Translations under genes and position numbers: made by a program
Source of the DNA: an uncultured Candidatus Saccharibacteria bacterium
GTDB lineage: Bacteria; Patescibacteriota; Minisyncoccia; UBA6257; UBA9933
Direction: 5' to 3'
Assembly (NCBI GenBank): GCA_964642155.1
Contig: CAZXNT010000002.1
Coordinates: 65,801-129,800 of the forward strand
DNA length: 64,000 bases
Shown here: piece by piece, positions 1 through 64,000 of the stretch
How the letters are laid out: each line of letters starts with the position of its first letter
Numbering within the stretch: position 1 is the stretch's first letter
Notes under the pieces: generated by a model
Database searches by the model: none
The model's input: only the letters and a program-made list of their open reading frames with translations
What the model was told of the DNA's origin: nothing

Positions 1-555
1 CGCAATAAAATCATTCAGGCTGAACGAAAATTGTTTGATTCTGGGATGTTGCTTACTCCTTCCTGGGTGTTGAAAATTTTAAGCGAAAAGACAAAAAAAA
101 TATCAAAATCGGGGTTCGGCATTGTTTTTAGTGGCTCGCCAAGAACGCTTTACGAGGCCTTCGGCGATAAAAAAATAAAGGGATTAGTTGATGTTTTGGA
201 AAAGCATTATAATAAAAAAAATATTCTTATTTTTAAAATTGATGTTCCAGAAAGCGCTTCGGTCAAAAGAAACAGTAATCGTCTTATTTGTTCCGTTTGC
301 GGGACACAAGTATTGAGCAAACTTTTGAACTTTAAAACTTTTAAACTTTCTATGTGTCCTTTTTGCGGCGGGAAATTTTATCGCCGGACGCTTGATAATC
401 CGGAAACTATTAAAATCAGGCTCAAAGAATATAACGAGAGAACTTTGCCGACGATTAAAAAATTGGAAAAACGCGGATATAAAATTATTCGCATTAACGG
501 AAAATCCGTGCCGTCAAAAGTAAATAAATCAATTTTAAAATGGGTGTTAAAATAA
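1..555 (+). CDS. adk: adenylate kinase, 5'-truncated by the window edge; LID domain with a Cys4 zinc knuckle
   Basis: Frame 1 is open from base 1. The GIVFSGSPRT motif matches the Adk GFLLDGFPRT motif. CSVCG...CPFCGG is a zinc-binding LID. Position immediately upstream of map is the typical order. Confidence 0.8.
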   Translation, partial: RNKIIQAERKLFDSGMLLTPSWVLKILSEKTKKISKSGFGIVFSGSPRTLYEAFGDKKIKGLVDVLEKHYNKKNILIFKIDVPESASVKRNSNRLICSVCGTQVLSKLLNFKTFKLSMCPFCGGKFYRRTLDNPETIKIRLKEYNERTLPTIKKLEKRGYKIIRINGKSVPSKVNKSILKWVLK

Positions 556-1304
556 AAACTTCTTCGGAAATAAAATCTATTACCGCTTCGGGGGCGATTT
601 TGGCTAAAGTTTTTAAACAAGTGATTAAAGAAGCGAAAGAGGGAACGGTTTTGAAGGATTTGGATAAATTGGCTTTTAAGCTGATTGAAGAATCGGGGGC
701 TGAGCCGGCTTTTTTAAATTATCGTCCGAACGGCGCCTTAAAACCGTATCAGGCGACGATTTGCGCTTCAATTAATGATGTGATAGTGCATGGTTTGCCG
801 AATGATTACCGGTTGAAAAATGGAGATGTTTTGAAACTTGATTTCGGCGTTAAGTATCAAGGATTTTATTCGGATGCCGCCGTAACCGTCGGCATTGGAA
901 CAATTTCTCCGGAAGCTGGAAAATTAATAAAAGCGACAAAAATAGCATTGGAAGAAGCGATTAAAATCGCGCAACCCGGAAATTTTTTAGGGGACATCGG
1001 CTGGGTAATTGAAAAAATTGCCAAGAAATTCGGGGTAAAAACCATAAAAGAACTTACTGGACACGGTATTGGTCGCGAACTTCATGAAGACCCGATTATT
1101 TATAATTTTGGGAAAAGAGGCAAGGGGATTGAATTGAAATCCGGAATGGTTTTAGCGATTGAACCGATGTTTGCCGTTGGCACCGGAAAAATTATTCAAA
1201 AGAAGGACGAGAGCTGGGCAACGGCCGACGGTTCCTTGTCCGCTCATTTTGAACACACGGTCGCGATTATTGATAAGGGGTCGATAGTGTTGACGCAAAT
1301 GTAA
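540..1304 (+). CDS. map: methionine aminopeptidase type I
   Basis: 254 aa. Metal-binding motifs are conserved (DFGVKYQGFYSDAA, HGIGRELHEDP, AIEPM). Confidence 0.9.
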   Translation: MGVKIKTSSEIKSITASGAILAKVFKQVIKEAKEGTVLKDLDKLAFKLIEESGAEPAFLNYRPNGALKPYQATICASINDVIVHGLPNDYRLKNGDVLKLDFGVKYQGFYSDAAVTVGIGTISPEAGKLIKATKIALEEAIKIAQPGNFLGDIGWVIEKIAKKFGVKTIKELTGHGIGRELHEDPIIYNFGKRGKGIELKSGMVLAIEPMFAVGTGKIIQKKDESWATADGSLSAHFEHTVAIIDKGSIVLTQM

Positions 1305-1331
1305 AAGCCTGTAAAATAACAAAATACCCAA

Positions 1332-2057
1332 ATGATAAAACCATTTTTATCCGTCATAATTCCGGCTTATAACGAGGCCAAGCACTTGCCGCTCACTTTG
1401 ATTGATATTAATAAGCATTTAAAACGCGGCGATTTTTCTTATGAGATTATTGTAGTTGACAATAATTCCACTGATGCCACGCCGGAAATTGTTGAAAGAT
1501 TTATGCATTTGATTGATAATTTAAAATTAATAAAATGCAAAGTTCCCGGCAAAGGCGGAGCGGTAAAGTACGGAATGTTGGAAGCAAAGGGGCAAATCAG
1601 ATTATTTATGGATGCTGATAATTCTACTGCCATTGACCAATTTAACAAGATGACCCCTCATTTTAAAGAAGATTATGATATTGTGATTGGTTCGCGAGAT
1701 ATTGAAGGAGCTCAATTGGTGCCGCCTCAGCCGTGGTATAAAAGATTGGGCGGTAATATCGGTAATTTAATAATCCAATTTTTACTTTTGCCTGGTATTT
1801 GGGACACGCAATGCGGATTCAAGGCGTTTACCGAAGAAGCGGCCGAGAAAATTTTTCCATTATTAAAAACAAACCGTTGGGGATTTGACGTTGAAGTTTT
1901 ATCTTTGGCGAAAAAGTTCGGCTATAAAATAAAAGAAATTCCGGTTGTTTGGGTTAATAATCCTTTCTCAAAAGTAAAAGCCACAACTTATTTACAAGTT
2001 TTGTGGGAAGTAGTTAAAATACGGTATTGGTTGACGATGGGGAAATATAAAAATTAG
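1332..2057 (+). CDS. family 2 glycosyltransferase (dolichyl-phosphate mannose synthase-like)
   Basis: VIIPAYNE N-terminus and a DAD (DXD) motif. Fold is GT2-like. Confidence 0.75.
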   Translation: MIKPFLSVIIPAYNEAKHLPLTLIDINKHLKRGDFSYEIIVVDNNSTDATPEIVERFMHLIDNLKLIKCKVPGKGGAVKYGMLEAKGQIRLFMDADNSTAIDQFNKMTPHFKEDYDIVIGSRDIEGAQLVPPQPWYKRLGGNIGNLIIQFLLLPGIWDTQCGFKAFTEEAAEKIFPLLKTNRWGFDVEVLSLAKKFGYKIKEIPVVWVNNPFSKVKATTYLQVLWEVVKIRYWLTMGKYKN

Positions 2058-2068
2058 AAATTTATATT

Positions 2069-2521
2069 ATGCAATATCTTTCAAAAGATAAATACGAAGA
2101 ATTAAAAATAGAGTTGGAAAGGTTAAAAAAAGAAGCTCGCAAGGAAGTTGCCGAGCGTCTTAAACGCGCTAAAGAATACGGCGACCTTTCGGAAAATGCC
2201 GAGTATTCCGAAGCCAAGGAAGAACAAGCGCGCGTTGAAAGTCGGATTTTTGAATTGGAAAACGTTTTAAGGAACGCCAGTATTATTAAAAAAACTGGTG
2301 GAAAAGACATTATTCAAGTGGGTTCCACGATTGAAGTTAAAAAAGGAAGCAGGGAATTAAAATATACTATTGTCGGTTCCAATGAGGCGCGACCGGAAGC
2401 AAATTTGATTTCTAATGAATCTCCACTTGGGAAAGCTTTTTTGGGAAAGAAAAAAGGCGATGTCGTAAAAATAGAAACTCCTGGAGGAAAAGTTGAATAT
2501 AAAATAATGAAAATAGAGTAA
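2069..2521 (+). CDS. greA: transcription elongation factor GreA
   Basis: 150 aa. N-terminal coiled coil (LSKDKYEELKIELERLKK) and a C-terminal FKBP-like domain. Confidence 0.85.
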   Translation: MQYLSKDKYEELKIELERLKKEARKEVAERLKRAKEYGDLSENAEYSEAKEEQARVESRIFELENVLRNASIIKKTGGKDIIQVGSTIEVKKGSRELKYTIVGSNEARPEANLISNESPLGKAFLGKKKGDVVKIETPGGKVEYKIMKIE

Positions 2522-2523
2522 AT

Positions 2524-3900
2524 ATGCTTGAAGACATTATTCAAGAACGCAAAAAGAAGCTGGAAAATTTTATTAAAGCCGGAATTGACCCGTATCCGGA
2601 AAAATCAAAACGGACTCATAAAATTTCGGAAGCGCTGGCCAACTTTCCATTATTGTCAAAATCGCGCAAGAAAATTTTTATTTGCGGAAGGATTTTTGGG
2701 ATGCGCGTGATGGGCAATATCGCTTTTTACGATTTGCGCGACGAAAGCGGCAAAATTCAGGGCGTACTTAAAGCCGACGCGCTGGTCGGCTCCCCGACTC
2801 AACGTCGGGGAAAAGACAATCTAAAAAAAGAATTTACGTTATTCAAGGATAATTTAGATATTGGAGATTTTATTGAAGTCGGCGGAATTTTATTTAAAAC
2901 AAAAACCGGCGAGAAAAGCGTTGAAATTAAAAATTTTCGGCTCTTGGCAAAAAGTTTAAGGCCCTTGCCGTCGCAGTGGTACGGGTTAAAAGAAGTTGAA
3001 GAACGTTATCGCAAAAGATATTTGGATATTTTTTTAAATCCCGAAGTCAAAGAGATTATAAATAAGCGTTCTGAAATTATTCAAAACATAAGAAAAGATT
3101 TATTAATGACCGGTTTTAACGAGGTGGAAACACCGATGCTTCAGGCGCTGCCCGGCGGCGCTTTGGCAAGACCTTTTATTACCCATCACAATGCTCTGGA
3201 TGTTGATTTTTATTTGCGCATCGCTCCCGAGCTTTATCTTAAAAGATTATTAGTCGCAGGTTTTGAGAAAATTTTTGAAATCGGTAAGGTTTTCAGGAAT
3301 GAAGGAATTGACAGGGACCATAATCCCGAATTTACGATGCTTGAGCTTTATTGGGCTTATCAGGATTGGGAGGGATTAATGAAATTTACGAAAAAGCTTC
3401 TTAAAAAATTTATCGGCGGCACATGGTCTAAAATTAAATATGAAGAAGCGATTAAAAAATATGCCGGAAGAAATTTGAAAGATATGAAGATAGAAGAAAT
3501 TGACGAAATTTTTAAGAAAGAAGTGCGTCCGAAAATTATTAATCCGACCCTTATCACTCATTATCCGAAATCAATTTCACCGCTCGCGAAATCTTGTTCC
3601 GATAATCCGGCGCTGACGGAACGTTTTCAATTAATTGTTGACGGAATGGAAATCGTCAATGGATTTTCAGAATTAAACGACCCGAATGACCAGCGCGTCA
3701 GAATGGAAGAACAAGAACGAAATTATCGCAAAGGAGACGCGGAAGCTTCGCGGCTGGATGAGGATTTCTTGGAAGCTTTGGATTATGGGATGCCGCCGGC
3801 AGCCGGCTTAGGCATCGGCATTGACCGGCTTGTGTCTTTAATAACGAAAAAACACAATATAAAAGAAGTGATTATTTTTCCGACATTAAGGCCAAAGTGA
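2524..3900 (+). CDS. lysS: lysyl-tRNA synthetase, class II
   Basis: FRNEGIDRDHNPEFTMLELYWAY (motif 2) and GLGIGIDRL (motif 3). An N-terminal OB anticodon-binding domain is present. Confidence 0.9.
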   Translation: MLEDIIQERKKKLENFIKAGIDPYPEKSKRTHKISEALANFPLLSKSRKKIFICGRIFGMRVMGNIAFYDLRDESGKIQGVLKADALVGSPTQRRGKDNLKKEFTLFKDNLDIGDFIEVGGILFKTKTGEKSVEIKNFRLLAKSLRPLPSQWYGLKEVEERYRKRYLDIFLNPEVKEIINKRSEIIQNIRKDLLMTGFNEVETPMLQALPGGALARPFITHHNALDVDFYLRIAPELYLKRLLVAGFEKIFEIGKVFRNEGIDRDHNPEFTMLELYWAYQDWEGLMKFTKKLLKKFIGGTWSKIKYEEAIKKYAGRNLKDMKIEEIDEIFKKEVRPKIINPTLITHYPKSISPLAKSCSDNPALTERFQLIVDGMEIVNGFSELNDPNDQRVRMEEQERNYRKGDAEASRLDEDFLEALDYGMPPAAGLGIGIDRLVSLITKKHNIKEVIIFPTLRPK

Positions 3901-4439
3901 TTATTTCTTCTCATATAATTGCCGCTTCAGCGGTTGTGGCGCCATTATTAAGCCGACCTTTAAATTTTACGAACGCGGCGCTTATTTTTTTTGCGTCGCT
4001 TTTGAGCCACTTTGCGCTTGACGCTTTGCCGCATTGGGATTATAAAATGTTATCTTTCCCGAAAGAAAGCGGACTTGTCCGCCGTAGCCTTGACGAAGGC
4101 GGAGAAAGATTATTTGTTTTTAAGAAAAATTTTTTAACGAAAGATTTGCTTAAAAATTTATTGGACGGTGCAACTGGACTGGCGGGTGCGATTTTAATAA
4201 TCGGTTTTCCGAAAAATTTTTCAGGTTTTATTTTATTCGGCCTAATTGTTTTCGGCGCTATTTTGCCGGATATATTGGAAGCGTTGTTTGTGATCAAAAA
4301 ATGGCGCGTTTTGGAACCGCTGCATAAATTTCATCTTGCGATTCACGGCAAGCGCATTTTTCAAAATAGACCGTTTTGGGGCGTTATCTCGCAGATTTTA
4401 ATGATAACGCTGATTGTTTTTATTTTTGCCGGATTTTAA
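3897..4439 (+). CDS. membrane-bound metal-dependent hydrolase-like protein (YdjM/DUF457-like), tentative
   Basis: Multi-TM protein. The His/Asp pattern (SHIIAAS...SHFALDALPHWDY) resembles the DUF457 family. Start overlaps the lysS stop. Confidence 0.35.
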   Translation: MIISSHIIAASAVVAPLLSRPLNFTNAALIFFASLLSHFALDALPHWDYKMLSFPKESGLVRRSLDEGGERLFVFKKNFLTKDLLKNLLDGATGLAGAILIIGFPKNFSGFILFGLIVFGAILPDILEALFVIKKWRVLEPLHKFHLAIHGKRIFQNRPFWGVISQILMITLIVFIFAGF

Positions 4440-4522
4440 AAAATTTGACTTCATCTTGATTTTTTGTTTAAATTTATTCAGTTAGCATGTGGCTAAATTA
4501 AAAAATTAATAAGGGAGGCAAT

Positions 4523-4741
4523 ATGAAAGAGAACGACATAATAGATGAATCCGTATTAATAGAAGCAATATATAAAGAAAGAAAGAAGATAAAATGTCTG
4601 TGCGGCGAAATTATTTTAGTGCCCATAGATCCTTGTCCGTTTTATTGCGCTAAATGCAAGACGCGGTTTTTACACGACAAGAAGAACGAGGTTGTGAGAT
4701 TATTGGATAGTGGCGTAGAGCAAGTTGAGCTTGTTGAGTAA
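4523..4741 (+). CDS. small zinc-ribbon protein (two CxxC pairs), hypothetical
   Basis: 72 aa with CLCGE...CPFYCAKCK. Strong SD (AAGGGAGG) lies 7 nt upstream. Confidence 0.4.
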   Translation: MKENDIIDESVLIEAIYKERKKIKCLCGEIILVPIDPCPFYCAKCKTRFLHDKKNEVVRLLDSGVEQVELVE

Positions 4742-4773
4742 AGCAGATTAATTTTAAAAAGGAGGTGAGATAG

Positions 4774-5550
4774 ATGATAAGATTTTCCAATGGAAAGGAA
4801 TATTTATTCTTTATGTCTTCGGGGATGATGGGGTTTGACGGCAATGGAGCGACAGAAGCGCATAAAATTCTTTTTTATCTGTTATCTAAAATGGGGATAT
4901 ATGACCCGTCTTTGTTTGCCATTACCACGAAAACTATAACATTCCATCCTATGGTCGGATTGAAAAAAATAAGGCCGATAAGCCATGGTTGGTGGAACAA
5001 TTATGGCTTAAATAATCCTGGGTTCAATAAATTTATTTTGGATAATGGAAAAGAGATAAAAAAGAAAGATAATATTATAATCTCGTTTACCGGCAAGAAA
5101 AAATACGATTTACGGATAATGATTGGCGCCATGTTCGCAAAATTTCCAAATGTTCTGGCTTTTGAATACAATATTTCATGCCATCGCGAGGATGTTCGTA
5201 TGGGCGCAAATGAAGGTATTAGAAATATCGAATTTCTTAAAAAGAATTTCAGTGAAGTTGATTTTATTATGAAGGTGGGGAAGGGTAGTAATAATTATAA
5301 GTTTATTGCTAAAGAAACCGAAGGAATGGTAAAAGCTTTAAGGATAAACAGCGTTCCTGTAGAAGGAGGCGGCGCAATATCTGGGAAAGCGGCCCAGCCG
5401 ATAAATTGGCCGATAATGGAAGAGTTGCTTAATGCGTCAAAGACGCAGGTTATAGCCCCGAGTATTTGGGACTATGAAGACTTTGAAAGGGTTATAAAAA
5501 TGGGCGCGTCAGGGATAGATTGTGGTTCATTCTCTATGCCTCATTATTGA
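4774..5550 (+). CDS. dihydroorotate-dehydrogenase-like TIM-barrel protein; catalytic residues appear diverged
   Basis: Resembles class 1 DHOD blocks (MSSGMMGF, YGLNNPGFNKF, IIISFTG, EYNISCH, GASGIDCGS). Strong SD (AAAGGAGGTG) upstream. Confidence 0.45.
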   Translation: MIRFSNGKEYLFFMSSGMMGFDGNGATEAHKILFYLLSKMGIYDPSLFAITTKTITFHPMVGLKKIRPISHGWWNNYGLNNPGFNKFILDNGKEIKKKDNIIISFTGKKKYDLRIMIGAMFAKFPNVLAFEYNISCHREDVRMGANEGIRNIEFLKKNFSEVDFIMKVGKGSNNYKFIAKETEGMVKALRINSVPVEGGGAISGKAAQPINWPIMEELLNASKTQVIAPSIWDYEDFERVIKMGASGIDCGSFSMPHY

Positions 5551-5665
5551 AAGGCCATGGGGACCAATACTCCCGTCAATATGGGCGAAAAGATATATAA
5601 AAGAACAGTAGCAGCGCGATTCTTATTTAAAAAGCGCTGCGAGAATAAAATCAAGATAATTTTTA

Positions 5666-5700
5666 AATGGCAGGGAAGGAATTAACTCTCTGCCATTTTA
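5666..5700 (+). terminator. rho-independent terminator hairpin (AATGGCAGgg..CTGCCATT plus T-run)
   Basis: Perfect 8-bp GC-containing stem followed by TTTTAAATTTGTTTTT. A second hairpin (GCAGCGC..GCGCTGC) lies about 50 nt upstream. Confidence 0.6.
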
Positions 5701-5738
5701 AATTTGTTTTTCGGCGATTTTTGGGTTAAAATATTTGT

Positions 5739-6995
5739 ATGTTAGATATAAAATTCATTCGTGAAAATAAAGAAGCGGTTAAGCAAAATTGCGAAAACCG
5801 CAATTTTCAATGCGATGTTGAGCGGCTTTTGGAATTGGACGACAAGAGAAGGGAATTTATAATAAAAATTGACGAATTAAAATCCGAAAAAAATAAATTA
5901 AACGATATTTTAAAATCCGGCGGAAATAAAAATGAAATTATTGAAAAAGGAAAAATTATCAAAGAAAATTTAGAAAAATTGGAGCCGGAATTGGATAAAA
6001 CATTAAAAGAATGGAAAACGCTTTTAATGCAAATTCCCAATATGACGCATTCAGCGGCGCCGGTCAGCAAAGAAGAAACTAGAAGCAGAGAGATTGAAAA
6101 ATATGGCGAACCGCCAAAATTTGATTTTGAGCCGAAGGGGCACGAAGAATTAATGGAAAATCTTGATTTGGCTGATTTTGAAAGAGCGACAAAAGTGAGT
6201 GGTTCAAAATTTTATTATTTTAAAAATGAAGGCGTGTTGTTAGAATTAGCTTTAATCAGGTTCGCGCTTGATAAATTAATTGCCAAAGGGTTTGTTCCTT
6301 TTATTACTCCGGATTTGGCAAAAGACGCCATTTTAGAAGGAATTGGTTTTAATCCGCGCGGTCCGGAAACTCAAGTTTATTCAATTGAAAATTCGGATTT
6401 AAGCTTAGTGGGAACCGCGGAAATCACAATGGGCGGTTATCATATGAATGAAATAATTCCCGAAGAAAAATTGCCCTTGAAATACGCGGCATTGTCCCAT
6501 TGTTTTAGAACCGAAGCCGGCGGATACGGAAAACACAGCGCCGGTTTATATCGCGTGCACCAATTTTCAAAAGTGGAAATGTTTGCTTACGTTTTGCCCG
6601 AAGATTCGGAAAAAATACATACGGAATTTAAAAATATTGAAATAGAAATTTTTAAAGATTTAGGGGTGCCGTTTCGGGTAATTGATATTTGCACCGGCGA
6701 TTTGGGCGGGCCGGCTTATCGAAAATACGATTTGGAAGCGTGGATGGTTTCCAAAAACGGCTGGGGAGAAGTGACTTCAACTTCAGACACGACGACCTAC
6801 CAATCCCGCCGCCTTAATATCAAAGTTAAGCGTAAAAGCGGCGCTACGGAATTTTTACACATGCTTAATGGTACCGCTATCGCGGTTTCTCGGGCTATTG
6901 TTGCCATCCTTGAAAATTATCAGCAAAAAGACGGGAGCGTGATTATCCCCGAAGTTTTAAAGAAATATTTGGGATTTGATAAAATTTCGCAATAA
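5739..6995 (+). CDS. serS: seryl-tRNA synthetase
   Basis: 418 aa. N-terminal coiled-coil arm and class II motifs (FRTEAGGYGKHSAGLYRVHQF, GTAIAVSRAIVAILENYQ). Confidence 0.9.
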   Translation: MLDIKFIRENKEAVKQNCENRNFQCDVERLLELDDKRREFIIKIDELKSEKNKLNDILKSGGNKNEIIEKGKIIKENLEKLEPELDKTLKEWKTLLMQIPNMTHSAAPVSKEETRSREIEKYGEPPKFDFEPKGHEELMENLDLADFERATKVSGSKFYYFKNEGVLLELALIRFALDKLIAKGFVPFITPDLAKDAILEGIGFNPRGPETQVYSIENSDLSLVGTAEITMGGYHMNEIIPEEKLPLKYAALSHCFRTEAGGYGKHSAGLYRVHQFSKVEMFAYVLPEDSEKIHTEFKNIEIEIFKDLGVPFRVIDICTGDLGGPAYRKYDLEAWMVSKNGWGEVTSTSDTTTYQSRRLNIKVKRKSGATEFLHMLNGTAIAVSRAIVAILENYQQKDGSVIIPEVLKKYLGFDKISQ

Positions 6996-6997
6996 TT

Positions 6998-7843
6998 ATG
7001 GAATTTTATATTGATGAAAAACAAAGGAAAAAAAGTGGGCGGATTTTTAAAATAAAAATTTATATCGGATTGGCGGTTTTTCTATTATTATTGGCCGGAA
7101 TTTTTTACGCCGTTGTTTATTCGCCGTTATTTAAAATTACGAGAATTAATACGGATACAGATACAGAAGAACTCAAAAGTTTTTTTAATAGCCGTTCAAA
7201 ATTAGCGAAATTTTTGGGAGCGAATAATATATTGGTTTGGAACAATAATGTCGGGGATTTTTTAAAACAGAATCCGCAAATTATAAATTTATCAGTTGAA
7301 AAAAATTATTTTAACAGGGGAATTAAAATTAATTTTCAAAAAAGAGAGCGATTTGGCATTTGGTGTCTTCAAGCACTGACTAATACGGATTTAACACAGA
7401 CCAACGCAGAAAATAGTCAGTATAAGTCCGTGTTTAGTCCGCGTGAGTTCGTGTGCTGGTGGTTTGATAGAAACGGCGTGGCGTTTGAACATGCTCCCAA
7501 AACAGAAGGAGAAATGATTTATAAAGTGGATGATTTTTCCGGAAGGCAATTGATAATCGGCGATAAAGTCATTAAAGAAGATTTATTCGCTAATTTGTTG
7601 AAAATTTTCAATGTTCTTGAACAAAGCGATTTGAATGTTAGGACATTGCAGATAAAAGATTTGAGTTTGCAGGAAACGACAATTGAACCGGTGAACGCTT
7701 TGATGCCGAAAATTTATTTTAGCTTGAGATTTGATCCTGTGTTTAGCATGCCGGCAATTCAGGCGATTAAAGAATACGGATTAAATAAAATAGAATATGT
7801 CGATTTTCGAGTGGAAAACAGGGCATATTATAAAACAAAATGA
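6998..7843 (+). CDS. membrane protein with a single TM and POTRA-like region (FtsQ/DivIB-like?), tentative
   Basis: One N-terminal TM helix followed by a roughly 230-aa extracytoplasmic domain. Sits upstream of the pilin/PilM genes. Confidence 0.3.
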   Translation: MEFYIDEKQRKKSGRIFKIKIYIGLAVFLLLLAGIFYAVVYSPLFKITRINTDTDTEELKSFFNSRSKLAKFLGANNILVWNNNVGDFLKQNPQIINLSVEKNYFNRGIKINFQKRERFGIWCLQALTNTDLTQTNAENSQYKSVFSPREFVCWWFDRNGVAFEHAPKTEGEMIYKVDDFSGRQLIIGDKVIKEDLFANLLKIFNVLEQSDLNVRTLQIKDLSLQETTIEPVNALMPKIYFSLRFDPVFSMPAIQAIKEYGLNKIEYVDFRVENRAYYKTK

Positions 7844-8346
7844 AAAATTACAATAAGGGCATTTCACTTTTGGAGCTTATAATTTACGTCGCGATTTTTT
7901 CCGTTATTATTTTAGTGATGTCGGAAATATTTTTTGTTTCCATTAAGGGGAAAGATTTGGCAAGCGTCCGTTTTGAGGTATCGCAGAATATGCGTTTTGC
8001 GACGGAAAAAATCAGGCAAGCGGTTTTTGACGCCTCAGCAATTAGTGTTTCCGGAACATGTCCGCTTAATACTTTAAATGTCACCAGTACGATTAGCGTC
8101 GCCACTTCTTCTATTTTTATTGAATCGGGAATTTTGAAAATCAGCGGCGCGAACGGCGTAGAAAGCATTACTTCTGAAAGCGTGATTGCCACAACCACTC
8201 CGGCGGATTGCCTTTTTACAATTATTTCAAATCCGCAACCGGCTAAAGCGACTCTTCAAGCGAAATTAAAAATAGTTTATAATAGCCAAGGGAGGAGCGA
8301 TTTGGATGTCGCGGAATCTCAACAAATAACAGTTTCATTAAGATGA
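7840..8346 (+). CDS. type IV pilin-like / pseudopilin (class III signal peptide)
   Basis: N-terminus MKNYNKG|ISLLELIIYVAIFSVIIL has the prepilin cleavage motif, Glu at +5 and a hydrophobic helix. Confidence 0.6.
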   Translation: MKNYNKGISLLELIIYVAIFSVIILVMSEIFFVSIKGKDLASVRFEVSQNMRFATEKIRQAVFDASAISVSGTCPLNTLNVTSTISVATSSIFIESGILKISGANGVESITSESVIATTTPADCLFTIISNPQPAKATLQAKLKIVYNSQGRSDLDVAESQQITVSLR

Positions 8347-9788
8347 ATTTAAATAATATAAAACAAAGATTATCCGTTTTTTTGCGACGCGTAAAGCCGA
8401 TTGCCGGTTTGGCGATAACAGATGATGGCCTTTATGTGGCGGTTTTTAGCGGCGCGGCAAATACAACCGTTTTAAGCAAAAAATTCGCTTTTGACGAATT
8501 AACCGCGAGGAATATTTCCAAGGGGTTAAAAAAATTAAAAATTGAGCCCAAAATTGATTTTTCTTCCGTTATTGTTTCGCTTCCTTCGTCTGAGAGTTAT
8601 ACGGCTCTTTTTGAATTTCCGTTAATTGCCGAAAATCAACAAATTGAAGAAGCGATGAATTTAGCGACTTTTACGCTACCTATTTCCGAAGCGGAAATTT
8701 ATTCGGACTGGATGCCATTGGAAAATATAAAAACAAAAAAGAAAGAAGCGGTGTTGGGAATGGCAAAAAAAATTTCCATAGATTCTTATTTAAAAATATT
8801 TGATGAAAATAAAATCGCGCCTGTCGCAATTGAAACTTACGCGTGGAGTTTTGGGCAATTTTTGGAAGAAGGCGATGATATTGTGATGATGGCGATGGAA
8901 CAATTTGATTCTCTTATTTTTACCATTTATGACGGGAAAATTCCGTATTTTCATTTTAGTTTGCCTAAGGAAATTTTTAACAACGAAGAAGATTTTTTGA
9001 AATCGTCAGTCCATCACATCAAGCGGCTGATTCATTTTGTCTCATCGGAAAATAATCGTTCAAGGGAAATAAAATTTATTATTGTTTTAGGCAGCGAAGA
9101 ATTGAAGAAATTTTTCAAAGAAAATATTTCGGGCGTTGATTTTAAAGAAATCAAAGAAATGGGAGATTCCGGCGAACTTGGTCATTCCATAGCTTTGGGA
9201 GCCGCGAAAAGAGGGCTTATTCCTCGCCGCGAAGACGCGATTGTAAGCCTTATGCCGATTGGAACGGAACTTGCTTATGAACGGCATCGCTTGGTTTCTT
9301 TTTTGGATTTTTTCCAGAAGTTTTCCATAGGATTCGCTGGTTTTCTGGTTGTTTTATTTACCGGGGCTTTAGTAATGGTTAGGGCGCTTTCTTCAAATGT
9401 GGAAAAATCTTTGCAAAAAGAAATCGTTTTTCCCGTAGAGGTGGCGGAAATAAGAGAGAAAGCGAGATTTTTCAACGAAGCGGTTACTCAAATGTATAAA
9501 ATTCAATCAACTTCGCCTTTGTGGCAAAAAGTTTTTTCCGAGGTGGAAAAATACGCTAATGTTGGTATTTCCATCAGTCAAATCAGCGCCGATGAAAAAG
9601 GCGCGATTTCTTTTTCCGGCAACGCCGCCAGTAGGGACTCTCTTATTTTTTTAAAGAATCAAATTGCCAACTCCGCTGTTTTGGATGTCGAACAATTGCC
9701 TTTGTCGCTTTTTCTCAATAAAGAAAACATTAATTTTACAATAAGGGCAAAATTAAAAGATTCAAATTTTTTATACCAGCCGATATGA
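8343..9788 (+). CDS. type IV pilus assembly PilM-like actin-fold ATPase fused to a PilN-like TM plus periplasmic region
   Basis: N-terminal FtsA/PilM-like fold. Internal TM helix (FAGFLVVLFTGALVMV) is followed by a periplasmic domain. Start and stop are translationally coupled to neighbours. Confidence 0.55.
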   Translation: MNLNNIKQRLSVFLRRVKPIAGLAITDDGLYVAVFSGAANTTVLSKKFAFDELTARNISKGLKKLKIEPKIDFSSVIVSLPSSESYTALFEFPLIAENQQIEEAMNLATFTLPISEAEIYSDWMPLENIKTKKKEAVLGMAKKISIDSYLKIFDENKIAPVAIETYAWSFGQFLEEGDDIVMMAMEQFDSLIFTIYDGKIPYFHFSLPKEIFNNEEDFLKSSVHHIKRLIHFVSSENNRSREIKFIIVLGSEELKKFFKENISGVDFKEIKEMGDSGELGHSIALGAAKRGLIPRREDAIVSLMPIGTELAYERHRLVSFLDFFQKFSIGFAGFLVVLFTGALVMVRALSSNVEKSLQKEIVFPVEVAEIREKARFFNEAVTQMYKIQSTSPLWQKVFSEVEKYANVGISISQISADEKGAISFSGNAASRDSLIFLKNQIANSAVLDVEQLPLSLFLNKENINFTIRAKLKDSNFLYQPI

Positions 9789-10333
9789 CAACAATAGACA
9801 AAAAAAATTTCCAAAAGAAAATTTTATCAACTGTCGGAATCACTTTTGCCGTTTTGGCGGTCTTTTCAATGGTTATTTTTTTTCTTGCGGAATATCTTAA
9901 TAAAAGCATTGTTGAAATCGGTAAAAAACAGCGGCTTTTATCAATTGCCAAAGAAGAACGGCTTTCTTCTGTTTCCCTCCAAAATAATTTTAAAAAAATA
10001 GAAAGTTTCTTGTCCGTCTTGGAGGGAGTTTTCCCCAACGAAGATAATCTTTATAATTTTATCAGCCGATTGGAATCCTTGGCAACTAGAAACGGCAATA
10101 GAATCTCCATTCAAATAACCAGTTCTAAGGTTGCGGTTGATGACGCAACCGGAAGCAATTATGTTGCTTTTAACGCCACTGTGGGAGGCAATTACGAATC
10201 ATTTAAAAGATATTTGAAAGAATTGAACGCGGGCCGTTATTTTGTAAAAATAGATTCTTTTGGCATCAGCGGTAATCCCACTATTAATAATGAATCAACA
10301 ATGAGTTTAAGTGGGAAAATTTTTATTGAATAA
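9785..10333 (+). CDS. PilO-like membrane protein (N-terminal TM plus coiled coil)
   Basis: 182 aa. TM helix, then coiled coil, then a beta-rich C-terminus. Operon position after the PilM/N fusion. Confidence 0.4.
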   Translation: MTTIDKKNFQKKILSTVGITFAVLAVFSMVIFFLAEYLNKSIVEIGKKQRLLSIAKEERLSSVSLQNNFKKIESFLSVLEGVFPNEDNLYNFISRLESLATRNGNRISIQITSSKVAVDDATGSNYVAFNATVGGNYESFKRYLKELNAGRYFVKIDSFGISGNPTINNESTMSLSGKIFIE

Positions 10334-10724
10334 AATGGATATATCTTTTAAAAAAATTAAATCAATACCCAAAGAAAAGAAACGAGACGCTTTGTATATG
10401 GCGGCAACACTTGTTGTTATTATTTTAATAATCGGTATTTTTGTTTTTTCTTTAAATATCGTTATACGGGCGATTGACGCGGCTTTTGTAATCGGCGGAG
10501 AAGATGTCTCTTCGGAAATTTTATCGTTTAATTTGGACGATTTTGTTAAAATTGCTTTACGGTTAGGGATTAGTTTTAATCCGTCTGAAACACCTAAGGA
10601 AAACATTACTTCTGTTGTTCCGGTTGTTGAACAGCCGATTATTATTTCTCCGCCTCAGCCAACATTAACAGAGGAATCTGTTTCAACGTCAACTGAGGGT
10701 GTTTCCACCACTACGCCGATATAA
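10311..10724 (+). CDS. small membrane protein with Ser/Thr/Pro-rich C-terminus, hypothetical
   Basis: Likely real start is the MDISFKK methionine near 10335. One TM helix. Last gene of the pilus-like operon. Confidence 0.3.
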   Translation: MGKFLLNKMDISFKKIKSIPKEKKRDALYMAATLVVIILIIGIFVFSLNIVIRAIDAAFVIGGEDVSSEILSFNLDDFVKIALRLGISFNPSETPKENITSVVPVVEQPIIISPPQPTLTEESVSTSTEGVSTTTPI

Positions 10725-10795
10725 TTTTCGGGCTGCTGGGAATTGAACCCAGTCCTCGTCGCCTGCGGCGCCAGTGAATGCTTTTAGTATTCCCG

Positions 10796-10893
10796 TTTAA
10801 ATTCTTTTTCGGGACGCCGAGAATCGAACTCGGACTTCGTGTTCCCAAAACACGTATACTACCACTATATTACGTCCCGAAAAAGAATTTAAA
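10796..10893. repeat. perfect 14-nt inverted repeat (TTTAAATTCTTTTT / AAAAAGAATTTAAA) immediately flanking tRNA-Pro
   Basis: Arms at 10796-10809 and 10880-10893. The stem extends coaxially from the tRNA-Pro acceptor stem. Confidence 0.8.
10809..10879 (-). tRNA. tRNA-Pro (anticodon TGG)
   Basis: Cloverleaf on the minus strand. Acceptor CGGGACG/CGTCCCG. D-loop AGTGGTA. Anticodon stem CGTGT/ACACG with loop TTTGGGA. T-arm CCGAG-TTCGATT-CTCGG. No CCA encoded. Confidence 0.85.
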
Positions 10894-11010
10894 CCCTAAA
10901 ACACGTATACTGCCGGTATACTACAGCCCGTTAATAAAAAGTATTTTATCACCGCGTTTCTTTACTTACAAGGAGTTTTTTGGTTAAATATGCATTAGTA
11001 AAATAAATTT

Positions 11011-11082
11011 GCCCCCATAGCTCAATGGATAGAGCAGTGCTCTTCTAAGGCATTGATGTGGGTTCGATTCCTGCTGGGGGCA
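11011..11082 (+). tRNA. tRNA-Arg (anticodon TCT)
   Basis: Acceptor GCCCCCA/TGGGGGC. D-arm GCTC-AATGGAT-AGAGC. Anticodon loop CTTCTAA. T-arm GTGGG-TTCGATT-CCTGC. Confidence 0.85.
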
Positions 11083-11136
11083 TAATAAAGATTGAAAAAA
11101 ATATAAGTTTTGTTATGATATAAAAAATTTAATAAT

Positions 11137-11147
11137 GCCGCGGTAGC
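11137..11147 (+). pseudogene. 11-nt fragment identical to the 5' end of the downstream tRNA-Phe (GCCGCGGTAGC), abutting a hairpin repeat
   Basis: Exact match to the tRNA-Phe acceptor/D-stem start. The tRNA-like sequence is disrupted beyond that point. Confidence 0.3.
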
Positions 11148-11199
11148 CCCGACGCAAGGTCGGGGCTCCGACCTCCGACGTAAAGTCGGAGCGTCGGAG
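11147..11199. repeat. tandem GC hairpin repeat, family B (CCCCGAC-GCAAG-GTCGGGG then nested CTCCGAC..TCCGACGTAAAGTCGGA..GTCGGAG)
   Basis: Perfect palindromes. The same hairpin pair recurs at 16317-16355 and 41016-41054. Confidence 0.8.
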
Positions 11200-11230
11200 C
11201 TCAATGTAGTTAAGAATTCAAAATAACTAT

Positions 11231-11497
11231 ATGTCTTATGTTTATATTTTAGAAAGTATAAAAGATGGTAGATATTATATTGGGAGTACTATTGATTTAA
11301 AAAAACGATTTTTGCATCATAAAAGTGGCGGAACACCTTCTACTAAAAGATTTGGAGAAATAAAATTAATTTTTAGTCAAGAATTTAATACATTAAAAGA
11401 AGCAAGATATATTGAGAGACGATTAAAGAAATTTAAAAGAAAAGATTATTTAGAAAAGATAATAAACGACGGTTTTATAAAAATTAAATATAAATAA
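11231..11497 (+). CDS. GIY-YIG nuclease superfamily protein (small stand-alone, UPF0213/Slx1-like)
   Basis: YVYILES..DGRYYIGSTIDLKKRFLHH matches the GIY-(x10)-YIG motif with a conserved Arg. 88 aa. Confidence 0.7.
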   Translation: MSYVYILESIKDGRYYIGSTIDLKKRFLHHKSGGTPSTKRFGEIKLIFSQEFNTLKEARYIERRLKKFKRKDYLEKIINDGFIKIKYK

Positions 11498-11498
11498 C

Positions 11499-11570
11499 GC
11501 CGCGGTAGCTCAGTGGTGGAGCGCATCCCTGAAGAGGATGGCGTCGGGGGTTCGATTCCCTCCCGCGGCA
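11499..11570 (+). tRNA. tRNA-Phe (anticodon GAA)
   Basis: Acceptor GCCGCGG/CCGCGGC. D-arm AGCTCAGTGGTGGAGC. Anticodon stem CATCC/GGATG with loop CTGAAGA. T-arm GGGGG-TTCGATT-CCCTC. Confidence 0.9.
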
Positions 11571-11648
11571 CACGAACGAACCATATTTTAATTTTGCTTG
11601 CACTGAGCGAAGTCGAAGTGGGGGAAGAAAATTTTTTAACCACATAAT

Positions 11649-12650
11649 ATGAATACAAAGGGATTTATAAATATTATTTTAATTATCATTATAGCGGTTT
11701 TAATTAGTACGGCAGGTTATTTCATTTTTATTAGAAAATCAGAAGTCCCGATAGAAAAGAATATTATTCCTGATTCTTCTGATTTTTCTCCGGAAAATCC
11801 TCATTCTACTACAACTTCAGTTGTGGCTGATAGTTACGGAAAAGACGTCTTAATAGATGCGGGGGGTTTTAAATTTTCAATAAGAAAAGTCAGTCCTCCT
11901 AAATTTGGTCCGGAGTATACATTAGAAATTGAAACAATGGCTTCTTCTTCGGCCGACTATTTAAACAGAAAAGCATATATTGAATATTATGAGCGTGATT
12001 TAGGTATCAATTCGGATGGTAGGAATATAGTGGACATTGAAACATACCTTGTGTTTGAATATAAAACCGAGTACGGTATCTCAAAAGATTATTTTTACCT
12101 TCATGACAATTTTCCTAGATACATAAGTCGGCTTTTTTTTAGCCTCGATGGAAAAGATCTGTTTCTTACTTTAGATAGCAGTAAGCATAATTATTACGCA
12201 CAGAGCGTGATTCACTTTCAATTCACATCAGGGACCATTATACATGTATATAGTGAAATTTTATGTAGTACGGGTCTCGTCGAAGGCGAACTAATTGGTA
12301 ATATCGGAAAAAGCAATTTGGCGGTTTATATTGAAAAATCACAGGAATATAAAGATTTTCTAAAGACGAAGGATCTCGAATGCTACTATCCTTTTGATGA
12401 ATATGTCGCAGTAGATCCAATTGAAAATCGCGCCTGTCTAAATTCGCTTGAAAAATATTCTGACGATGGTGATTCCGTTTGGCTCTTAAACCTTCAGACA
12501 AGCGAAAGAAAGCAACTCTATAAAAATCTAGAGAACCCCAGTGAATTATGCAGAAATAAGAAACGGGTAGTTAAAAGTGCAGAATGGACAGACTCCGGTA
12601 AGATAAAAATTACAACAACGGATCGAGAATTTCTTGTTAGTCAATTTTAA
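11649..12650 (+). CDS. hypothetical membrane-anchored or secreted protein
   Basis: 333 aa. N-terminal TM or signal anchor. No recognisable domain. Confidence 0.4.
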   Translation: MNTKGFINIILIIIIAVLISTAGYFIFIRKSEVPIEKNIIPDSSDFSPENPHSTTTSVVADSYGKDVLIDAGGFKFSIRKVSPPKFGPEYTLEIETMASSSADYLNRKAYIEYYERDLGINSDGRNIVDIETYLVFEYKTEYGISKDYFYLHDNFPRYISRLFFSLDGKDLFLTLDSSKHNYYAQSVIHFQFTSGTIIHVYSEILCSTGLVEGELIGNIGKSNLAVYIEKSQEYKDFLKTKDLECYYPFDEYVAVDPIENRACLNSLEKYSDDGDSVWLLNLQTSERKQLYKNLENPSELCRNKKRVVKSAEWTDSGKIKITTTDREFLVSQF

Positions 12651-12748
12651 AACAATTATTATACATAATTCAACGCAAAAGACCCATTATTCTCTTCCTT
12701 TTTTAATTTAAAAATATCTTGCCGTCAAAGAAAAACTTGATTCGTTTT

Positions 12749-13273
12749 TTATATCTTCTTCGCCGATTCATCAAAAACTTTTTCCAGAATTTCCAAATCT
12801 TTTTTGCTGATTTTTTTTAATACAAAAGCTGACGCTTTTGCGCGCTGACTAACACGGACTTGACGCGGACTTATACGGACTGGTGGTCTAATGCCGATTC
12901 GCAAACGCCAGAAATTTTTGGTTTTAAGAGATTTTATTATTGATTCAACTCCGTTGTGTCCGGCTGAACCGCGACCGAAGGAAATTTTATATTTTCCGAT
13001 TTCAATATCCGAATCGTCATGGGCGATTAAAATTTCTTCCGGTTTTATGCCGCGTTTTTTTAATGTTTTGGCGACAAAGCCGCCGGATTCATTCATGTAA
13101 ACGTCGGTTTTTAATGGTTTTAAAATTGAAAATTGAAAATTGAAAATTTGAAGGTTTTTTATTAAATAGTCAATAAATAAAAAACCGACATTGTGATATG
13201 TCTTTTCATATTCTTTGCCCGGATTGCCTAAGCCGATAACAAGTTTGATATTTTGCGGGGCTTGATATTTCAT
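12749..13273 (-). CDS. pth: peptidyl-tRNA hydrolase
   Basis: N-terminal LVIGLGNPGKEYEKTYHNVGF and MNESGG motifs. Carries two in-frame repeat insertions (NLQIFNFQFSIL and RISPRQVRVS). Confidence 0.8.
   Translation of the reverse strand: MKYQAPQNIKLVIGLGNPGKEYEKTYHNVGFLFIDYLIKNLQIFNFQFSILKPLKTDVYMNESGGFVAKTLKKRGIKPEEILIAHDDSDIEIGKYKISFGRGSAGHNGVESIIKSLKTKNFWRLRIGIRPPVRISPRQVRVSQRAKASAFVLKKISKKDLEILEKVFDESAKKI
12852..12880. repeat. CGGACTT-unit repeat, family C, inside pth (encodes RISPRQVRVS on the minus strand)
   Basis: ACACGGACTTGACGCGGACTTATACGGA is near-identical to 50966-50993 inside murD. Confidence 0.8.
13122..13150. repeat. tandem heptamer AAATTGA x4, family D, inside pth
   Basis: Sequence AAATTGAAAATTGAAAATTGAAAATTTGA. 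Similar heptamer runs at 23423-23443 and 27343-27368. Confidence 0.7.
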
Positions 13274-13302
13274 AATTTAAATTATAAAATATAGCCACAA
13301 AA

Positions 13303-13851
13303 ATGAAAGCCTTTATTTATGCCATCTGGGAAATCGTTGAAGTGGCTGTTATCGCCATAGTTTCCGTATTGATAATCCGCAACTTTTTAGTTCAGCCCTT
13401 TTTAGTTAATGGCGCCAGTATGGAGCCGAATTTTCACAATAACGATTATTTAATTGTTGATGAAATTTCTTATCGTTTCAAAGAGCCACAGCGCGGGGAG
13501 GTGGTGGTTTTCAAATATCCGGGAGATGAAAGATATTTTTATATTAAAAGAATTATCGGGTTGTCGGGCGAAGAAGTTGAAATTAAAGACGGCAAAGTGA
13601 TTATTTTCAATAAAGAATTTCCCGAGGGTTTTATTTTAAGTGAACCATATCTCCCGAATAATTTGATAACTTCCGGAAATAAAAGAGTAAAAATAGACGA
13701 TGATAAATATTTTGTTTTGGGCGACAACAGGAATTTTAGTTTTGATTCAAGAGGTTGGGGATTACTTGATAGGAAAGAAATTGTCGGTATAACCCGTTTG
13801 CGCCTTTGGCCGCTTAATAAAGTAATGGCGTTTGAGAAACCGGCGTATTAA
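13303..13851 (+). CDS. lepB: signal peptidase I
   Basis: GASMEP (Ser box), KRIIGLSGE (Lys box) and GDNRNFSFDSRGWG box E. Confidence 0.85.
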   Translation: MKAFIYAIWEIVEVAVIAIVSVLIIRNFLVQPFLVNGASMEPNFHNNDYLIVDEISYRFKEPQRGEVVVFKYPGDERYFYIKRIIGLSGEEVEIKDGKVIIFNKEFPEGFILSEPYLPNNLITSGNKRVKIDDDKYFVLGDNRNFSFDSRGWGLLDRKEIVGITRLRLWPLNKVMAFEKPAY

Positions 13852-13881
13852 AAAAATCTAAAATTCAAAATCCTAAATAAT

Positions 13882-15204
13882 ATGCCAAAAATTAAAAAAC
13901 AGTCGAAAAAGAAAAAAGCGGTAAAATCAAAAAAAGAAAAAGTGATTTTACAGTCGCCGAAAGGCATGCGCGATATTTTACCGAATGACCAGCCGTTTTG
14001 GGAAAAAGCGCGAAAATCAGTGAATAAAATCGCCGACTCTTTTAATTTTTTAAGAATTGACACGCCGATTTTAGAAACAGCCGATATTTTTGAACGCACC
14101 GGCACGGGAACGGACATTGTTGAAAAACAAATGTATTTCGTCAAATCCAAAGGAGAAAATCGTTTGGTTTTGAGGCCGGAAGGAACCCCGTCCGTAATGA
14201 GAGCTTACATTCAACACGGTTTGTCAAAAATATCCCAACCGATAAAACTTTTTTATATTGGTCCGGTTTTCAGGCATGAACAGCCTCAATCCGGAAGATT
14301 CCGACAGCATCATCAGGTTGGCTTTGAAATTTTAGGAGGAAATTCCGACCCGATTTACGACGCGGTCGCGATTTTAATTCTTTTTCGGTTGCTTGAAGAA
14401 TTAAAAATAAAAAATTTAATCGTTCAAATTAACAGTATTGGCTGTAAATCGTGTCGTTCGGCTTATGTTAAAAAGCTTCAGGAATATTATAGAAACAAGC
14501 AAAGCAAAATTTGCAAAGATTGTCATCAGCGATTTCCGGTTCGCCCCCTGCGTCTTCTTGATTGCAAAAATGAAACTTGCGCTCAGATTAAAACCGGCGC
14601 ACCGCTCATTATAGACAGACTATGCAACAATTGTAAAAATAATTTAAAGGCGGTTTTGGAGCATTTGGACGAGCTTAAAGTTCCATATTCCATAAATCCT
14701 TATTTGGTGAGGGGATTGGATTATTACAACGGCCCGGTATTTGAAATTTTTACCGAACAATCTTCGGAAATCAATTTCGCTTTGGCAGGCGGCGGAAGAT
14801 ATGATTATTTGGCGGAAATGCTCGGCGGAACAAAGACATTCGCGGTTGGCGGCGGGATGGGAATGGAGCGCGCGATTGAAGTTATGAAATTTCAGCAATT
14901 AGCCGGTTTAGCTAAGAACGAATTAAAAGTTTTTTTGGTCCACATCGGGAACGAGGCGAAGAAAAAAAATCTTATTATTTTTGAAGAATTAAGAAAGGCC
15001 GGCATCAAGGTTTCCGAGTCGTTTGGCAAAGATTCTCTTAAATCCCAGCTTCGGGTGGCTAATAAAGCTAACGCGATATTAACTTTAATTCTTGGGCAGA
15101 AAGAAGTTTTTGAAGAAACAATCATAATCAGGAATATGAAAACCGGCGTTCAGGAAACCGTGCCGATTAGCAAAGTGGTGGAAGAAGTAAAAAAAAGACT
15201 ATAA
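13882..15204 (+). CDS. hisS: histidyl-tRNA synthetase with a Lys-rich N-terminal extension
   Basis: PKGMRDILP, RPEGT and a Cys-containing LNSIG-type insertion domain. Motif 3 is GGGRYD. Confidence 0.9.
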   Translation: MPKIKKQSKKKKAVKSKKEKVILQSPKGMRDILPNDQPFWEKARKSVNKIADSFNFLRIDTPILETADIFERTGTGTDIVEKQMYFVKSKGENRLVLRPEGTPSVMRAYIQHGLSKISQPIKLFYIGPVFRHEQPQSGRFRQHHQVGFEILGGNSDPIYDAVAILILFRLLEELKIKNLIVQINSIGCKSCRSAYVKKLQEYYRNKQSKICKDCHQRFPVRPLRLLDCKNETCAQIKTGAPLIIDRLCNNCKNNLKAVLEHLDELKVPYSINPYLVRGLDYYNGPVFEIFTEQSSEINFALAGGGRYDYLAEMLGGTKTFAVGGGMGMERAIEVMKFQQLAGLAKNELKVFLVHIGNEAKKKNLIIFEELRKAGIKVSESFGKDSLKSQLRVANKANAILTLILGQKEVFEETIIIRNMKTGVQETVPISKVVEEVKKRL

Positions 15205-15214
15205 AGCTTTGCTT

Positions 15215-15302
15215 TAATTCAGAATTAAGAATTAAGAAAAAAATTAAACCGCTAATTCTGAATTTATAATTCTGAATTTTGAATTAGCGAGCGAAGCGAG
15301 CT
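15215..15302. repeat. family A inverted-repeat element (GAATTMAGAATT units) ending exactly at the HIT gene ATG
   Basis: Sequence ..TTCAGAATTAAGAATTAAG..AATTCTGAATTTATAATTCTGAATTTTGAATTAGCGAGCGAAGCGAGCT-ATG. Its tail matches the one at 31611-31630. Confidence 0.75.
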
Positions 15303-15638
15303 ATGGATTGCTTATTTTGCAAAATCGCCAATAAAAATATAGCAACAGATTTCATTTTTGAAGATGACAGTATTATGGTTTTTAAAGATATTCATCCGTC
15401 AGCGCCTATCCATCACTTAATAGTTCCCAAAGAGCACATTCAGTCAATAAACCATTTGGAAAGCAATCATCAAGAAATTATTTCCAAAATGATTTTTATT
15501 GCCAAGAAAATGGCGGAGAATTTGGGATTAAAAGGATATAAATTAGTTTTTAACGTCGGCCGTGAAGGCGGGCAGGTGATTGACCACTTGCATTTACATC
15601 TCTTGGGCGGGTGGAAGAAATCCCCGGAAATTATTTAA
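15303..15638 (+). CDS. HIT family hydrolase
   Basis: Histidine triad HLHLHLLGG. N-terminus CLFCKI. Confidence 0.85.
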   Translation: MDCLFCKIANKNIATDFIFEDDSIMVFKDIHPSAPIHHLIVPKEHIQSINHLESNHQEIISKMIFIAKKMAENLGLKGYKLVFNVGREGGQVIDHLHLHLLGGWKKSPEII

Positions 15639-17503
15639 TCCAGCTTATAAATAAAGATTGATGTTCCAACGCGGTAATCCGGTTTATGCGGATTTTTTAT
15701 TTTTTGGAGCCATTGGTATTCGTCTTCGGGATTGCGTTGTTGTCCCGGATGAAGTTTTCCCGTAGCGTTTTGTAAAGTATTTATTGAAACGGCCAGCCAT
15801 TTTATATTTTCGTAAATCGGATTGTCTCGCGAAGATTGCCAGTATTCAACTTTATTGCCCAGATAATATTTGGGATTTCCTCCGCCGAAATAATCAATTG
15901 CAATTTTATCAATATTTTGGCCGGTCGGAGGATTATCAACAAACTTTTTGAGCTGTTTTAAATCCTGTCCCCAGTCATAATTTGAATCAACGGCATTTTT
16001 ATAGCCGTTCCAAATTCCGCCACCAAACTGATTGAAATAAGAAAGATAATGCGGGGTGGCGAATAAAGTTTCCAAAGCAAACCATAGAAGTAGCATGGCT
16101 AATAAACATTTGCGGATTGTTGATGAATTAACCATTTTTTTGGCTGCGGAGGCCGTTAGAATATAAATAAAAGGCATTGTCGGCAAAATATGGCGGATGC
16201 CGATATTAAGCGGACTTTTGATGCTATAGAGCCAGTAAAAAATCGCGAAAGACAGCATTGAAAATTCAGCAAAATGGAGAGCGAGATAGTCGTTTAAATT
16301 GGTTTGTAGTTTATAGCTCCGACGTAAAAGTCGGAGTCCCGACCTTGCGTCGGGATTTATAGTCCGTAGTTTTTTATAAATTAACCAAATACTAAATAGA
16401 AAAGTGAGTAAGATTAAAATTAAAGACGGAATAGGCTCTTTTAAGATGAATAAAATCGGAAAATAATACCACCAGCCGCTGGCCGAAACTTCTCCGAGAA
16501 AATATCCGGTATTGCCACCGGAAGAGCGTTGAATCACCATTAAAACGCCAAGCATATATTCGGCGAAGGGACGTAAAAATTTATTGCCGGACATCCAAAT
16601 ATTGGCGTCCGCCAGGCATCGCATCGGTTTGCAATTTTCGCCGGCTGGAGTCGGTTTTCCGGCAAAGGAAGTTAAAGTAATTTCCGTGTCGGATTTTTGT
16701 TTTTCTATTGGGTAGTTTATCGTAAATATGAAATAAACGGCGTAAACAACGGCATAGCCAATCAAAAAAATAACAAAAATGTTTTTTATGTATTGGAAAG
16801 CTTGAATAAAAAACTTTTTAGATATAGTTACTTCGCGGATATAAAAAACAATAATTAAAAAAATAAAAAAGGGGATAATTAAAACCGAGGAAAATTTAAG
16901 AAGTTGGGCAATACCAAATGAAACGCCGGCGAAAACGAGATATTTTTTTGATGGGGTTGAAAGAAATTTTACAAAAAAATATAAGGCGCAAAAAATTCCC
17001 AAAGCCGCGCCGATATCGGTTGTTACATAATGCCCGTGCGCTAATACGGTTGGCGATAGTCCGAATAAAAAAGCCGGCAACAAAGCCCACCAGCGGCCGA
17101 TAATTTCTTTTGACCAAATATAAATAAAAATTATTAAAATCAATGTTAATAGCATCGGTCCCAGCCGTGACCATTGGATTATTTTATCGGCGTCATTGCC
17201 TGATTCGTATAAAAATTGCGCGCCCGCGACCCATTGACCGTTAATGTCCATTTGCCATGAAGATTTATCAATTGGAAAGCCGAGATTTTGGAAAATTAAA
17301 GGAAAAGCCGCAATCGCTTTTACCAAGGGCGGATGTTCAGGGTTTAACCGATAATCAAGATATTTTACATATCCGTATCCAGCCGGAATATGCGCCAATT
17401 CGTCCATTGTAGCGGATTCTTGAAGCGAAGCGTTAAGCATTAAACCGAAAGAAATTAAAACAATCACGCCGAGCAATATCCAATTAAGATTATTTTTTAT
17501 CAT
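15635..17503 (-). CDS. GT-C family membrane glycosyltransferase (GT39/GT83, PMT/ArnT-like)
   Basis: 622 aa and polytopic. A DE motif in the first loop (SATMDELAH). Contains the in-frame family B hairpin pair. Confidence 0.7.
   Translation of the reverse strand: MIKNNLNWILLGVIVLISFGLMLNASLQESATMDELAHIPAGYGYVKYLDYRLNPEHPPLVKAIAAFPLIFQNLGFPIDKSSWQMDINGQWVAGAQFLYESGNDADKIIQWSRLGPMLLTLILIIFIYIWSKEIIGRWWALLPAFLFGLSPTVLAHGHYVTTDIGAALGIFCALYFFVKFLSTPSKKYLVFAGVSFGIAQLLKFSSVLIIPFFIFLIIVFYIREVTISKKFFIQAFQYIKNIFVIFLIGYAVVYAVYFIFTINYPIEKQKSDTEITLTSFAGKPTPAGENCKPMRCLADANIWMSGNKFLRPFAEYMLGVLMVIQRSSGGNTGYFLGEVSASGWWYYFPILFILKEPIPSLILILLTFLFSIWLIYKKLRTINPDARSGLRLLRRSYKLQTNLNDYLALHFAEFSMLSFAIFYWLYSIKSPLNIGIRHILPTMPFIYILTASAAKKMVNSSTIRKCLLAMLLLWFALETLFATPHYLSYFNQFGGGIWNGYKNAVDSNYDWGQDLKQLKKFVDNPPTGQNIDKIAIDYFGGGNPKYYLGNKVEYWQSSRDNPIYENIKWLAVSINTLQNATGKLHPGQQRNPEDEYQWLQKIKNPHKPDYRVGTSIFIYKLD
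16317..16355. repeat. family B hairpin pair (39 nt) inside the GT39 CDS, flanked by a 7-bp direct repeat TTTATAG
   Basis: CTCCGACGTAAAAGTCGGAG plus TCCCGACCTTGCGTCGGGA. TTTATAG at 16310-16316 and 16356-16362. Confidence 0.8.
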
Positions 17504-18363
17504 AATTCAAGTCCTTTTATGTATTTTTTTAATTCAGATTTGGTTTCTTTGTGTTGAAGGCCGGAATCAATAGTCGCTTTTAGAAAACCTATTTTTGTGC
17601 CACAGTCGTATCTCTTGCCTTCAAATTGGTAGCCATAAACCGCTCTTTTTTTGGCAACCGCAAGCAAAGCGTCTGTTAAAAATAATTCTCCTTTTGTTTT
17701 TATTTTTTTCAATTCCCTTATAACTTCCGGAGTTATTATGTATTTCCCGACTATTGCCAAATCAGACGGTTCTGTTCCAAGTTTGGGTTTTTCCACCAGA
17801 TTATTTATTTGAAAAGTTCTGGGCGCTATTTTAACGCCGTCAATAACTCCGTATTTATGAATTTCTTTTCGCGGTATTTTTTCAAGGGCGACAACCGGGT
17901 CTTGATATTTATTATACACTTCTATCAGTTGCAAAAGCGCGGGTTTTTTATTAAATACCAAATCGTCTCCGTAAAGTATTGCCACCGGCTCGTCTCCGAT
18001 TAAATGGCTCGCGCATAATATGGCGTCACCGGCTCCCTTGGGTTCTTTTTGTCGGACATAAGTGAATTTTGCCATATTAGAAATTTCCCTGATGGTTTTT
18101 AACAGTTCTTTTTTTCCGTTACTGTTTAATATTTGTTCCAATTCGTAAGCGTAATCAAAATGGTCTTCAATGGCTCGTTTGCCCCGGCCGGTAACAAAAA
18201 TAATTTCTTCAATACCCGAAGCAACGGCTTCTTCAACCAGATATTGGATAATCGGCTTATCAACAATCGGTAGCATTTCTTTTGGTTGGGCTTTTGTCGC
18301 CGGAAGGAATCTGGTGCCCATGCCGGCTACCGGAAGAATGGCTTTTTTAATTTTAGTAGTCAT
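17500..18363 (-). CDS. galU: UTP--glucose-1-phosphate uridylyltransferase
   Basis: AILPVAGMGTRFLPATK, EMLPIVDKP and VEKP motifs. Confidence 0.85.
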   Translation of the reverse strand: MTTKIKKAILPVAGMGTRFLPATKAQPKEMLPIVDKPIIQYLVEEAVASGIEEIIFVTGRGKRAIEDHFDYAYELEQILNSNGKKELLKTIREISNMAKFTYVRQKEPKGAGDAILCASHLIGDEPVAILYGDDLVFNKKPALLQLIEVYNKYQDPVVALEKIPRKEIHKYGVIDGVKIAPRTFQINNLVEKPKLGTEPSDLAIVGKYIITPEVIRELKKIKTKGELFLTDALLAVAKKRAVYGYQFEGKRYDCGTKIGFLKATIDSGLQHKETKSELKKYIKGLEL

Positions 18364-18774
18364 ATTATAAATTATATGTAAGAATAGTCAGCGTTATTTA
18401 CATCAAGCGTAAAATCTTTTTCCGCCGTATAAACAGCAAACACAAAATCATTTCTTTAACCCGCTCACGCCCCGCTTTGCGGGACTGCGCTTCCGTTAAG
18501 GTTTCAGAAATAATTTTATGTTTGCTGTTTTCTCCTACCCCGACATGCTGGCTTGAAAAAGATTTTACGTCTGATTCTATCTTTATATCTCGGACAAATT
18601 GTTTTTCAGAACATCCCGCAGGGCTGGTGGGCTTGGTCTCGGAGCGAAGCGGAGAGCCGCCAGCCCGAGGGCGAAGAAAATTTTGCCGCTGGAGCAAAAT
18701 TATTCTGCTTCTGAAAAATAATTTGTCCGAGAATATTGTAAGTAACGCTATAAAATCTTACAATTATATTATAA

Positions 18775-19089
18775 ATGGTTATTTTGCGAAAATCAAAAAA
18801 AATTTTTTGGACAAATCACGCCAAGGATAAAATGCGGTTTTATAAATTATCCGAACAGCGGATTTTGAGAATTTTAAATTCGCCGAGCCGCGTTGAAGAA
18901 GGCATCGCGCCGAATACTATCGCGATGATGCAGTCTGCCGGAAGCGCGAAACATCCCCATGAAATCTGGATGATGATCCAAGAGACAAAAGTCCGCAGAA
19001 AAATCATTTCCACATGGAAATATCCGGGCAAAACCAAGCCGGGAGAACCGCTACCGGAAGAGATTTTAAGGGAATTAAAGATGGCTTAG
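18775..19089 (+). CDS. DUF4258-like small protein (possible toxin-like), hypothetical
   Basis: 104 aa. WTNHAKDKMRFYKLSEQRILRIL resembles the DUF4258 family N-terminus. Confidence 0.35.
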   Translation: MVILRKSKKIFWTNHAKDKMRFYKLSEQRILRILNSPSRVEEGIAPNTIAMMQSAGSAKHPHEIWMMIQETKVRRKIISTWKYPGKTKPGEPLPEEILRELKMA

Positions 19090-19094
19090 GGGGG

Positions 19095-19122
19095 TTGACA
19101 AGATTTTTAACGCGCCTATAAT
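19095..19122 (+). promoter_or_regulatory. near-consensus sigma70 promoter upstream of the 23S-5S rRNA genes
   Basis: TTGACA (19095-19100), 16-nt spacer, TATAAT (19117-19122). About 260 nt upstream of the 23S 5' end. Confidence 0.6.
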
Positions 19123-19544
19123 TGAAAGATTATTAATAAAATGACAATGCTAAAAAACATATCAAGCGGATGAAGACTTCGGCAAGTTTTTTTATTGTCT
19201 TCACCCCGCTTTCAAGCGGGATTTTTATTTTTTATGTCAACTAAAGCTTTGTTTTTTGAAAAAGTTTCAGTTGGTGTGAAAATCAGAATTTGTTGGTTGG
19301 TTAGTTTTTTAAAAATTGAATACAGGAAAATAAAAATAAAAGTAAAGTTATCCAACTTCTTGAATTCTGAATTTCAAGAAGATTTATTTAAGGGCGTATG
19401 GTGGATGCCTTGACATCAAACAGCGATGAAGGACGTGGCGTGGCTGCGATAAGCTTCGGGGAGGCGCTTAGCAACCTTTGATCCGAAGATTTCCGAATGG
19501 GGAAACCCTGCGCTGAAAACCAGCGTAAGCGCTGCTTTTCAGCG

Positions 19545-19628
19545 AATTTAGGATTACAAATTAAGAATTTAGAATTACGGAAAAATTATTTTTTAATTCT
19601 GCATTCTGCATTCTGAATTTTGAATTCG
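19545..19628. repeat. family A inverted-repeat element inserted in a 23S rRNA 5'-domain helix tip
   Basis: AGCGAATTTAGGATTACAAATTAAGAATTTAGAATTACGG..AATTCTGCATTCTGCATTCTGAATTTTGAATTCGCT. Perfect terminal inverted repeat AGCGAATT/AATTCGCT. Confidence 0.75.
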
Positions 19629-20029
19629 CTGCAAAGCAGCGTGGCTTACCCGCTGAAGTGAAACATCTCATTAAGCGGAGGAACAGAGAATAATAATTTA
19701 TTCCCCTAGTAGCGGCGAGTGAAAAGGGAGGAGCCTAAACTTATAAAAAAATTCGCAAGAAAATTTTTATAAGGGTTGCAAGACAGAGACGCTCTTTTGC
19801 TTTTCGCGAAGTCCTGAACTTATTGAAGGATTTCGCGATTTGTGAAAGGTGGAAGAGTTACAAATTCTTTGGTTAGCCAAATTAGCTGGAAAGCTGAACC
19901 ATAGCGGGTGATAGTCCCGTAGGCGAAAACCGAAGAACTCTTTAGTTTTTGATCTTAAGTACCTCGATGACAGGATGCTTCGAGGGAATCATCCGGCACT
20001 ATCCGGAAAGGCTAAATATGTTTGATGAT

Positions 20030-20066
<37 letters not shown>

Positions 20067-22004
20067 CAGGCCGGCGAGGCCGATGAAATAGTATCTGAAA
20101 CCATATGTCTACAAGGAACGGAAGTCCGCAAGGACGACCGTGTGCCTATTGAAGAATGAGCCAACGAGTTTATTTTACTCCTTTGTCTAAGCTTTACGGA
20201 GCGGAGGCATAGGGAAACCGAGTCTTAATAGGGCTACTATTAAGGGGTGGAATAAGACCCGAAGCCAAGCGAGCTTGCCCTGATCAGGATGAAGCGGAGG
20301 TAAAACTCTGTGGAGGTCCGAACCGGTTGGTTGTGCAAAACCTTCGGATGAATTAGGGTAAGAAGTGAAAAGCTAATCGAGCTTGGTAATAGCTGGTTCT
20401 CTCCGAAATAGCTTTAGGGCTAGCGTCGGGCAAAAATATATCTGGGGTAGAGCTACTGGTTGAGAAGTAATGGGGGAAACCTCGGCTTCTTAGTCAAACT
20501 CCGAATACGGATATAAATCGGTCCGGCAGTTAGAATGTGGGGGCTAAGCTCCATATTCAAAAGGGAAACAGCCCAAATCGTCGTCTAAGGTCCCTAAATA
20601 TTTGCTAAGTGTTAAAGGTAGTGATTCGCCATAGACAGATAGGAGGTTGGCTTAGAAGTAGCCATCCTTTAAAGAGTGTGTAACAACTCACTATTCGACG
20701 GCGAATTGCGCCGAAAATTTACCGGGGCTAAGCAAGTTACCGAAGACACGAATTTCGCCGCAAGGCGAAGTGGTAGGAGAGCATTTCAAACGCACTGAAG
20801 CCGGACTCGCGAGAGCCGGTGGAGTGTTTGGAAGAGAGAATGTTGGCATGAGTAACCACAATCCCAATGAGAATTTGGGACTCCGAAAATCCAAGGGTTC
20901 CTCCGTAACGGAAATCGACGGAGGGTTAGGCGATCCTAAGGCAATGGCGAAAGCCGCAGCTGATGGGAAGCTGGTTAATATTCCAGCCCCTCTGTATAGT
21001 TCGATGTGGTGACGAAGAAAATAAGATTGAGCGTCTTAATGGTTTGACGTTGTTTGTTTCCAGAATTTTTCGACAGGCAAATCCGTCGGAATGCTTTTAA
21101 CGGCAAAATTCGGAAACCGAAAAAATTCGCTTACGGGCGGAAATTCAATCGAAGAGTCTTCCGAGAAAAACCTCTAAGAATAGCTATATAGAGATCGTAC
21201 CGTAAACCGACACAGGTGGGTGAGGCGAGAAGCCTAAGGAGAACGAGTGAGTCTTCGTTAAGGAACTCGGCAAAAAAGCGGCCGTAAGTTCGCAATAAGG
21301 CCTGCCCGCAGCAATGCGGGCCGCAGCGAAAGTATCTCTAGCGACTGTTTAACAAAAACACAGCTCCCTGCGAACTCGCAAGAGGATGTATAGGGGGTGA
21401 TGCCTGACCGATGCGAGAAGGTCAAGCTTGGCGGTGCTTTGCAGCAATGTGGAGTGCTGACTGGGTTAAGCCCTCGTCAATGTCAGCGATAACTATAATC
21501 GTTCTAAGGTAGCGCAATTCCTTTTCGGGTAAGTTCCGAAGCGCACGAATGGTATAACGACTGGAGAACTGTCTCAACGAAGAGCTCGGTGAAAATGCGA
21601 TTCCCGTGAAGACGCGGGATACCTGCAACGGGACGAAAAGACCCCGGGAGCTTTACTGCAGCTTGATATTGTTTTTAGAATTTTGATGCGTAGCGTAGTG
21701 GGGAGCCTTTGAAGCTTCGCTTTCGGGCGGAGTGGAGGCGTCAATGAAACACCCATCTTTAAAATTTTAAAGACTAACCTTGGCGGCAAAAACGTCAGGG
21801 AACAGTGTCTGGCGGGCAGTTTAAATGGGGCGTTTTCCTCCTAAAAAGTAACGGAGGAGTTTATTAAGGTCGGCTAGGAGCGGATGGAAATCGCTCTCGT
21901 CGTGTAAACGCACAAGCCGGCTTAACTGCAAGGCCTACAAGCCGCGCAGACGCGAAAGCGGAAGTTAGTGACCCGACAATTCTTTATAGAAAGGTTGGAG
22001 ACAC

Positions 22005-22038
<34 letters not shown>

Positions 22039-22233
22039 GTTGCCCGAGAGTCCTTATCGACGGCAACGCTCGGCACCTCGATGTCGGCTCATCACAGCGC
22101 GGGGGTGAAGAAGCTCCCAAGCGTTTGGCTGTTCGCCAATTAAAGTGATACGTGAGCTGGGTTCAAACCGTCGTGAGACAGGTTGGTCTCTATCTGTTGC
22201 AGGCGTTGATATTTGAGGGAAGTTGACCCTAGT

Positions 22234-22957
22234 AAGAAATTGCTACTTCGCGGAGTAATCCGCGATGACAATTTGGCTAATAACGGTGAAGTCTTAATAT
22301 TTGATTATCATAATCGGTCTGAATGATAATTTACTTGAGGACCAAGAAATGTTAAGATAATACCGTGGGAAGTCAATCTAAAATAAATTTAGCATATATC
22401 GCTGGTTTTCTTGATGGCGATGGAAGTCTGATGCTCCAAATTAAAAAACGGAAAGATAGCAATAAATCGTATAGATTTATGGCTACTATTTGTTTTTATC
22501 AGGATTCGCGGCATGAAAAACCGCTTTTCTGGATACAAAAAGTTTTAAACATCGGATATTTATCTAAAAGAAAAGATGGCATAAGTGAATTAAGAATCAA
22601 TGGTTTTAAACAAATCGAAAAAATTCTTAATAATTTATCACCATTTATTAAATTTAAGAAAATTCAAGCGAAAATTCTTTTAAAGTCTGTAATTTTTCTT
22701 CAAAAATCTGATTTAAAAGAAAAAGATTTGAGGATATTAGTAAATAATATTATTCAAATTCAATCTGAGAATTATGTTTCTAAGAAAAAGCGGACAAAAG
22801 AAGAATTGTTTAAAATTTTAGGTTTGACCCCGTAACGACTGAGTCTAAAAAAGACAAGATAGGAATTTTAAAATTTCTATAATATGCCGATATCCAATCC
22901 CGCCATGGCGGGAGGATAAAGATATAGTCTACACACATAGTGATATGTGATTATGTG
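22234..22957 (+). mobile_element. intron in 23S rRNA (group I-type inferred) carrying a LAGLIDADG homing endonuclease ORF
   Basis: Exon junction rebuilds the conserved CCUAGU|ACGAGAGGACC. 5' exon ends in U and the insert ends in G. The HE ORF is internal. Confidence 0.7.
22365..22835 (+). CDS. LAGLIDADG homing endonuclease (single-motif, homodimer type)
   Basis: LAYIAGFLDGDGSL motif near the N-terminus. 156 aa, I-CreI-like size. Confidence 0.85.
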   Translation: MGSQSKINLAYIAGFLDGDGSLMLQIKKRKDSNKSYRFMATICFYQDSRHEKPLFWIQKVLNIGYLSKRKDGISELRINGFKQIEKILNNLSPFIKFKKIQAKILLKSVIFLQKSDLKEKDLRILVNNIIQIQSENYVSKKKRTKEELFKILGLTP

Positions 22958-23089
22958 ACGAGAGGACCGGGTTGAACAAACCTCTGGTCTACCGGCTTTG
23001 CCACCAGGTGAAGCGCCGGGTAGCTATGTTTGGCAGGGATAAGCGCTGAAAGCATATAAGCGCGAAGCCTTCCCCAAGATTAGATATCA

Positions 23090-23121
<32 letters not shown>

Positions 23122-23233
23122 TTAGGTGTAAGCACAGCAATGTGTTTAGCCAAGAAGTACTAATAAGTCGGATTTTCTTCTAAAAAATTCAGGATTCAAC
23201 AAGTTGGACAACAAACGCGCCAAGATTTTTATT

Positions 23234-23350
23234 TGCTGGTGTTTTACTTATACATGAACCACTCCTTCCCATTCCGAACAGGACAGTGAAAGTGTGTAAG
23301 ACTAATGATACTTTTCGCCTCGGCGGATGGGAAAGTAGGCTATGCCAGCA
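23234..23350 (+). rRNA. rrf: 5S ribosomal RNA
   Basis: TGCTGGTG..CCAGCA terminal helix. Internal CCCATTCCGAACAGGACAGTGAAAG matches the 5S loop B/C consensus. Confidence 0.8.
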
Positions 23351-23447
23351 TATAAAAGTTTTGGCGTTTTTTTATTTGTAAGGTATAATATTTATAATTA
23401 ATTAACGAGTTATTATTCATTGGAAATTGTAAATTGTAAATTAAAAC

Positions 23448-24242
23448 ATGGGCAAGCGTTTAATTAAACAAATAATTTATGGCTCCGGTTTTTCGGCAAT
23501 CGTTTTTTTGATTTTAATGGCGATTTATTTTATTTGGCTGAAGCCAGAGCCGACTTGTTCCGACGGACGTCGGAATCAAAGCGAAACCGGCGTTGATTGC
23601 GGCGGGCCGTGCGCGGCTTGTGAAATAAAAACATTATTGCCGTTTCAAACAATTTGGCAGACTAAGTTTTCAATAAACGGCAAAGCGGCTCTTGCGGCGC
23701 AGATAAAAAATTCCAATTCAACTTACGGCGCGAATCGCTTCTCTTATTCTTTTGAAATTTATGGGAAAAGCGGCAATAAAATCAAAACCATTTCCGGGAA
23801 TTCTTTTATTTACGCTTCGGAAATTAAATATATTTTTGAGCCGACCGAAATAAATTATTCGGATATCGGCGAAATTAAAATTTTTACTTCGGTCGTTCAA
23901 TGGAAAAAGAACGAAGAATTTTTAAAACCGAAAACCCAAATTAGGGAAAAATTGACTAAAATAAGCGATAGTGGAAAAGGGGTTGAGGTGAGCGGATACA
24001 TCGTCAACGACAACCCCTATCCTTTAAAAAAGGTAAGGTTTGTCGGATTTTTAGCGACGTCAAATAATATTAAAATCAGTGTTTCCAAAACGGAATTGGA
24101 TAATTTAAAAGCTTTTGAAGAAAGATATTTTAAAATAATTTTTCCGAAAGATATCGATTTGCTTTATTCGGGCGCGTCTTCGGAATTAAGTTTTATTTTA
24201 GCCGACCCAAACAGAACGGAAATATATGTTGAAGCAATTTGA
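23448..24242 (+). CDS. hypothetical membrane-anchored protein with a CxxC pair
   Basis: 264 aa. N-terminal TM. CSDG..CGGPCAAC. No recognised domain. Confidence 0.4.
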   Translation: MGKRLIKQIIYGSGFSAIVFLILMAIYFIWLKPEPTCSDGRRNQSETGVDCGGPCAACEIKTLLPFQTIWQTKFSINGKAALAAQIKNSNSTYGANRFSYSFEIYGKSGNKIKTISGNSFIYASEIKYIFEPTEINYSDIGEIKIFTSVVQWKKNEEFLKPKTQIREKLTKISDSGKGVEVSGYIVNDNPYPLKKVRFVGFLATSNNIKISVSKTELDNLKAFEERYFKIIFPKDIDLLYSGASSELSFILADPNRTEIYVEAI

Positions 24243-26271
24243 TAAGCCCTATAATCCTCAAGAGGTTGAAGAAAAAATTTATAAGCTTTGGGAAGAAAGC
24301 GGGTTTTTTAATCCGGATAATTTATTAGGAGCTGATAAAGGGTCGTTTGTTATTTGTATTCCTCCGCCCAATGTAACCGGCAGTTTGCATTTAGGACATG
24401 CGTTAAACGCCACTATTCAAGATATTTTAATTCGTAAGAAAAGAATGGAGGGTTATAAGGCGCTTTGGATTCCGGGTACTGACCACGCCGGCATTGCTAC
24501 TCAAAATGTCGTTGAAAAAATGTTAAAAAAAGAGGGTATTAGCCGCCATCAGCTTGGAAAAGAAAAATTTCTTGAAAAAGTTTGGGAATGGAAAGAAAAA
24601 TACGGCGGAATTATTTTAGGACAGCTCAAAAAGATCGGTGCTTCTTGTGATTGGTCAAGAACCGCTTTTACAATGGATGAAAATTACAGCAAGGCGGTTC
24701 AAGAAGCGTTCAAGCATTACCACAATAAGGGGTGGATTTATCAAGGAGAAAAAATTGTCAATTGGTGTTCAAGATGCGGAACCAGTTTGTCTGATTTGGA
24801 ATTGGAATACGTTGAAGAAAAAGGAAAGCTTTATTATATAAAATATCCAATAAAAAAATCATCAAATTTTATTGTTGTTGCCACCACTCGGCCGGAAACT
24901 ATGCTGGGCGATTCTGCCGTTGCCGTTAATCCCAAGGATGAAAGATATAAAGAATTAATTGGACAGAATGTTTTATTGCCGATACAAAACAGGGGAATTC
25001 CGATTATTGCGGATGATTTAGTGGAAAAAGAATTTGGTACCGGAGCGGTAAAAGTCACTCCGGCTCATGATTTTAATGACGCTCAAATAGGGGAAAGAAA
25101 TAATTTGCCGATTTATAAAATAATTGATGAAAGGGGTAAAATGACTGAACTATCGGGTTCTATTTGCGAAGGATTGAAAATTTTGGAATGTCGCGACAAA
25201 GTAATTGAAAAATTAAAAGAATTAAATTTATTGGAAAAAGAAGAAGATTATACTCATAGTATTGCCAAATGTTATCGTTGTAATGGCACAGTGGAACCGT
25301 TGCCGTCTCTTCAGTGGTTTGTGAAAATGAGCGAGTTAGCTAAACTTGCCATTAAAGCGGTGGAAAGCGGAGAAATAAAATTTCATCCGGAAAAATGGGA
25401 AAAAGTTTATTTAAATTGGCTTAAAAATATAAAAGATTGGTGCATATCTCGGCAGATTTGGTGGGGGCATAAAATTCCCTTAGAGGGTGTGGAAGATGTT
25501 TTAGATACTTGGTTTTCTGCGGCATTATGGCCGTTTGCGACTCTTGGTTGGCCAAATAAATCTAAAGATTTAAAAGAATTTTATCCAACACAAGTTTTAC
25601 CAACAGCCAGAGATATTATTAATCTTTGGGTGGCGAGAATGATATTTTCCGGAATAGAATTTATGGGCAAAGCTCCGTTTAGCGATGTTATAATCCACGC
25701 CACTATTCTAACAAAAGAAGGAAAAAGAATGTCTAAATCGCTTGGTACCGGAGTTGACCCAATAGGTTTAATTGAAAAATACGGAGCTGATGCGACTCGT
25801 TTCGGTTTGATTTGGCAATCAATGGGCGGACAGGATATTCATTGGGCGGAAGAGCACGTTGTCGCCGGAAAAAAATTCGCTAATAAATTATGGAATATTG
25901 CTAAATTCGTGTTATTAAAAACAGGTGATGATTTCTCATTAATTTCATCGGAAAATATAAAAGATAAAGAAAATATAGATATTTTAAAGAAATTTGATTT
26001 AATCAAAAGCCAAGTGGAAAAAAATATAGAAGAATATGATTTTGGTCAGGCATTACATGCGCTTTATGATTTTATTTGGCATGATTTTGCGGATAAATAC
26101 ATTGAGTATTCAAAACAAAATGATTCAAATGAAACCCGTTATGTTTTATATTCTATACTTTATGATATTCTAAAACTTCTCCACCCCTTTATGCCGTTTA
26201 TCACGGAAGAAATTTATCAGAATTTACCAAGTAAAAATGCGGAGTTTTTGATGGTTGACAGATGGAATTAG
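24226..26271 (+). CDS. valS: valyl-tRNA synthetase (short form lacking the C-terminal coiled coil)
   Basis: PPPNVTGSLHLGHA (HIGH) and KMSKSLGTG (KMSKS). WIPGTDHAGIATQ is ValS-specific. Confidence 0.85.
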   Translation: MLKQFDKPYNPQEVEEKIYKLWEESGFFNPDNLLGADKGSFVICIPPPNVTGSLHLGHALNATIQDILIRKKRMEGYKALWIPGTDHAGIATQNVVEKMLKKEGISRHQLGKEKFLEKVWEWKEKYGGIILGQLKKIGASCDWSRTAFTMDENYSKAVQEAFKHYHNKGWIYQGEKIVNWCSRCGTSLSDLELEYVEEKGKLYYIKYPIKKSSNFIVVATTRPETMLGDSAVAVNPKDERYKELIGQNVLLPIQNRGIPIIADDLVEKEFGTGAVKVTPAHDFNDAQIGERNNLPIYKIIDERGKMTELSGSICEGLKILECRDKVIEKLKELNLLEKEEDYTHSIAKCYRCNGTVEPLPSLQWFVKMSELAKLAIKAVESGEIKFHPEKWEKVYLNWLKNIKDWCISRQIWWGHKIPLEGVEDVLDTWFSAALWPFATLGWPNKSKDLKEFYPTQVLPTARDIINLWVARMIFSGIEFMGKAPFSDVIIHATILTKEGKRMSKSLGTGVDPIGLIEKYGADATRFGLIWQSMGGQDIHWAEEHVVAGKKFANKLWNIAKFVLLKTGDDFSLISSENIKDKENIDILKKFDLIKSQVEKNIEEYDFGQALHALYDFIWHDFADKYIEYSKQNDSNETRYVLYSILYDILKLLHPFMPFITEEIYQNLPSKNAEFLMVDRWN

Positions 26272-26370
26272 ATATGATATAATTTTAACAGAAATTTGGA
26301 AAATTTAATATGTAAGATTTGAGCAAAGTGTTTTGAAAAAACTTTTAATAACTCGTGAAAGGAGGAGATT

Positions 26371-26730
26371 ATGTATCTCGCAGGGATTCTAAGAAAGCTT
26401 ACCGAGGTGGGATTTATTCAGTGGCGTAACTACAGGGGTGAGGGAGTGTACGGTGCGTCAATTGGAGTTTTTAGCGTTTTTGTGTACATGGAAGAAGAAA
26501 AAGTCCCCGGCTTCTTTGGCAAGAAGAGGAAAATCTATTATATTCTTAAAGTTCATAATAAAGGAAATGAACAAAAAGAATATAAAGAAGATTTTGAAGA
26601 AATCTGCTCGCCGGCTAACATCATGAACCTTTTCTACGCCGCAAAACGTTCTGCTGAGGAGATTCCAACAGATGATGTCGCAAAAGCGCTCGTTCAAGAA
26701 ATGAGCAAGGAATTTGGTCTCAGATTATAG
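26371..26730 (+). CDS. hypothetical protein
   Basis: 119 aa. Strong SD (GAAAGGAGGAG). No recognised domain. Confidence 0.35.
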   Translation: MYLAGILRKLTEVGFIQWRNYRGEGVYGASIGVFSVFVYMEEEKVPGFFGKKRKIYYILKVHNKGNEQKEYKEDFEEICSPANIMNLFYAAKRSAEEIPTDDVAKALVQEMSKEFGLRL

Positions 26731-26831
26731 CCGAAAAATGAGATCAAGTTTCACAATATAGGATACCTGCTTTCTTTATGGCAAGGGCCCTTTTTCTTTT
26801 ATAAAAATAAATTTTAAAGTATAATCTTTTA

Positions 26832-27512
26832 ATGGTAATTCTTGTGATTTTACTCGGCGTTTTACCGTCATTAATCTGGCTGGTTTTCTTTTTAAAAGAG
26901 GACCCCCATCCGGAGCCGAAAGGCATATTGGCGCGAATTTTTATTTACGGTTCTTTTGCCGCTTTAATGGCGGTTGTTTTCCAATATTTTTTTCAGGACA
27001 TTTTGGATTTTTTTAGAATAGGCGAATATGCTTTTATTTCTTTTTTTATTTTAGCCGCCGTTGAAGAAATTTTAAAATTTACGGTTGTTTATATAACCGT
27101 CAATAAAAAAAGTTTTTTTGACGAACCGGTTGACGCGATGATTTATATGATAACCGCGGCTTTGGGGTTCGCGGCTTTGGAAAATATATTTATTGCTTCC
27201 AACGGTTTATTAACAGGCAGTTTTAAAAACGGGGAAGTTTTTAGTATTTTAACAATTCGTTTTGTCGGCGCCACTCTTTTTCACGCTTTAGGAGCGGGTA
27301 TCGTCGGGTATTATTGGGCAAAAGGATTTTTTAAAATTGGAAATTGGAAATTGAAAATTATAAAAGGCCTTATTATAGCGACCTTCTTGCATGCTGTTTT
27401 TAATTATTCTATAATTATGTTTAAGGACGCGAATATCTTGATTTATCCGTTGATTTTTTTAATAATTATCGCACTGGTTGTTTTTAAGGATTTTGAGAGA
27501 GTAAAAATATGA
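26832..27512 (+). CDS. PrsW-family intramembrane metalloprotease-like protein
   Basis: Polytopic. EEILKF (EExxK), FHALGAG and HAVFN (HxxxN) motifs. Contains a GAAATTG x3 in-frame tandem repeat. Confidence 0.5.
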   Translation: MVILVILLGVLPSLIWLVFFLKEDPHPEPKGILARIFIYGSFAALMAVVFQYFFQDILDFFRIGEYAFISFFILAAVEEILKFTVVYITVNKKSFFDEPVDAMIYMITAALGFAALENIFIASNGLLTGSFKNGEVFSILTIRFVGATLFHALGAGIVGYYWAKGFFKIGNWKLKIIKGLIIATFLHAVFNYSIIMFKDANILIYPLIFLIIIALVVFKDFERVKI

Positions 27513-27617
27513 ACCCCCACACCATAACGAATTGTGGTATGGGGAAATTATAAAAATATAAACGAACGAAAATTCATTCTATAAATTATTATAGAGCAAG
27601 ATATAAATTCGTTTGGT

Positions 27618-28199
27618 GTGGGGGTGAACGAGAAAGATTTTTTTTCAAAATTAGCCGGCGTTGGACCGGATGGTAAATTTTCTGATTTTTCAAATGGTCG
27701 GCAAAGTTCCGATTCTAATTTGCCTGCGCAGGCAAACGGAACAAGGGAAAATTTTTATAAACAAGAAAATGGCAATAATAAAAACGGAACAAATTCAAAA
27801 ATGGAAAACAAAGATTCAAAAATAAACAATAACGATAAAGAAGAAGAATTGGATAATACCGCCGAAGAAGAAGGACAGTTAGCGGTTGACGTTTATTCTA
27901 CGGAAACAAGTTTTGTCATAGAGTCGGCGATTGCCGGCGTAAAAGGCGAAGACATAGACGTTTCCATCACTATTGATTCAGTTACAATCAAGGGCAAGCG
28001 TTCAAAAGAAGATAAGGATTCAGATAAAGAATATCTTTACCAAGAATGTTTCTGGGGGAGATTTAGTCGCGCCGTTATTCTGCCTCAGGAAATTGACGCC
28101 GATAGATCAATTGCTTCTTTTAAAAACGGAATTTTAAAAATAATTCTTCCGAAAATTATCCGCGATAAGCCCAAAAAATTAAGAGTAAGATTTGATTAA
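27618..28199 (+). CDS. Hsp20/alpha-crystallin small heat-shock protein with a low-complexity N-terminal extension
   Basis: C-terminal alpha-crystallin domain (AVDVYSTETSFVIESAIAGV..GRFSRAVILPQ..FKNGILKIILPK). Confidence 0.75.
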   Translation: MGVNEKDFFSKLAGVGPDGKFSDFSNGRQSSDSNLPAQANGTRENFYKQENGNNKNGTNSKMENKDSKINNNDKEEELDNTAEEEGQLAVDVYSTETSFVIESAIAGVKGEDIDVSITIDSVTIKGKRSKEDKDSDKEYLYQECFWGRFSRAVILPQEIDADRSIASFKNGILKIILPKIIRDKPKKLRVRFD

Positions 28200-28656
28200 A
28201 ACAACTTCATCTATCCAGACTAAAAAAATAGCGAAATTATTAGCGCGGGAAATTTTGTATTCAAAAGCTTCACAAATAGGCATATCTAAAAACGCCTTTG
28301 TTTTACTTTTAAGCGGGGATTTAGGAGCGGGCAAAACGACATTTATTCAAGGTTTTTTGCGTGGCTTGGGGATTGGTAAAAAAATTACCAGCCCCACATT
28401 TGTTTTAATTAAAACTTATAAACTTAAGAATTTAAAAACTTACAAACTAATCCATCATATTGATTGTTATCGCATTCATAAACCGAAAGATATTAAGGGC
28501 ATTAGCATAAAAGAAATTTTAAAAAATCCTCAAAATATTGTTTTAATAGAATGGCCGGAAAGAATAAGGCGCATATTGCCGAAAAACGTTATAATGATAA
28601 AATTAAAGTACGGTAAAAAAGAAAACGAGAGGATTATGAGTATAAAATTTGAATGA
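28192..28656 (+). CDS. tsaE: tRNA threonylcarbamoyladenosine biosynthesis ATPase TsaE (YjeE)
   Basis: P-loop GDLGAGKTTF at the typical position. About 150 aa. Confidence 0.7.
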   Translation: MIKTTSSIQTKKIAKLLAREILYSKASQIGISKNAFVLLLSGDLGAGKTTFIQGFLRGLGIGKKITSPTFVLIKTYKLKNLKTYKLIHHIDCYRIHKPKDIKGISIKEILKNPQNIVLIEWPERIRRILPKNVIMIKLKYGKKENERIMSIKFE

Positions 28657-28722
28657 TAATCGCTTGTTTTCAAAGCGAATTTTTGGTAAAATAATAATAC
28701 CCCAAGCGGGTATTTTATTGTT

Positions 28723-30708
28723 ATGATAAAGAAAACCATAAAAAAATCTGCCCTTGCTAAGACTTCGGCGGACAAGGAGGAAAAAAAGCAGAATGACGGC
28801 GTTTCTTATGCCGCCAAAGATATTTATGTTTTAGAGGGTTTAGAGCCGGTAAGAAAGCGGCCGGGAATGTATATCGGTTCAACTGGAACCGACGGCTTGC
28901 ACCATTTGATTTGGGAAGTCGTGGATAATTCCTTAGATGAGGCAATGGGCGGATATGCGAAAAATATCAGAGTTGAATTGTTGGAAAAAAACAGGATAGC
29001 GGTGCAGGACGATGGCCGTGGCATTCCTGTTGATATTCATTTGCAGACAAAAAAATCGGCTTTAGAAACGGTAATGTGTACTTTGCATGCTGGCGGAAAA
29101 TTCGGAGGCGAATCGTATAAAATATCCGGCGGTTTACACGGCGTCGGCGTTTCTGTGGTCAACGCTTTGTCAAAATGGGTGAGGGTTGAAGTTTGTAAAG
29201 AAGGTGGATTGTACGTTCAAGAATATAAACAAGGTAAGCCGCAATATAATGTTAAAAAAATTGGTAAGTGTGAAAAAAACGGCACGAAAGTTATTTTTGA
29301 AGCAGACGAGGAAATTTTTGAAGAAGGAATTAAATTTGACAGAAAAAAAATTATTGACCATCTTCGTCAGCAGGCGTTTTTAACAAAAGGAGTAAGAATA
29401 GAAATTATTGACAAAAGAGACGCCAAAGCCGCGCCACTTTACCACTCTTTTTATTTTGAAGGTGGATTGCTTTCTTTTATTAATTATCTTAATCGTTTCA
29501 GAAAACCAATACAAAAAGAAAATTTTTATACTCATAAGGATTATGATAATATTGAAGTTGAAGTATCATTTATTTACAATCAAGAAATAGAAACTTCAGA
29601 ATTAAGTTTTGCCAATAATATTTACACTCCTGATGGCGGAATGCATTTAACCGGATTTCGTTCGGCGTTGACCAAGGTTTTAAACGATTACGCCAGAAAT
29701 AATAATTATCTCAAAGAAAAAGACGAAAATTTTACCGGTGATGATGTAAGAGAGGGATTGGCAGCGATTATTTCCGTAAAATTGCCGGAGCCGCAATTTG
29801 AAGGTCAGACTAAGGCAAGGCTTGGAAATCCGCCGGCGCGCACAGCCGTTGAATCGGTTATTGGTGAAACATTAAAAGAATTTTTAGAAAAGAATTCAAT
29901 AGACGGCCGCGCGATTGTTGAAAAGTGCATGCTGGCGCAAAAAGCAAGAAAAGCCGCTAAGGCCGCCAAGGAAATGGTCTTGAGAAAAGGCGCGTTGGAA
30001 GGAATGACTTTGCCGGGTAAATTGGCTGATTGTTCAAGCAGGAAAGCCGAAGAATCGGAATTGTTCATAGTGGAAGGCGACAGCGCCGGAGGCAGCGCGA
30101 AATCGGCGCGCGACCGGAGAACACAGGCGATTTTACCGCTTCGCGGGAAAATTTTAAACGTTGAAAAAAGCCGCATTGACAAAATGCTGGCGAACAATGA
30201 AATTAAATCTTTGGTTATCGCCATGGGAACCTCTATCGCTGATAATCTTGACGTCTCAAAAATCCGTTACCATAAAATTATTATAATGACCGATGCGGAT
30301 GTTGACGGCGCCCACATTAGAACTTTATTATTAACTCTTTTTTACCGTTATTTCCGGCCGATTATTGAAAACGGACATTTGTTTATTGCTCAGCCGCCGT
30401 TGTATAAAATCCAAAAAGGCAAAGATGTTCAATATGCTTATAACGACGCTGAAAAAGAAAAAATCGTGAAAACTTTTGGCGGAGCGTCTGGAATAAACAT
30501 TCAAAGATATAAAGGTCTTGGAGAAATGAATCCCTCTCAATTATGGGAAACAACGATGAATTTTGACAATAGAATTTTGAGATTAGTGACCATTGAAGAT
30601 GCCACTTCAGCCGACAGGTTATTTGATATTTTAATGGGCGAAAACGTTGAGCCGCGCAAGGCTTTTATTTCAAATCAGGCGGCAATGGTGAAAAATCTTG
30701 ACATATAG
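28723..30708 (+). CDS. gyrB: DNA gyrase subunit B
   Basis: GHKL ATPase motifs (GGLHGVGVSVVNALS), Toprim EGDSAGGSAK and the PLRGKILNVEK motif. Confidence 0.9.
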   Translation: MIKKTIKKSALAKTSADKEEKKQNDGVSYAAKDIYVLEGLEPVRKRPGMYIGSTGTDGLHHLIWEVVDNSLDEAMGGYAKNIRVELLEKNRIAVQDDGRGIPVDIHLQTKKSALETVMCTLHAGGKFGGESYKISGGLHGVGVSVVNALSKWVRVEVCKEGGLYVQEYKQGKPQYNVKKIGKCEKNGTKVIFEADEEIFEEGIKFDRKKIIDHLRQQAFLTKGVRIEIIDKRDAKAAPLYHSFYFEGGLLSFINYLNRFRKPIQKENFYTHKDYDNIEVEVSFIYNQEIETSELSFANNIYTPDGGMHLTGFRSALTKVLNDYARNNNYLKEKDENFTGDDVREGLAAIISVKLPEPQFEGQTKARLGNPPARTAVESVIGETLKEFLEKNSIDGRAIVEKCMLAQKARKAAKAAKEMVLRKGALEGMTLPGKLADCSSRKAEESELFIVEGDSAGGSAKSARDRRTQAILPLRGKILNVEKSRIDKMLANNEIKSLVIAMGTSIADNLDVSKIRYHKIIIMTDADVDGAHIRTLLLTLFYRYFRPIIENGHLFIAQPPLYKIQKGKDVQYAYNDAEKEKIVKTFGGASGINIQRYKGLGEMNPSQLWETTMNFDNRILRLVTIEDATSADRLFDILMGENVEPRKAFISNQAAMVKNLDI

Positions 30709-30734
30709 CCGTTTTGTTTATAAAGTTATAAATC

Positions 30735-30920
30735 ATGTTTTCAAAGATTAAATCTTACATTATTGAATCCAAACAGGAATTTAAAAGAGTTAATTGGCCG
30801 ACAAAACAGGAAACCGGCCGGATGACTTTAGTTGTTGTTATTTTATCTCTGGCAACAGCTCTATTTTTAGGCACCTTGGATTTTATATTCAGATATTTAT
30901 TGGGTAAATTTATATTATAA
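30735..30920 (+). CDS. secE: preprotein translocase subunit SecE
   Basis: 61 aa with a single TM. FKRVNWP motif. Located immediately upstream of nusG. Confidence 0.7.
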   Translation: MFSKIKSYIIESKQEFKRVNWPTKQETGRMTLVVVILSLATALFLGTLDFIFRYLLGKFIL

Positions 30921-30927
30921 AAAAAAT

Positions 30928-31509
30928 ATGGCTAATCAAGTTGCGCAAGAAAAATCAAAATCTTCAACAAGAGAAAATAACGGCGAACGTCATTGGTACG
31001 CCGTCCATACTTATTCCGGCTACGAAGACGCGGTGGCGCGTTATTTGAAGCAGAGGATTGATTCTTTGGAAATGAATGATAAGATTTTTAACATTATTGT
31101 TCCGAAAGAAAAAAAGATTAAGATAAAAAACGGCAAAAGAAGAGAGGTGGAAGAAAAAATATACCCGGGATACGTTTTAGTTAATATGGTAATGAGCGAT
31201 GATTCGTGGTATGTTGTGAGAAATACTCCGCGCGTTGCGGGTTTTGTCGGCGCAAACTCCACCGAACCGACTCCGCTTTCCAAAAAAGAAGTTGACGCTT
31301 TGTTGTCGCGAATGGGCGATAATGAGCCTAAATTTAAAGTGGAATTTAATACGGGCGAAACGGTTAAAATCACTGACGGACCGTTTAAAGACAGCGAGGG
31401 CAAAATCAGCGAGGTTGACGAAGAACATGGAAGATTAAAAGTAATGGTTCCGATTTTCGGCAGAGAAACTGCGGTAGAATTGGATTCGTTGCAAGTACAG
31501 AAAATTTAA
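30928..31509 (+). CDS. nusG: transcription termination/antitermination factor NusG
   Basis: NGN domain (HWYAVHTYSGYE) and a C-terminal KOW domain. Confidence 0.85.
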   Translation: MANQVAQEKSKSSTRENNGERHWYAVHTYSGYEDAVARYLKQRIDSLEMNDKIFNIIVPKEKKIKIKNGKRREVEEKIYPGYVLVNMVMSDDSWYVVRNTPRVAGFVGANSTEPTPLSKKEVDALLSRMGDNEPKFKVEFNTGETVKITDGPFKDSEGKISEVDEEHGRLKVMVPIFGRETAVELDSLQVQKI

Positions 31510-31540
31510 TAAATTTTTATTATTAAAATTTATTAAATCT

Positions 31541-31630
31541 TAATTTAGAATTAAGAATGCAGAATTAAGAATTAAATATAAAATTCTTAATTCTTAATTT
31601 GTAATTCTGAATTAGCGAGTGAAACGAGCT
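31541..31630. repeat. family A inverted-repeat element in the rplK leader; its tail supplies an in-frame GTG and ends at the rplK ATG
   Basis: GAATTAAGAATGCAGAATTAAGAATT-AAATATAAA-ATTCTTAATTCTTAATT..AATTCTGAATTAGCGAGTGAAACGAGCT-ATG. The tail matches 15278-15302. Confidence 0.75.
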
Positions 31631-32050
31631 ATGAAGGAAATCAAAACAACATTAAAACTTCAAATTCCGGCGGGCGCGGCCAATCCGGCGCCACCGATTG
31701 GTCCGGCCTTAGGACAGCACGGCATAAATATTGCTCAATTTTGTCAGCAATTTAATGAAGCCACAAAAGAAATGGTTGGCAGTATTATTCCCGCGGAAAT
31801 CACGATTTTTGTTGATAGGACTTTTGAATTTAAACTTAAAACTTCACCGGCTTCGGATTTATTGAGAAAAGCGGCCGGCATTGAAAAAGGCGCGGGCAAT
31901 CCTTTAAAAAATAAGGTTGGCAAAGTGAGTAAGGCGCAAATTCGCGAAATTGCCGAGAAAAAAATGGTTGATTTGAACGCTAATGACGTTGAAGCGGCAA
32001 TGAAAATCATTGAAGGAAGCGCGCGAAGCATGGGAATTGAGATAGTTTAG
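31631..32050 (+). CDS. rplK: 50S ribosomal protein L11
   Basis: [33 protein letters not shown] matches the L11 N-terminus. The track ORF starts at a GTG 12 nt upstream, inside the repeat tail. Confidence 0.9.
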
Positions 32051-32120
32051 TTTTTAAAAGGGGGTGGCGAAAGCCGCCTCTTTTTTTGCGTTTGCGCGTA
32101 AAAATTTATATAATTATGGC

Positions 32121-33548
32121 ATGTATAAACCTACAATTGGTTTGGAAATACATACGGAATTGAAAACGCAAACAAAGATGTTTTGCGGGTGTTTAAATGA
32201 GCCGCATAATGCCGAGCCGAATACGAATGTTTGTCCGATTTGTTTGGCGCATCCTGGGACTTTGCCGGTAGCGAATAAAAAAGCCATTGAAGCGGTTCTG
32301 AAATTGGGCATGGCTTTAAATTCAAAAATTCCTGAAACGTCAAAATTTGACCGCAAAAATTATTTTTATCCGGATTTGCCGAAAGGATATCAGATTTCCC
32401 AATATGACCAACCATTGGTTATGGGAGGTGAACTTAAGGGAGTAAAATTAACGAGAGTGCATTTAGAAGAAGACACGGCGCGACTGCTTCATGAAGGCAA
32501 AAATAGTTTGGTTGACTTTAACCGCGCGGGCGTGCCTTTGATGGAATTGGTGACTGAACCGGATATTAAAACGGGCGAACAGGCCGTGAATTTTGCTAAA
32601 GAGTTGCAAATGATTTTGCGTTATTTGGGAATTTCCGACGCGGATATGGAAAAGGGGCAGATGCGCGTTGAAGCGAACATCAGCGTTTCCAAAAATTCAG
32701 AAATGGGAACGAAAGTGGAAGTTAAAAATCTTAATTCTTTCCGAGCTGTTCAAGACGCGGTTGATTATGAAATAAAAAGGCAGGAAGAAATTTTAGAAAA
32801 AGGAGAAAAAGTGATTCATGAAACGCGCGGTTGGGATGAGAAGAAGGGGATTACCGTAAGTCAGCGTGCCAAAGAAGAAGCGCATGATTATCGTTATTTT
32901 CCGGAGCCGGATTTGCCGATAATGGATATTTCTAAATTTGATTTAGGCGGATTAAGGGCGGAAATTCCGGAGTTGCCTCAACAAAAACGCGAAAGATTTA
33001 TCAAAGAATATGGATTAAAATCGGATCAAATAGAGATTTTTATTCAAGACCATGATTTGGCAAATTATTTTGAAGAATCGGTTTCAGAGTTGGGCGAGGA
33101 ATTGGGTGGCGCAAATAAAAAAGGGGAAGCAATTAATACATTATTTAATTATTTAACTAGTGATATTAAGGGATTGACAAATGAGCTTGAAATTGGTATA
33201 AATTTATTAAATATTGCTCCGGAAAATTTCGCGGATTTAATTGTTTTAATTATTAAAGGCGAGATTTCCAGCCGCATTGCCAAAGATTTAATAAGAGAAA
33301 TGCATAAAAGCGGCGTTGACCCGCGGCAGATTATTAAAGAAAAGGTCTGGAATCAAGTTTTTGACGAAGCGGAAATTGAAAAAATCATCCAGGAAGTGAT
33401 TAATGAAAATCCTTCAGCTGTTGAAGATTATAAAAAAGGTAAACAAAATATCATTCAATTTTTAATCGGTAAAGCAATGGCAAAATTAAAAGGCCGCGGT
33501 AATCCGGAAAAATTAAAAGAGCTATTGGAAATAAAGCTTGTTTCTTAA
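32121..33548 (+). CDS. gatB: Asp-tRNA(Asn)/Glu-tRNA(Gln) amidotransferase subunit B
   Basis: MYKPTIGLEIHTELKTQTKMFCGC N-terminus and a C-terminal YqeY-like domain. The track ORF starts upstream at 32064, which is less likely. Confidence 0.9.
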   Translation: MYKPTIGLEIHTELKTQTKMFCGCLNEPHNAEPNTNVCPICLAHPGTLPVANKKAIEAVLKLGMALNSKIPETSKFDRKNYFYPDLPKGYQISQYDQPLVMGGELKGVKLTRVHLEEDTARLLHEGKNSLVDFNRAGVPLMELVTEPDIKTGEQAVNFAKELQMILRYLGISDADMEKGQMRVEANISVSKNSEMGTKVEVKNLNSFRAVQDAVDYEIKRQEEILEKGEKVIHETRGWDEKKGITVSQRAKEEAHDYRYFPEPDLPIMDISKFDLGGLRAEIPELPQQKRERFIKEYGLKSDQIEIFIQDHDLANYFEESVSELGEELGGANKKGEAINTLFNYLTSDIKGLTNELEIGINLLNIAPENFADLIVLIIKGEISSRIAKDLIREMHKSGVDPRQIIKEKVWNQVFDEAEIEKIIQEVINENPSAVEDYKKGKQNIIQFLIGKAMAKLKGRGNPEKLKELLEIKLVS

Positions 33549-33563
33549 TTTACTATCAATTAT

Positions 33564-34322
33564 TTAAATATCAATATCTTTATTTTCACTCATTTCTTTT
33601 ACGGCGTCTTGAAAAATTTTCATTATATCTGATGAATAGCCGTACTTTGATAAAATTCTTTCCTTTAATTCAGACGTTATTGTTTGAAAAATTTTTCGTT
33701 TTTCGCTTATTAGCCAATCTCCCCTTGATAATCTAATATCCTCAATATTTTCTAAATTTTTAAATTCTTTGATCAAGTATCCTTTTAAAATACTTTTAAT
33801 ATAGTTTTTTAAATATTTTTTTTGTCTGTCGTCCATTTTTTCTTTTAAACGACCAATTTCATTTTGGAGAAATCCCCAAATATTATCTATAGTTTCTTTA
33901 ACCTCTTCGCCTTTCTTTTTTTTCAATTCCTGTTTTGGGATTATTTTTTCCACCTTTATTGAAGGTTTATTAAAAAGACCACTTATGAGACCATCTATTT
34001 CTTCGTCTGTAATTTTATGTCCTTGAGATGGCTCTTCTACCACTTTTTTTGTCTCTCTTTTTTCTTTTTTTTGTTCCACTTGCGGTTTAATTTTCTCTTG
34101 CCAGATTTCTTCTGAACTATCATATTGTTTCTTTTTTTCTTTAAACCATTCTTCGTCAGAAATAGGCTTTTCTTCTAAGGCTTTTCTTTTTTCTATTTCT
34201 TTTCCGCCTTTTTTTGAATTTTCAAGTGATTTTGGACAGTTTGGATGATGAGATGGATAAGGGAAACTGCAAAAAGAGCAGAATGGCTCTTTGATTTCTG
34301 ATGATTGTTTTATATTTTCCAT
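33564..34322 (-). CDS. hypothetical Lys/Glu-rich protein with an N-terminal Cys cluster
   Basis: 252 aa. CSFCSF..HHPNC. Highly charged coiled-coil-like remainder. Confidence 0.35.
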   Translation of the reverse strand: MENIKQSSEIKEPFCSFCSFPYPSHHPNCPKSLENSKKGGKEIEKRKALEEKPISDEEWFKEKKKQYDSSEEIWQEKIKPQVEQKKEKRETKKVVEEPSQGHKITDEEIDGLISGLFNKPSIKVEKIIPKQELKKKKGEEVKETIDNIWGFLQNEIGRLKEKMDDRQKKYLKNYIKSILKGYLIKEFKNLENIEDIRLSRGDWLISEKRKIFQTITSELKERILSKYGYSSDIMKIFQDAVKEMSENKDIDI

Positions 34323-34397
34323 AATATAATTATACCATTTCTATATTTATTTGCAATGGGCGAGAATAGGTAATATTTATCAGCTTTTCACCCCTTT

Positions 34398-35351
34398 TTA
34401 TTTTAAAAATTTACGCGTTAATTTTTGCGCTTCGTCATAATTATCAATCCAATGAATTTCTTCATCTTTTTTTCCGCCCGAGGCGGATCCGCCTTTGGCG
34501 GAAAACCATGTCATTTGGCGCTTGGCGTATTGATAAATTTCTTTTTCCAAACTTTTAATCATCTTATCCTTTGAAATTAAACCGCGCAGATAACGTGAAA
34601 CATAGCGGTATTCAAGTCCCAAATTATCAAGCCGTTGCCATGATAATCCTTGCTTGCCCTGAGCGGAGTCGAAGGGTTTATAGAGATTCTCCACTTCTTT
34701 AATTATTCTATTGAGGCGTTTTATTAACCGTTTTCCAATTAAATATTTTAATTCTTCGGGGGATTTTTTAATGCCTATTTTTAAAAAATCGTAAGACGAT
34801 TTTTTATCCTGAGCCTGTCGAAGGACACCCACGGGTTTTTTAGTTGTTATTATGATTTCTAGCGCTCTGATTAACCGGCGGCGGTTAAAGCGGTCTATGT
34901 TTTTTGCGCGTCGCGGGTCCAGTTTTTTAAGCTGTTCAAAAAGTTCTTCGGTTGATTTTTTCTCCAATTGTTTTCTTAATTTCGGCTGGGGCGGAACATT
35001 TGGGAAATTATAATCATAAATCAAGGCGTCAATATATAATCCGGTGCCGCCGCAAACAATCGGAATTTTGTTACGTTTAATAATATTGGCAAGCGCTTTT
35101 TTGGCGAGTTTTTGGTATTGGGTAACGGTAAAGGTTCTTTTTGGATTGACGACATCTAAAAGATGATGGGGGACACCGCGCATTTCTTTTTTGGTGATTT
35201 TACCGGAACCGATATTTAAGCCCTTATAAACTTGTCGCGAATCCGCGGAAATAATTTCGCCGTTGAATTTTTTGGCGATTTTAACAGCCAATTCTGATTT
35301 GCCGCTTGCGGTCGGCCCAAGAATGACAATAATTTTAGAAAGGATTGACAT
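34398..35351 (-). CDS. miaA: tRNA dimethylallyltransferase
   Basis: P-loop ILGPTASGKSELA. DSRQVYKGLNIGSGK. Confidence 0.85.
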   Translation of the reverse strand: MSILSKIIVILGPTASGKSELAVKIAKKFNGEIISADSRQVYKGLNIGSGKITKKEMRGVPHHLLDVVNPKRTFTVTQYQKLAKKALANIIKRNKIPIVCGGTGLYIDALIYDYNFPNVPPQPKLRKQLEKKSTEELFEQLKKLDPRRAKNIDRFNRRRLIRALEIIITTKKPVGVLRQAQDKKSSYDFLKIGIKKSPEELKYLIGKRLIKRLNRIIKEVENLYKPFDSAQGKQGLSWQRLDNLGLEYRYVSRYLRGLISKDKMIKSLEKEIYQYAKRQMTWFSAKGGSASGGKKDEEIHWIDNYDEAQKLTRKFLK

Positions 35352-35413
35352 ATTCTATAAAAATATATTATTATATTTACAGTATAAAATCAAAATATAA
35401 GGAGGAAAAGATT

Positions 35414-35509
35414 ATGAAGAGGCGGTTTGAAGATAAGATAAAAAAATATCTAATAATAAGTCTATTCCTTTTTACTTTTCTTTATTTACTGGTTTTTATT
35501 AATAATTAA
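35414..35509 (+). CDS. candidate small hydrophobic peptide (31 aa, MKRRFEDKIKKYLIISLFLFTFLYLLVFINN), unannotated sORF
   Basis: Perfect SD AAGGAGG 8 nt upstream and a TTGACA-type promoter at about 35345. Followed by a second 10-codon sORF (35552-35584, SD AAGGAGGTG) and a terminator. Confidence 0.3.
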   Translation: MKRRFEDKIKKYLIISLFLFTFLYLLVFINN

Positions 35510-35607
35510 CAAGATTAAAAAGTTATTTTATAAAAGAAAGGAGGTGATGTTATGAGAGCAATGGTAGCTTTTGTATTTATATAGACTGGAAAGAACGCAG
35601 TGCAGTA

Positions 35608-35642
35608 CCTGCCATGGCAACCCCATGGCAGGTTTTATTTTT
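35608..35642 (+). terminator. rho-independent terminator (CCTGCCATGG-CAACC-CCATGGCAGG plus T-run)
   Basis: 10-bp perfect stem followed by TTTTATTTTT on the plus strand. Confidence 0.6.
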
Positions 35643-35655
35643 AATAGTTAAAAAG

Positions 35656-37404
35656 TTAAATAACTTTATCTTTAATTTCTTTTTTGATTTTTTCAATAAA
35701 GTTTTTTAGATCTGAAATTTCTTGATTGCCGTTGCGGGGGCGAATTGCAACAGTATTTGCAGTTTGTTCTTTTTCGCCAACGACCAAAATATACGGAATT
35801 TTTTGCATTTCCGCTTCACGGATGCGTTTACCGAGTGTTTCATCGCTTGGAGCGAGTTCGGCGTCAATGCCGTTATCTTTTAATTCTTTTAAAATTTTTT
35901 CAGCGTAATCATTTTGTTTTTCGCTTATTGCCAGAATTTTAACTTGAACAGGCGCGAGCCATAATGGCAAAGCACCGCAGGTTTTTTCTATCAGAAAAGC
36001 AAAAAATCTATCAAACGAACCGAAAATAGCGCGGTGAATGACAATCGCCGGTTTTTCTTTTCCGTCTTGAGCAATATAAGAGAGATTGAATTTCGGAGCG
36101 GAATAATAATCAACCTGAATGGTGGCGATAGTGTCTTCTTTGCCGTATAAATCTTTCATTTGGATGTCTATTTTGGGCCCGTAAAACGTCGCTTCGCCGA
36201 TTGCTTCCGTGAATTTGTATCCGAGATTTTTGAGGGATTTTTTGAGAATTGAGGCTCCGGTTTCCCATATTTTGCGGTTTTTCACATCGCCGAATTTTTC
36301 CTTATTCTTGAAATCCGGCAAAGACAAGCGATACCAATAATCTTTTATATTGAAATCGTCAAAAACTTTTTTATGCAAATCCAAAATGGAAATAATTTCT
36401 TTTTCCAAATTTTCCTCTGTGGCGTAAATATGAGCGTCGTTTTGGGTAAAGCCTCTTACTCGAATAAGTCCGGAAAGCACGCCCGAGCGTTCATAGCGGT
36501 AGACAGTCCCGAATTCGGCGATTCTCAAGGGCAGTTCGCGATAGCTTCGTTTGCCATGTTTGTAAATTGAATGATGATGCGGGCAATTCATCGGCCTTAA
36601 ATAATATCTTTCATTGTCAATTGTTATCGGCGCGTACATATCGTCTTTATAATGCGCTAAGTGTCCGGATTTTTTATAAAGTTCTTCTTTGGCGATTTGC
36701 GGAGTGAGAACGTGCAAATAGCCGTTTTCTTTTTCAATTTCGTAAATATAATCTTCCAGTTTTTTGCGGATGGCGTATCCTTTGGGCAACCACAAGGGAA
36801 GTCCCTTGCCGATTTGTTCGTCAATCATAAATAAACCGAGTCTTTCGCCGATATTGCGGTGGTCGCATTTTTCCGCTAATTCCATTTTCTTTAAATATTC
36901 ATCCAATTCTTTTTTAGTTTCAAACGCTATGCCGTAAACGCGGGTGAGCATCTGATTTTTTTCATCGCCGTGCCAGTACGCGCCGGCGATTTTCGTCAGT
37001 TTAAAAGCATCGGGATTAATTTCTTTGGCGGATTTTATATGAGGACCGGCGCAGAGGTCAGTAAAATTATTACCGGTTTTGTAAATTAAAATCGGCTTTT
37101 TTGTTTTTTGAATATCTTTTATAAGTTCCAGTTTGTACGGTTGATTTTTAAATAATTTTTTAGCCGCGACAGGGGAGATAACTTCTTTTTTGAATTGAAG
37201 ATTTTGTTTTATCAATTCGCGGATTTGTTTTTCCAGTTTTGGCAAATCTTCTAAAGATAAGGAAATTCCGTCAAAATCATAATAAAAGCCGTTTTCAATC
37301 GTCGGCCCGATGCCCAGTTTCGCCTTCGGAAATTTTTCCAAAACCGCCATTGCCATTAAATGGGCGAGAGAGTGGCGATTTTTTTCAATATTTTTATTGT
37401 CCAT
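35656..37404 (-). CDS. thrS: threonyl-tRNA synthetase (short form without the N-terminal TGS domain)
   Basis: Class II core (RPMNCPHH, FRYERSGVLSGLIRVRGFTQNDAH) and a C-terminal anticodon-binding domain. Confidence 0.9.
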   Translation of the reverse strand: MDNKNIEKNRHSLAHLMAMAVLEKFPKAKLGIGPTIENGFYYDFDGISLSLEDLPKLEKQIRELIKQNLQFKKEVISPVAAKKLFKNQPYKLELIKDIQKTKKPILIYKTGNNFTDLCAGPHIKSAKEINPDAFKLTKIAGAYWHGDEKNQMLTRVYGIAFETKKELDEYLKKMELAEKCDHRNIGERLGLFMIDEQIGKGLPLWLPKGYAIRKKLEDYIYEIEKENGYLHVLTPQIAKEELYKKSGHLAHYKDDMYAPITIDNERYYLRPMNCPHHHSIYKHGKRSYRELPLRIAEFGTVYRYERSGVLSGLIRVRGFTQNDAHIYATEENLEKEIISILDLHKKVFDDFNIKDYWYRLSLPDFKNKEKFGDVKNRKIWETGASILKKSLKNLGYKFTEAIGEATFYGPKIDIQMKDLYGKEDTIATIQVDYYSAPKFNLSYIAQDGKEKPAIVIHRAIFGSFDRFFAFLIEKTCGALPLWLAPVQVKILAISEKQNDYAEKILKELKDNGIDAELAPSDETLGKRIREAEMQKIPYILVVGEKEQTANTVAIRPRNGNQEISDLKNFIEKIKKEIKDKVI

Positions 37405-37437
37405 AATTAAAATAATAATATCATATCTTTGCTTAAT

Positions 37438-40400
37438 TTATAACTCTACCGCGCTTTGGGCGATAAGTTTCGGTTCATTATCTTTTTGTGAAAGTCGTCC
37501 CTCAATAATTAAAACGTTATTTTCTTGCCAGAGTTCTGGATTTTTTACAAGCGTATCGTTGAAAATAACTATTTCCACATTGTCGTTCAAGTCTTCAATC
37601 TTGGCGAAAATCATTGGCTGGCCGTTTTTAGTGGTTATTTTTTTAATGCTCGTCAAAACGCCGGCAATTCTATATAAGCCATTGCCGTTTTTATTATTGG
37701 AAATTTTTATGGTTTTTAATTCTTTAATCGGTTTTACTTTATTCATTAACAGTTTTCGTTCATGCCTATTTAATGGATGTTCGGAAATATAAAGACCAAC
37801 CAATTCTTTTTCCCATTGAAGTTTTTCTTTGGTTGAAGCGGAAGTTGCGGGTTTTAATTGTAAAACGCCGTTTGACGAATAATCCGAGCCGAAAAGGCTG
37901 TTTTGCGACAAGGTTTGCGATTTTTTAAGATTTTGGCTGAATGACAATATCTCGTCTATATTCGCCAAAAGTTGGCCGCGTTCGGAATTTAAAGAATCAA
38001 AAACACCCGCCTTAATCAAACTTTCAAGAGATTTTTTATTCAAATCTTTATGAAGGACGCAGTTTATAAAATCGGAAAAATTTTGGAATGGTCCGGATTT
38101 AAATCTTTCTTGGATAATCGCTTCAACGACATTGGCGCCGACGTTTTTAATGCTTAGCAATCCAAAACGAATGGCGGATTTTCCTTCCGGAGCGAAATCA
38201 ACAAAACTGGCGTTGATGTCCGGCGGAAGCACTGAGACGTTCATTTTTTTCGCTTCATTAATAAGAAACGCGATTCTTTCCACGTCGCCGCTGTCGGCGT
38301 TGAATAACGCCGTGGTGAATTCAATCGTATAATGGGCTTTCAAATAAGCGGTTCTATAGCCGATTAAAGCGTAGCAAGCGGCATGGCTTCGATTGAATCC
38401 ATACTTGGCGAAAGGCGGGAAAAGTTCCCAGATAGCTTCGGCGGTTTTTTGTTCAATGTCGTTATTTTTCATTCCTTCAATTAGTTTTTCTTTTTGGATA
38501 TCAAGCAGGAATTTTATTTTTTTCCCGATGGCTTTTCTTAATATGTCCGCTTCCGCCAAACTGAATCCCGCCAAATCTCTGGCAATTCTCATCATTTGTT
38601 CCTGATAAACTCCGATGCCGTAAGTATTTTTTAAAATCGGTTCAAGTTTCGAGTGAAGATATTTAACTTCTTCAAGCTTATGTTTTCTCTTGATATAGCT
38701 CGGAATAAGTTCTATCGGCCCCGGCCGGTAAAGCGCGTTCATGGCAATAATGTCTTCAAATTCTGTTGGTTTTAATTCTTTTAAATATCGGCGCATGCCG
38801 TCGGATTCAAGCTGAAATACGGAAGAGGTTTCGCCTTTTTGTAAAAGCTCAAAAGTTTTTTTGTCGTTGAGCGGAAGTTCGGAAATTTCTATTTTTTCAT
38901 CTCGTATTTCTTTGACGAGTTTGATTGTTTCTTCAATAATCGTCAGATTTTTTAATCCGAGAAAATCCATTTTTAACAATCCTATGGCTTCAACGCTATT
39001 CATGTCAAATTGGGTAATAATAACATCGGTGGTTTGCGGCGCGTATTGTAAGGGAACGTAATTGGTGAGGGATTCTTTACTGATAACGACTCCGCAAGCG
39101 TGAACCGAAGCGTGTCGCGCCACGCCTTCAAGATGTTTTGCCGCTCCAATGATTTTTTGGGCGTCGGGATTCATATCGCAGAAATTTCTTAATTCTTGAG
39201 ACGCTTCCAGCGCTTCTTCTATGCCTAGGCCGAAGGGCATAAGTTTGGCGATTTGGTCGCCTAAAATATAGGGGAATCCGAGCGCCCGCGTGCTGTCGCG
39301 AACAGCTCCTCTTGCCGCCATTGTTCCAAATGTGATTATTTGCGCCACCTTGTCATCGCCGTATTTTTGTTTGACGTACGCCAGAATTTCATCGCGTCGT
39401 TTATCCGCGAAATCAATGTCAATATCCGGCATGGAAATTCTTTCCGGATTTAAAAATCTTTCAAAAAGCAAATCGTATTTTAGGGGGTCAATGTCGGTGA
39501 TGCCCAGAATATAAGAAATAACGCTGCCGGCCGCCGAACCTCTGCCCGGGCCGACGGCAATGCCGTGATTTTTCGCCCAATTGACGAAATCTTGAACAAT
39601 CAAAAAGTAATCAGCAAATTTCATTTTTTTAATAACTTCAATTTCATAATTAATCCGTTCCATTATTTTTACGTCGGGTTTCGGATAACGATTATGGATT
39701 TTTTCATTTATTATTTTTTCTAGTTCTTCATTAGCGGTGAGGCCGTTTTCCAACGGAAAAGACGGTAAAAGAATTTGACCGAGATTTAATTCCACATTGC
39801 AGCGTTCGGCGATTTTTACCGTATTGGCGACCGCTTCCGGAAAATCTTTAAAAAATTCTTCCGCTTGTTCTTGGGAAAACATTGAAAAGTCATCTGATTT
39901 TATTGAGAGCCTGCCCTCGTCGCTTATTTTATTTCCGGTTTGAACCGCCAGAAGAATATCTTGATAGTCGGCGTCTTCGGGATTGAGATAGTGAATGTCT
40001 TGGGTGGCGACAAGCGGGATGCCGGTTTTTTCATGAATTTTAATTATGCCTTCCTGTGATTTAACAACTTCCTTAATGTGCGGATGGTGCCCGATTTCCA
40101 GAAAAAAATTTCCTTTGCCGAAAATTTCTTCATATTCCAAAGCCATTTTTTCCGCCGCTTCAAAATTATTATTAATGATTAGTTGCGGTATTTCGCCCTT
40201 GGGACAACCAGATAAAGCGATAATGCCTTCGCCGTATTGGCGGAGAAGTTCTTTATCCACTCTTGGTTTGTAATAAAATCCTTCCAAGCTCGCCTTGGTT
40301 GCCAATTTTATTAAATTTTGCCAGCCGATGTTATTTTTCGCCAATAAAGTGAGGTGAAAATATCTATCGTCATTCTTGCCAACGGTTTTTTCAAATCGGC

Positions 40401-40617
40401 TTTTAGGGGCGACATATGTTTCAATCCCCAAAATCGGTTTGATTTCCGCTTTTTTGGCTTTTTGGTAAAATTCAACGGCGCCGTAAAGATTGCCGTGGTC
40501 TGTTATGGCGAGCGCTTTCATTCCTAATTCTTTGGCGCGATTGATAAGTCCGTCGATTTTAGCAAGACCGTCTAAAAGAGAATAATGCGAATGAGTATGG
40601 AGGTGAACAAATTTCAT
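37438..40617 (-). CDS. dnaE: DNA polymerase III alpha subunit
   Basis: PHP N-terminus MKFVHLHTHSHYSLLDG, polymerase core and a C-terminal OB domain. 1059 aa. Confidence 0.9.
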   Translation of the reverse strand: MKFVHLHTHSHYSLLDGLAKIDGLINRAKELGMKALAITDHGNLYGAVEFYQKAKKAEIKPILGIETYVAPKSRFEKTVGKNDDRYFHLTLLAKNNIGWQNLIKLATKASLEGFYYKPRVDKELLRQYGEGIIALSGCPKGEIPQLIINNNFEAAEKMALEYEEIFGKGNFFLEIGHHPHIKEVVKSQEGIIKIHEKTGIPLVATQDIHYLNPEDADYQDILLAVQTGNKISDEGRLSIKSDDFSMFSQEQAEEFFKDFPEAVANTVKIAERCNVELNLGQILLPSFPLENGLTANEELEKIINEKIHNRYPKPDVKIMERINYEIEVIKKMKFADYFLIVQDFVNWAKNHGIAVGPGRGSAAGSVISYILGITDIDPLKYDLLFERFLNPERISMPDIDIDFADKRRDEILAYVKQKYGDDKVAQIITFGTMAARGAVRDSTRALGFPYILGDQIAKLMPFGLGIEEALEASQELRNFCDMNPDAQKIIGAAKHLEGVARHASVHACGVVISKESLTNYVPLQYAPQTTDVIITQFDMNSVEAIGLLKMDFLGLKNLTIIEETIKLVKEIRDEKIEISELPLNDKKTFELLQKGETSSVFQLESDGMRRYLKELKPTEFEDIIAMNALYRPGPIELIPSYIKRKHKLEEVKYLHSKLEPILKNTYGIGVYQEQMMRIARDLAGFSLAEADILRKAIGKKIKFLLDIQKEKLIEGMKNNDIEQKTAEAIWELFPPFAKYGFNRSHAACYALIGYRTAYLKAHYTIEFTTALFNADSGDVERIAFLINEAKKMNVSVLPPDINASFVDFAPEGKSAIRFGLLSIKNVGANVVEAIIQERFKSGPFQNFSDFINCVLHKDLNKKSLESLIKAGVFDSLNSERGQLLANIDEILSFSQNLKKSQTLSQNSLFGSDYSSNGVLQLKPATSASTKEKLQWEKELVGLYISEHPLNRHERKLLMNKVKPIKELKTIKISNNKNGNGLYRIAGVLTSIKKITTKNGQPMIFAKIEDLNDNVEIVIFNDTLVKNPELWQENNVLIIEGRLSQKDNEPKLIAQSAVEL

Positions 40618-40637
40618 AATGGTATTATAATCAGATT

Positions 40638-41348
40638 ATGCGTAAAAGAAAATTAAGTCAAAAATTTATTATCGGCATAGATGAGGTGGGGCGGGGAGCG
40701 CTGGCGGGTCCGGTAACCGTGGCAGCCTTAGTATTGCCACAGAATTTTCATAAAATTATCCGCGTTAATCCGCTTCTAAAAAAAGAAAAATTCCTGCCTG
40801 CCGGTAAGCAGACGCGTCAATTCGCTTCTATAATAAGGGATTCTAAAAAATTAACTTCGCGGCAAAGAGAGATTTGGTTTTCTTATATTAAAAAATTATC
40901 GCTATCCTATAGGATAGCATCCGTGTCACCGAAAATTATTGATAAAATTAATGTTTCTCAAGCGGCAAATTTAGCCGCTACCCGCGCAATCAAAAAATTA
41001 ATTGAAAACTATAAGTCCCGACGTAAAGTCGGGACCCCGACCAAAGCGTCGGGGTTAAAAACTAAAAACTGCAAAATATTTCTCGACGGCGGATTATTTC
41101 TTAATTCTAAATTCTGCATTCTGAATTCCACCACAGTGGTAAGGGGCGATGAAAAAATCCCCGCAATCTCCTTAGCCTCCATTGTCGCCAAAGTTCATCG
41201 TGACAAATTAATGAAACGGCTTCATAAAAAATATCCGCGCTACGATTTTATCAATAATGTCGGTTATGGCACGAAAAAGCACATTAAGGCGTTGCGCAAA
41301 TTCGGCCATTCGCCAATCCATCGCAAAACTTTTCACGGCGTTGTATAA
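40638..41348 (+). CDS. rnhB: ribonuclease HII
   Basis: IGIDEVGRGALAGPV and DSK motifs. Carries two in-frame repeat insertions (family B at 41016-41054, family A at 41098-41130). Confidence 0.85.
   Translation: MRKRKLSQKFIIGIDEVGRGALAGPVTVAALVLPQNFHKIIRVNPLLKKEKFLPAGKQTRQFASIIRDSKKLTSRQREIWFSYIKKLSLSYRIASVSPKIIDKINVSQAANLAATRAIKKLIENYKSRRKVGTPTKASGLKTKNCKIFLDGGLFLNSKFCILNSTTVVRGDEKIPAISLASIVAKVHRDKLMKRLHKKYPRYDFINNVGYGTKKHIKALRKFGHSPIHRKTFHGVV
41016..41054. repeat. family B hairpin pair (39 nt) in frame inside rnhB
   Basis: TCCCGACGTAAAGTCGGGA plus CCCCGACCAAAGCGTCGGGG. Confidence 0.8.
41098..41130. repeat. family A repeat (TTCTTAATTCTAAATTCTGCATTCTGAATTCC) in frame inside rnhB
   Basis: Encodes LNSKFCILNST. 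Confidence 0.75.
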
Positions 41349-41360
41349 TAAATAATCTTT

Positions 41361-44886
<3,526 letters not shown>

Positions 44887-44901
44887 TGTAATCTATATAT
44901 T

Positions 44902-45903
44902 ATGCCAATTACAAAAAATAAAGTTGTTTTTTCAGCTGCCGCACCAAGCGGGGTTCTTCATATCGGCAATTATTTAGGCGCCATAAAACAATGGGTTGAA
45001 TTACAGGATAAGTACAATTGCGTATTTTCAGTGGCTGATTATCACGCAATGACGATTTATCAAGAACCGGAAAAAATCAGAGAAAAGATTATAGAAACCG
45101 CGATGATTTATTTGGCGGCTGGCATAGATTCTCAAAAATTAACCATTTTTGTTCAATCAGATATCGCGGAGCATACGGAATTAGCTTGGATTTTAAACAC
45201 AATCGCGAAAATTCCGGAATTAGAATTGATGACGCAGTTTAAAGACAAAGCAAAAAGATTTCGCAGTAAAATCAATGTCGGGCTTTTTGATTATCCGGTT
45301 TTGATGGCAGCCGATATTTTGCTTTATAAGACCGATTTGGTTCCGGTGGGCGAAGACCAAAAACAACACATTGAATTTACCAGAACTATCGCCAGGAGAT
45401 TTAATAATTTATACGGCGAAACATTTATTATTCCGCAGACAGTTGTTAGAAAAGAAGGGGCGCGCATCATGGGGTTAGACGACCCTCTCAAAAAAATGTC
45501 AAAAAGCGCGGAAAATTCTTACAATTATCTCGCCTTGACGGATGAGCCGGATTTGATAAAAGAAAAAATAAAAAGAGCGGTTACGGATTCCGGGAAAGAA
45601 ATAATTTATGACAAAAAGAAAAAACCGGGCGTTTCCAATCTTTTGGAAATTTATTCGTTGCTTTCTGAAAAACCGGTTAAAAAATTGGAAAAAGAATATC
45701 AAGGCAGGAATTACGGCGAGTTTAAAAATGATTTGGCAAACGTTGTCATTGGATTTCTTTTGCCGTTTCAAAAAGAATTTAAAAAATTAAAAGAAAACCC
45801 GGAAAAAGTCAGAAAAATCTTAAAAGACGGCGCTGAAAAAGCCGATATAATCGCCGAAAAAACTCTCAAAGAAGTAAAAAATAGAATCGGGCTTAACTAT
45901 TAA
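44902..45903 (+). CDS. trpS: tryptophanyl-tRNA synthetase
   Basis: KMSKS (KKMSKSAENS). The HIGH-region equivalent is GVLHIGNYLG. Confidence 0.9.
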   Translation: MPITKNKVVFSAAAPSGVLHIGNYLGAIKQWVELQDKYNCVFSVADYHAMTIYQEPEKIREKIIETAMIYLAAGIDSQKLTIFVQSDIAEHTELAWILNTIAKIPELELMTQFKDKAKRFRSKINVGLFDYPVLMAADILLYKTDLVPVGEDQKQHIEFTRTIARRFNNLYGETFIIPQTVVRKEGARIMGLDDPLKKMSKSAENSYNYLALTDEPDLIKEKIKRAVTDSGKEIIYDKKKKPGVSNLLEIYSLLSEKPVKKLEKEYQGRNYGEFKNDLANVVIGFLLPFQKEFKKLKENPEKVRKILKDGAEKADIIAEKTLKEVKNRIGLNY

Positions 45904-45907
45904 AAAT

Positions 45908-47644
45908 ATGTCTCAAGAATTTGATTTAATCATCTCTAAAATTAAAAACAGGAGAAAACTTTATTTTGGCATTTCAGCGGCGCTGATTTCCGCCGGCATT
46001 GCCGCGACTATCCCGTATATTTACGGCCGGCTTATTGATATTGCGATTGCGTCGAATTCAGAAATTAAAATAATTTTTCTGCTTATACTTTTATGGTTAG
46101 TTTTATCTCTTATTAATAATGGATTAAGCCGTTTTGTTGATAAAAAGGCGTATGAAATATATATTGATATTTTTAACGGCCTTTTTATAGATTTTTTTCA
46201 CCAACTTATTTTGCTTCCGATAAAATTCCACAAAAAGCATAAAATGGGCAAAATAATGAAAAGGATAGACCACGGGATAGAAACTCTTTGTAATATGATT
46301 GAAAGAACGATTTTTAAATTCGTTCCGAATCTAATTTCTTTTTTTATTGCCTTGATAATTCTTTTATTCGTTGAATGGCGTTTAAGTTTGATATTGATAA
46401 TTTCCGCCATATTGTATGTTTTAGTAACAATATATTTTACGAAAGGAATTGTTAAAAAACAAAAAATAATGCATCGCGCGTGGGATAAGGCGTTCGGCGA
46501 TCTCTGGGATTCTGTTTTAAATGTGGAAGCGGTTAAGGCGTCAACCAATGAAGAATTTGAAAGAAAAAGGAATATAAAAAATCATAATCGCGCCGGAGAG
46601 ATATGGGGAAATTGGCGATTGATTTGGATAAATATGGGTTTTTGGCAGGGAATAATTTTTGCCATAAGTATTGTAAGTATTGTAAGTATTGGAGCGTTTA
46701 TGCTCCGCAACGGAACATTAACTCCCGGACAACTCATAATGTTTATCGGATATACCAGCTTACTTACGGTTCCGCTGTCCCAATTGGCTGACCAATACCG
46801 TTTAGTAAGAACAGCTATTGTAAGTTTTAGCCGCGCGATGAAATATTATAAAATGCCACCGGAAAAAGATTTGCCTTTTTCAAAAGACATTAAAGATTTG
46901 AAAGGGGAAATAATTTTTAAAAACGTGGATTTCGGCTATAAAAAAGACAAATTAATAGCGGAAAATATTTCTTTTGAAGCTAAGGCTGGAGAAAATATCG
47001 CTTTGGTTGGCGAATCCGGAGTCGGTAAAAGCACGCTTGTGAGCTTAATAAGCCGCTATTATCTGCCGTTAAAAGGAAAAATTTTTATCGACGGCATTGA
47101 TATTAAAAAAATTACTCTTAGGTCGCTAAGAGAAAAAATCGCCATTGTTCCGCAGGAAGTTTTATTATTCAACGACACGGTAAAAAATAATATTCGTTAT
47201 GGAAAACCCGATGCTACGGATAAAGAAATTATTGAATCCGCCAAAGCCGCCAATGCCCACGAATTTATAGAAAGTTTTTCTAAAAAATACGACACTTTGG
47301 TTGGCGAGCGAGGGATAAAACTTTCTACCGGTCAAAAACAAAGAATCGCCATTGCCCGCGCCATTTTACGAAATCCGAGAATTTTGATTTTAGACGAAGC
47401 GACATCCGCGCTTGATTCGGTTTCGGAAAAACTGGTTCAAGAAGCTTTGAGCCGGCTTATTAAAAATCGGACGACTTTTATAATCGCCCATCGTTTAAGC
47501 ACGATTCAGCATGCCGATAAAATTATTGTTTTAGAAAAAGGCAAAATTGTGGAAATAGGCAATCACGAAGAACTGATGAAAAACTTAGAAGGAATTTACC
47601 GTAATTTCTGGGAATTGCAAACAGCCATAGAAAGGGTAAGATAA
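45908..47644 (+). CDS. ABC transporter, fused permease/ATPase (exporter type)
   Basis: 6-TM N-terminal domain. Walker A GESGVGKST, signature LSTGQKQR, Walker B ILILDEATS. Confidence 0.85.
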   Translation: MSQEFDLIISKIKNRRKLYFGISAALISAGIAATIPYIYGRLIDIAIASNSEIKIIFLLILLWLVLSLINNGLSRFVDKKAYEIYIDIFNGLFIDFFHQLILLPIKFHKKHKMGKIMKRIDHGIETLCNMIERTIFKFVPNLISFFIALIILLFVEWRLSLILIISAILYVLVTIYFTKGIVKKQKIMHRAWDKAFGDLWDSVLNVEAVKASTNEEFERKRNIKNHNRAGEIWGNWRLIWINMGFWQGIIFAISIVSIVSIGAFMLRNGTLTPGQLIMFIGYTSLLTVPLSQLADQYRLVRTAIVSFSRAMKYYKMPPEKDLPFSKDIKDLKGEIIFKNVDFGYKKDKLIAENISFEAKAGENIALVGESGVGKSTLVSLISRYYLPLKGKIFIDGIDIKKITLRSLREKIAIVPQEVLLFNDTVKNNIRYGKPDATDKEIIESAKAANAHEFIESFSKKYDTLVGERGIKLSTGQKQRIAIARAILRNPRILILDEATSALDSVSEKLVQEALSRLIKNRTTFIIAHRLSTIQHADKIIVLEKGKIVEIGNHEELMKNLEGIYRNFWELQTAIERVR

Positions 47645-47648
47645 ATAT

Positions 47649-48050
47649 ATGTTGCATAAAATTTCCAAATATTTTGACAAATTGGAAGATAAAGTAAGGA
47701 GTAAATTAAGCCATTATCCGATAATTTACGCTTTGGTCGGCGGCGTCGGCATCGTGCTTTTTTGGCGCGGCGTTTGGCATGTGGCGGATGATATATCTTT
47801 GGGTTCTTGGGCTTCCCTAATAATTAGCCTTATTTTGCTTTTAATGACCGGACTTTTTGTTTCGTTTTTTATCGGCCATTACATTATTTTTTCAGGTCTT
47901 AAGCAGGAGAAAAAAATTGAAGAAAAAGAAGAAGAAGAAATTAAAATGGAATTGGATTTGCAACGGGCTCAAATGAATATTTTGATTGAAATTAAGAAAA
48001 GAATTGAAAATATAGAAAAAGAAATAAGAGAAATTAAAAATAATGGATGA
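47649..48050 (+). CDS. hypothetical membrane protein with a C-terminal coiled coil
   Basis: 133 aa. Two TM helices. Confidence 0.35.
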   Translation: MLHKISKYFDKLEDKVRSKLSHYPIIYALVGGVGIVLFWRGVWHVADDISLGSWASLIISLILLLMTGLFVSFFIGHYIIFSGLKQEKKIEEKEEEEIKMELDLQRAQMNILIEIKKRIENIEKEIREIKNNG

Positions 48051-48354
48051 AATAATTAATAAACAAACATTGGAAAAATTGGCGGAATTGGCGCGGATAG
48101 AAATCAGCGGCGATAAAGAAGAAAAACTTTTAAGCGATTTAAAAGCGATTTTGGGGCATTTTGAAGAATTAAAAGAGGTTGATGTTTCGGGGGTTATTAG
48201 TCCCGCTAAGCGAGACGCCGTTGAATTAACGAATATTTTTCGCGAAGACGAGCCGGTTGAAAGTGAAACTACGGCGATTGATTTAATTGAATCTTTTCCG
48301 GAAAAAGAAGGGAGATTTTTGAAAGTTCCTCCAATTTTTATGAATAATGAATAA
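48043..48354 (+). CDS. gatC: Asp-tRNA(Asn)/Glu-tRNA(Gln) amidotransferase subunit C
   Basis: About 100 aa. LAELARIEISGDKEEKLLSDL is GatC-like. Translationally coupled to gatA. Confidence 0.75.
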   Translation: MDEIINKQTLEKLAELARIEISGDKEEKLLSDLKAILGHFEELKEVDVSGVISPAKRDAVELTNIFREDEPVESETTAIDLIESFPEKEGRFLKVPPIFMNNE

Positions 48355-49804
48355 TGAATTAGGAATTATGGATATTCGCGGACTAACTATTAAAAAATTT
48401 CATCAAGGGCTGGTTGGCAAGGAGTTTTCCGCTTTTGAAATTGCGAAAGTGTTTTTTGATTTAATTAAGTCGCGCGATAAAGAAATCGGAGCGTATTTGC
48501 GATTAAGTGAAGACGCGGCTTTGGAGCGAGCAAAAATTGTTGACGCGGAATTAAATAGCGGCAGCAAACTTGGTATTTTAGCGGGCGCGCCCTTGGCGAT
48601 TAAAGACATTATTTTAATTAAGGGGGAAAAAACGACCGCGGCTTCAAAAATTTTGGAAAATTACACGGCGAGTTATGACGCTACGGTTATTAAAAAATTG
48701 AAAAACAGCGGCGCGGTTTTTCTTGGTAAAACCAATATGGATGAATTTGCCATGGGTTCTTCAACGGAAAATTCCGCTTTCCAAAAAACAAAAAATCCGC
48801 GCGATTTAGAGAGAGTGCCGGGAGGTTCTTCAGGTGGTTCTGTGGCGGCGGTGGCGGCTGATATGGCGGTGGCGGCTTTAGGTTCGGATACAGGAGGTTC
48901 AATCCGCCATCCAGCTAATTTTTGCGGCGTAGTCGGGTTAAAGCCGACTTACGGCGCGGTTTCCCGTTATGGCTTAATCACTATGGCCTCTAGTTTAGAC
49001 CAAATCGGGCCCATAACAAAAACAGTGGAAGACGCGGCGATTTTATTTAAAGAAATCAGCGGACGCGATAAATTTGATGCCACGAGTGTTAACTATAAAT
49101 ATAATGACGAGCTTTTGAAACCGGATTTTGAAAAAATAAAAAAATTAAAAATTGGATTGCCGAAAGAATATTTTATTTCCGGCTTATCAAAAGAAACGGA
49201 AAACGCGATTAATGAAACCATTAAACAATTAAAAAATCTAGGATTTGAGTTTAAAAAAATCAGTTTACCGCACACAAAATACGCTTTGTCTTGTTATTAC
49301 ATTATTATGCCGGCAGAAGTGAGCGCAAATTTGGCGCGTTTTGACGGCATACGCTATTCGCGAATTCAAAATTCAAAATTCAGAATTCAGAATTTAAAAG
49401 ATATTTATTTAAAAACTCGAGGAGAGGGTTTTGGTGATGAAGTTAAACGAAGAATAATCTTGGGAACTTTCGTTTTATCATCCGGTTATTATGACGCTTA
49501 TTATTCCAAGGCGCAGAAGGTCAGGCAGTTGATTAAACAGGATTTTGATAATGCTTTTGGGGAAGTGGATGTGATTTTGACTCCGGTTTCGCCAACTCCG
49601 GCTTTTAAAATCGGCGAAAAAACAAGCGACCCATTACAGATGTATCTGGAAGATATTTTTACCATTCCCGTTAATTTGGCGGGCTTGCCGGCGATTTCCA
49701 TTCCAACGCGGACAAAAGGATTGCCAATCGGATTTCAGCTCATTGGCAAACATTTTCGCGAAGCGGACATTTTGGGGATAGGGCAGTGGTATGAGAGAAA
49801 TTAA
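48347..49804 (+). CDS. gatA: Asp-tRNA(Asn)/Glu-tRNA(Gln) amidotransferase subunit A
   Basis: Amidase signature (GGSSGGSVAAVAA..GSDTGGSIR). Family A repeat in frame (RIQNSKFRIQNLKDIY). Confidence 0.9.
   Translation: MNNELGIMDIRGLTIKKFHQGLVGKEFSAFEIAKVFFDLIKSRDKEIGAYLRLSEDAALERAKIVDAELNSGSKLGILAGAPLAIKDIILIKGEKTTAASKILENYTASYDATVIKKLKNSGAVFLGKTNMDEFAMGSSTENSAFQKTKNPRDLERVPGGSSGGSVAAVAADMAVAALGSDTGGSIRHPANFCGVVGLKPTYGAVSRYGLITMASSLDQIGPITKTVEDAAILFKEISGRDKFDATSVNYKYNDELLKPDFEKIKKLKIGLPKEYFISGLSKETENAINETIKQLKNLGFEFKKISLPHTKYALSCYYIIMPAEVSANLARFDGIRYSRIQNSKFRIQNLKDIYLKTRGEGFGDEVKRRIILGTFVLSSGYYDAYYSKAQKVRQLIKQDFDNAFGEVDVILTPVSPTPAFKIGEKTSDPLQMYLEDIFTIPVNLAGLPAISIPTRTKGLPIGFQLIGKHFREADILGIGQWYERN
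49360..49396. repeat. family A repeat (GAATTCAAAATTCAAAATTCAGAATTCAGAATTTAAAAG) in frame inside gatA
   Basis: Inserted where GatA homologues run ARYDG..EGFG without this segment. Confidence 0.75.
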
Positions 49805-49813
49805 AAATTTTTG

Positions 49814-49887
49814 CGCGGGTGACCGGATTTGAACCGGCGATCCCTACCGTGACAGGGTAGTGCTTTAGACCGCTAAGCTACACCCGC
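49814..49887 (-). tRNA. tRNA-Asp (anticodon GTC)
   Basis: Minus strand GCGGGTG-TA-GCTTAGCGGTCTAAAGC.. Anticodon stem CTACC/GGTAG with loop CTGTCAC. T-arm CCGGTTCAAATCCGG. Confidence 0.85.
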
Positions 49888-49918
49888 AATGTCAAATATA
49901 TTATCATTTAATCGGCAT

Positions 49919-51289
49919 TTATTTCAACCCCTTTACAATTTCTTTAAATTTTTCTCCTCTGTCTTTATAGTCCTTAAACATATCAAAACTGGCGGTGGCG
50001 GGGGAGAATATAATATGAATTATGAAGTATGAATTATAAGTCAAGGATTTTGCGGTTTGATAAGCTAAATTGACGGCTGATTGTAGATTTTTAACTTCCA
50101 TAATTCTTAATTCTTTATTCTTAATTCCAAAAATCGCTTTTGCGATTTTTTTCTTGTTTTCGCCGAATAAAATAACCATTTTCGTGTTAGAATTTTTTAG
50201 CGCTTTGGCAAGGGGAGTGTAATCAAGATTTTTATCTTTGCCGCCGCAGATTAAAATTTTCGGCTGGTTCGGAAAAGCGCGAACCGCCGCCGCGGCGGTG
50301 TAAGGATTAGTAGAGGCGGAATCATTATAAAAGTTAATTCCAATATTCTTGAGAATATTGGAATTAACCAGTTCTAGGCGATGTTCCATACCGCTATAAT
50401 TTTTAACGACTTTTTTGATAATTTTCGGATTAATGCCGAGAGATTGCGCCACAGCTACGGCCATAGCGACATTTTTTAAATTATGTTCGCCAACGATTTT
50501 TATATCTTTTAGGTAAAGTTTATTCTCAAATTCTTGAGAATATTGGAATAAAGAAATTGGGATTTTTGCGGCTTTGCTTTTTTGCGCTATCCATCTGCTC
50601 CATTTATTGCTCGCGTCGTAGAAAATTTTATCGGATTTTTTCTGCCATTTAGCGATCTTGGTTTTAGCGTTTACGTATTCGTTAAAATTTTTATGGCTGT
50701 CTAGGTGGTCTTCAAAAACATTCAAAACAACGGCAATATTCGGTCCGCCAGTTGGCGGATTAAAATCCTGTAATTGAAAACTGGAAAGTTCTAAAACCAC
50801 AATGGATTTTTTATCTAATTTCGGCAAAATTTCAATCGCCGGTTTGCCGATATTGCCCGCCAAAAATACATTTTTACCGGCCGTTTTTAATATTTTATAA
50901 AGCAAAGTGGATGTTGTGCCCTTGCCTTTTGTGCCGGTAATGCCGATAATTAGCGGTCGCGGACTTACACGGACTTGACGCGGACTTATACGGATTGTCT
51001 GCATTAGTCCGTGTTTTGTCTGTATTGGTCTGCGTATTATATCAAAAAACAAATTCGTGGCGCTGGAAAATTTAACGCCTTTTTTAATGGCGTTTTGTAT
51101 TTCGGGGAGGTTATAGGGGATGCCGGGCGAACGAAAAACAATGTCAAATTGAGCAAGATTTTTAAGATAATTCTTGTCCATTTTTTTGTCTAAAATAGAA
51201 ATCTCCGCGTTTTTATATTGAACTGATTTTTTGAGAAATCTTAAAACCGCTTTGCCTTCGTGGCCAAACCCCAAGATTGCAATTTTCAT
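49919..51289 (-). CDS. murD: UDP-N-acetylmuramoylalanine--D-glutamate ligase
   Basis: N-terminal Rossmann MKIAILGFGHEGKAV and P-loop GITGTKGKGTT. Contains family C and family A repeat insertions in frame. Confidence 0.8.
   Translation of the reverse strand: MKIAILGFGHEGKAVLRFLKKSVQYKNAEISILDKKMDKNYLKNLAQFDIVFRSPGIPYNLPEIQNAIKKGVKFSSATNLFFDIIRRPIQTKHGLMQTIRISPRQVRVSPRPLIIGITGTKGKGTTSTLLYKILKTAGKNVFLAGNIGKPAIEILPKLDKKSIVVLELSSFQLQDFNPPTGGPNIAVVLNVFEDHLDSHKNFNEYVNAKTKIAKWQKKSDKIFYDASNKWSRWIAQKSKAAKIPISLFQYSQEFENKLYLKDIKIVGEHNLKNVAMAVAVAQSLGINPKIIKKVVKNYSGMEHRLELVNSNILKNIGINFYNDSASTNPYTAAAAVRAFPNQPKILICGGKDKNLDYTPLAKALKNSNTKMVILFGENKKKIAKAIFGIKNKELRIMEVKNLQSAVNLAYQTAKSLTYNSYFIIHIIFSPATASFDMFKDYKDRGEKFKEIVKGLK
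50013..50128. repeat. family A inverted pair (ATGAATTATGAAGTATGAATTATAAG ... TAATTCTTAATTCTTTATTCTTAATTCC) inside the murD 3' region
   Basis: The two arms are inverted relative to each other and encode ..KNKELRIME.. on the minus strand. Confidence 0.7.
50959..51040. repeat. family C CGGACTT-unit repeat (CGGACTTACACGGACTTGACGCGGACTTATACGGATTGTCTGCATTAGTCCGTG..) in frame inside murD
   Basis: Encodes RISPRQVRVSPRP upstream of the P-loop. Matches 12852-12880 in pth. Confidence 0.8.
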
Positions 51290-51369
51290 GTTGAAATTAT
51301 ATACTATTTTTTAGCGAAAAGTAAAAATTAAACCCCGTATAAAAACAAAGTTTTATACGGGGCAAGTAT

Positions 51370-51444
51370 TCCGCAGTAGCTCAGTGGTAGAGCGGTCGCC
51401 TGTTAAGCGATTGGTCGTAGGTTCGAATCCTACCTGCGGAGCCA
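51370..51444 (+). tRNA. tRNA-Asn (anticodon GTT), CCA encoded
   Basis: TCCGCAG-TA-GCTCAGTGGTAGAGC.. Anticodon loop CTGTTAA. T-arm GTAGGTTCGAATCCTAC. Ends CTGCGGAGCCA. Confidence 0.9.
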
Positions 51445-51702
51445 AATTTTTAGCTATATTTTGTAATGGCTATTTTTCCTACTTTAGTAGAAGCTTGGAT
51501 CAATGTAATCATCTACTTTATTATTACCTAAGCCAATTCGCAAATTTCCAAATTGTCTTTGAGCACCTTGGCTAATACTAATATTATTTGTTATTACTCT
51601 TTACAGGATAGAGGGAATAAGATTAGAATATAATAACGGTGTGGGATTATTGCATTTATAATATATATTAGCTTAACTATAAACAATATTTAGTATAAAT
51701 TT

Positions 51703-52425
51703 ATGTCAATTAAACAATCATCTTTAGAAAAGAAGTCGTTATATAGGATTGCAAAAATATTTTTTTTACTGCTTCCATGGTTAGTTTTAGCCGTTGTTTT
51801 TTTAGGGGGGTATATAATTATTCCTGAAATAACACAACAACATATTATTGCAGCTTACATAGTGGGAGGATTAATTTTATATTATTTATTTTTAAATTTA
51901 ACATGGAGAGGTTTTCTTTACATTGTATTCGGAGGATTAGAAAATGACACAAAAAAACCAATTACTGCGAGGGTACAACCTGTTAGTCCAATTACTCAAC
52001 CAGTTCAAAAACCAAATCAAGCTGCCCCTGTTTTTGGCATTCTCGTGTTTGTAATTATTCTCGTTATTATTGCAACGTACTCATCAAAAAATACATACGG
52101 TACTAACTGTTCTAACGAAGGTGAAAAGGGTTTATATGGAACAGATGGGGGTTGCTACACATGTACCATCGGTGATGTTGCTGGTACTAGTCCTGCAAAT
52201 AATTGTTCTGTTGGCACGGCTGGGGTTTATTGTTGTAATAATTCTAGTGGAAATAATGGAGTAACTGGCAATAGTAAATGTGTTGCTCCTTGTGGTAAAT
52301 TATGGGATTGCGGGGGAACGTATTATCCACCATCAGGAGTACGGACAGACGTTAGTGGCTGTTTTACTATAAATCAGTCCTATCTTCACAACTGGAATGG
52401 TACTTGCATTAAACGATGTAATTAG
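51703..52425 (+). CDS. membrane protein with 3 TM helices and a C-terminal extracytoplasmic Cys-rich (12 Cys) Gly/Asn/Thr-rich domain, hypothetical
   Basis: No recognised family. Cys spacing CSNEG..CYTC..CSVG..CC..C..C..C..C..C. Confidence 0.5.
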   Translation: MSIKQSSLEKKSLYRIAKIFFLLLPWLVLAVVFLGGYIIIPEITQQHIIAAYIVGGLILYYLFLNLTWRGFLYIVFGGLENDTKKPITARVQPVSPITQPVQKPNQAAPVFGILVFVIILVIIATYSSKNTYGTNCSNEGEKGLYGTDGGCYTCTIGDVAGTSPANNCSVGTAGVYCCNNSSGNNGVTGNSKCVAPCGKLWDCGGTYYPPSGVRTDVSGCFTINQSYLHNWNGTCIKRCN

Positions 52426-52485
52426 TTTGTATTCTTGATGTCAATACTTATTTGAACATCGTCCCATGTTCGGAGCACATATAAA

Positions 52486-52515
52486 AAACAGGTCAAATAT
52501 AAACCTGTTTTTTTA
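52486..52515 (+). terminator. rho-independent terminator (AACAGGT-CAAATATA-AACCTGTT plus T-run), copy 1
   Basis: Sequence is near-identical (one mismatch) to 57458-57487. Confidence 0.6.
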
Positions 52516-52758
52516 TTTGGCTCCCGATAAAAAAACAATAATCCTGAAATCTTGCACTGAGCTTGTCGAAGTGCTCCGCGCTAACGCGCGGGTGGCGGAC
52601 TTTCCGGACACGGCTCGCGGGCAAAAAGTTTCCTCCCTTTCAGTTTTTCACGACTTTCAGCCGCGTTCCGCACGGTTAGAGATTGAAGAATTGACACAAA
52701 GTGGCACCTGTTATAATGTGGTATTATATTTAGAAGCGCATAAAACGATATTTAAAAT

Positions 52759-55173
52759 ATGAAATCTGTAAAAATATTTTCATTTTTTCTAATAGGTCTT
52801 GTTATGGCCGGTGCTTTATCATCGGCAAGGCCGGCGTTTGCGCAAGAAGTGGCTCAGGATGTCAAAGTCTATGCCGAGAACATGAAAAACGACGCTGGGG
52901 CAATTGGCGCCGTTACGGAACTGTTCGGCAAGGACGCGCCAATAGTGAAGAAATTTCAGTTGGGCGTTAAGCTTGGGGAATTCATCACGCGCGTAAGTCA
53001 GGGCGACGTACTCGATGCGGCAATAGATTTAGCAAAATATGAATTAGAACAAGTGATAGATACTATAAAAGGGAAATTATTCGGTCCTTTCGCCGCCGCG
53101 GCTGATTTAGGAAAATGGCTTGGTGAAAAAGGTAGAAATATGCACTTCGTCTCGGTTTTTAATGCTGGATATGAGATTTACAAAAGAGAGAACGGTCAGG
53201 GCGAATTTTACATTTCTGAAATAGCCGGATGGTGGGATATAGGAGGAAAAAAGTTTGAGAAAGAAAAAGGCGATTTGCCGGCATGGAAAAAGGTATTTAA
53301 AAATCTTTATGAAGCGGAAAAGTTGGCGGCCGGAATTAAGCAAGAGGATATTCAGAAAGTTGAACAGGTAAAAAAAGAGGTTAAAAAAGAAGTATTTATC
53401 ACTTTTTTCAAAACCAAATACATAGGCATGCCCGCTGACATTGCTGAAGAGCTTGCCGAGCTCATAGTCAATAAAGCCAGTAATGTGGAGATTGAGAAAT
53501 TTATTGACAAACACAAAAACACTCTTAATAATCTTTCTATTGCGAAACCCGCGAATCAGGAAGGAGCGGCTTCGGGAAGTGGCATTTGCGAAACGATAAA
53601 AGACAAAGACTCTCAAGACTTTCAAGATTTCAGAAAAAATTGCGAAGAAATTTTGGCGGAAATCGTGGATATGAAAAACCAAGTTTTTTCCAATAAGATA
53701 ACTTACTATGATTATTCTAGGCGGACTAATGGCCGTCAAATTGCTTACCTCGATGGTATTGGCAAGGAAAACTTTACCAAATTTAAAAAAAGCCAAGAAA
53801 ATATTATTGCTTCTGCCTACGAATTTCAGTTTGGGCAAGAAATACGAGCGATAAATGATTCCTTGGCTACAAACAAAGACAGATTTCAAGGCCTAAAGAG
53901 CGATTATAAAAATCTTCCAAAGCAAGGAGATCATTGGAACGCGCCATCCTATAAGGTTTCCGTAAATAAGAGTTTTACGCGTGTTTTCAACAATGTTTAT
54001 AATATGGTTTTCAATTACGGGAGTTTTAGTTATGAAGATTTTAAGAACGGAGACGCTCAAAAAAGTTATCAGCCATATTTTGACAATGAAACTAAGGCGA
54101 ATATTGCGGATGACGCAAGAACAAGATATTTAAAAGCGCATCTCAACAGATTAAATGGCTTGGTTCGCGATTTTACTATTTTACAAAACAGGATAAACTC
54201 TCTTATCTCGTCAGCTGAATCAGCCAATGGAGTATTCAGCTATGGGCAAATAAGAATAGATGATTTAAAGAAAATGGTTTCGGAAATTGAGGAATTGAGA
54301 GAAGACATCCAATCCGGAGAAAGGCCTTGGTGGATGGTCTGGAGACAGCGCGACCCGTGGAGTATTAATTCTGTGTTAGAAGCTATTAAGGGAATGGAAA
54401 GTTATAAAAAAACACGCGGGGAGGAAAATGAACAACTAAAAAAAGATTATGCTTCGGCTTTTAAAATTTATGAAAAGGAAGAGAAACTGCTGGAATTGGA
54501 AAAACAGAAACAAGCTGAAGAAGAAAAAAAGGCCGCCGCGGAAGAAAAAGCGCAGGCTCTGAAAAAACAAAAGGCAGAAGAGGATGCCGTTAAACAGGAG
54601 CGAGCGGGATGGGAGGCAGAAAAACAAGCGGCCGCCGAAAAAGCTGACCCGAAGACAAAAAGCACTGACGCATTTAATGTTCCATTCGGAGAAAGTCAAA
54701 AAACAACGCTGAGTAAATCAGTACCAACGATCGAAACAACTAAACCCGCTACAATACAAACAAAACCAGTTCCCCCTCCAGCACAACCCTCTACACAATT
54801 CTCCGCGCAAAAAAAACCAACTCGCCCAACTGGAAAGAGCTTTATACCACATTATTACAAAAGAATAGCGGGTTTTTCTTTTATCAATCAAAGTGAAGCC
54901 GATATGATGGTATCCGACTTTTCCTGGAATGATGATGGAATTAATGCACTTGGTGCCGGAATATTAAAACTAGGGGCTAAATCTATAGATGATGTCTTTT
55001 CTGTTCCAACCTCGGGATATGAGGACGGTCCCTATCAGCCGGAGGTAGGTCACGTTTATGTCATTAAAACTAAAGGCGATAAATATGGCGTTATTGAAAT
55101 AACACTTATTGAAACAGATTATCTATATTTTTATTGGAGATATCAGAATTCAGACGGCTCTTCTTCTTTTTAG
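52759..55173 (+). CDS. large secreted protein (804 aa) with signal peptide, central coiled coil and Pro/Thr/Gln-rich linker, hypothetical
   Basis: Signal peptide MKSVKIFSFFLIGLVMAGALSSARPAFAQE. Lys/Glu/Ala-rich coiled coil at about 590-660. C-terminal beta-rich domain. A TTGACA..TATAAT promoter lies at 52691-52720. Confidence 0.55.
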   Translation: MKSVKIFSFFLIGLVMAGALSSARPAFAQEVAQDVKVYAENMKNDAGAIGAVTELFGKDAPIVKKFQLGVKLGEFITRVSQGDVLDAAIDLAKYELEQVIDTIKGKLFGPFAAAADLGKWLGEKGRNMHFVSVFNAGYEIYKRENGQGEFYISEIAGWWDIGGKKFEKEKGDLPAWKKVFKNLYEAEKLAAGIKQEDIQKVEQVKKEVKKEVFITFFKTKYIGMPADIAEELAELIVNKASNVEIEKFIDKHKNTLNNLSIAKPANQEGAASGSGICETIKDKDSQDFQDFRKNCEEILAEIVDMKNQVFSNKITYYDYSRRTNGRQIAYLDGIGKENFTKFKKSQENIIASAYEFQFGQEIRAINDSLATNKDRFQGLKSDYKNLPKQGDHWNAPSYKVSVNKSFTRVFNNVYNMVFNYGSFSYEDFKNGDAQKSYQPYFDNETKANIADDARTRYLKAHLNRLNGLVRDFTILQNRINSLISSAESANGVFSYGQIRIDDLKKMVSEIEELREDIQSGERPWWMVWRQRDPWSINSVLEAIKGMESYKKTRGEENEQLKKDYASAFKIYEKEEKLLELEKQKQAEEEKKAAAEEKAQALKKQKAEEDAVKQERAGWEAEKQAAAEKADPKTKSTDAFNVPFGESQKTTLSKSVPTIETTKPATIQTKPVPPPAQPSTQFSAQKKPTRPTGKSFIPHYYKRIAGFSFINQSEADMMVSDFSWNDDGINALGAGILKLGAKSIDDVFSVPTSGYEDGPYQPEVGHVYVIKTKGDKYGVIEITLIETDYLYFYWRYQNSDGSSSF

Positions 55174-55787
55174 TAATTATGGCATTCATAGGAGTTTTAT
55201 TTTCAATCTTTGGTTTAATCGCGGTTGGCGCGGCAATCTTGGTAATGCTTTGGGGCATGGGATTTTTTCAGTATTTGGGCGGAAAGAAAAAAACTCCTTC
55301 GGCCATTGGCAAAGAAGCGTTGAAAGAAAAAATTCTTGCTCTCAATTCACCGGAACTTCCTTACCAAATAACGCCTGCTAAAGAAACAGATTTTTTGCTT
55401 GAATGGAAAATTGTTGATGCCAAATGGTACGGAATTTTTTCCAAAGAAAGAGTGGAAAAAACTTACCATGCCTTAATCCTATTGGACGATAACCGCAAAA
55501 CAGCGCGTTATTACGAGGAATTAGGAAGTGTTGAGTGGCATATCGGCACAGACGGCATTTCAAAACCAAGTGTTCTCTATAGAAAGGAATTTTTTAAGGG
55601 CAGGATATTGTTTAAAAAATCGTGGGGGGTTCAGTATGGAATAAAAGAGAGCGGTGAGTTCGGCAAAGTGTACAAATATAAGTTTGATATTGGCTATGCG
55701 CGCGATCCTCTTAAAAAAATCGTCCTGGAAAGCGGTTGGGAATTTGTGCCGGTCGTCAGAAAGAAATACACGCTTCGCAAAAACTAA
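55134..55787 (+). CDS. hypothetical membrane protein (2 TM) with a cytoplasmic domain
   Basis: Overlaps the end of the preceding gene by 40 nt, so the two are probably co-transcribed. Confidence 0.4.
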   Translation: MEISEFRRLFFFLVIMAFIGVLFSIFGLIAVGAAILVMLWGMGFFQYLGGKKKTPSAIGKEALKEKILALNSPELPYQITPAKETDFLLEWKIVDAKWYGIFSKERVEKTYHALILLDDNRKTARYYEELGSVEWHIGTDGISKPSVLYRKEFFKGRILFKKSWGVQYGIKESGEFGKVYKYKFDIGYARDPLKKIVLESGWEFVPVVRKKYTLRKN

Positions 55788-55851
55788 GTTTGTTGCGATT
55801 TTCCATCGGGAGCCAAGAATGACTACTTGCTAATTCTAGTACTAAATTAAT

Positions 55852-57438
55852 ATGTCACTCCTTACAAAAACAGATTTTATTTTATATCGAGAGTGCCCAA
55901 ACAACGTTTGGGTAAAAAGACATAAGCCCGCGGAATATGCAAAGTTTGAGATTTCGGAGTTTGAACAATCTCTTGCGGTAATGGGTAACGAAGTAGAAAA
56001 GTTGGCGCGAGGAATGTTCCCCGCAGGCTTTCTTATTGAACGACGCAGTGAAAGAGCGCAAGAGCTAACGAAGAAACTTATTACAGAGCGCGCGCCAGTC
56101 ATTTTTCAGGCGGTTTTTGCAACTGATAAATATCTGACTGCCGCTGACGTTCTAAAATGGAATGAATCGGCGCAAAAATATGACATATACGAAATAAAAA
56201 TGTCTTCAACAGAGGAAGACGATGATGAAGAGGAAGAAGGAAAACCTAAAAGAGTCAACAAAAAAAGAGAACTTCAATATGAGTATGACATCGCTTTTCA
56301 AACCAATGTCATAGAAGGCTGTGGAATACCGCTGAACAAAAAGTATTTAGTCCGTCTCAATAGAAAATACGTTAGGATGGGAGAGCTTAATTTCATACCA
56401 GGAGAACTTTTTATTGTAGAAGATAAGACGGAAGTAATAGACCGTCTAAGTCCCACTGTTGCAATAGAAATGTCACAAGCACAAACTTATCTTTCCACTA
56501 CAAAAATACCAGTAGCGCCGTGCCCTTGTTACTACAAAGGGCGCAGTTCCCACTGCACCGCATTTACCTACATAAACCCACACGTGCCTGCATACAGCGT
56601 TCACGACTTGAATAGAATTGGAAACAGTAAAAAGTATCTCAAGGAGCTTTTAGATGAAGGTATTTTGGAGATTAGCGATGTACCGATAGACGACAGGCTC
56701 AAACCAAAGCCGCCGAAAGCTGGCGCAAAACCCGGTAAGCCGAGGAAGCTAAATCAAATTCTAGTCCATAAGTCCCAAGAGCCTCTGGTGAATCTTGAGA
56801 CTCTCAAAGCTGAACTTGATTCACTTACTTTTCCTCTTTATTTTCTTGACTACGAGACATATCCGACAGCAATTCCTCCTTACAACGGGTATTATCCATA
56901 TCAGCAAATTGTCTTTCAGTATTCACTGCACGTCTTAAAAGATAAAAATTCGGAACCAATTCATTTTGAGCGTTTAATACTAGATGGAGAACCATCTGAA
57001 CGTATAGCGGAAAGTTTGCGAAAGAATATTGGCGACACGGGAACAGTTATCTCTTGGTTCAAGACTTTTGAAAACTCCCGAAATAAGGAATTAGCGGGGT
57101 TTCTACCAATCCATAAGAATTTTTTTCTCGGTATTATTGGTCGCACTTATGACTTAATGGACATTGTAGATGGTCAACATTATGTGCACCCTGGATTTAA
57201 GGGAAGAGCATCAATCAAAAAAGTCTTACCAGTCTTGGCTCCACATCTTTCTTATAAAACGCTTGGTGTCCAAAGTGGTACAGATGCTATTGAGGCTTAT
57301 CGAAAAATTACCGCAGGAGAGATAAGTGGAGAGGCGCTAAAAGATAAGGAACGCGAGATGCTTAAATACTGCAAACTTGATACTTATGCGATGTACGTAT
57401 TATGGAGATTTTTTAGCAATGAAATAAAAAAAATATAA
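55852..57438 (+). CDS. DUF2779-type protein: N-terminal PD-(D/E)xK (RecB/Cas4-like) nuclease fused to a C-terminal DEDD/RNase-H-like exonuclease domain
   Basis: D..EIK nuclease motif (AADVL..YDIYEIKMS). FLDYETY and YCKLDTYAM are DnaQ-like Exo I/Exo III motifs. Acidic linker DDDEEEEG. Confidence 0.6.
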   Translation: MSLLTKTDFILYRECPNNVWVKRHKPAEYAKFEISEFEQSLAVMGNEVEKLARGMFPAGFLIERRSERAQELTKKLITERAPVIFQAVFATDKYLTAADVLKWNESAQKYDIYEIKMSSTEEDDDEEEEGKPKRVNKKRELQYEYDIAFQTNVIEGCGIPLNKKYLVRLNRKYVRMGELNFIPGELFIVEDKTEVIDRLSPTVAIEMSQAQTYLSTTKIPVAPCPCYYKGRSSHCTAFTYINPHVPAYSVHDLNRIGNSKKYLKELLDEGILEISDVPIDDRLKPKPPKAGAKPGKPRKLNQILVHKSQEPLVNLETLKAELDSLTFPLYFLDYETYPTAIPPYNGYYPYQQIVFQYSLHVLKDKNSEPIHFERLILDGEPSERIAESLRKNIGDTGTVISWFKTFENSRNKELAGFLPIHKNFFLGIIGRTYDLMDIVDGQHYVHPGFKGRASIKKVLPVLAPHLSYKTLGVQSGTDAIEAYRKITAGEISGEALKDKEREMLKYCKLDTYAMYVLWRFFSNEIKKI

Positions 57439-57457
57439 TTATGATGTATTTAATAAA

Positions 57458-57487
57458 AAACAGGTCAAATATAGACCTGTTTTTTTA
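57458..57487 (+). terminator. rho-independent terminator (AACAGGT-CAAATATA-GACCTGTT plus T-run), copy 2
   Basis: See 52486-52515. Confidence 0.6.
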
Positions 57488-57534
57488 AAAGAGCAAATGG
57501 TAAAATATGATTGATAATTTAATGAAATAGCGAT

Positions 57535-58518
57535 ATGAAAAAAGATAATTTTCAAAAAGGCGAAATAGTGATTTACCAAGCGTCATCAGGCACCATTGAA
57601 TTTCGCGGCGATTGGGAAAAAGAAACGATTTGGGCAACACAGGCAGAAATAGCTCGGGCTTTTGATGTTACGCCACAAAACATTACGATTCATCTGCACA
57701 ATATATTTAAAGACGACGAACTTAATAAGGGGTCAACTTGTAAAGAATCCTTACAAGTTCAGAAAGAAGGCAAAAGGGAAATTGGGCGAAAGATGAAGCT
57801 GTATAATCTTGATGTCATTATTGCCATTGGTTATCGTATTAATTCCGTTGTTGGTACAAAATTTCGTCAATGGGCCACAAAGACCTTACGTGAGCATATT
57901 ACTAAGGGCTATACCATAAATCGCAAACGCATTGCGCAAAATTATAACGCGTTTATGAAAGCAGTCGCCGATATTCAGACGCTCCTGCCGAAACATATTA
58001 CTCTTGATCCAAAGACAGTTCTTGAACTCATTAAAGAATTCGCCAGCACTTGGGTTTCGCTTGACGCTTACGATAAAGAAACGCTTGAGGTTGTCGGAAC
58101 AACTAAGAAAGCGGTCAAGTTAATTGGGAAAGAACTGACCGGCGCGATAGAGAACCTTCGAGCCGAACTGATTAAAAAAAGCGAGGCAACGGAATTGTTC
58201 GCCCAAGAAAGACAATTTGGAAATATCGAAGATATTGCGGGGAATGTTATGCAATCATTCGGAGGCAAACCGCTTTATCCGAGCGTGGAAGAAAAAGCTG
58301 CGCATCTTTTGTATTTTATGGTGAAGAATCATCCCTTCACTGACGGCAATAAACGCTCCGGCGCTTTTGCCTTTGTTTGGTTTCTACGTAAATATCGCGC
58401 TAAAGAAAACCGCAATATTAATCCAGCGAGTTTAACCGCCCTTACACTTCTTATCGCCGAAAGTAATCCCCAAAAAAAAGAACAAATGGTAGCGTTGGTA
58501 ACGCAATTACTTAAATAA
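57535..58518 (+). CDS. RhuM-family protein with a C-terminal Doc/Fic-type domain
   Basis: N-terminal RhuM-like region (IEFRGDWEKETIWATQAEIARAF). C-terminal HPFTDGNKRSGAF, a Doc-type HxFx(D)GNKR motif. Confidence 0.7.
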   Translation: MKKDNFQKGEIVIYQASSGTIEFRGDWEKETIWATQAEIARAFDVTPQNITIHLHNIFKDDELNKGSTCKESLQVQKEGKREIGRKMKLYNLDVIIAIGYRINSVVGTKFRQWATKTLREHITKGYTINRKRIAQNYNAFMKAVADIQTLLPKHITLDPKTVLELIKEFASTWVSLDAYDKETLEVVGTTKKAVKLIGKELTGAIENLRAELIKKSEATELFAQERQFGNIEDIAGNVMQSFGGKPLYPSVEEKAAHLLYFMVKNHPFTDGNKRSGAFAFVWFLRKYRAKENRNINPASLTALTLLIAESNPQKKEQMVALVTQLLK

Positions 58519-58591
58519 TAATTACACTAACCCAATCCCGCGAAGCAAAAATCATCTATCAAAAACTGTTGAAAATTGATAAAATAAAACT

Positions 58592-59428
58592 ATGAACAAT
58601 AAAAAACAAATTTCAATTTTTGAAGGCAAACAAATCCGTCGTCACTGGGACGAGGAAAAAGAATTATGGCATTTTGCCGTTATGGATGTGGTGGAAATCT
58701 TGGCGCAAACCGATAGACCAAGAAAATATTGGAATGATTTAAAAACCAAGTTAAAAGCGGAGGGCAGCGAGGTGTCCGAAAAAATCGGACAACTGAAAAT
58801 GCGAGCTTCTGACGGCAAATTTTACCTTACCGATACGGCAGACACGGAAACGATGTTTCGTATTATTCAATCCATTCCTTCGCCTAAAGCCGAACCGTTT
58901 AAGCTCTGGCTGGCTCGGGTGGGTTATGAGAGAGTGGAGGAAACCGAAGATCCGGAAAAAGCCATCCAAAGAGCGTTGGCGACTTATCTCAAAAAAGGAT
59001 ATTCTAAAAATTGGGTTGACCTGCGACTAAAAAGCATTGAAATCAGAAAAGATTTAACCAATGAATGGGACGAGCGAGGCGTAAAAACAAATAATGAATT
59101 CGCCATTTTGACTGACGATATTTCTTTCGCTTGGGCGGGATTAAAAACCAAGGACTACAAAAAGCATAAAGATTTGAAAAAAGAAAATCTGCGGGACAAT
59201 ATGAATAACCTTGAATTAGTTTTGAATATGCTGGCGGAAACGGCAACCACGGAAATTTCCAAAAAACGGGAACCAAAAACTTTTCCGGAGAATAGAAAAG
59301 TAGCGCGCGAAGGCGGAGGCATTGCCGGCAACGCCAGAAAACAAATTGAGGCAAAAATAGGAAAACCGGTTATCAGTAAATTGAGTTTTAAAAAAATACA
59401 GGAGCAGAAAAAGCTAAACGAAAAATAA
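58592..59428 (+). CDS. DinD-like (DNA-damage-inducible protein D) with an N-terminal Bro-N domain
   Basis: ISIFEGKQIRRHWDEEKELWHFAVMDVVEIL is a Bro-N signature. Length and C-terminus are DinD-like. Confidence 0.7.
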   Translation: MNNKKQISIFEGKQIRRHWDEEKELWHFAVMDVVEILAQTDRPRKYWNDLKTKLKAEGSEVSEKIGQLKMRASDGKFYLTDTADTETMFRIIQSIPSPKAEPFKLWLARVGYERVEETEDPEKAIQRALATYLKKGYSKNWVDLRLKSIEIRKDLTNEWDERGVKTNNEFAILTDDISFAWAGLKTKDYKKHKDLKKENLRDNMNNLELVLNMLAETATTEISKKREPKTFPENRKVAREGGGIAGNARKQIEAKIGKPVISKLSFKKIQEQKKLNEK

Positions 59429-59432
59429 ATTT

Positions 59433-60116
59433 ATGACCAAATCATTTACTATTCACGATTTACCTAATGAAGAACGCCCGCGCGAACGATTAGTTAAATT
59501 TGGAGAACAAGCGCTCTCGGCCCAAGAATTATTACAACTTATTTTGGGGAGGGGAATTGCCGGTGAATCAGTGGTAATTACGGCGCAAAAATTATTATCG
59601 CAATTTGGCAGTCTTCAAAAATTATCCGAAGCAAGTATTGAGGAATTATCCTCAATTAAAGGAATTGGGCTGGCAAAAGCCACTCAAATAAAAGCCGCGT
59701 TTGAAATCGGCCGTCGGCTTTCCACACAGACCGCGCCATATAAAAGCAAAGAACTTACCGAACCCAAAAAGGTGTATCAATTAATAAAAAGCAAGCTCAA
59801 AGATTATCATAAAGAGCATTTTTATGTTATTGCTCTTAACAGCAGAAATCACTCCATCGCGGAAATTTCGGTCGGCTCTCTTAATGCCAGTATTGTTCAT
59901 CCGCGCGAAGTATTCGCGGAAGCCATCAAAAACAAAGCCGCCTCAGTTATATTCGTTCATAACCATCCATCAGGCGACTCCGAACCATCAGAAGACGATT
60001 TAATAATTACTAAAAAATTAGTTGAGTCCGGCAAGATTTTGGGGATTGAAATAGTTGACCATATTATTGTCGTTAAAGACAGTTTTTTTAGCTTTAAAGA
60101 TAAAGGATTAATATAA
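59433..60116 (+). CDS. radC: RadC-like JAB/MPN domain protein
   Basis: N-terminal HhH (ELSSIKGIGLAKATQI). JAMM motif HNHPSGDSEPSEDD. Confidence 0.8.
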   Translation: MTKSFTIHDLPNEERPRERLVKFGEQALSAQELLQLILGRGIAGESVVITAQKLLSQFGSLQKLSEASIEELSSIKGIGLAKATQIKAAFEIGRRLSTQTAPYKSKELTEPKKVYQLIKSKLKDYHKEHFYVIALNSRNHSIAEISVGSLNASIVHPREVFAEAIKNKAASVIFVHNHPSGDSEPSEDDLIITKKLVESGKILGIEIVDHIIVVKDSFFSFKDKGLI

Positions 60117-60188
60117 AATTATTTTATTTAAGAAGTATAATTAGAAATTTGACAATTATACATTAAGGCTATAAAGTATAATTACAGT

Positions 60189-61325
60189 ATGGAAAAGTCA
60201 ATATTTACAACAAATGCCGCGGGGAAAGTAATAAAAACCGAAAAGGGTTATTTTGCTTTTGCGCCTAATCCACTCCCGCCATTGTTGGAATTTAATAATG
60301 ATTTAGTTAACGCGCTTTCGCAGGCGGATATTGCGTTGGGGAAACTTGCGGGAGCCGCAAAACGTTTGCCTAACCCGCATCTTTTAATTCAGCCCTATTT
60401 AAAAAAAGAAGCGGTTTTAAGTTCAAAAATAGAAGGAACGCAGGCATCATTGTCTGATTTATTTGAGGCGGAAATTGGCGCCGTCGAAAAAACCGATGAC
60501 ATTAAAGAAGTAAATCAATATGTGAAAGCAATGGAATACGGATTGAAACGTATTAAAGATTTTCCTTTGAGCCTTCGTTTTGTTCGCGAACTCCATAAAA
60601 TTTTGATGGAGGGGGTTCGAGGCAAACACGCTGCGCCGGGAGAATTTAGAGTAAGTCAAAATTGGATTGGCAATCCCGGCTGTACATTGGAAGAAGCAAC
60701 TTTCGTCCCTCCCTCTGTCGCCACAATGAATGAATCTCTTAATGACTGGGAAAAATATTTGCATCAAGACAAAAAACTTCCGACTCTTATAGATTCTGCC
60801 TTAATTCATTATCAATTTGAGGCTATTCATCCGTTTCTTGATGGCAATGGAAGAATAGGGAGATTGTTTATAACTCTTCTTTTGGTGAATAAGGAAATTT
60901 TACCACTGCCTCTTTTATATTTAAGCGCCTTTTTTGAAAAATACAGAAGCGAGTATTACGAATACCTTATGCAGGTAAGCACAAAGGGATTGTGGAATGA
61001 TTGGTTGATTTTTTTCTTGCGCGGCGTGCGCGAACAAGCGACAGAAGCGTTGGCAAATGCTGATAAAATTTTGGCCCTACAAGAAGAATACGACAGAATT
61101 ATAAAAGAAAATCATTTGAGCGCCACAGTGAGCAGGGTGCTTGATTTATTGTTTCAAAATCCGTATATTACGATTCCTCGGGCCGCTTCCTTATTAAAAA
61201 CTACTTTTGTCACTGCCAAACGGTCGGTGCTCCACCTCGAAAAACTCGGTATTGTAAAAGAAATAAGCGGTAAAGAAAAAGGAAGAGTTTTTCTTGCCTC
61301 AAAATTATTAGATATTTTAAACTAA
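60189..61325 (+). CDS. Fic family protein with a C-terminal winged-helix domain
   Basis: Canonical Fic motif HPFLDGNGRIGRL. Inhibitory-helix-like SKIEGTQASL is present upstream. Confidence 0.8.
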   Translation: MEKSIFTTNAAGKVIKTEKGYFAFAPNPLPPLLEFNNDLVNALSQADIALGKLAGAAKRLPNPHLLIQPYLKKEAVLSSKIEGTQASLSDLFEAEIGAVEKTDDIKEVNQYVKAMEYGLKRIKDFPLSLRFVRELHKILMEGVRGKHAAPGEFRVSQNWIGNPGCTLEEATFVPPSVATMNESLNDWEKYLHQDKKLPTLIDSALIHYQFEAIHPFLDGNGRIGRLFITLLLVNKEILPLPLLYLSAFFEKYRSEYYEYLMQVSTKGLWNDWLIFFLRGVREQATEALANADKILALQEEYDRIIKENHLSATVSRVLDLLFQNPYITIPRAASLLKTTFVTAKRSVLHLEKLGIVKEISGKEKGRVFLASKLLDILN

Positions 61326-61366
61326 AAGATTTTAAGTTTTAAAAGAAAAATGTTAATATAAAAGAT

Positions 61367-63250
61367 ATGGTTCAATATAAAAAACTCAAAGAAGAAATTA
61401 TTACAGAACCAGAAAAAGGCAAATCAGGATTTGTTAAAGATGCTATTTCTAATGAGTGGATTAAAAAAACGCCCGAAGAAGAAGTGCGTCAAATTTATCT
61501 TCAAAAATTAATTAAAGAATATAAATATCCCAAAAGCCATATTAAAACTGAAGTAAAAATTCAATCCGGTCAAACTGAAACAAAAAAACGAGCCGATATT
61601 GTTGTTTTTAGGAATGATAAAAATTTTAGGCCCGAAGAAAACGCTTATATTATCGTTGAACTTAAAAAGCGAGACAGAAAAGACGGCGAAGAACAATTAA
61701 AAAGTTATATAAATAGCACTACCGCCGAATTTGCCGTTTGGTTTAATGGACAAGACATAGGTCATTTCCAGTACTCAAAAGATCCGAGAAAACATTTGGA
61801 AATTCCGGATATTCCCAAGTATGGCGAATCATTAAAAGATATCGGACTTTATAAAAAGAAGGATTTAGTGTTGGCAAGCGAATTGAAAACGGTTTTCGAA
61901 ACAATTCATAATCATATTTACGCCAATGAGGGCTATTTGAAAGATAAAGTTTTTAACGAGGTTTTAAAATTGATTTTTATTAAAATGGTTGATGAAAAAT
62001 CCGCAAGCGCTGATTGCGATTTTCGCATAACCGTTAAAGAAAAAGAAGAAATAGAAAACGACGACGGAACCAATTTCCGCAAAAGAATTGAAGATTTGTT
62101 TGAAAAAGTTAAAAAAGATTTTAGCGATATTTTTGATAGCACGGATAAATTAATTTTAAGAACTCAAACCTTGGCTTTTGCCGTTGGCCAACTTCAAAAA
62201 TATTCATTGATAAAAACAGAAGCCGATATAAAAGGTGTTGCTTTTCAAACTTTTGTTCATGCTCACTCAAGAGGCGAAAGAGGAGAATTTTTTACTCCTT
62301 ATCCAATTTTAAAAATGGCGGTAGAAATGTTATCGCCAAAAGATAATGAATCAATTTTAGACCCTGCCTGTGGCTCTGGCGGTTTTTTGGTTCAAACATT
62401 GAATTATATAAGGTGTATGTTTGAAAAAAATCGTCCCGATTTATCGGATTTGGAAATTATTAGGAATTTAACGTCTTACGCCATAAATTATATTCGTGGA
62501 ATTGATTTTAATCCCGATTTGGCGCGCGTGGCAAAAATGTATATGGTTTTATATGATGACGGCCACACCGGCATATTTGCGCATAATTCTTTAAATAGTT
62601 TCCAAAAAATTTACGATATTTCTAATCATAAAATTAAAGAAGAATCATTTGATATTATAATAACCAATCCGCCATTTGGCACAAAAGGAAAAGTGACGGA
62701 TAAAAATATTTTAGATGATTTTGAAATGGGCCATAAATGGAAAAAAGACGAAGATAAATGGAAAAAATTATCAAAAATTGCGGCTGAAGACGGAAAAGGT
62801 GGCCAAGTGCCGGACATTCTTTTTATTAAACGTTGCTTGCAGTTTTTAAAAGATGGCGGAAGAATGGCAATTGTTTTACCGGATGGAGATTTAACAAATT
62901 CTTCGCTTGGCTATGTTCGGCAATGGCTCAAAGATAATGCCAGAATTTTAGCGGTTGTTTCTTTGCCGTCGGAAACTTTTATTCCTTATGGTGCTGGTGT
63001 TAAAGCATCGGTTTTGTTTTTACAAAAATTACCGAAAAAAGAGCTGGAAGCGTTAAAGAAAAAAGACTACCCGATTTTTATGGGAATTATTGAAAAAATC
63101 GGATATGACATTCGCGGCCGAGCGATTTATAAACGTAACGAAAAAGGCGAGATTATCAAAAAAGACGATAAACCAACAATTGATGAAGATGTAAGTTTAA
63201 TAATAGAAGAATTTAAAAAATTTAAAGAGAAATATAAGTTGGAGTTTTAG
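61367..63250 (+). CDS. fused PD-(D/E)xK nuclease (HsdR_N-like) plus gamma-class N6-adenine DNA methyltransferase; BcgI-A-like (Type IIB/IIG) restriction-modification subunit candidate
   Basis: N-terminal ADIVVF..IIVELKK (D..ExK). Motif I LDPACGSGGFL and motif IV IITNPPFG. 627 aa. Stop is 3 nt before the next ATG. Confidence 0.75.
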   Translation: MVQYKKLKEEIITEPEKGKSGFVKDAISNEWIKKTPEEEVRQIYLQKLIKEYKYPKSHIKTEVKIQSGQTETKKRADIVVFRNDKNFRPEENAYIIVELKKRDRKDGEEQLKSYINSTTAEFAVWFNGQDIGHFQYSKDPRKHLEIPDIPKYGESLKDIGLYKKKDLVLASELKTVFETIHNHIYANEGYLKDKVFNEVLKLIFIKMVDEKSASADCDFRITVKEKEEIENDDGTNFRKRIEDLFEKVKKDFSDIFDSTDKLILRTQTLAFAVGQLQKYSLIKTEADIKGVAFQTFVHAHSRGERGEFFTPYPILKMAVEMLSPKDNESILDPACGSGGFLVQTLNYIRCMFEKNRPDLSDLEIIRNLTSYAINYIRGIDFNPDLARVAKMYMVLYDDGHTGIFAHNSLNSFQKIYDISNHKIKEESFDIIITNPPFGTKGKVTDKNILDDFEMGHKWKKDEDKWKKLSKIAAEDGKGGQVPDILFIKRCLQFLKDGGRMAIVLPDGDLTNSSLGYVRQWLKDNARILAVVSLPSETFIPYGAGVKASVLFLQKLPKKELEALKKKDYPIFMGIIEKIGYDIRGRAIYKRNEKGEIIKKDDKPTIDEDVSLIIEEFKKFKEKYKLEF

Positions 63251-63253
63251 AAT

Positions 63254-64000
63254 ATGAATTTTCCAAAAATTTTAGAGACCGCACGGAATAAGCCAAGGCT
63301 TATAAAAAAAGACACAAGACAGTGGACAAGCGGCCGTGTTAGCTTTGCCGTGATTGGCATACCTAAACATCCTGAAACAAATTATATTCTTTGGGAAAAA
63401 GATTTTTTCGGTCGCTCTAAACAACAACCACAAAGATTTATTCTCCATTCTCATGATTGGCAAAATCTTAAAAGATTGATTGATGGAGATTTAATAAAGG
63501 AAACAAAATGGACGCAACCACAGATTCTAACAGAGGTGATGTTGCAAAAAATAATATTAGAAAATCCAGATTTTATTGAAACAATTTTAAAAGTACCAAA
63601 TATTACTAAATTGTCTCAGGTAAGTTTAGAAGCTCTTGATAGATTAGCAATTAGGATATTCGAGATTAAAAGAGAAAACATAGATTTAATTTTAAAAAGA
63701 CTTGCAGAAAGTAAAAGTCAGGAATTAATAACTTTTGCATCTTTATTAAGAGATTTAAAACTAAATCAAGTTTCTATGTTGAGTAGTTTGGTTTATCAAA
63801 AACTTAAAATTATCGATTTACTTGAAAATCTTACTTGTAATAAAGAAACAAATGAGAGTAAAGTTCATGAATTATTTGAAAGCAACATCTGGTTATCTGG
63901 GAAAAATTTTGAGATAGTACAAAGCGATAAATCATTAAGTAAGTATCTTGATGAAAATATTTCTAAAGAAGCGGGGATGAAACTAAGGCCAGATTTAATT
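63254..64000 (+). CDS. hypothetical protein, 3'-truncated by the window end; co-transcribed partner of the nuclease-methyltransferase (possible specificity or accessory subunit)
   Basis: Open frame from the ATG at 63254 to the window end (at least 249 aa). Not in the ORF track because no stop is reached. No recognised motif. Confidence 0.4.
   Translation, partial: MNFPKILETARNKPRLIKKDTRQWTSGRVSFAVIGIPKHPETNYILWEKDFFGRSKQQPQRFILHSHDWQNLKRLIDGDLIKETKWTQPQILTEVMLQKIILENPDFIETILKVPNITKLSQVSLEALDRLAIRIFEIKRENIDLILKRLAESKSQELITFASLLRDLKLNQVSMLSSLVYQKLKIIDLLENLTCNKETNESKVHELFESNIWLSGKNFEIVQSDKSLSKYLDENISKEAGMKLRPDLI

Follow-up and report, generated by a model that had tools for sequence, protein, structure and literature searches.

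In bacterial rRNA operons, the processing stems formed between leader and trailer are substrates of RNase III. Integrative elements that target tRNA genes (phages, islands and plasmids relying on tyrosine integrases) reportedly use anticodon-loop and T-loop sublocations, said to go back to Reiter in 1989 and Williams in 2002. In the tRNA gene cluster of phage T4, the free-standing GIY-YIG homing endonuclease SegB recognises a site with a conserved tRNA motif and drives co-inheritance of itself and of the tRNA genes next to it, the markers of the recipient being lost (PMC2330249). A model in which a mobile element disrupts a tRNA gene has been put forward for Caldiarchaeum subterraneum (PMC3293823), and group I introns are found in the tRNA anticodon loops of Patescibacteria, including position 35/36 (PMC13011429).

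Whereas tRNA genes normally count among a genome's most stable sequences, here we describe fast-diverging tRNA alleles together with preserved nested intermediates, in a 64-kb stretch of DNA from a Patescibacteria lineage (hereafter the window) and in its relatives. We consider it likely that the insert found in a tRNA-Pro gene of the window belongs, without an ORF of its own, to a family of replacement-tRNA cassettes invading the cognate tRNA gene, probably via nuclease-triggered break repair. A literature search returned no published description of replacement-tRNA cassettes nested in cognate tRNA genes.

The locus shares features with each of the systems above. As with integrative elements, the target is a tRNA gene (often, for those elements, its dyad-symmetric anticodon stem-loop), the junction bears a short direct repeat and tRNA sequence is brought as compensation. 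Those elements, however, are kilobases long and encode an integrase, whereas the insert here has 100 bp, no ORF and inverted-repeat ends; and they carry only the displaced 3′ segment, rebuilding a hybrid tRNA at one end, whereas here a whole tRNA is carried and the two target halves stay broken and unjoined, unlike in an integrase-type element. SegB is matched in that a GIY-YIG gene lies among tRNA genes, and the tRNA-Phe module of the window and the tRNA-Asn modules of its relatives fit the same logic. But SegB belongs to a phage and our locus to a cellular genome, the nuclease here has 86-88 aa, is predicted from sequence and consists of the catalytic domain only, the incoming tRNA, flanked on both sides by inverted-repeat arms, sits within a cognate gene that is broken, and the tRNA-Pro cassette has no ORF at all. 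The case of Caldiarchaeum subterraneum also shows population heterogeneity at a single tRNA locus, and its order of a 5′ tRNA fragment, an inserted element and a complete tRNA of the same identity is close to the tRNA-Phe arrangement of the window (11137-11571); it differs in being archaeal, in its 1.8 kb element with a recombinase and its new tRNA with bulge-helix-bulge introns, and in having neither nesting between both halves nor a bracketing inverted repeat. The group I introns share the phylum and the target region (a tRNA-Arg insert described below also sits at 35/36), but our inserts are 100-107 nt long, comprise a tRNA plus flanks, give no covariance-model match and go with decay, not maintenance, of the host tRNA. 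Finally, as in rRNA operons, sequences flanking a mature stable RNA form a long perfect helix (here 21-22 bp including the acceptor stem), but this helix encloses a tRNA rather than an rRNA, is a putative RNase III substrate only and may be a DNA-level by-product.

A tRNA-Pro gene nested in a split tRNA-Pro gene

The minus strand at 10930-10728 comprises, in this order, the 5′ part of a tRNA, one inverted-repeat arm of 15 nt, a whole tRNA-Pro(UGG), the second arm and a 3′ tRNA part. A nested arrangement at 10729-10930 had been described in an earlier, sequence-only reading of the window, and all the features that it listed are present where it placed them. The parts are:

10943..10971, minus: promoter-like site TTGTAA, 17-nt spacer with TG, TAAAAT (consensus scan; conserved in L008, L013 and L031)
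10895..10930, minus: outer tRNA-Pro(UGG) 5′ part, with CGGGCTG, D arm, CGTGT, loop TTT and left triplet copy (orthologous to the intact L012 gene)
10880..10894, minus: left inverted-repeat arm GTTTAAATTCTTTTT, abutting the inner acceptor stem (15-nt perfect repeat)
10809..10879, minus: inner complete tRNA-Pro(UGG) (ARAGORN; Rfam, 65.1 bits)
10795..10809, minus: right inverted-repeat arm AAAAAGAATTTAAAC, whose first A is the inner discriminator base (complementarity to the left arm)
10790..10794, minus: outer gene resumes with the right GGG copy (positions 35-37), A38 and A39 (L012 alignment)
10777..10789, minus: hairpin insertion A, TACTAAAAGCATT, 13 nt, between outer positions 39 and 40
10774..10776, minus: CAC, outer anticodon-stem positions 40-42 (outer-gene reconstruction)
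10758..10773, minus: hairpin insertion B, TGG CGCC GCA GGCG AC, 16 nt
10728..10757, minus: outer 3′ part, with G43, variable loop AGGA, T arm, CAGCCCG and A73

The promoter-like site lies just upstream of the outer 5′ part, which reads CGGGCTG TA GTAT ACCGGCA GTAT A CGTGT TTTAGG (10930-10895). The main insert has 100 bp (10795-10894) rather than the roughly 140 nt first estimated, and is followed by the two further hairpin insertions of 13 and 16 nt. It is bordered by a 3-bp direct repeat, GGG, the left copy of which is now AGG in the window (10895-10897) and is GGG in relatives. The repeat arms had been correctly described as perfect; their length is 15 nt, not 14 (GTTTAAATTCTTTTT/AAAAAGAATTTAAAC), and together with the inner acceptor stem they make up a 22-nt arm pair with 100% complementarity. 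The predicted fold of the whole 202 nt reaches -82.5 kcal/mol (z = -7.0 versus shuffles). ARAGORN and Rfam each call one complete tRNA-Pro(TGG) at 10809-10879, as had been proposed. The acceptor strands of the outer halves pair at 7/7 positions and show the compensatory differences from the inner acceptor stem at pairs 5-68 and 6-67 that had been pointed out; the inner and outer alleles differ in the D loop and T stem as well.

The two halves had been taken for one gene interrupted by an insert bearing a functional tRNA, and this held, whereas the proposed Leu(UAG)-like identity did not. L012 has an uninterrupted version of the outer gene, a class-I tRNA-Pro(UGG) of 71 nt that shares both the acceptor stem, CGGGCTG/CAGCCCG, and the sequence downstream, AAAATTATAT(T/C)GGCGTAG. 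The supposed TAG anticodon reflects a G-to-A substitution in the left one of the two GGG copies (the loop is TTTGGG in L008, L009 and L031), and the supposed long variable arm is hairpin insertion B. Nor is the ACACG partner of the 5′ anticodon-stem strand missing: hairpins A and B split the outer 3′ strand into AA, CAC and G. With the three inserts deleted from the window, the acceptor, D, anticodon and T stems are perfectly paired in a complete cloverleaf, and TTT joined to GGGAA gives tRNA-Pro(UGG). ARAGORN called the window construct with one extra G retained tRNA-?(Leu or Pro) with an 8-nt loop, and called the outer-gene reconstruction of L008 tRNA-Pro(tgg), 71 nt. We conclude that the outer halves represent the tRNA-Pro(UGG) gene resident in this Patescibacteria lineage, once present as a single copy and now split in the anticodon loop, and that the two hairpin insertions in its 3′ anticodon-stem strand came later than the cassette.

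From lineage to lineage, the outer genes are damaged in different ways: by G35A in the left copy of the triplet and three insertions in the window; a T-stem mismatch and a 69-nt insertion in the T loop in L008; a T stem pairing at only 2/5 positions in L031; a scrambled T arm in L019/L032; and loss of the 5′ anticodon-stem strand in L013. No outer copy gave an Rfam tRNA match. The outer gene thus looks like a decaying relic, judging from these sequences. Against this, its acceptor stem and D arm are still intact, as is, in the window, the T arm (CTGGG TTCAATT CCCAG), and given the intact stems the outer gene may have a role at the RNA level.

Such a role could be that of a functional interrupted tRNA, the inner tRNA and hairpins being intron-like segments excised either by a splicing endonuclease with a ligase or by RNase P/Z and then ligation, or the outer pieces forming a split tRNA. 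The insert interrupts the anticodon loop at the canonical 37/38 site or beside it, its removal gives the perfect cloverleaf, three arms of the window's outer gene are intact, and Patescibacteria do carry group I tRNA introns (PMC13011429). We nevertheless regard this explanation as extremely unlikely. No Intron_gpI match was found at E<=10 in 10600-11250, and the insert, at 100 nt, falls far below the length of a group I intron, for which we took a covariance-model match and a length of >= about 200 nt as the criterion. The minimum-free-energy fold lacks a bulge-helix-bulge (two 3-nt bulges, 4-bp helix), and at the junction helices of 7 bp and 22 bp are instead separated by a 3-nt/1-nt internal loop. 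ARAGORN in intron and low-threshold modes found no outer tRNA in 10401-11700, three separate excisions would be required, and in relatives the outer genes are broken (T stem, T-loop insertions, lost anticodon-stem strand) while an intact inner tRNA with the same anticodon is always there. These results also speak against the unusual tRNA intron listed by the sequence-only reading, and serve as a warning that an apparently split or intron-containing bacterial tRNA can be an insertion relic.

Several other structural assignments were rejected. A class-II tRNA, with hairpin A as anticodon arm and hairpin B as variable arm, conflicts with the class-I intact orthologue, and the hairpin A palindrome of L008 (12 bp, 3-nt loop) argues against an anticodon arm. 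A standard or permuted tmRNA was dismissed, since ARAGORN in tmRNA mode found none in 10401-11700, Rfam tmRNA models scored 12-14 bits against thresholds of 47, and the outer 3-70 pair is G-C where a tmRNA expects G3-U70. Brute-force joining of the halves at 2,109 splice-point pairs, with ARAGORN at a relaxed threshold, gave hundreds of inconsistent calls (Phe-AAA, Cys-GCA and others) and was uninformative. The site of hairpin A holds a 12-bp palindrome in L008/L031 and an inverted loop in L019, and that of hairpin B holds a different hairpin, AATTTTGC AAA GCAAAATT, in L008/L031. We rejected covariation of hairpins A and B as a sign of structured RNA, because these very close relatives differ by replacement of entire hairpins, by inversion of a loop (window versus L019) and by a palindrome made perfect; the differences are mutational churn, not compensatory substitution.

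The nested structure is not an assembly artefact. The Logan assemblies SRR13723393, -94 and -96 match 10700-10960 exactly, and in the SRR13723397 assembly the span from the outer 5′ end motif to the outer 3′ one is likewise 205 nt. It is true that tRNA genes are repeats that break metagenome assemblies, and that two related contigs end inside the neighbouring tRNA-Arg. But with both junctions identical in three assemblies, the span preserved in a fourth and homologous nests assembled independently in other studies (L008/L009; L019/L011/L032; L013/L033/L034), we give practically no credence to a chimera or a collapsed strain mixture. A partial tandem duplication, also on the original list, cannot give the nested order, and the inner and outer alleles are different. 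Of the four explanations offered there, a tRNA-carrying mobile insertion fits best.

Empty and occupied sites in relatives

Among genus-level relatives, all of them metagenomic contigs, the tRNA-Pro locus is empty, singly nested (in three arm/cargo variants) or layered. The site is empty in L012 and filled in the window, L008, L031 and L013 (L012 and L031 rest on one assembly each). Cassettes of the same design occupy cognate tRNA genes in close relatives: three tRNA-Pro variants, one tRNA-Arg and one tRNA-Asn. In L010, a type B gene is interrupted at position 35/36 by a nested type A tRNA-Arg(UCU); the two types are highly divergent tRNA-Arg(UCU) alleles, differing at 20-23 of 72 nt. A deletion scan of 44 tRNAs in the loci, which misses the L008 and L013 nests owing to their T-loop insertions, revealed no nests beyond the window-type tRNA-Pro, the L010 tRNA-Arg and L019.

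Between L008 and L031, 8/228 aligned flank bases differ, compared with 22/98 cassette bases (Fisher p = 3e-7). The island of divergence coincides with the cassette, which points to exchange of cassettes at an identical site. More generally, the active tRNA-Pro alleles differ at up to about one fifth of positions, though the neighbouring protein is 91-92% identical. Each locus has exactly one scoring tRNA-Pro (60-67 bits), and in the eight active inner alleles 168/168 pair cells are standard, with changes on both sides at 13 of the 21 pairs. The inner tRNA-Pro, always intact and covarying, is presumably the working gene.

The flanks of nested tRNAs stand apart from those of other tRNAs: perfect runs extend over 11-15 nt at nested tRNA-Pro and tRNA-Asn versus 4-9 nt at un-nested tRNAs. 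The nested tRNA-Arg of L010 has an imperfect repeat only (longest perfect run, 6 nt). Apart from these imperfect arms, all of about 40 arm pairs are Watson-Crick with no G-U, suggesting copying at the DNA level rather than selection at the RNA level. The right arm in L037 is a copy of the coding sequence that forms the left arm.

The GGG duplication with flanking inverted repeats of 14-15 nt is found in the cassettes of the window, L008 and L031 (where 13/14 positions are paired). Two different host tRNAs carry the second arm type, IR2, and the junctions are identical in both. A duplication is absent from the IR2 and tRNA-Arg cassettes, and junction signatures vary by event (3-bp duplication, 4-bp loss or clean insertion), which counts against our reading of the inserts as cassettes, as does the finding that the repeat arms have no second copy elsewhere in the 64-kb window. 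A motif of the GC-rich terminus occurred elsewhere in the window at chance level only. No transposase, integrase, EndA or RtcB was found among the larger ORFs of the window (Pfam scan, 64 kb), and scans of viral contigs for arm plus acceptor and for cassette tRNA alleles gave no copy, only chance hits without a tRNA or nothing, a further point against our reading.

These data bear on a further explanation, a miniature inverted-repeat transposable element whose arms are terminal inverted repeats for a transposase encoded elsewhere, whose GGG is a 3-bp target-site duplication and whose cargo is the tRNA. The terminal repeats with their 3-bp direct repeat in the window, L008 and L031, and the small, ORF-less insert, would suit such an element, and the GC-rich T-loop insert of L008 has termini like the arms of the L010 tRNA-Arg cassette. 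Nevertheless, the arms occur once only in 64 kb with no transposase among the scanned ORFs, the target-site duplication is missing from the IR2 and tRNA-Arg cassettes, and one arm of L037 is coding sequence; moreover, arms of cassettes at the same site are wholly different (IR1 versus IR3), which is unexpected for one transposase. We consider such an element very unlikely.

GIY-YIG modules at tRNA-Phe and tRNA-Asn

About 350 bp from the outer tRNA-Pro gene, beyond tRNA-Arg, the window contains a GIY-YIG nuclease ORF associated with tRNA-Phe:

11137-11147, plus: tRNA-Phe 5′ remnant, first 11 nt, GCCGCGGTAGC (the intact tRNA-Phe of L008 starts at the homologous point)
11148-11200, plus: GC-rich double hairpins after the tRNA-Phe remnant
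11231..11497, plus: 88-aa GIY-YIG nuclease ORF (Pfam PF01541, E = 5.8e-15)
11499..11571, plus: complete tRNA-Phe(GAA) (ARAGORN, Rfam)

The remnant region (11137..11200), 200 bp from the nested tRNA-Pro, is a related second case, and the ORF ends 1 nt upstream of the complete tRNA-Phe. Between tRNA-Arg and tRNA-Phe, the GIY-YIG ORF is absent in L008, L013, L031 and L004, and the ORFs beyond tRNA-Phe in L008 and L004 gave no GIY-YIG match. Relatives have a homologue, 74% identical to P0027, located 2 nt upstream of a nested tRNA-Asn: ten contigs carry, inside a split tRNA-Asn, a GIY-YIG ORF followed by a 21-nt perfect helix around tRNA-Asn. This site is empty in the window and filled in L035-L044. 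Empty and occupied alleles thus coexist among close relatives for tRNA-Pro and tRNA-Asn, and L008 lacks the GIY-YIG module at tRNA-Phe.

A nuclease gene is therefore inside or adjacent to the mobile segment in the tRNA-Phe and tRNA-Asn modules, and not in the tRNA-Pro cassette. Several observations here count against our reading. The tRNA-Pro cassettes contain no ORF in any lineage, no nuclease was tied to the anticodon-loop site, the cassettes with GIY-YIG are located in the D arm instead, and the 86-88-aa proteins, being the catalytic domain only, are putative homing enzymes at most.

Proposed expression and turnover of the nested genes

The promoter-like site at 10943..10971 is probably the resident promoter, now driving the inner tRNA. 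Transcription would most likely pass from it through the dead 5′ half, and the inner tRNA would be released from the 22-bp leader-trailer helix by the normal tRNA end-processing enzymes. We propose that the cassettes spread and are exchanged in a homing-like manner, by nuclease-triggered double-strand-break repair or gene conversion, the tRNA-Pro cassette being an ORF-less or trans-dependent member. The inverted repeat may have originated by snap-back copying at the acceptor stem or, alternatively, may have been kept since it clamps the inner tRNA away from the near-identical outer halves. The net effect would be fast replacement of tRNA alleles in situ.

The main competitor of a cassette family is a one-off accident, in which a foreign tRNA-Pro fragment was captured at an anticodon-loop break by illegitimate recombination and survived by replacing the broken essential gene, with no dedicated mobility. 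Nested alleles would then have moved from strain to strain by ordinary homologous recombination, with the outer halves as homology arms, and the inverted repeat would have evolved afterwards as a leader-trailer helix aiding folding and processing of the inner tRNA. The heterogeneous junctions, the ORF-less tRNA-Pro cassettes and the arms that are single-copy in the window agree with such an accident; mosaic recombinants (L032) and possible layer loss (L013) show that homologous recombination is frequent, and the copied coding sequence in the right arm of L037 fits secondary evolution of pairing. However, a single genus-level clade shows the same architecture arising at four or more tRNA identities and sites, two unrelated cassettes sit at exactly one nucleotide position, IR2 junctions are identical in two different hosts, an ORF-bearing version exists, and the absence of G-U from the arm pairs (tRNA-Arg arms apart) points to copying of DNA. 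We therefore regard an accident as unlikely, and favour a family of replacement-tRNA cassettes.

If the insert is indeed such a cassette, it offers a concrete route for replacing essential single-copy tRNA genes in reduced genomes and represents a new type of mobile element, the cargo of which compensates the damage caused. It would also suggest a function for the minimal GIY-YIG proteins that are very common in Patescibacteria, and account for a kind of tRNA fragment and assembly break overlooked by standard annotation. More tentatively, and with some doubt, we suggest that Patescibacteria hold an undescribed class of selfish replacement-tRNA cassettes, comprising a complete tRNA gene between the arms of a snap-back inverted repeat, with or without a gene for a minimal GIY-YIG nuclease, which home into the cognate chromosomal tRNA gene, kill it and put their own allele in its place, leading to Russian-doll genes and unusually fast xenologous turnover of tRNAs that are ultra-conserved elsewhere. 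If these cassettes are selfish, the turnover is possibly an arms race over nuclease-sensitive tRNA gene sequences.

A short, AT-rich match hints, as a weak lead that is not established, at a deleted ORF behind the left arm of L031: this arm, GGG TTA AAA ATT TAG followed by 1 nt and the tRNA, resembles the ends of the GIY-YIG ORFs, which read G-F-I-K-I-stop followed by 1-2 nt and the tRNA.

The nested locus and the identity of its outer gene

The window, a low-GC Patescibacteria contig with 23S and 5S rRNA genes, numerous genes for aminoacyl-tRNA synthetases and a pilus-like operon, holds at 10930-10728 (minus strand) a complete tRNA-Pro(UGG) bracketed by inverted-repeat arms within the two halves of an outer tRNA gene. 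This layout had been described in the sequence-only reading; for ARAGORN and Rfam the inner tRNA is the sole call at the locus. Its parts are:

Start of 10930-10728, minus: outer 5' part, CGGGCTG TA GTAT ACCGGCA GTAT A CGTGT TTT AGG
Between outer 5' part and inner tRNA, minus: left inverted-repeat arm, GTTTAAATTCTTTTT
10809-10879, minus: inner complete tRNA-Pro(UGG), ARAGORN and Rfam, 65.1 bits
Directly after the inner tRNA, minus: right inverted-repeat arm, AAAAAGAATTTAAAC
After the right arm, minus: outer gene resumes with GGG AA, then small hairpin insertion TACTAAAAGCATT
Between hairpin insertions TACTAAAAGCATT and TGGCGCCGCAGGCGAC, minus: outer CAC
After hairpin TGGCGCCGCAGGCGAC, to 10728, minus: outer 3' part, G AGGA CTGGG TTCAATT CCCAG CAGCCCG A

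The arms are indeed a perfect inverted repeat extending the inner acceptor stem; they measure 15 nt rather than the 14 nt first read, and with that stem make a 22-nt arm pair that is 100% complementary. Folded with its insert, as had been proposed, the 202-nt RNA is predicted (-82.5 kcal/mol, z = -7.0) to form the acceptor stem, D arm and T arm of the outer gene, together with a single long helix capped by the inner tRNA.

An assembly chimera, suggested earlier, is excluded: 10700-10960 is matched exactly by three Logan assemblies (independent assemblies of separate sequencing runs), and a fourth shares the 205-nt span; the nested sequence is therefore real. An unusual tRNA intron, or a split tRNA, is unlikely. 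ARAGORN in intron mode made no intron call, a group I search gave no match, inspection of the fold revealed no bulge-helix-bulge motif, and the outer genes of relatives have decayed. Partial tandem duplication, also raised earlier, cannot yield the nested order. A tmRNA was excluded as well.

Syntenic loci of relatives were retrieved via the neighbouring 137-aa and 481-aa proteins. The latter is 91-92% identical among the window and loci L004, L008 and L011, and 72% to L010; the compared loci are close relatives. They are metagenomic contigs throughout, L012 and L031 each being a single assembly, and own-genome analysis covers the 64-kb window.

The outer halves had been taken for a Leu(UAG)-like tRNA. 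In L012 the same position instead holds an uninterrupted 71-nt tRNA-Pro(UGG) (66.5 bits), which shares the acceptor stem CGGGCTG/CAGCCCG with the outer halves and is followed by the same sequence as in the window. A GGG triplet stands on either side of the insert (the left copy being AGG in the window), and the outer loop is TTTGGG in L008, L009 and L031; the apparent TAG anticodon therefore reflects a G-to-A change in the left GGG copy. The ACACG partner of the outer 5' anticodon-stem strand, not found in the earlier reading, is present, cut into AA/CAC/G by the two small hairpin insertions. Removing all three inserts in silico leaves the acceptor, D, anticodon and T stems perfectly paired, and joining at TTT + GGGAA gives tRNA-Pro(UGG). 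ARAGORN calls the L008 outer reconstruction tRNA-Pro(tgg); a window construct with one extra G is called tRNA-?(Leu|Pro), its loop being 8 nt. Together these observations identify the outer gene as the resident class-I tRNA-Pro(UGG), as opposed to a Leu-like class-II tRNA.

Probable relics and working copies, and cassette exchange

A complete cognate tRNA has thus been inserted into a resident gene, and the outer gene decays. Every locus has one scoring tRNA-Pro, the innermost or plain copy (60-67 bits); among the eight scoring alleles 168/168 pair cells are standard, with both-side changes in 13/21 pairs. Damage to the outer copies is specific to each lineage: a mismatch in the T stem plus a GC-rich insert of 69 nt in the T loop in L008, 2/5 T-stem positions paired in L031, a scrambled T arm with a hairpin insert inside in L019/L032, and loss of the 5' anticodon-stem strand in L013. 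A conserved promoter-like site immediately precedes the outer 5' half, and the inner tRNA is probably transcribed through this dead half.

The two hairpin sites in the outer gene change by whole-hairpin replacement, loop inversion (GAAT-ACTAAAAGC-ATTC in the window vs GAAT-GCCTTAGT-ATTC in L019) and palindrome perfection, patterns other than compensatory substitution. The GC-rich T-loop inserts (minus strand; L008 6400-6470, 69 nt; L031 6030-6075, 36 nt after a 33-nt internal deletion) have termini, CCTGCCCGC...GCAGGCGGG, resembling the arm sequences in the tRNA-Arg cassette of L010.

Among relatives the tRNA-Pro locus occurs in at least six states:

Intact outer-type tRNA-Pro: L012
Intact inner-type tRNA-Pro: L004, L005, L006, L015, L018
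Window-type cassette: window, L008, L009
Different cassette at the exact same nucleotide position, arms GTTAAAAATTTAGT/ACCAAATTTTTAAC, 13/14 paired: L031
Third cassette, inserted after A26, arms (A)TCCCTCACCCTTT/AAAGGGTGAGGGA(T): L013, L033, L034
Layered, third cassette within the cargo of the first: L019, L011, L032

A transposase-driven miniature element is weakened as an explanation, as the arms are single-copy in the window, unrelated arms occupy the same site and a transposase is absent among the window ORFs scanned. The L031 cargo tRNA and the inner tRNA of the window differ at ~15/71 positions. Between L008 and L031, 8/228 aligned flank bases differ, vs 22/98 in the cassette (p = 3e-7); since a functional tRNA cannot outpace neutral surroundings, the cassette has been exchanged, at a fixed site.

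Empty/filled polymorphism is evident among these relatives, and nesting recurs at another tRNA gene. In L010 (6512-6690, plus strand) a window-type tRNA-Arg(UCU) is nested at position 35/36 of an other-type resident tRNA-Arg(UCU); the insert is 107 nt, with imperfect 10-nt arms (longest perfect run 6 nt), and its deletion restores a perfect outer cloverleaf. The two types differ at 20-23/72 positions, yet alternate at one syntenic site in close relatives. Perfect flanking inverted repeats span 11-15 nt at nested tRNA-Pro and tRNA-Asn genes, vs runs of 4-9 nt at un-nested tRNAs. Two independent assemblies of one strain, L001 and L002, end inside tRNA-Arg (window 11047 and 11059), a hint that the tRNA cluster varies between strains or contains repeats.

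GIY-YIG modules at tRNA-Phe and tRNA-Asn

The same nested architecture occurs with a GIY-YIG gene. A second case in the window lies ~350 bp from the outer tRNA-Pro gene, past tRNA-Arg, at 11137-11571 (plus strand):

11137-11147, plus: resident tRNA-Phe 5' remnant, first 11 nt
11148-11200, plus: GC-rich double hairpins, after the remnant
11231-11497, plus: 88-aa GIY-YIG ORF (PF01541)
1 nt after the ORF, within 11137-11571, plus: complete tRNA-Phe

In L008 an intact tRNA-Phe begins at the point homologous to the remnant start, and no GIY-YIG ORF lies between its tRNA-Arg and tRNA-Phe. The stretch 11137-11571 appears to be a tRNA replacement module that carries a nuclease. Proteins of this family occur widely in Patescibacteria (129 matches at E<1e-10). 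A 74% identical homologue, P0027, is present on at least 24 contigs and stops 2 nt short of a complete tRNA-Asn. A 21-nt perfect helix (14 nt of flank + 7 acceptor nt) encloses this tRNA, which sits in a split resident tRNA-Asn, with positions 1-11 upstream and the remainder downstream. This module occurs in L035-L044 (e.g. L037 2011-2605), flanked by a 53-nt direct repeat; the window has the empty site, an uninterrupted tRNA-Asn at 51370-51444. The left arm is the final codons of the GIY-YIG ORF, and the right arm must therefore be a copy of the left.

GC-rich double-hairpin units of ~40-60 nt recur at L037 2022-2064, 2440-2482 and 2495-2552, at window 11148-11200 and, following GTAGG, in the outer T stem of L038/L039. 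They always start with CCCGAC and directly follow GTAG(C/G) in D/T stems of dead tRNAs, which suggests a small site-specific hairpin element.

Possible routes of spread and other features of the window

Cassettes probably spread via break repair or gene conversion triggered by a nuclease, in which case the tRNA-Pro cassette would be an ORF-less or trans-dependent family member; the arms could originate from snap-back copying at the acceptor stem, and/or be kept because they clamp the RNA during folding or processing. Against nuclease-driven spread count the lack of an ORF in any tRNA-Pro cassette examined, the differing target sites (anticodon loop vs D arm) and the heterogeneous junctions between events. 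The main alternative is a one-off illegitimate capture, then spread by homologous recombination.

tRNA-targeting integrative elements, which restore their target, are among the closest known systems to nested tRNA cassettes. So are the GIY-YIG homing enzyme SegB of T4, which is encoded in a tRNA cluster and recognizes a tRNA motif (PMC2330249), and the model of tRNA disruption in Caldiarchaeum (PMC3293823). No account of a bacterial tRNA nested within its cognate tRNA emerged from full-text literature searches; a paper on Patescibacteria tRNA introns covers group I introns only (PMC13011429).

Elsewhere, the unusually long 23S-5S spacer (935 nt) holds a 156-aa LAGLIDADG homing-endonuclease ORF (22365-22835, plus strand) between the 23S end (22298) and 5S (23234); no 16S rRNA gene lies within the 64-kb window. 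Long AT-rich hairpins of heptamer-like repeats (AATTCTGAATT / AATTAAGAATT / GAATGCAGAAT) occur at 15216-15289, 19530-19641 (inside the Rfam-called 23S rRNA gene), 31534-31614 and 44383-44461. At 57535-63250, genes for Fic/DOC (two copies), RhuM, Bro-N and RadC cluster with a type I/IIG-like N6 DNA methylase bearing an HSDR_N domain, and the group probably represents a mobile or defence island.

Follow-up and report, generated by a model that had tools for sequence, protein, structure and literature searches.

The 64-kb stretch of Patescibacteria DNA analysed here (hereafter called the window) raises the question of what the GC-rich hairpin pairs scattered along an AT-rich genome are, how they came to lie within genes and what might mobilise them. 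A preliminary description had reported pairs of perfect hairpins at 11147-11199, 16317-16355 and 41016-41054. All three are present, as is the low GC content of the host genome (~37%), and the count given there falls short by one, with an additional pair in lysS having been overlooked. The genome is represented in sequencing runs SRR13723394, SRR13723396 and SRR13723397.

Hairpin pairs in the window and their family

The window contains four copies, one adjacent to a tRNA gene and three in frame inside essential genes. They are listed below in the order of their positions, together with a single hairpin; no strand is assigned to any of them.

2773-2811, no strand: hairpin-pair copy 4, GCCGAC-GCGCTG-GTCGGC followed by TCCCCGAC-TCAAC-GTCGGGGA, in frame in lysS (ORF 2524-3900, + strand) and encoding ADALVGSPTQRRG
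11147-11199, no strand: hairpin copy 1, CCCCGAC-GCAAG-GTCGGGG, then an outer stem CTCCGAC...GTCGGAG around the inner hairpin CTCCGAC-GTAAA-GTCGGAG
16317-16355, no strand: hairpin-pair copy 2, CTCCGAC-GTAAAA-GTCGGAG followed by TCCCGAC-CTTGC-GTCGGGA, in frame in a GT39/PMT gene (ORF 15635-17503, - strand)
23558-23575, no strand: single hairpin TTCCGAC-GGAC-GTCGGAA, within ORF 23448-24242 (z -2.3)
41016-41054, no strand: hairpin-pair copy 3, TCCCGAC-GTAAA-GTCGGGA followed by CCCCGAC-CAAAGC-GTCGGGG, in frame in rnhB (ORF 40638-41348, + strand) and encoding SRRKVGTPTKASG

Hairpins of the form CCGAC-N4-7-GTCGG occur nine times in the window, versus 0.04 expected from 100 dinucleotide shuffles, and simple hairpin pairs three times versus none in the shuffles. 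Folded as single-stranded DNA, the window copies reach -14 to -24 kcal/mol (z -3.7 to -5.2). Copy 1 consists of three stems, one of which is nested in the loop of another (-24.3 kcal/mol, z -4.9), and a close relative (L135) has kept these three stems with different loops. Copy 2 contributes 13 residues, PDARSGLRLLRRS (also printed NPDARSGLRLLRRS), to the GT39 protein, between N and Y, and rnhB with copy 3 is present in three independent assemblies (L001-L003). Since the four copies differ in both stems and loops, they do not stem from a recent burst from one master copy. Judging from its sequence, the hairpin at 23558-23575 may be a solo or decayed member of the family. The 'looser relative' proposed at 18595-18680 has to be abandoned, as it lacks the CCGAC core and the region 18590-18690 folds no better than shuffled sequences (z -1.0).

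The unit proposed at first, YCCCGAC-N5-GTCGGGR, captured the pairing of perfect hairpins but was too narrow, the true unit being NNCCGAC-loop-GTCGGN'N' with loops of 5 or 6 nt. Its 7-bp stem comprises five invariant pairs (CCGAC/GTCGG) and two variable, covarying ones. Single units are 19-20 nt long, and the canonical element of ~39 nt is made of two units, 0-2 nt apart and in variable relative orientation. In agreement with the suggestion of a dispersed repeat family, we collected more than 119 further paired copies from species-representative genomes, mostly of Patescibacteria.

Among 297 distinct hairpins, the outer two stem positions form Watson-Crick pairs of several types in 94% and 92% of cases, versus 45% and 37% expected. 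Positions 3-4 do not pair. Mismatches of the G-T and A-C kinds are equally rare (8 v 5 and 7 v 10), as a DNA palindrome would predict but an RNA helix would not, and the constraint on the stems is symmetric between both strands.

Classification of 108 copies in AT-rich loci by their context placed 24 in long ORFs, 23 by tRNA genes and 61 elsewhere. Host genes outside the window include those for EF-G, RpoD (twice) and MnmA. The reading frame that yields a central V-G-x-P-T is used by 16 of 23 intragenic copies, versus 40% expected (p = 0.004). An intrinsic 3n length of the element was rejected, because inserts within non-coding tRNA fragments range from 38 to 99 nt with no bias toward multiples of three. 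The window copies are preceded by GTAG, ATAG, TAAG and TAAA, and 5' flanks are variable at other coding sites, where we detected no common target motif beyond AT-rich flanks with a symmetric profile. Spread by phages was also rejected: a collection of 2.9 million viral contigs gave three matches, which we attribute to chance since all are in DNA of 60% GC and have unrelated loops.

Exact insertions without target-site duplication

Orthologues with empty sites exist for the lysS, GT39 and rnhB copies, and their alignments show that each copy is an exact insertion of 39 nt, or 13 codons. In the lysS orthologue L123 (90% amino acid identity), AAA directly abuts AAG where the window reads AAA, the 39 nt and AAA. 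Copy 2 is missing from the GT39 orthologues P0122-P0124 (88-90% identical) and L131. The empty site of the latter reads (TTTGTAG)n on the + strand of the window, and copy 2 sits exactly between two pre-existing heptads.

The direct repeat TTTATAG reported around the 16317 copy therefore exists but belongs to a tandem heptad repeat native to this site, and the two halves are adjacent in the empty site. Its interpretation as a 7-bp target duplication is refuted, the net gain being 39 nt and not 46. Neither did comparisons of empty and filled orthologues reveal any flanking duplication at the lysS and rnhB copies. The heptads of the empty GT39 site and the lack of duplication at the two other sites set the element apart from classical MITEs.

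At lysS, the site is filled in 13 of 121 orthologues, with at least eight gains or losses on the tree. Recombination between lineages, instead of repeated insertion, could account for the repeated filling. L218 and L132, whose alleles coexist in the Hainich wells, match at 1334 of 1335 nt once a 39-nt indel with GAC..GAC at its borders is set aside, and as L218 retains the GCC of the element, this pair reveals a recent deletion within a population. The filled orthologues L125 and L132-134 have kept all 28 stem nucleotides, with different loops; likewise, among lysS copies at 73-87% protein identity, 28 of 28 stem nucleotides are invariant, while loops and flanking synonymous sites vary. No transposition event was observed directly.

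The tRNA-Phe/GIY-YIG cassette

The fusion of copy 1 to an 11-nt 5' fragment of tRNA-Phe, already noted in the preliminary description, is an exact match, and it belongs to a larger arrangement that had escaped notice, with the following components:

11092-11119, + strand: promoter-like site TTGAAA-16-TATGAT with TG, upstream of the tRNA-Phe 5' fragment, proposed from its consensus match and synteny
11137-11147, + strand: duplicated tRNA-Phe 5' end, positions 1-11, GCCGCGGTAGC, an exact 11-nt match to 11499-11509
11200-11209, + strand: tRNA-Phe-like continuation of the D-arm after the hairpins, CTCAATGTAG versus CTCAGTGGTG
11231-11497, + strand: 88-aa stand-alone GIY-YIG gene, UPF0213/bacterial Slx1-like (Pfam PF01541, E 5.8e-15; PDB 1zg2, E 1.5e-6, and 1ywl, E 2.3e-4)
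11499-11571, + strand: intact tRNA-Phe(GAA), beginning 2 nt past the GIY-YIG stop codon

This cassette is the main clue to the biology of the element. Copy 1 interrupts the D-arm of the tRNA-Phe fragment, and tRNA-like sequence resumes past it (CTCAATG vs CTCAGTG); at other loci, the segment past the hairpins specifically matches the cognate tRNA. The syntenic relative L125 is naive, with a homologue of the promoter-like sequence directly preceding its tRNA-Phe gene, and L129 retains a remnant. The two proteins of known structure that match the GIY-YIG gene product have been classed as bacterial Slx1-family proteins, and Slx1 is an established structure-specific endonuclease (PMC1564403).

We scanned metagenomes with a five-sequence alignment of the GIY-YIG protein and analysed the surroundings of 80 homologues chosen without regard to hairpins. 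A tRNA gene follows on the same strand in 62 of 77 cases, at least one CCGAC hairpin lies within 160 nt upstream in 56 of 76, and the 5' end of the tRNA is duplicated exactly within that upstream interval in 35 of 58. Hairpin density upstream of these genes is 10.7 per kb, versus 0.17 per kb elsewhere, a 64-fold difference that attests to a tight positional linkage. Cassettes are found at Asn, Thr, Met, Lys, Ile, Val, Phe, Arg, Ala, Pro and Glu tRNAs, with a duplicated fragment that is cognate in every case. Their hairpin loops stretch to 10-30 nt and contain nested hairpins. For many copies, there is no GIY-YIG gene in the 8 kb of sequence analysed, as at 15 or more loci of one Taylorbacteria genome.

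The accumulation of hairpins in tRNA fragments could reflect only that these are harmless sites with a favoured sequence (..TAG|C..). The cognate tRNA duplicate and the hairpins may have originated together through a long staggered cut, Campbell-type recombination of an excised circle or capture of hairpins at a nuclease break.

A REP-like element and its candidate nuclease

The family is very likely a dispersed DNA palindrome that leaves no target-site duplication. On balance, we also lean towards a fuller statement, that it represents a REP-like double-hairpin DNA element endemic to Patescibacteria, devoid of target-site duplications and probably acted on by a GIY-YIG nuclease. That the Slx1-like nuclease is the mobiliser itself is a more tentative proposal, drawn from correlations, and the insertion chemistry is what we infer from the patterns described above.

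The element would spread by insertion without target-site duplication and later be lost by deletion. Within genes, surviving copies would be those that are divisible by three in length and free of stop codons, and they would be translated as a 13-residue loop. Its home would be the junction of a selfish cassette, in which the nuclease gene lies between the intact tRNA gene and a partial duplicate, the hairpins splitting the D-arm of the latter. The nuclease, predicted to be structure-specific, would cut extruded hairpins at their base, thereby excising the hairpin pair or starting its copying. Should it act on the hairpins in this manner, lysS, GT39 and rnhB would carry solitary, non-autonomous offshoots of the element, mobilised in trans. 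We know of no strand-transfer activity for an 88-aa GIY-YIG domain.

Alternatively, the hairpins might act mainly as RNA, as a 5' stem-loop that stabilises the GIY-YIG/tRNA transcript or gates its translation, or as a processing signal, with the genic copies as by-products. Copy 1 lies ~20 nt downstream of the promoter-like site, so that the GIY-YIG/tRNA-Phe transcript would begin with it; the start codon follows the last stem after only 10-15 nt in several cassettes, GTCGGAG contains GGAG, and the conservation of stems with variable loops is also as expected of an RNA. We nevertheless consider this unlikely, because copies in genes face either way with respect to transcription, the transcribed strand shows no excess of G-T over A-C pairs (3 v 4 and 15 v 15), the stems are not followed by a T-run, and no Rfam family matched above noise (no match at the gathering score for the window copies, and E values of at least 0.07 in a sensitive search of the copy 1 region). 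An intrinsic terminator was rejected separately, as there is no terminator-like site at copy 1 and three copies are located mid-ORF.

Somewhat less likely still is that the elements are strict REPs moved by an IS200/IS605-type Y1 transposase (RAYT) inserting 3' of a tetranucleotide such as GTAG, with the GIY-YIG gene a mere neighbour. Insertion without target-site duplication and seamless empty sites do fit peel-and-paste transposition, (G/A/T)TAG precedes copies 1 and 2 as well as most copies embedded in tRNAs, and intragenic REP dimers are on record (PMC3733652). However, the TAG comes from the target, be it tRNA positions 8-10 or the heptad repeat, and not from the element, and the lysS and rnhB copies are preceded by AAA and AAG. 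The consistently adjacent gene is that for the GIY-YIG protein, and three Y1 transposases used as queries gave no tblastn match in 1.3 Mb of element-bearing loci, a weak test given that these represent part of each genome.

We give even less credence to the idea that the inverted repeats are duplex operators to which a dimeric DNA-binding protein, such as a repressor of the GIY-YIG gene, would bind, and that their spread is secondary. An invariant 5-bp half-site, inverted pairs with a fixed spacing of 5-6 bp, two adjacent sites just upstream of a gene and a strand-symmetric constraint would all suit operators. Against this, a half-site model does not require the outer two stem positions to covary, loops of 10-30 nt with nested hairpins, as in the cassettes, would ruin the spacing of an operator but not a hairpin, and copies within the genes of EF-G, RpoD or LysRS have no plausible regulatory role.

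It is very improbable that selection acts on the 13-residue peptide, as a protein module that these enzymes have gained. The V-G-x-P-T bias and the conservation of stem-encoded residues in LysRS point that way, but the three intragenic window copies yield three different peptides, the frozen synonymous sites of the stems speak for DNA rather than protein, identical elements are found in non-coding tRNA fragments, and the frame bias is more simply explained if some frames are better tolerated. Least probable of all is the initial model of a classical MITE generating a 7-bp duplication, for which the TTTATAG on both sides of 16317-16355 spoke but which is refuted at the three sites compared, the more so as the element has no terminal inverted repeats other than its hairpin arms and neither the window nor the other loci showed a related IS element.

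Viewed as a REP-like element with a candidate nuclease partner, the family can be compared with known systems. REPs and REPINs are GTAG- and CGTC-tagged palindromes, with intragenic REP dimers among them (PMC3733652; PMC3116915), and RPE-4 and RPE-6 of Rickettsia have been equated with CGTC REPs (PMC3733652). The Patescibacteria element resembles them as a short (20-40 nt), GC-rich, dispersed and often paired palindrome that makes no target duplication, is occasionally in frame within conserved genes, where REPs encode 20-30 residues, and is tied to one single-copy nuclease-type gene flanked by repeats. It differs in having no conserved unpaired GTAG or CGTC tag, in its units being 0-2 nt apart in variable relative orientation, and in its frequent location inside long ORFs (3/4 window copies, 24/108 elsewhere), whereas REPs are predominantly extragenic; moreover, the gene associated with it encodes an Slx1-like GIY-YIG protein beside a tRNA gene rather than a RAYT, of which the 1.3 Mb of loci searched gave no match, and its hosts are Patescibacteria.

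Rickettsia palindromic elements, reportedly described by Ogata et al. in 2000 and said to measure 100-150 nt in the case of RPE-1, are likewise selfish palindromes that a reduced, AT-rich genome carries in frame in its essential genes, where they are tolerated as additional peptides on the protein surface. As they differ in size, sequence and taxon, the likeness is one of behaviour alone and not of membership, and we know of no link between them and tRNA or GIY-YIG cassettes.

Double-hairpin elements have reportedly been described in chytrid mitochondria by Paquin et al. in 2000. Sponge mitochondria contain repetitive hairpin-forming elements (PMC2800124). Like these and the GC clusters of yeast mitochondria, our family consists of GC-rich double hairpins in AT-rich genomes, in intergenic regions, RNA genes and, in frame, protein genes; it similarly shares its genomes with homing-endonuclease genes and varies in presence among close relatives. 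The mitochondrial elements are organellar, with unrelated sequences, and to our knowledge neither a defined partner nuclease nor a tRNA-duplicate architecture has been described for them. Finally, phage T4 SegB is a free-standing GIY-YIG homing endonuclease encoded in a tRNA gene cluster (PMC2330249). The cassette gene is likewise located among tRNA genes and inherited with them, but it encodes a bare 88-aa Slx1-like domain, always with a hairpin-bearing partial tRNA duplicate, whereas SegB carries a DNA-binding domain and is not accompanied by hairpin repeats.

What is known of small palindromic repeats comes mainly from Proteobacteria, Rickettsia and mitochondria, and for most families we know of no enzyme that moves them. 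Full-text literature searches retrieved neither the core motif strings nor any paper tying Patescibacteria to REP-like repeats or to GIY-YIG/tRNA cassettes. We tentatively suggest that the hairpin pair and the 88-aa Slx1-like nuclease could form a previously undescribed CPR mobile system, whose cassette would invade tRNA genes of many specificities, each time leaving a D-arm-split partial cognate duplicate beside the intact copy. The hairpins would be its cis-acting site and would also spread alone as the smallest known nuclease-dependent element, in frame in the genes of EF-G, RpoD, LysRS, RNase HII and other core proteins.

One family with an invariant core is common to a whole superphylum of ultra-small bacteria and sits in frame in core genes of translation, transcription and replication. 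Its clear candidate partner is a minimal, putatively structure-specific nuclease encoded right beside tRNA genes, which brings the long-standing question of how REP-like hairpins that lack a RAYT are moved within reach of assays on a single 88-residue protein and a substrate of 39 nt. The insertions inflate protein lengths, cause recurrent peptides such as SRRKVGTPTEASG to arise in unrelated CPR proteins and yield strain-level indels, and the leftover tRNA pseudo-fragments can mislead annotation and binning.

Exact in-frame insertions in the window

The three GC-rich hairpin pairs of the preliminary description (11147-11199, 16317-16355 and 41016-41054) were found in the window sequence as reported there, but a fourth pair, in lysS, had been missed. 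A pattern scan for CCGAC-N3-8-GTCGG yielded nine hairpins in the window (37% GC), as compared with a mean of 0.04 in 100 dinucleotide-preserving shuffles, in which pairs never occurred. Family B hairpins represent about half of the window's strong GC-rich hairpins, and folding of the copies as single-stranded DNA gives -14 to -24 kcal/mol, with z-scores between -3.7 and -5.2. The looser relative proposed at 18595-18680 was discarded, as it lacks the CCGAC core and folds at the level of shuffled sequence (z -1.0).

Family B hairpins and their host genes in the window
2524-3900: lysyl-tRNA synthetase gene (lysS), host gene
2773-2811: fourth hairpin pair, inside lysS
15635-17503, minus strand: GT39/PMT glycosyltransferase gene, host gene
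23558-23575: single hairpin (CCGAC scan)
40638-41348: RNase HII gene (rnhB), host gene
2774, 2794, 11149, 11175, 16319, 16339, 23560, 41018, 41037: positions of CCGAC...GTCGG hairpins (pattern scan)

Protein alignments with orthologues revealed 13 additional residues in each of the three host proteins, namely ADALVGSPTQRRG between VLK and KDNLK in LysRS, PDARSGLRLLRRS between TIN and YKLQT in GT39 and SRRKVGTPTKASG between NYK and L in RNase HII. The DNA junctions agree. The empty lysS allele of L123, a relative's locus with 90% protein identity, reads TTG AAA/AAG GAT (slashes mark junctions), where the window has CTT AAA, 39 nt and AAA GAC, and in rnhB AAG is followed by 39 nt and then TTA. 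The claim that the intragenic copies are in frame and exactly 39 nt (13 codons) long is thus confirmed.

The suggested 7-bp target duplication at the 16317 copy did not withstand this comparison. The empty GT39 orthologue in locus L131 reads AAA CTA CAA ACC ACA AAC/TAC AAA CTA CAA ACT, which corresponds on the window's + strand to heptads in tandem, (TTTGTAG)n. Two of these heptads, adjacent already in the empty site, directly flank the element, and the insertion adds 39 nt net; a newly made duplication would have added 46 nt and broken the reading frame. In L129, the GT39 orthologue (8600-8700, codons ~380-395) has another, different GC hairpin pair of 36 nt, CCCGCCCTTGGACGGGACCCCGCCAACGGCGGTGGC, which encodes PALGRDPANGGG in frame. 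It is a second hairpin family in the same protein loop, and its position 3 nt from the Family B site of the window marks this loop as a tolerated hotspot.

Other repeats were observed in the window and its orthologues. The region 18590-18690 contains an imperfect, GC-rich inverted repeat that does not belong to Family B (GGGCTGGTGG...CCGCCAGCCC), with only short unannotated ORFs around it, ~700 nt upstream of the 23S rRNA gene (19378-22298), which matches the Rfam model end to end. A perfect 14-bp palindrome unrelated in sequence to Family B (TCGCGATTACTTGT-cga-ACAAGTAATCGCGA, 44407-44437) is located within ORF 42787-44886, whose counterpart in locus L001 has NAD-dependent DNA ligase domains. 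The RNase HII of the window has ~20 more N-terminal residues than most orthologues (40737-40835, codons ~34-66), among them FLPAGKQ, for which the coding sequence is TTCCTGCCTGCCGGTAAGCAG; peptides of the LPAGR/K type are also found repeatedly where other orthologues (e.g. P0018) have insertions, and this type of insertion may be another hairpin family. Further short in-frame insertions with hairpin-like peptides were found in six LysRS orthologues (P0259, P0270, P0280, P0267, P0271 and P0291), at two other sites of the OB-fold domain; the peptides are G[PALSKAE]G and GGRTS...GGSTS. It appears that GC hairpins of several families have commonly been inserted in frame in these genomes.

A DNA palindrome dispersed in Patescibacteria

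A scan of one genome per species identified the pair pattern in at least 119 stretches, so that many copies exist beyond the window. Among the matches listed, the hosts belong to many patescibacterial classes (Nomura-, Taylor-, Adler-, Kerfeld-, Doudna-, Wolfe-, Kaiser- and Yanofskybacteria, Saccharibacteria and others), except for a few in DNA of >60% GC, which look like chance hits. Only three matches were found in viral contigs, and they are chance-like. The loops GTAAA/TTTAC and CGAAGC/GCTTCG are recurrent. Considering loci of 60% GC or less, 24 of 108 copies among the matches listed are in long ORFs, 23 are <400 nt from a tRNA gene and 61 are elsewhere. Host genes include those for EF-G, RpoD (twice), MnmA, glycosyltransferases and DUF763. 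Identical peptides occur in unrelated proteins, with SRRKVGTPTKASG shared, for example, between the RNase HII of the window and a sigma factor from Saccharibacteria. The reading frame giving a central V-G-x-P-T is used in 16/23 intragenic copies (p = 0.004), which we take as selection for tolerable peptides.

Comparisons of filled lysS sites indicate which part of the element is constrained. It is found at the identical site in L125 (87% protein identity) and in the Wolfebacteria loci L132-134 (73%), and all 28 stem nucleotides are identical between these and the window. Both loops differ (GCGCTG, GCTTTG or GTCTTA, and TCAAC, TTCGC or CTTGC), as do neighbouring synonymous sites. In a set of 297 distinct hairpins drawn from all loci, stem length is exactly 7 bp, with five invariant positions (CCGAC); Watson-Crick pairs of several types occupy the two outer positions in 94% and 92% of cases, versus 45% and 37% expected, and the two positions further outward are unpaired. 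A function of the hairpins at the RNA level is weakened by the finding that G-T mismatches are no commoner than A-C mismatches, both being equally rare on the strand transcribed with the GIY-YIG gene (see below) and overall, and by the presence of intragenic copies in both orientations. This symmetric constraint on both strands favours a DNA palindrome over an RNA helix.

Variants of the pair were also observed. In Taylorbacteria MHSK01 (L034, L041, L045, L055, L060, L064, L072, L109, L116 and L121), the loops are GCTTCG and CGAAGC, making the whole pair one long, REPIN-like palindrome; it is the middle part of a larger conserved unit, TCGTATNCATCC-pair-AGTCGTAT, which occurs at least 17 times, and these 8-kb loci contain no GIY-YIG gene. 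A variant pair with conserved flanks, TGCCGAC-ACTTTG-GTCGGCA plus TCCCGAC-CGAAGT-GTCGGGA, occurs twice in a long-read MAG labelled Bacteroidetes (L026 and L042). A few further matches carry non-CPR labels (Gammaproteobacteria, Bdellovibrionales, Omnitrophota and Methylomirabilis). These labels could reflect mis-binning or a wider host range.

Association with a tRNA and nuclease cassette

Copy 1, described earlier as intergenic and joined to a tRNA-Phe 5' fragment, does adjoin that fragment but is not simply intergenic, being part of the following cassette.

Cassette of copy 1, in + strand order
11092-11119: promoter-like site
11137-11147, + strand: tRNA-Phe positions 1-11
11147-11199: hairpins of copy 1
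after the hairpins, + strand: D-arm continuation, CTCAATG vs CTCAGTG
11231-11497, + strand: 88-aa GIY-YIG gene
11498: 1-nt gap between the nuclease gene and tRNA-Phe
11499-11571, + strand: intact tRNA-Phe

Ten loci found with the hairpin pattern show the same order with other tRNAs, and in ~13 more, which lack the nuclease gene, a tRNA fragment split by hairpins shortly precedes the intact tRNA. To counter the selection bias of hairpin-found loci, 80 nuclease homologues were fetched from metagenomes. A same-strand tRNA follows the nuclease gene at -4 to +26 nt in 62/77 cases, at least one CCGAC hairpin is present ≤160 nt upstream of the nuclease in 56/76 (more if long or nested loops are included), and that stretch contains ≥8 nt copied exactly from the tRNA 5' end in 35/58. 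Hairpin density is 10.7 per kb upstream, versus 0.17 per kb in the remainder of the same loci. Family B is thus concentrated at the GIY-YIG/tRNA cassette junction.

The cassette tRNAs are Asn, Thr, Met, Lys, Ile, Val, Phe, Arg, Ala, Pro and Glu, and nucleases 65-75% identical to that of the window adjoin different ones. Both before and after the hairpins, the split fragment always derives from the cognate tRNA. In the homologue sample, tRNA duplicates invariably contain hairpins, and cassettes that lack hairpins also lack a duplicate. We also found the cassette in mirror image, in which the nuclease gene follows the intact tRNA and is itself followed by the hairpins and a 3' portion of that tRNA. 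Of the relatives with conserved synteny, L125 is naive, its promoter immediately preceding tRNA-Phe, L135 matches the window, and L129 retains tRNA-Phe 1-11, separated from the tRNA by 33 nt that include the nuclease cassette's 3' end.

Other loci of this clade show tRNA gene replacement. L135 (1257-1420) and L129 (reverse strand, ~13640-13810) have a different intact tRNA-Arg(TCT) upstream of a window-type tRNA-Arg remnant minus its first ~26 nt, with an additional GC hairpin in the anticodon loop of the L129 remnant; in L125 (17623-17690), tRNA-Arg is followed by the 3' half of another tRNA. As judged from these three relatives, tRNA loci of the clade are overwritten repeatedly. The window's tRNA-Asn (51370-51444), a type that is the commonest cassette host elsewhere, has no cassette; a 12-bp hairpin at 51333-51362 (CCCCGTATAAAA-acaaag-TTTTATACGGGG) ends 8 nt before it. 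GIY-YIG cassettes co-occur with other tRNA-invading elements: in L142, L144, L145, L151, L154 and L174, a long insert, not bridged by ARAGORN, interrupts the post-nuclease tRNA within or downstream of its anticodon loop, and in L174 this insert looks like a group I intron. L129 (GCA_040960315) also harbours a LAGLIDADG gene and a 115-aa GIY-YIG gene (1718-2191 and 3397-3744), a few kb from GT39 on the side of the window's 23S rRNA gene.

Proposed mobilisation, observed loss and related elements

Eukaryotic Slx1 is a structure-specific endonuclease. The cassette nuclease matches Pfam GIY-YIG and the solved UPF0213 proteins 1zg2 and 1ywl, both of which PMC1564403 assigns to the bacterial Slx1 family. 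This Slx1-like nuclease might recognise extruded hairpins and drive their excision or copying, and the solitary intragenic copies would be offshoots mobilised in trans. RAYT-type mobilisation is weakened, as a search of 1.3 Mb of loci revealed no Y1 transposase, although this is a weak test. The view of the hairpins as operator sites is weakened by the covariation of the outer stem positions, and that of the inserted peptide as a protein module by the invariance of synonymous sites within the stems.

The lysS element is present in 13/121 LysRS sequences, whose neighbour-joining tree requires at least eight state changes at the site; P0241, the nearest relative of the window LysRS, is empty and the more distant P0242 is filled. 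Loci L218 and L132 are identical at 1334/1335 nt across lysS, save one 39-nt indel bounded by GAC...GAC, and L218 retains the element's first GCC, indicating a recent in-frame deletion within one population. The GT39 copy is missing from 88-90% identical orthologues and is therefore young. Family B is a DNA palindrome in dispersed copies, which inserts without duplicating its target and can later be deleted, and its survival inside genes is restricted to multiple-of-three lengths; the tRNA-fragment inserts, of 38-99 nt, show no such bias.

Four groups come closest to Family B in behaviour: Rickettsia palindromic elements; REP/REPIN, including the intragenic REP dimers catalogued in PMC3733652; mitochondrial elements, comprising the double-hairpin elements of chytrids and repetitive hairpin-forming ones (PMC2800124); and GIY-YIG genes that stand alone within clusters of tRNA genes, T4 segB being an example (PMC2330249). 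Family B departs from REP/REPIN in lacking their terminal tag and their extragenic location, with no RAYT found in the loci, and does not qualify as a MITE. Full-text literature, whose incomplete coverage precludes proof of novelty, yielded no report of the motif or of such repeats or cassettes in Patescibacteria. There is a sizeable chance that the hairpin-nuclease-tRNA system represents a new type of mobile element.

What the first reader, a model, noticed from the sequence alone, without database searches (positions are those of the whole stretch)
15215..50128. Family A hexamer inverted-repeat elements inserted in frame into essential genes, the 23S rRNA and 5' leaders
Copies are built from the GAATTMAGAATT hexamer core (GAATTA, GAATTC or GAATGC units) arranged as inverted repeats. 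They occur in three settings. In leaders: 15215-15302 (HIT) and 31541-31630 (rplK). In rRNA: the 23S leader hairpin at 19356-19381 and inside 23S at 19545-19628. Inside CDSs in multiples of 3: rnhB (LNSKFCILNST), metG ([11 protein letters not shown]), ligA ([10 protein letters not shown]), gatA (RIQNSKFRIQNLKDIY) and murD (KNKELRIME). All three reading frames give tolerable peptides (ELRI, NSEFRI, IQN). This resembles Rickettsia palindromic elements (RPEs), which also insert in frame. A MITE-like palindromic element that is tolerated in proteins and in a 23S helix tip would be notable for this lineage.
Basis: partly seen in the sequence, partly recalled or inferred. Interest (0 to 1): 0.7.

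Follow-up and report, generated by a model that had tools for sequence, protein, structure and literature searches.

The report
Heptamer-repeat hairpin elements in CPR bacterium
A Wolfebacteria-like (CPR) bacterium carries a family of AT-rich 7-base tandem repeats that form long hairpins in front of two genes and inside its 23S rRNA and occur as single repeat arms inside essential genes. They look like miniature rRNA "intervening sequences", and similar repeats bracket most of the intervening-sequence-protein genes I sampled in several phyla.

Summary
The repeat family is real: 38 motif hits against 4.2 expected. It is built from heptamers (GAATTMA, 4-5 units, about 31 nt), not hexamers.

Only three copies are true inverted-repeat hairpins: the hisS-HIT spacer, the nusG-rplK spacer and the tip of a 23S domain-I hairpin. 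Their fold z-scores are -5 to -7. The 23S copy is absent from a relative whose 23S is 89% identical. The two leader copies share both termini and a 19-nt mini-hairpin ending on the AUG.

The coding copies are single arms that do not fold. They mostly overlay native loop codons rather than being clean insertions: metG 0 aa, gatA +3, murD +3/4, rnhB about +4, ligA +8/10.

The organism is a Candidatus Wolfebacteria relative. Its closest known kin are the heptameric SSR/STRR families (Xanthomonas, cyanobacteria, Beggiatoaceae) and RNase III-type 23S intervening sequences (IVS).

An unexpected lead emerged. In a related contig the same arrays bracket a PF05635 IVS-protein gene. By a fixed criterion, 15 of 20 such genes from several phyla have flanking period-7 or inverted arrays, against 7.8% of random genes (p = 2e-12).

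The RPE/MITE reading is only partly supported. RNase III processing and the mode of spread are inferred, not shown.

The parts
15205..15303 (+). Full hairpin element in the hisS-HIT spacer. Its parts are: 5' clamp AGCTTTGCT; left heptamer array 15215-15238; right inverted array 15254-15285; tail mini-hairpin 15285-15303 (UAGC-GA-GC-GAA-GC-GA-GCUA), whose last base is the A of the HIT start codon.
   Evidence: Sequence. TRF arrays. Inverted repeat I6. Fold dG -29.9, z -5.2. An orthologous copy lies upstream of HIT in L088 and is 75% identical although synonymous sites are saturated. HIT and HisRS identities from Pfam.
31541..31631 (+). Full hairpin element in the nusG-rplK spacer. Its parts are: left array 31541-31575 (TAATTTA GAATTAA GAATGCA GAATTAA GAATTAA); 6-nt loop; right array 31582-31614; tail mini-hairpin 31613-31631 (variant GUGAAAC) ending on the A of the rplK AUG.
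   Evidence: Sequence. Inverted repeat I1, 33-nt arms, 85% complementary. Fold dG -28.4, z -6.0. The tail occurs only at the two leader copies. The tail's C-G to U-A compensatory pair is shown. NusG and L11 identities from Pfam.
19529..19642 (+). Extended hairpin inside the 23S rRNA. The family-A part is 19544-19627 (left array 19544-19577, right array 19595-19627). It sits on a 15-bp basal helix formed by 19529-19543 and 19628-19642. This is an IVS-like replacement of a helix tip.
   Evidence: Rfam alignment shows 95 nt where the model has an 8-nt loop, at model positions about 152-178. Fold dG -51, z -7.1. Relative L083 (23S 89% identical) has only CCGTC-GCAA-GACGG at this site, a net difference of 96 nt.
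41096..41128 (-). Single arm (4 units: TTAATTC TAAATTC TGCATTC TGAATTC on the + strand) inside rnhB. It encodes LNSKFCILNS in a variable segment between the conserved DGG and VRGD motifs.
   Evidence: No fold signal, z -0.6. Orthologues L082 and L085 have segments of similar length but different sequence at this position, L082 with AAATTAC/AAACTAC-type units. RNase HII identity from Pfam.
41870..41903 (+). Array of 4.7 units (GAATTAA GAATTAA GAATAAT GAATTAA GAATA) inside metG, encoding [11 protein letters not shown]. It is not an insertion: it overlays native helix codons with no length change.
   Evidence: Gap-free alignment to MetRS structures 4dlp and 2csx. L082 has the same length but differs at 18 of 36 nt here; L085 is nearly identical to the window. 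No fold signal, z -0.2.
44437..44472 (+). Single arm (AAATTTA GAATTCA GAATGCA GAATTAA GAATTAG) inside ligA, in the HhH domain, encoding [12 protein letters not shown]. This is the one clear net insertion, and it lies at a hypervariable hot spot.
   Evidence: It falls in a 10-aa (+4) gap against E. coli LigA 2owo. It is absent in L082, the closest LigA orthologue (82% identity). Other heptamer units, or GC palindromes nested in arrays, occupy the site in L083, L084 and L085. Presence/absence needs at least 18 changes on a 120-sequence tree.
49362..49399 (+). Single arm of 5.3 units (GAATTCA AAATTCA AAATTCA GAATTCA GAATTTA) inside gatA, encoding RIQNSKFRIQNLK.
   Evidence: Net +3 aa against GatA structures 3h0l and 4wj3. 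L083 has 5 x AAATCTC on the same codons at the same length. No significant fold, z -1.65.
50101..50127 (-). Single arm of 3.9 units inside murD (gene strand: GAATTAA GAATAAA GAATTAA GAATTAT), encoding GIKNKELRIM.
   Evidence: Net +3/4 aa against MurD structures 3lk7 and 7sir. L082 and L083 have ISKQKLVI and INNQKLAI here, and are 3 aa shorter.
48340..48374 (+). Related variant array (ATGAATA x 5) at the gatC/gatA junction. It creates the apparent N-terminal extension MNNELGI on gatA. This is a probable diverged member of the family.
   Evidence: TRF. The orthologues start at MDI.. without this extension. It is 82% identical to the murD arm in the best ungapped comparison.
50014..50037 (-). Degenerate period-7 array (TATGAAT x 3.4) near the C-terminus of murD. 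Membership in the family is weak.
   Evidence: TRF. The orthologues have a segment of similar length but variable sequence. Identity to the other arms is low, 49-69%.

Best explanation
Family A is a lineage-specific family of AT-rich heptanucleotide tandem arrays (GAATTMA, typically 4-5 units, about 31 nt).

FULL COPIES
- Two arrays in inverted orientation make a 75-95-nt hairpin element. I interpret this as an ORF-less, miniature intervening-sequence (IVS)-type element.
- The window has three full copies: two lie immediately 5' of start codons, and one replaces the loop of a 23S domain-I hairpin.
- Inferred mode of action, at the RNA level: the roughly 30-bp AU-rich stem is a substrate for RNase III.
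  - The 23S copy would be excised or trimmed, like classical IVSs.
  - The leader copies would cut the upstream cistron (hisS, nusG) away from the downstream one.
  - That would leave the small conserved tail hairpin at the new 5' end, directly abutting the AUG. No Shine-Dalgarno sequence is visible there.

CODING COPIES
- Inside genes only single arms are found, which is what selection against a hairpin inside an mRNA would leave.
- They carry exactly the unit variants that remove the in-frame TAA of (GAATTAA)3.
- They mostly replace loop codons by short patches rather than adding length.

STATUS OF EACH CLAIM
- Shown: the repeat family, its architecture, copy relatedness, polymorphism, persistence at an orthologous site, and the fact that the same arrays bracket an IVS-protein (PF05635) gene in a related contig.
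- Inferred: RNase III processing, any benefit to the host, and the mode of spread. The likely mode is copy-paste or short-patch gene conversion between arrays, plus replication slippage within arrays.
For: - Enrichment and period 7. Period 7 is the dominant tandem class in CPR loci: 14.5 arrays per 100 kb against 3 or fewer for every other period.
- Stable hairpins occur only at the three non-coding or rRNA copies.
- The 23S copy sits at a helix tip and is absent in a relative.
- The three full copies share termini, and the two leader copies share a 17-nt non-array tail.
- The same element + tail + ATG lies upstream of the orthologous HIT gene in L088 and of a DedA/VTT gene in L087.
- The element is 75% conserved where four-fold-type sites are saturated at 10/31 identical.
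- The tail hairpin shows a C-G to U-A compensatory change.
- Family A occurs in L085, L087, L088, L090 and L097 but was not seen in the 12-22 kb held from each of L082-L084.
- In L097 family-A arrays bracket a PF05635 gene.
- Flanks of 15/20 PF05635 genes from CPR, Acidobacteria, Nitrospirae, Omnitrophica, cyanobacteria and Azospirillum pass a fixed period-7/inverted criterion, against 47/600 random genes (p = 2e-12). For the 18 genes not found through repeats it is 13/18 (p = 1e-10).
- Literature:
  - IVSs have terminal inverted repeats, are cut by RNase III and may carry this ORF (PMC4990558).
  - CPR 23S genes carry short ORF-less insertions read as IVSs (PMC11270868).
  - Heptamer arrays of about 4 units occur as convergent pairs and next to start codons without an SD (PMC4692102, PMC4679880).
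Against: - No RNA data are available. RNase III cleavage is inferred from stem length only, and no RNase III gene or signature lies in the 64 kb.
- The window has no PF05635 gene. The link for family A itself rests on one related contig plus a general association.
- I saw no target-site duplication by eye (not searched formally), and no transposase or other mechanism of movement was found.
- Two observations fit in-situ array evolution or homogenisation better than insertion:
  - metG has an array with no length change.
  - Orthologous arrays with different units sit on the same codons (gatA, LigA site 2).
- Covariation in the long stem is minimal because the copies are too similar.
- Arms show no clear subfamily structure, being 60-82% identical all-against-all.
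- The 23S site is the hairpin next to helix 9 (helix 10 by my reading of the E. coli sequence, from memory). It is not one of the classical IVS helices 9, 25 or 45.
Confidence: 0.55

Rival explanations
1. The arrays are purely local microsatellite-type evolution. Heptamer arrays arise and turn over in situ by replication slippage, following the Mrazek 2007 idea that about 7 nt fits the polymerase active site. Hairpins arise by compensatory slippage. There is no dispersal and no element.
For: - Heptamer SSR over-representation is known in many bacteria (PMC4692102).
- Copy number clusters at 4-5 units in CPR and non-CPR loci alike.
- Orthologous sites carry arrays of equal length with different units: gatA in the window against L083, and LigA site 2.
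- The gatA array starts from the native codons TCG CGA ATT CA, which L082 also has.
- The metG array involves no length change.
- Other unit families occur singly in the window: AATTTTC, AAATTGG, ATTGTAA.
Against: - About 12 of 18 period-7 arrays in 64 kb use the same unit family.
- The full copies share termini and a 17-nt non-repeat tail with a compensatory change. The same composite lies in front of unrelated genes in several species.
- The 23S copy is a +96-nt all-or-none difference from a relative.
- The metG patch differs from L082 at 18 of 36 nt inside an otherwise highly conserved gene. That looks like replacement, not drift.
Confidence: 0.2
2. This is the first reader's model: an RPE-like or MITE-like palindromic mobile element that transposes and is tolerated in frame inside proteins and in a 23S helix.
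For: - The family is dispersed and has inverted arms.
- There is presence/absence polymorphism in 23S and ligA.
- The family's distribution among relatives is patchy.
- Coding copies sit in variable loops and avoid stop codons.
Against: - Coding copies are half-elements of about 30 nt. Net length change is 0 to +4 aa in four of five genes.
- I saw no target-site duplication at the three full copies by eye (not searched formally).
- No transposase lies in the window or next to copies elsewhere.
- The only ORF-bearing version encodes a four-helix-bundle IVS protein, not a known transposase.
- The organism is a CPR bacterium, not Rickettsia.
Confidence: 0.12
3. The heptamer arrays are binding sites for a protein that acts on DNA or RNA. 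Candidates are a CSP/S1-type post-transcriptional regulator, a nucleoid protein or an uptake-signal receptor. The motif would accumulate by selection or by a USS-like drive, including inside genes by point substitution.
For: - Arrays abut start codons that lack a Shine-Dalgarno sequence, as in Beggiatoaceae and Nostoc, where a regulator has been proposed (PMC4679880; bioRxiv 10.1101/2022.06.06.494920).
- The metG copy arose without any length change.
- The leader element is conserved at an orthologous site.
- Units are lineage-specific 'dialects'.
Against: - Nothing requires an inverted arrangement for a simple binding site, yet all three non-coding copies are hairpins.
- One copy sits inside a 23S helix.
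- Coding copies occur on either strand relative to the gene.
- No candidate binding protein was identified here.
Confidence: 0.1

Closest known systems
Heptameric SSR families, e.g. GGGAATC of Xanthomonas and GGGGAYT of Nostoc (Rehm et al. 2015, PMC4692102; Mrazek 2007 as cited there)
   Same: - A tandem 7-nt unit specific to the lineage is present at many loci.
- About 4 units are preferred.
- There are 70-75 convergent pairs per genome that form inverted repeats.
- Arrays lie within 50 bp of ORF starts or stops.
- Orthologous sites vary in length and sequence between relatives.
   Different: - Here the unit is AT-rich, so no G-quadruplex can form. The four-unit preference therefore cannot be explained by G4 formation.
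- About half of the arrays lie inside coding sequence (8/16 in the window, 54% in CPR loci), against 7-11% in Xanthomonas.
- One copy lies inside the 23S rRNA.
- The leader copies carry an extra conserved tail hairpin.
Cyanobacterial STRR heptamers, including STRR inside the RNase P RNA gene (Mazel 1990; Vioque 1997, NAR 25:3471; titles seen in PMC4692102 and PMC2858038, full papers not held)
   Same: These are heptanucleotide tandem arrays dispersed in the genome, and they are also found within a structural RNA gene.
   Different: - The phylum and the units differ.
- I could not read the primary papers, so the details (which helix, whether both arms are present) rest on my memory.
23S rRNA intervening sequences (Coxiella, Leptospira, Salmonella: PMC4990558) and short ORF-less insertions in CPR 23S genes (Tsurumaki 2024, PMC11270868)
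   Same: - An extended stem-loop replaces a helix tip.
- Distribution among relatives is sporadic.
- Terminal inverted repeats form a stem of about 28 bp.
- Some IVSs carry the PF05635 ORF. The same family-A arrays bracket such an ORF in L097.
   Different: - The window copy has no ORF.
- It sits in the hairpin next to helix 9, not in helix 9, 25 or 45.
- Its arms are tandem heptamers.
- The same element family also occurs outside rRNA, in mRNA leaders and as half-copies in genes. I did not find this described.
- RNase III excision is untested here.
TAACTGA direct repeats of marine Beggiatoaceae, cyanobacteria and Bacteroidetes (MacGregor 2015, PMC4679880)
   Same: - Heptamer arrays of 2-6 copies lie a few nucleotides upstream of start codons that lack an SD, including ribosomal protein genes.
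- The phylogenetic distribution is patchy, and 'no mechanism is evident'.
   Different: - Those are almost all direct, single arrays (one indirect repeat among 170 sets). Here the leader copies are inverted pairs.
- No rRNA copies were reported there, and only a few in-ORF copies.
Rickettsia palindromic elements (RPE)
   Same: A small palindromic repeat family occurs in intergenic regions, RNA genes and, in frame, protein-coding genes of a reduced genome.
   Different: - By my recollection, RPEs are 100-150-bp elements translated whole, adding about 30-50 aa.
- Here the coding copies are single arms of about 30 nt with 0 to +10 aa net change.
- The taxon differs.
- Sequence similarity was not tested.

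Membership tests
Heptameric SSR / STRR-type repeat family | Tandem repeats with a 7-nt unit, a few to several copies per array | tested here: met
   Core spacing is 7 nt in 25 cases. TRF finds 18 period-7 arrays of 3.3-5.4 copies.
Heptameric SSR / STRR-type repeat family | The same unit recurs at many loci in one genome and differs between lineages | tested here: met
   About 12 arrays of GAATTMA lie in 64 kb. Other genomes use AAGTATC, AAATCTC, AACTACA, AATTTAC and others.
Heptameric SSR / STRR-type repeat family | Mainly intergenic, close to ORF starts or stops, often as convergent pairs | tested here: inconclusive
   The three hairpins fit: two abut start codons. However, 8 of 16 window arrays and 54% of CPR arrays lie inside long ORFs.
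Heptameric SSR / STRR-type repeat family | Length polymorphism in 7-nt steps between close strains | not testable with these tools
   No near-identical strain was available. The Logan contigs from two runs are 100% identical to the window.
23S rRNA intervening sequence (IVS) | An extended stem-loop replaces the tip of a 23S helix | tested here: met
   95 nt lie where the Rfam model has an 8-nt loop. Fold dG -51 kcal/mol, z -7.1.
23S rRNA intervening sequence (IVS) | Sporadic presence among related organisms | tested here: met
   It is absent from the 23S of L083, which is 89% identical; the net difference is 96 nt.
23S rRNA intervening sequence (IVS) | Excised by RNase III without religation, giving a fragmented 23S rRNA | not testable with these tools
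   This needs RNA data or an enzyme assay. No RNase III signature was found in the 64 kb.
23S rRNA intervening sequence (IVS) | Location in helix 9, 25 or 45 | tested here: not met
   The site is the second hairpin after GGGGAAACCC (model positions about 152-178). By my reading of the E. coli sequence (from memory) this is helix 10, next to helix 9. Its place in the 23IS numbering of PMC11270868 could not be checked, because that numbering is only in a supplementary figure.
23S rRNA intervening sequence (IVS) | May carry a PF05635 (S23p/IVP) ORF between the terminal inverted repeats | tested here: inconclusive
   The window copies have no ORF. In L097 family-A arrays bracket a PF05635 ORF, E = 5e-20, but that copy is intergenic and not in rRNA.
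MITE | Terminal inverted repeats | tested here: met
   The arms are 23-33 nt and 85-87% complementary.
MITE | Target-site duplication flanking the element | tested here: not met
   I saw no direct duplication at the borders of the three full copies by eye; no formal search was run. The 23S flanks are inverted, forming the helix, not direct.
MITE | An autonomous partner with the same ends that encodes a transposase | tested here: not met
   No transposase was found in the window ORFs scanned or beside copies in other contigs. The only ORF-bearing version encodes PF05635.
Rickettsia palindromic elements (RPE) | The whole palindromic element (about 100-150 bp) is inserted in frame and translated | tested here: not met
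   Coding copies are single arms of 27-37 nt. Net change is 0, +3, +3/4, about +4 and +8/10 aa. They show no hairpin.
Rickettsia palindromic elements (RPE) | Sequence similarity to RPE consensus families; host in Rickettsia | not tested
   No RPE sequences were at hand. The host is a Wolfebacteria-like CPR bacterium.
REP/BIME with RAYT | A short imperfect palindrome with a conserved GTAG-type head and a cognate Y1 transposase | not tested
   No Y1 or RAYT gene was seen in the ORFs scanned. The tail mini-hairpin is REP-sized, but no transposase lies next to it in other contigs.

The most novel reading that the evidence does not exclude
Heptamer-array hairpins may be the ORF-less form of a widespread, unrecognised selfish cassette. 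Its ORF-bearing form would encode the PF05635 / TIGR02436 four-helix-bundle 'IVS protein', a relative of the DGR accessory protein Avd.

In this reading the inverted heptamer arrays are the cassette's termini. At the RNA level they form a stem that lets the cassette be cut out of whatever transcript it sits in, rRNA or mRNA.

If true, this would tie together three long-standing puzzles:
- the origin of 23S intervening sequences;
- the role of the very large IVS-protein family;
- the over-representation of heptameric tandem repeats (STRR, GGGAATC, TAACTGA and others) in cyanobacteria, Xanthomonas, Acidobacteria and CPR.

The protein could bind the arrays or help to generate them.
Probability: 0.3. 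Interest if true: 0.85.

Novelty: new variant of a known kind. Interest (0 to 1): 0.6.

Why it matters
- It shows that one repeat family can be the same thing in three settings: an rRNA intervening sequence, a 5'-leader hairpin and a peptide-coding patch in essential enzymes. This suggests that CPR rRNA insertions and protein 'insertions' share a source.
- It extends the unexplained heptamer-repeat phenomenon to CPR bacteria with an AT-rich unit. That removes the G-quadruplex explanation for the preference for about four units.
- The statistical link between IVS-protein genes and flanking heptamer arrays across phyla gives a concrete, testable handle on two old questions:
  - What are IVSs and their ORFs?
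  - Why are 7-nt repeats special in bacteria?
- Practically, such arrays inflate protein alignments, create false N-terminal extensions (gatA) and can mislead rRNA-based and gene-calling pipelines for CPR genomes.

Tried and rejected
- **Rfam.** No family matched the leader element at E <= 10. Only generic hairpin and miRNA models appeared, far below their thresholds. At gathering thresholds the window gave only 23S, 5S and tRNAs.
- **Tail as a transposon or REP end.** The metagenome scan found the 21-nt tail in 18 contigs. Those from unrelated, GC-rich contigs have no transposase nearby. About 5 chance hits are expected if the collection holds roughly 1e12 bases (my estimate). Three of them have an extended AATT...AATT stem that I did not explain.
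- **Subfamilies of arms.** I tested whether coding copies derive from the left or the right arm. All arms are 60-82% identical all-against-all, with no clear structure. The only robust 'ordered units' observation is GAATGCA at unit 3 of leader copies across species.
- **Covariation in the long stem.** The copies are too similar; only 2 of 33 pairs change on both sides.
- **Genome-contig scan with a LigA alignment.** Closer relatives came from exact-protein look-ups.
- **Extending the window in the same genome.** Only 2-3 kb were gained at each end, with no IVS-protein gene there.
- **RNase III.** No signature motif was found in the window.
- **Primary papers.** Vioque 1997 and Mrazek 2007 are not held.
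- **CRISPR, uptake-sequence and terminator readings.** I considered these and set them aside. The arrays are contiguous heptamers without spacers. The stems are AU-rich and have no following U-run. I judged this by eye and did not run the promoter/terminator scan.
- **Telomerase-like repeat addition at DNA ends.** This would give inverted arrays, but it remains pure speculation. No reverse transcriptase was seen.

Full report
**1. Observation**

The motif GAATTMAGAATT (up to 1 mismatch) occurs 38 times in the 64-kb window, against 4.2 +/- 2.0 in dinucleotide-preserving shuffles. The stated loci all carry it.

Successive GAAT[TG] cores are spaced 7 nt apart in 25 cases and 6 nt apart in two. 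The unit is therefore a heptamer (GAATTAA, GAATTCA, GAATGCA, GAATTTA and similar), not a hexamer.

Tandem Repeats Finder, run blind, lists 18 period-7 arrays among 62 rows. All have 3.3-5.4 copies, and about 12 belong to this family. Logan assemblies from two sequencing runs are 100% identical to the window over 31 kb, including three of the coding arrays. The repeats are not assembly artefacts.

**2. Organism and genes**

LigA homologues place the window in Candidatus Wolfebacteria / Parcubacteria (CPR). Gene identities were checked as follows:
- RNase HII, MetRS, LigA, TrpRS and GatC
- GatA and MurD
- HIT, L11 and NusG
- HisRS and GatB
- 23S rRNA at 19378-22298 and 5S rRNA at 23234-23351

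**3. Two kinds of copy**

Three copies are real inverted repeats that fold far better than shuffles:

| Copy | Coordinates | z-score | dG (kcal/mol) |
|---|---|---|---|
| hisS-HIT spacer | 15205-15303 | -5.2 | -29.9 |
| nusG-rplK spacer | 31541-31631 | -6.0 | -28.4 |
| inside 23S | 19529-19642 | -7.1 | -51 |

The five coding copies are single tandem arrays with no significant fold. Their z-scores run from -0.1 to -1.7, with ligA at -3.5 because of a short GC clamp.

The small hairpin at 19356-19381 is not significant (z -1.3). It is conserved in relative L083, in whose held 22 kb the family-A motif was not found, so it is a native 23S 5' stem and not a copy.

**4. The 23S copy**

In the Rfam alignment, 95 nt occupy the place of an 8-nt loop at the tip of the hairpin at model positions about 152-178. 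This is the second hairpin after GGGGAAACCC, which I read as helix 10 in E. coli terms (from memory).

Relative L083 is 78% identical in LigA and 89% identical in 23S. At this site it has a minimal CCGTC-GCAA-GACGG hairpin, and the net difference is 96 nt. This is the anatomy and distribution of a classical intervening sequence. Short ORF-less insertions in CPR 23S genes have been catalogued and interpreted the same way (PMC11270868). IVS stems of about 28 bp are cut by RNase III in Coxiella (PMC4990558).

**5. The leader copies**

The three full copies align end to end. The left end is TTAATTYAGAATTAAG and the right end is CTGAATTTTGAATTAGC.

The two leader copies also share a 17-nt non-repeat tail, GCGAGYGAARCGAGCT, directly followed by ATG. 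The tail occurs nowhere else in the window. It folds into a mini-hairpin, UAGC-GA-GY-GAA-RC-GA-GCUA, whose last base is the A of the start codon. The two variants differ by a compensatory C-G to U-A change. No Shine-Dalgarno motif is visible between the tail and the AUG.

A metagenome scan for the tail found the same composite (family-A hairpin + tail + ATG) in other genomes:
- upstream of the orthologous HIT gene in L088;
- upstream of a DedA/VTT gene in L087 and five near-identical contigs;
- in L090 and L097.

For HIT, the proteins are 71% identical and four-fold-type sites are saturated (10/31 identical). The element is nevertheless 75% identical, with both termini and the tail intact. The element has therefore been maintained, either by selection or by homogenisation with other copies.

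**6. The coding copies are mostly not insertions**

| Gene | Net change | Evidence |
|---|---|---|
| metG | 0 aa | [11 protein letters not shown] aligns gap-free to native residues of MetRS structures. L082 has the same length but differs at 18 of 36 nt. |
| gatA | +3 aa | |
| murD | +3/4 aa | |
| rnhB | about +4 aa | |
| ligA | +8 aa vs L082; +10 (+4) aa vs E. coli | |

The arrays are 27-37 nt long, so they largely overlay loop codons.

They carry the unit variants that remove the in-frame TAA that (GAATTAA)3 would create: GAATAAT in metG, GAATAAA in murD and GAATGCA/GAATTCA in ligA.

Relatives have arrays of other heptamers on the same codons:
- gatA has 5 x GAATTCA here and 5 x AAATCTC in L083, at the same length.
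- LigA site 2 has 5 x AACTACA (peptide NYKLQTT) in L084 and L085.
- LigA site 1 has AATTTAC arrays in L084, AAAATCA arrays around a GC palindrome in L083, and nothing in L082.

Across 120 LigA orthologues, presence or absence of an insert at site 1 needs at least 18 changes on a neighbour-joining tree. Random labels give a mean of 21. Turnover at this loop is therefore very fast, although the tree is weakly resolved.

**7. A lineage-wide and wider phenomenon**

Counts of arrays with at least 3 copies, per 100 kb:

| Sequence set | Period 7 | Other periods |
|---|---|---|
| Window | 25 | up to 7.8 (period 8) |
| 0.64 Mb of Parcubacteria loci | 14.5 | 3 or fewer |
| 0.75 Mb of other bacteria | 3.75 (mainly a few Acidobacteria) | 1.5 or fewer |

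Copy number peaks at 4-5 and the median length is 31 nt. In CPR loci, 54% of arrays lie inside long ORFs, where the coding fraction is 86%.

The literature already records the following:
- GGGAATC arrays in Xanthomonas with a four-unit preference, 70-75 convergent pairs per genome and positions within 50 bp of ORF ends (PMC4692102);
- TAACTGA arrays just upstream of SD-less start codons in Beggiatoaceae, cyanobacteria and Bacteroidetes, with no mechanism evident (PMC4679880);
- heptamer arrays near or overlapping start codons in Nostoc, with some reporter effects (bioRxiv 10.1101/2022.06.06.494920);

Family A is a new, AT-rich instance in CPR. Because no G-quadruplex can form, the preference for about four units needs another explanation.

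**8. Link to IVS-protein genes**

In L097, family-A arrays in inverted orientation bracket a 113-aa ORF that is a PF05635 '23S rRNA intervening sequence protein' (E = 5e-20) and TIGR02436 'four helix bundle protein', with a weak match to DGR Avd.

I built an HMM from four such ORFs and searched all ORFs in the held DNA. This found eight IVP genes. Four more came from a homologue search, chosen only by taxon label. Eight more came from finished plasmid records, mostly heterocystous cyanobacteria.

By eye, 19 of the 20 have period-7 or period-8 tandem arrays abutting the ORF, and 15 have them as inverted pairs with genome-specific units. Examples:
- AGTATTA / TAATACT
- TCAGGAG / CTCCTGA in Nostoc punctiforme
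- AAGGGAA / TTTCCCT in Geminocystis
- GTGGCYA / CCACTRN in an Omnitrophica MAG
- AGTCGCT / CGACTAG in an Acidobacteriaceae MAG

I also applied a fixed criterion: at least 15/21 period-7 matches in a 120-nt flank, or at least 16/20 complementarity between the two flanks.

| Gene set | Pass | Fisher p vs random |
|---|---|---|
| All IVP genes | 15/20 | 2e-12 |
| IVP genes not discovered through repeats | 13/18 | 1e-10 |
| Random genes | 47/600 (7.8%) | - |

I found no paper in the held library that makes this link. The window itself has no IVP gene.

**9. Interpretation**

The best-supported reading is that family A is a heptamer-array repeat family. Its paired form is a miniature, ORF-less IVS-type hairpin, present in the 23S rRNA and in two leaders. 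Its single arms persist in permissive protein loops.

- **Shown:** architecture, relatedness of copies, polymorphism, persistence at an orthologous site, and the association with an IVP gene.
- **Inferred:** the roughly 30-bp AU stems are RNase III substrates that remove the element from pre-23S rRNA and separate cistrons, leaving the tail hairpin at the 5' end of the HIT and rplK mRNAs.
- **Also inferred:** spread involves copy-paste or short-patch gene conversion between arrays, plus slippage within them.

The observations that argue for in-situ evolution keep a pure-slippage model alive at about 0.2. These are metG without length change and orthologous arrays with other units. The shared tail and termini, and the all-or-none 23S difference, argue against that model.

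The RPE/MITE model fails on three counts: I saw no target-site duplication, no transposase was found, and the coding copies are not whole-element in-frame insertions.

**10. Limits**

- No RNA data are available.
- Only 64 kb of this genome were examined.
- The relatives are metagenome contigs.
- The helix number and the RPE properties rest on memory.
- The IVP association was tested on 20 genes, not genome-wide.

Noticed in passing
L097:1436-1950; also L003:6540-7010, L013:14030-14500, L025:3800-4290, L070:1380-1960, L105-L107, L110, L112, L115: PF05635 / TIGR02436 'IVS protein' (four-helix-bundle, Avd-like) genes are bracketed by inverted tandem arrays of about 7 nt with genome-specific units, in CPR, Acidobacteria, Nitrospirae, Omnitrophica, cyanobacteria and Azospirillum. 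By a fixed criterion 15/20 pass, against 7.8% of random genes.
   Followed up: partly
window 22365-22835: A LAGLIDADG endonuclease ORF (Pfam E = 6e-11) lies in the 935-nt gap between the 3' end of 23S (22298) and 5S (23234). No 16S gene lies upstream of the 23S, so the rRNA genes are unlinked. L083 has about 149 nt at its 23S 3' end that the alignment leaves unmatched in the window.
   Followed up: no
window about 19791-19856: A second 23S insertion of about 66 nt, relative to the Rfam model (after model position 312), is not built from family-A heptamers.
   Followed up: no
window 41013-41057 (rnhB), 40790-40815 (rnhB), 43300-43335 (ligA), 50953-51037 (murD): Other in-frame repeat families are present. 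GC-rich small palindromes (e.g. GTCCCGAC-GTAAA-GTCGGGAC followed by CCCCGAC-CAAAGC-GTCGGGG) and a 10-nt repeat (AAGTCCGYGT) encode segments such as [27 protein letters not shown] and ISPRQVRVSPRP. Several of these segments are missing from one or more close orthologues. In relatives, similar GC palindromes sit nested inside heptamer arrays at LigA site 1.
   Followed up: partly
window 13122-13148, 27334-27359, 23419-23442, 44627-44669, 28411-28448, 319-349: Further array families occur in the window: AATTTTC x 4 in pth (peptide NFQFSI, the same peptide seen at LigA site 1 of other species); AAATTGG in prsW (also present in L083 and L084); ATTGTAA just before the start of ORF 23448; and period-8 AAACTYWA arrays, including the LigA HhH-BRCT linker ([14 protein letters not shown]).
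   Followed up: partly
L093, L095, L098/L101 (metagenome contigs): The tail motif with an extended stem, AATTAGCGAGCGAAGCGAGCTAATT, occurs in unrelated, partly GC-rich contigs. It is present three times in tandem in a small contig (L098/L101, about 3.3 kb) that I judged phage-like by eye, without a search. No transposase lies nearby. I could not decide between chance and a separate small palindromic family.
   Followed up: partly
L087:5133-5240: Both arms of a family-A element, 44 nt apart, lie inside the tpiA coding sequence of a related genome. The gene is only about 10 aa longer than the Pfam TIM model. This is an exception to 'single arms only in genes'.
   Followed up: no
L113 (Picosynechococcus sp. 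PCC 7003 plasmid, NZ_CP016476.1 126158-127287): A four-helix-bundle IVS-protein gene with flanking arrays sits between cas10/cmr2 and cmr3, inside a type III-B CRISPR operon.
   Followed up: no
window 31631-33548: rplK (L11) is followed by gatB rather than rplA, an unusual neighbourhood for the L11 gene. A further 20-nt AT-rich palindrome (31501-31541) lies between the nusG stop codon and the element.
   Followed up: no
window 59000-64000 and L116: The end of the window carries RadC, a Fic protein and a restriction-modification-like cluster (N6_Mtase/Eco57I-domain protein, Methylase_S). The family-A core GAATTC is a palindromic hexamer that I recognise as the EcoRI site. I did not look for any connection.
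   Followed up: no
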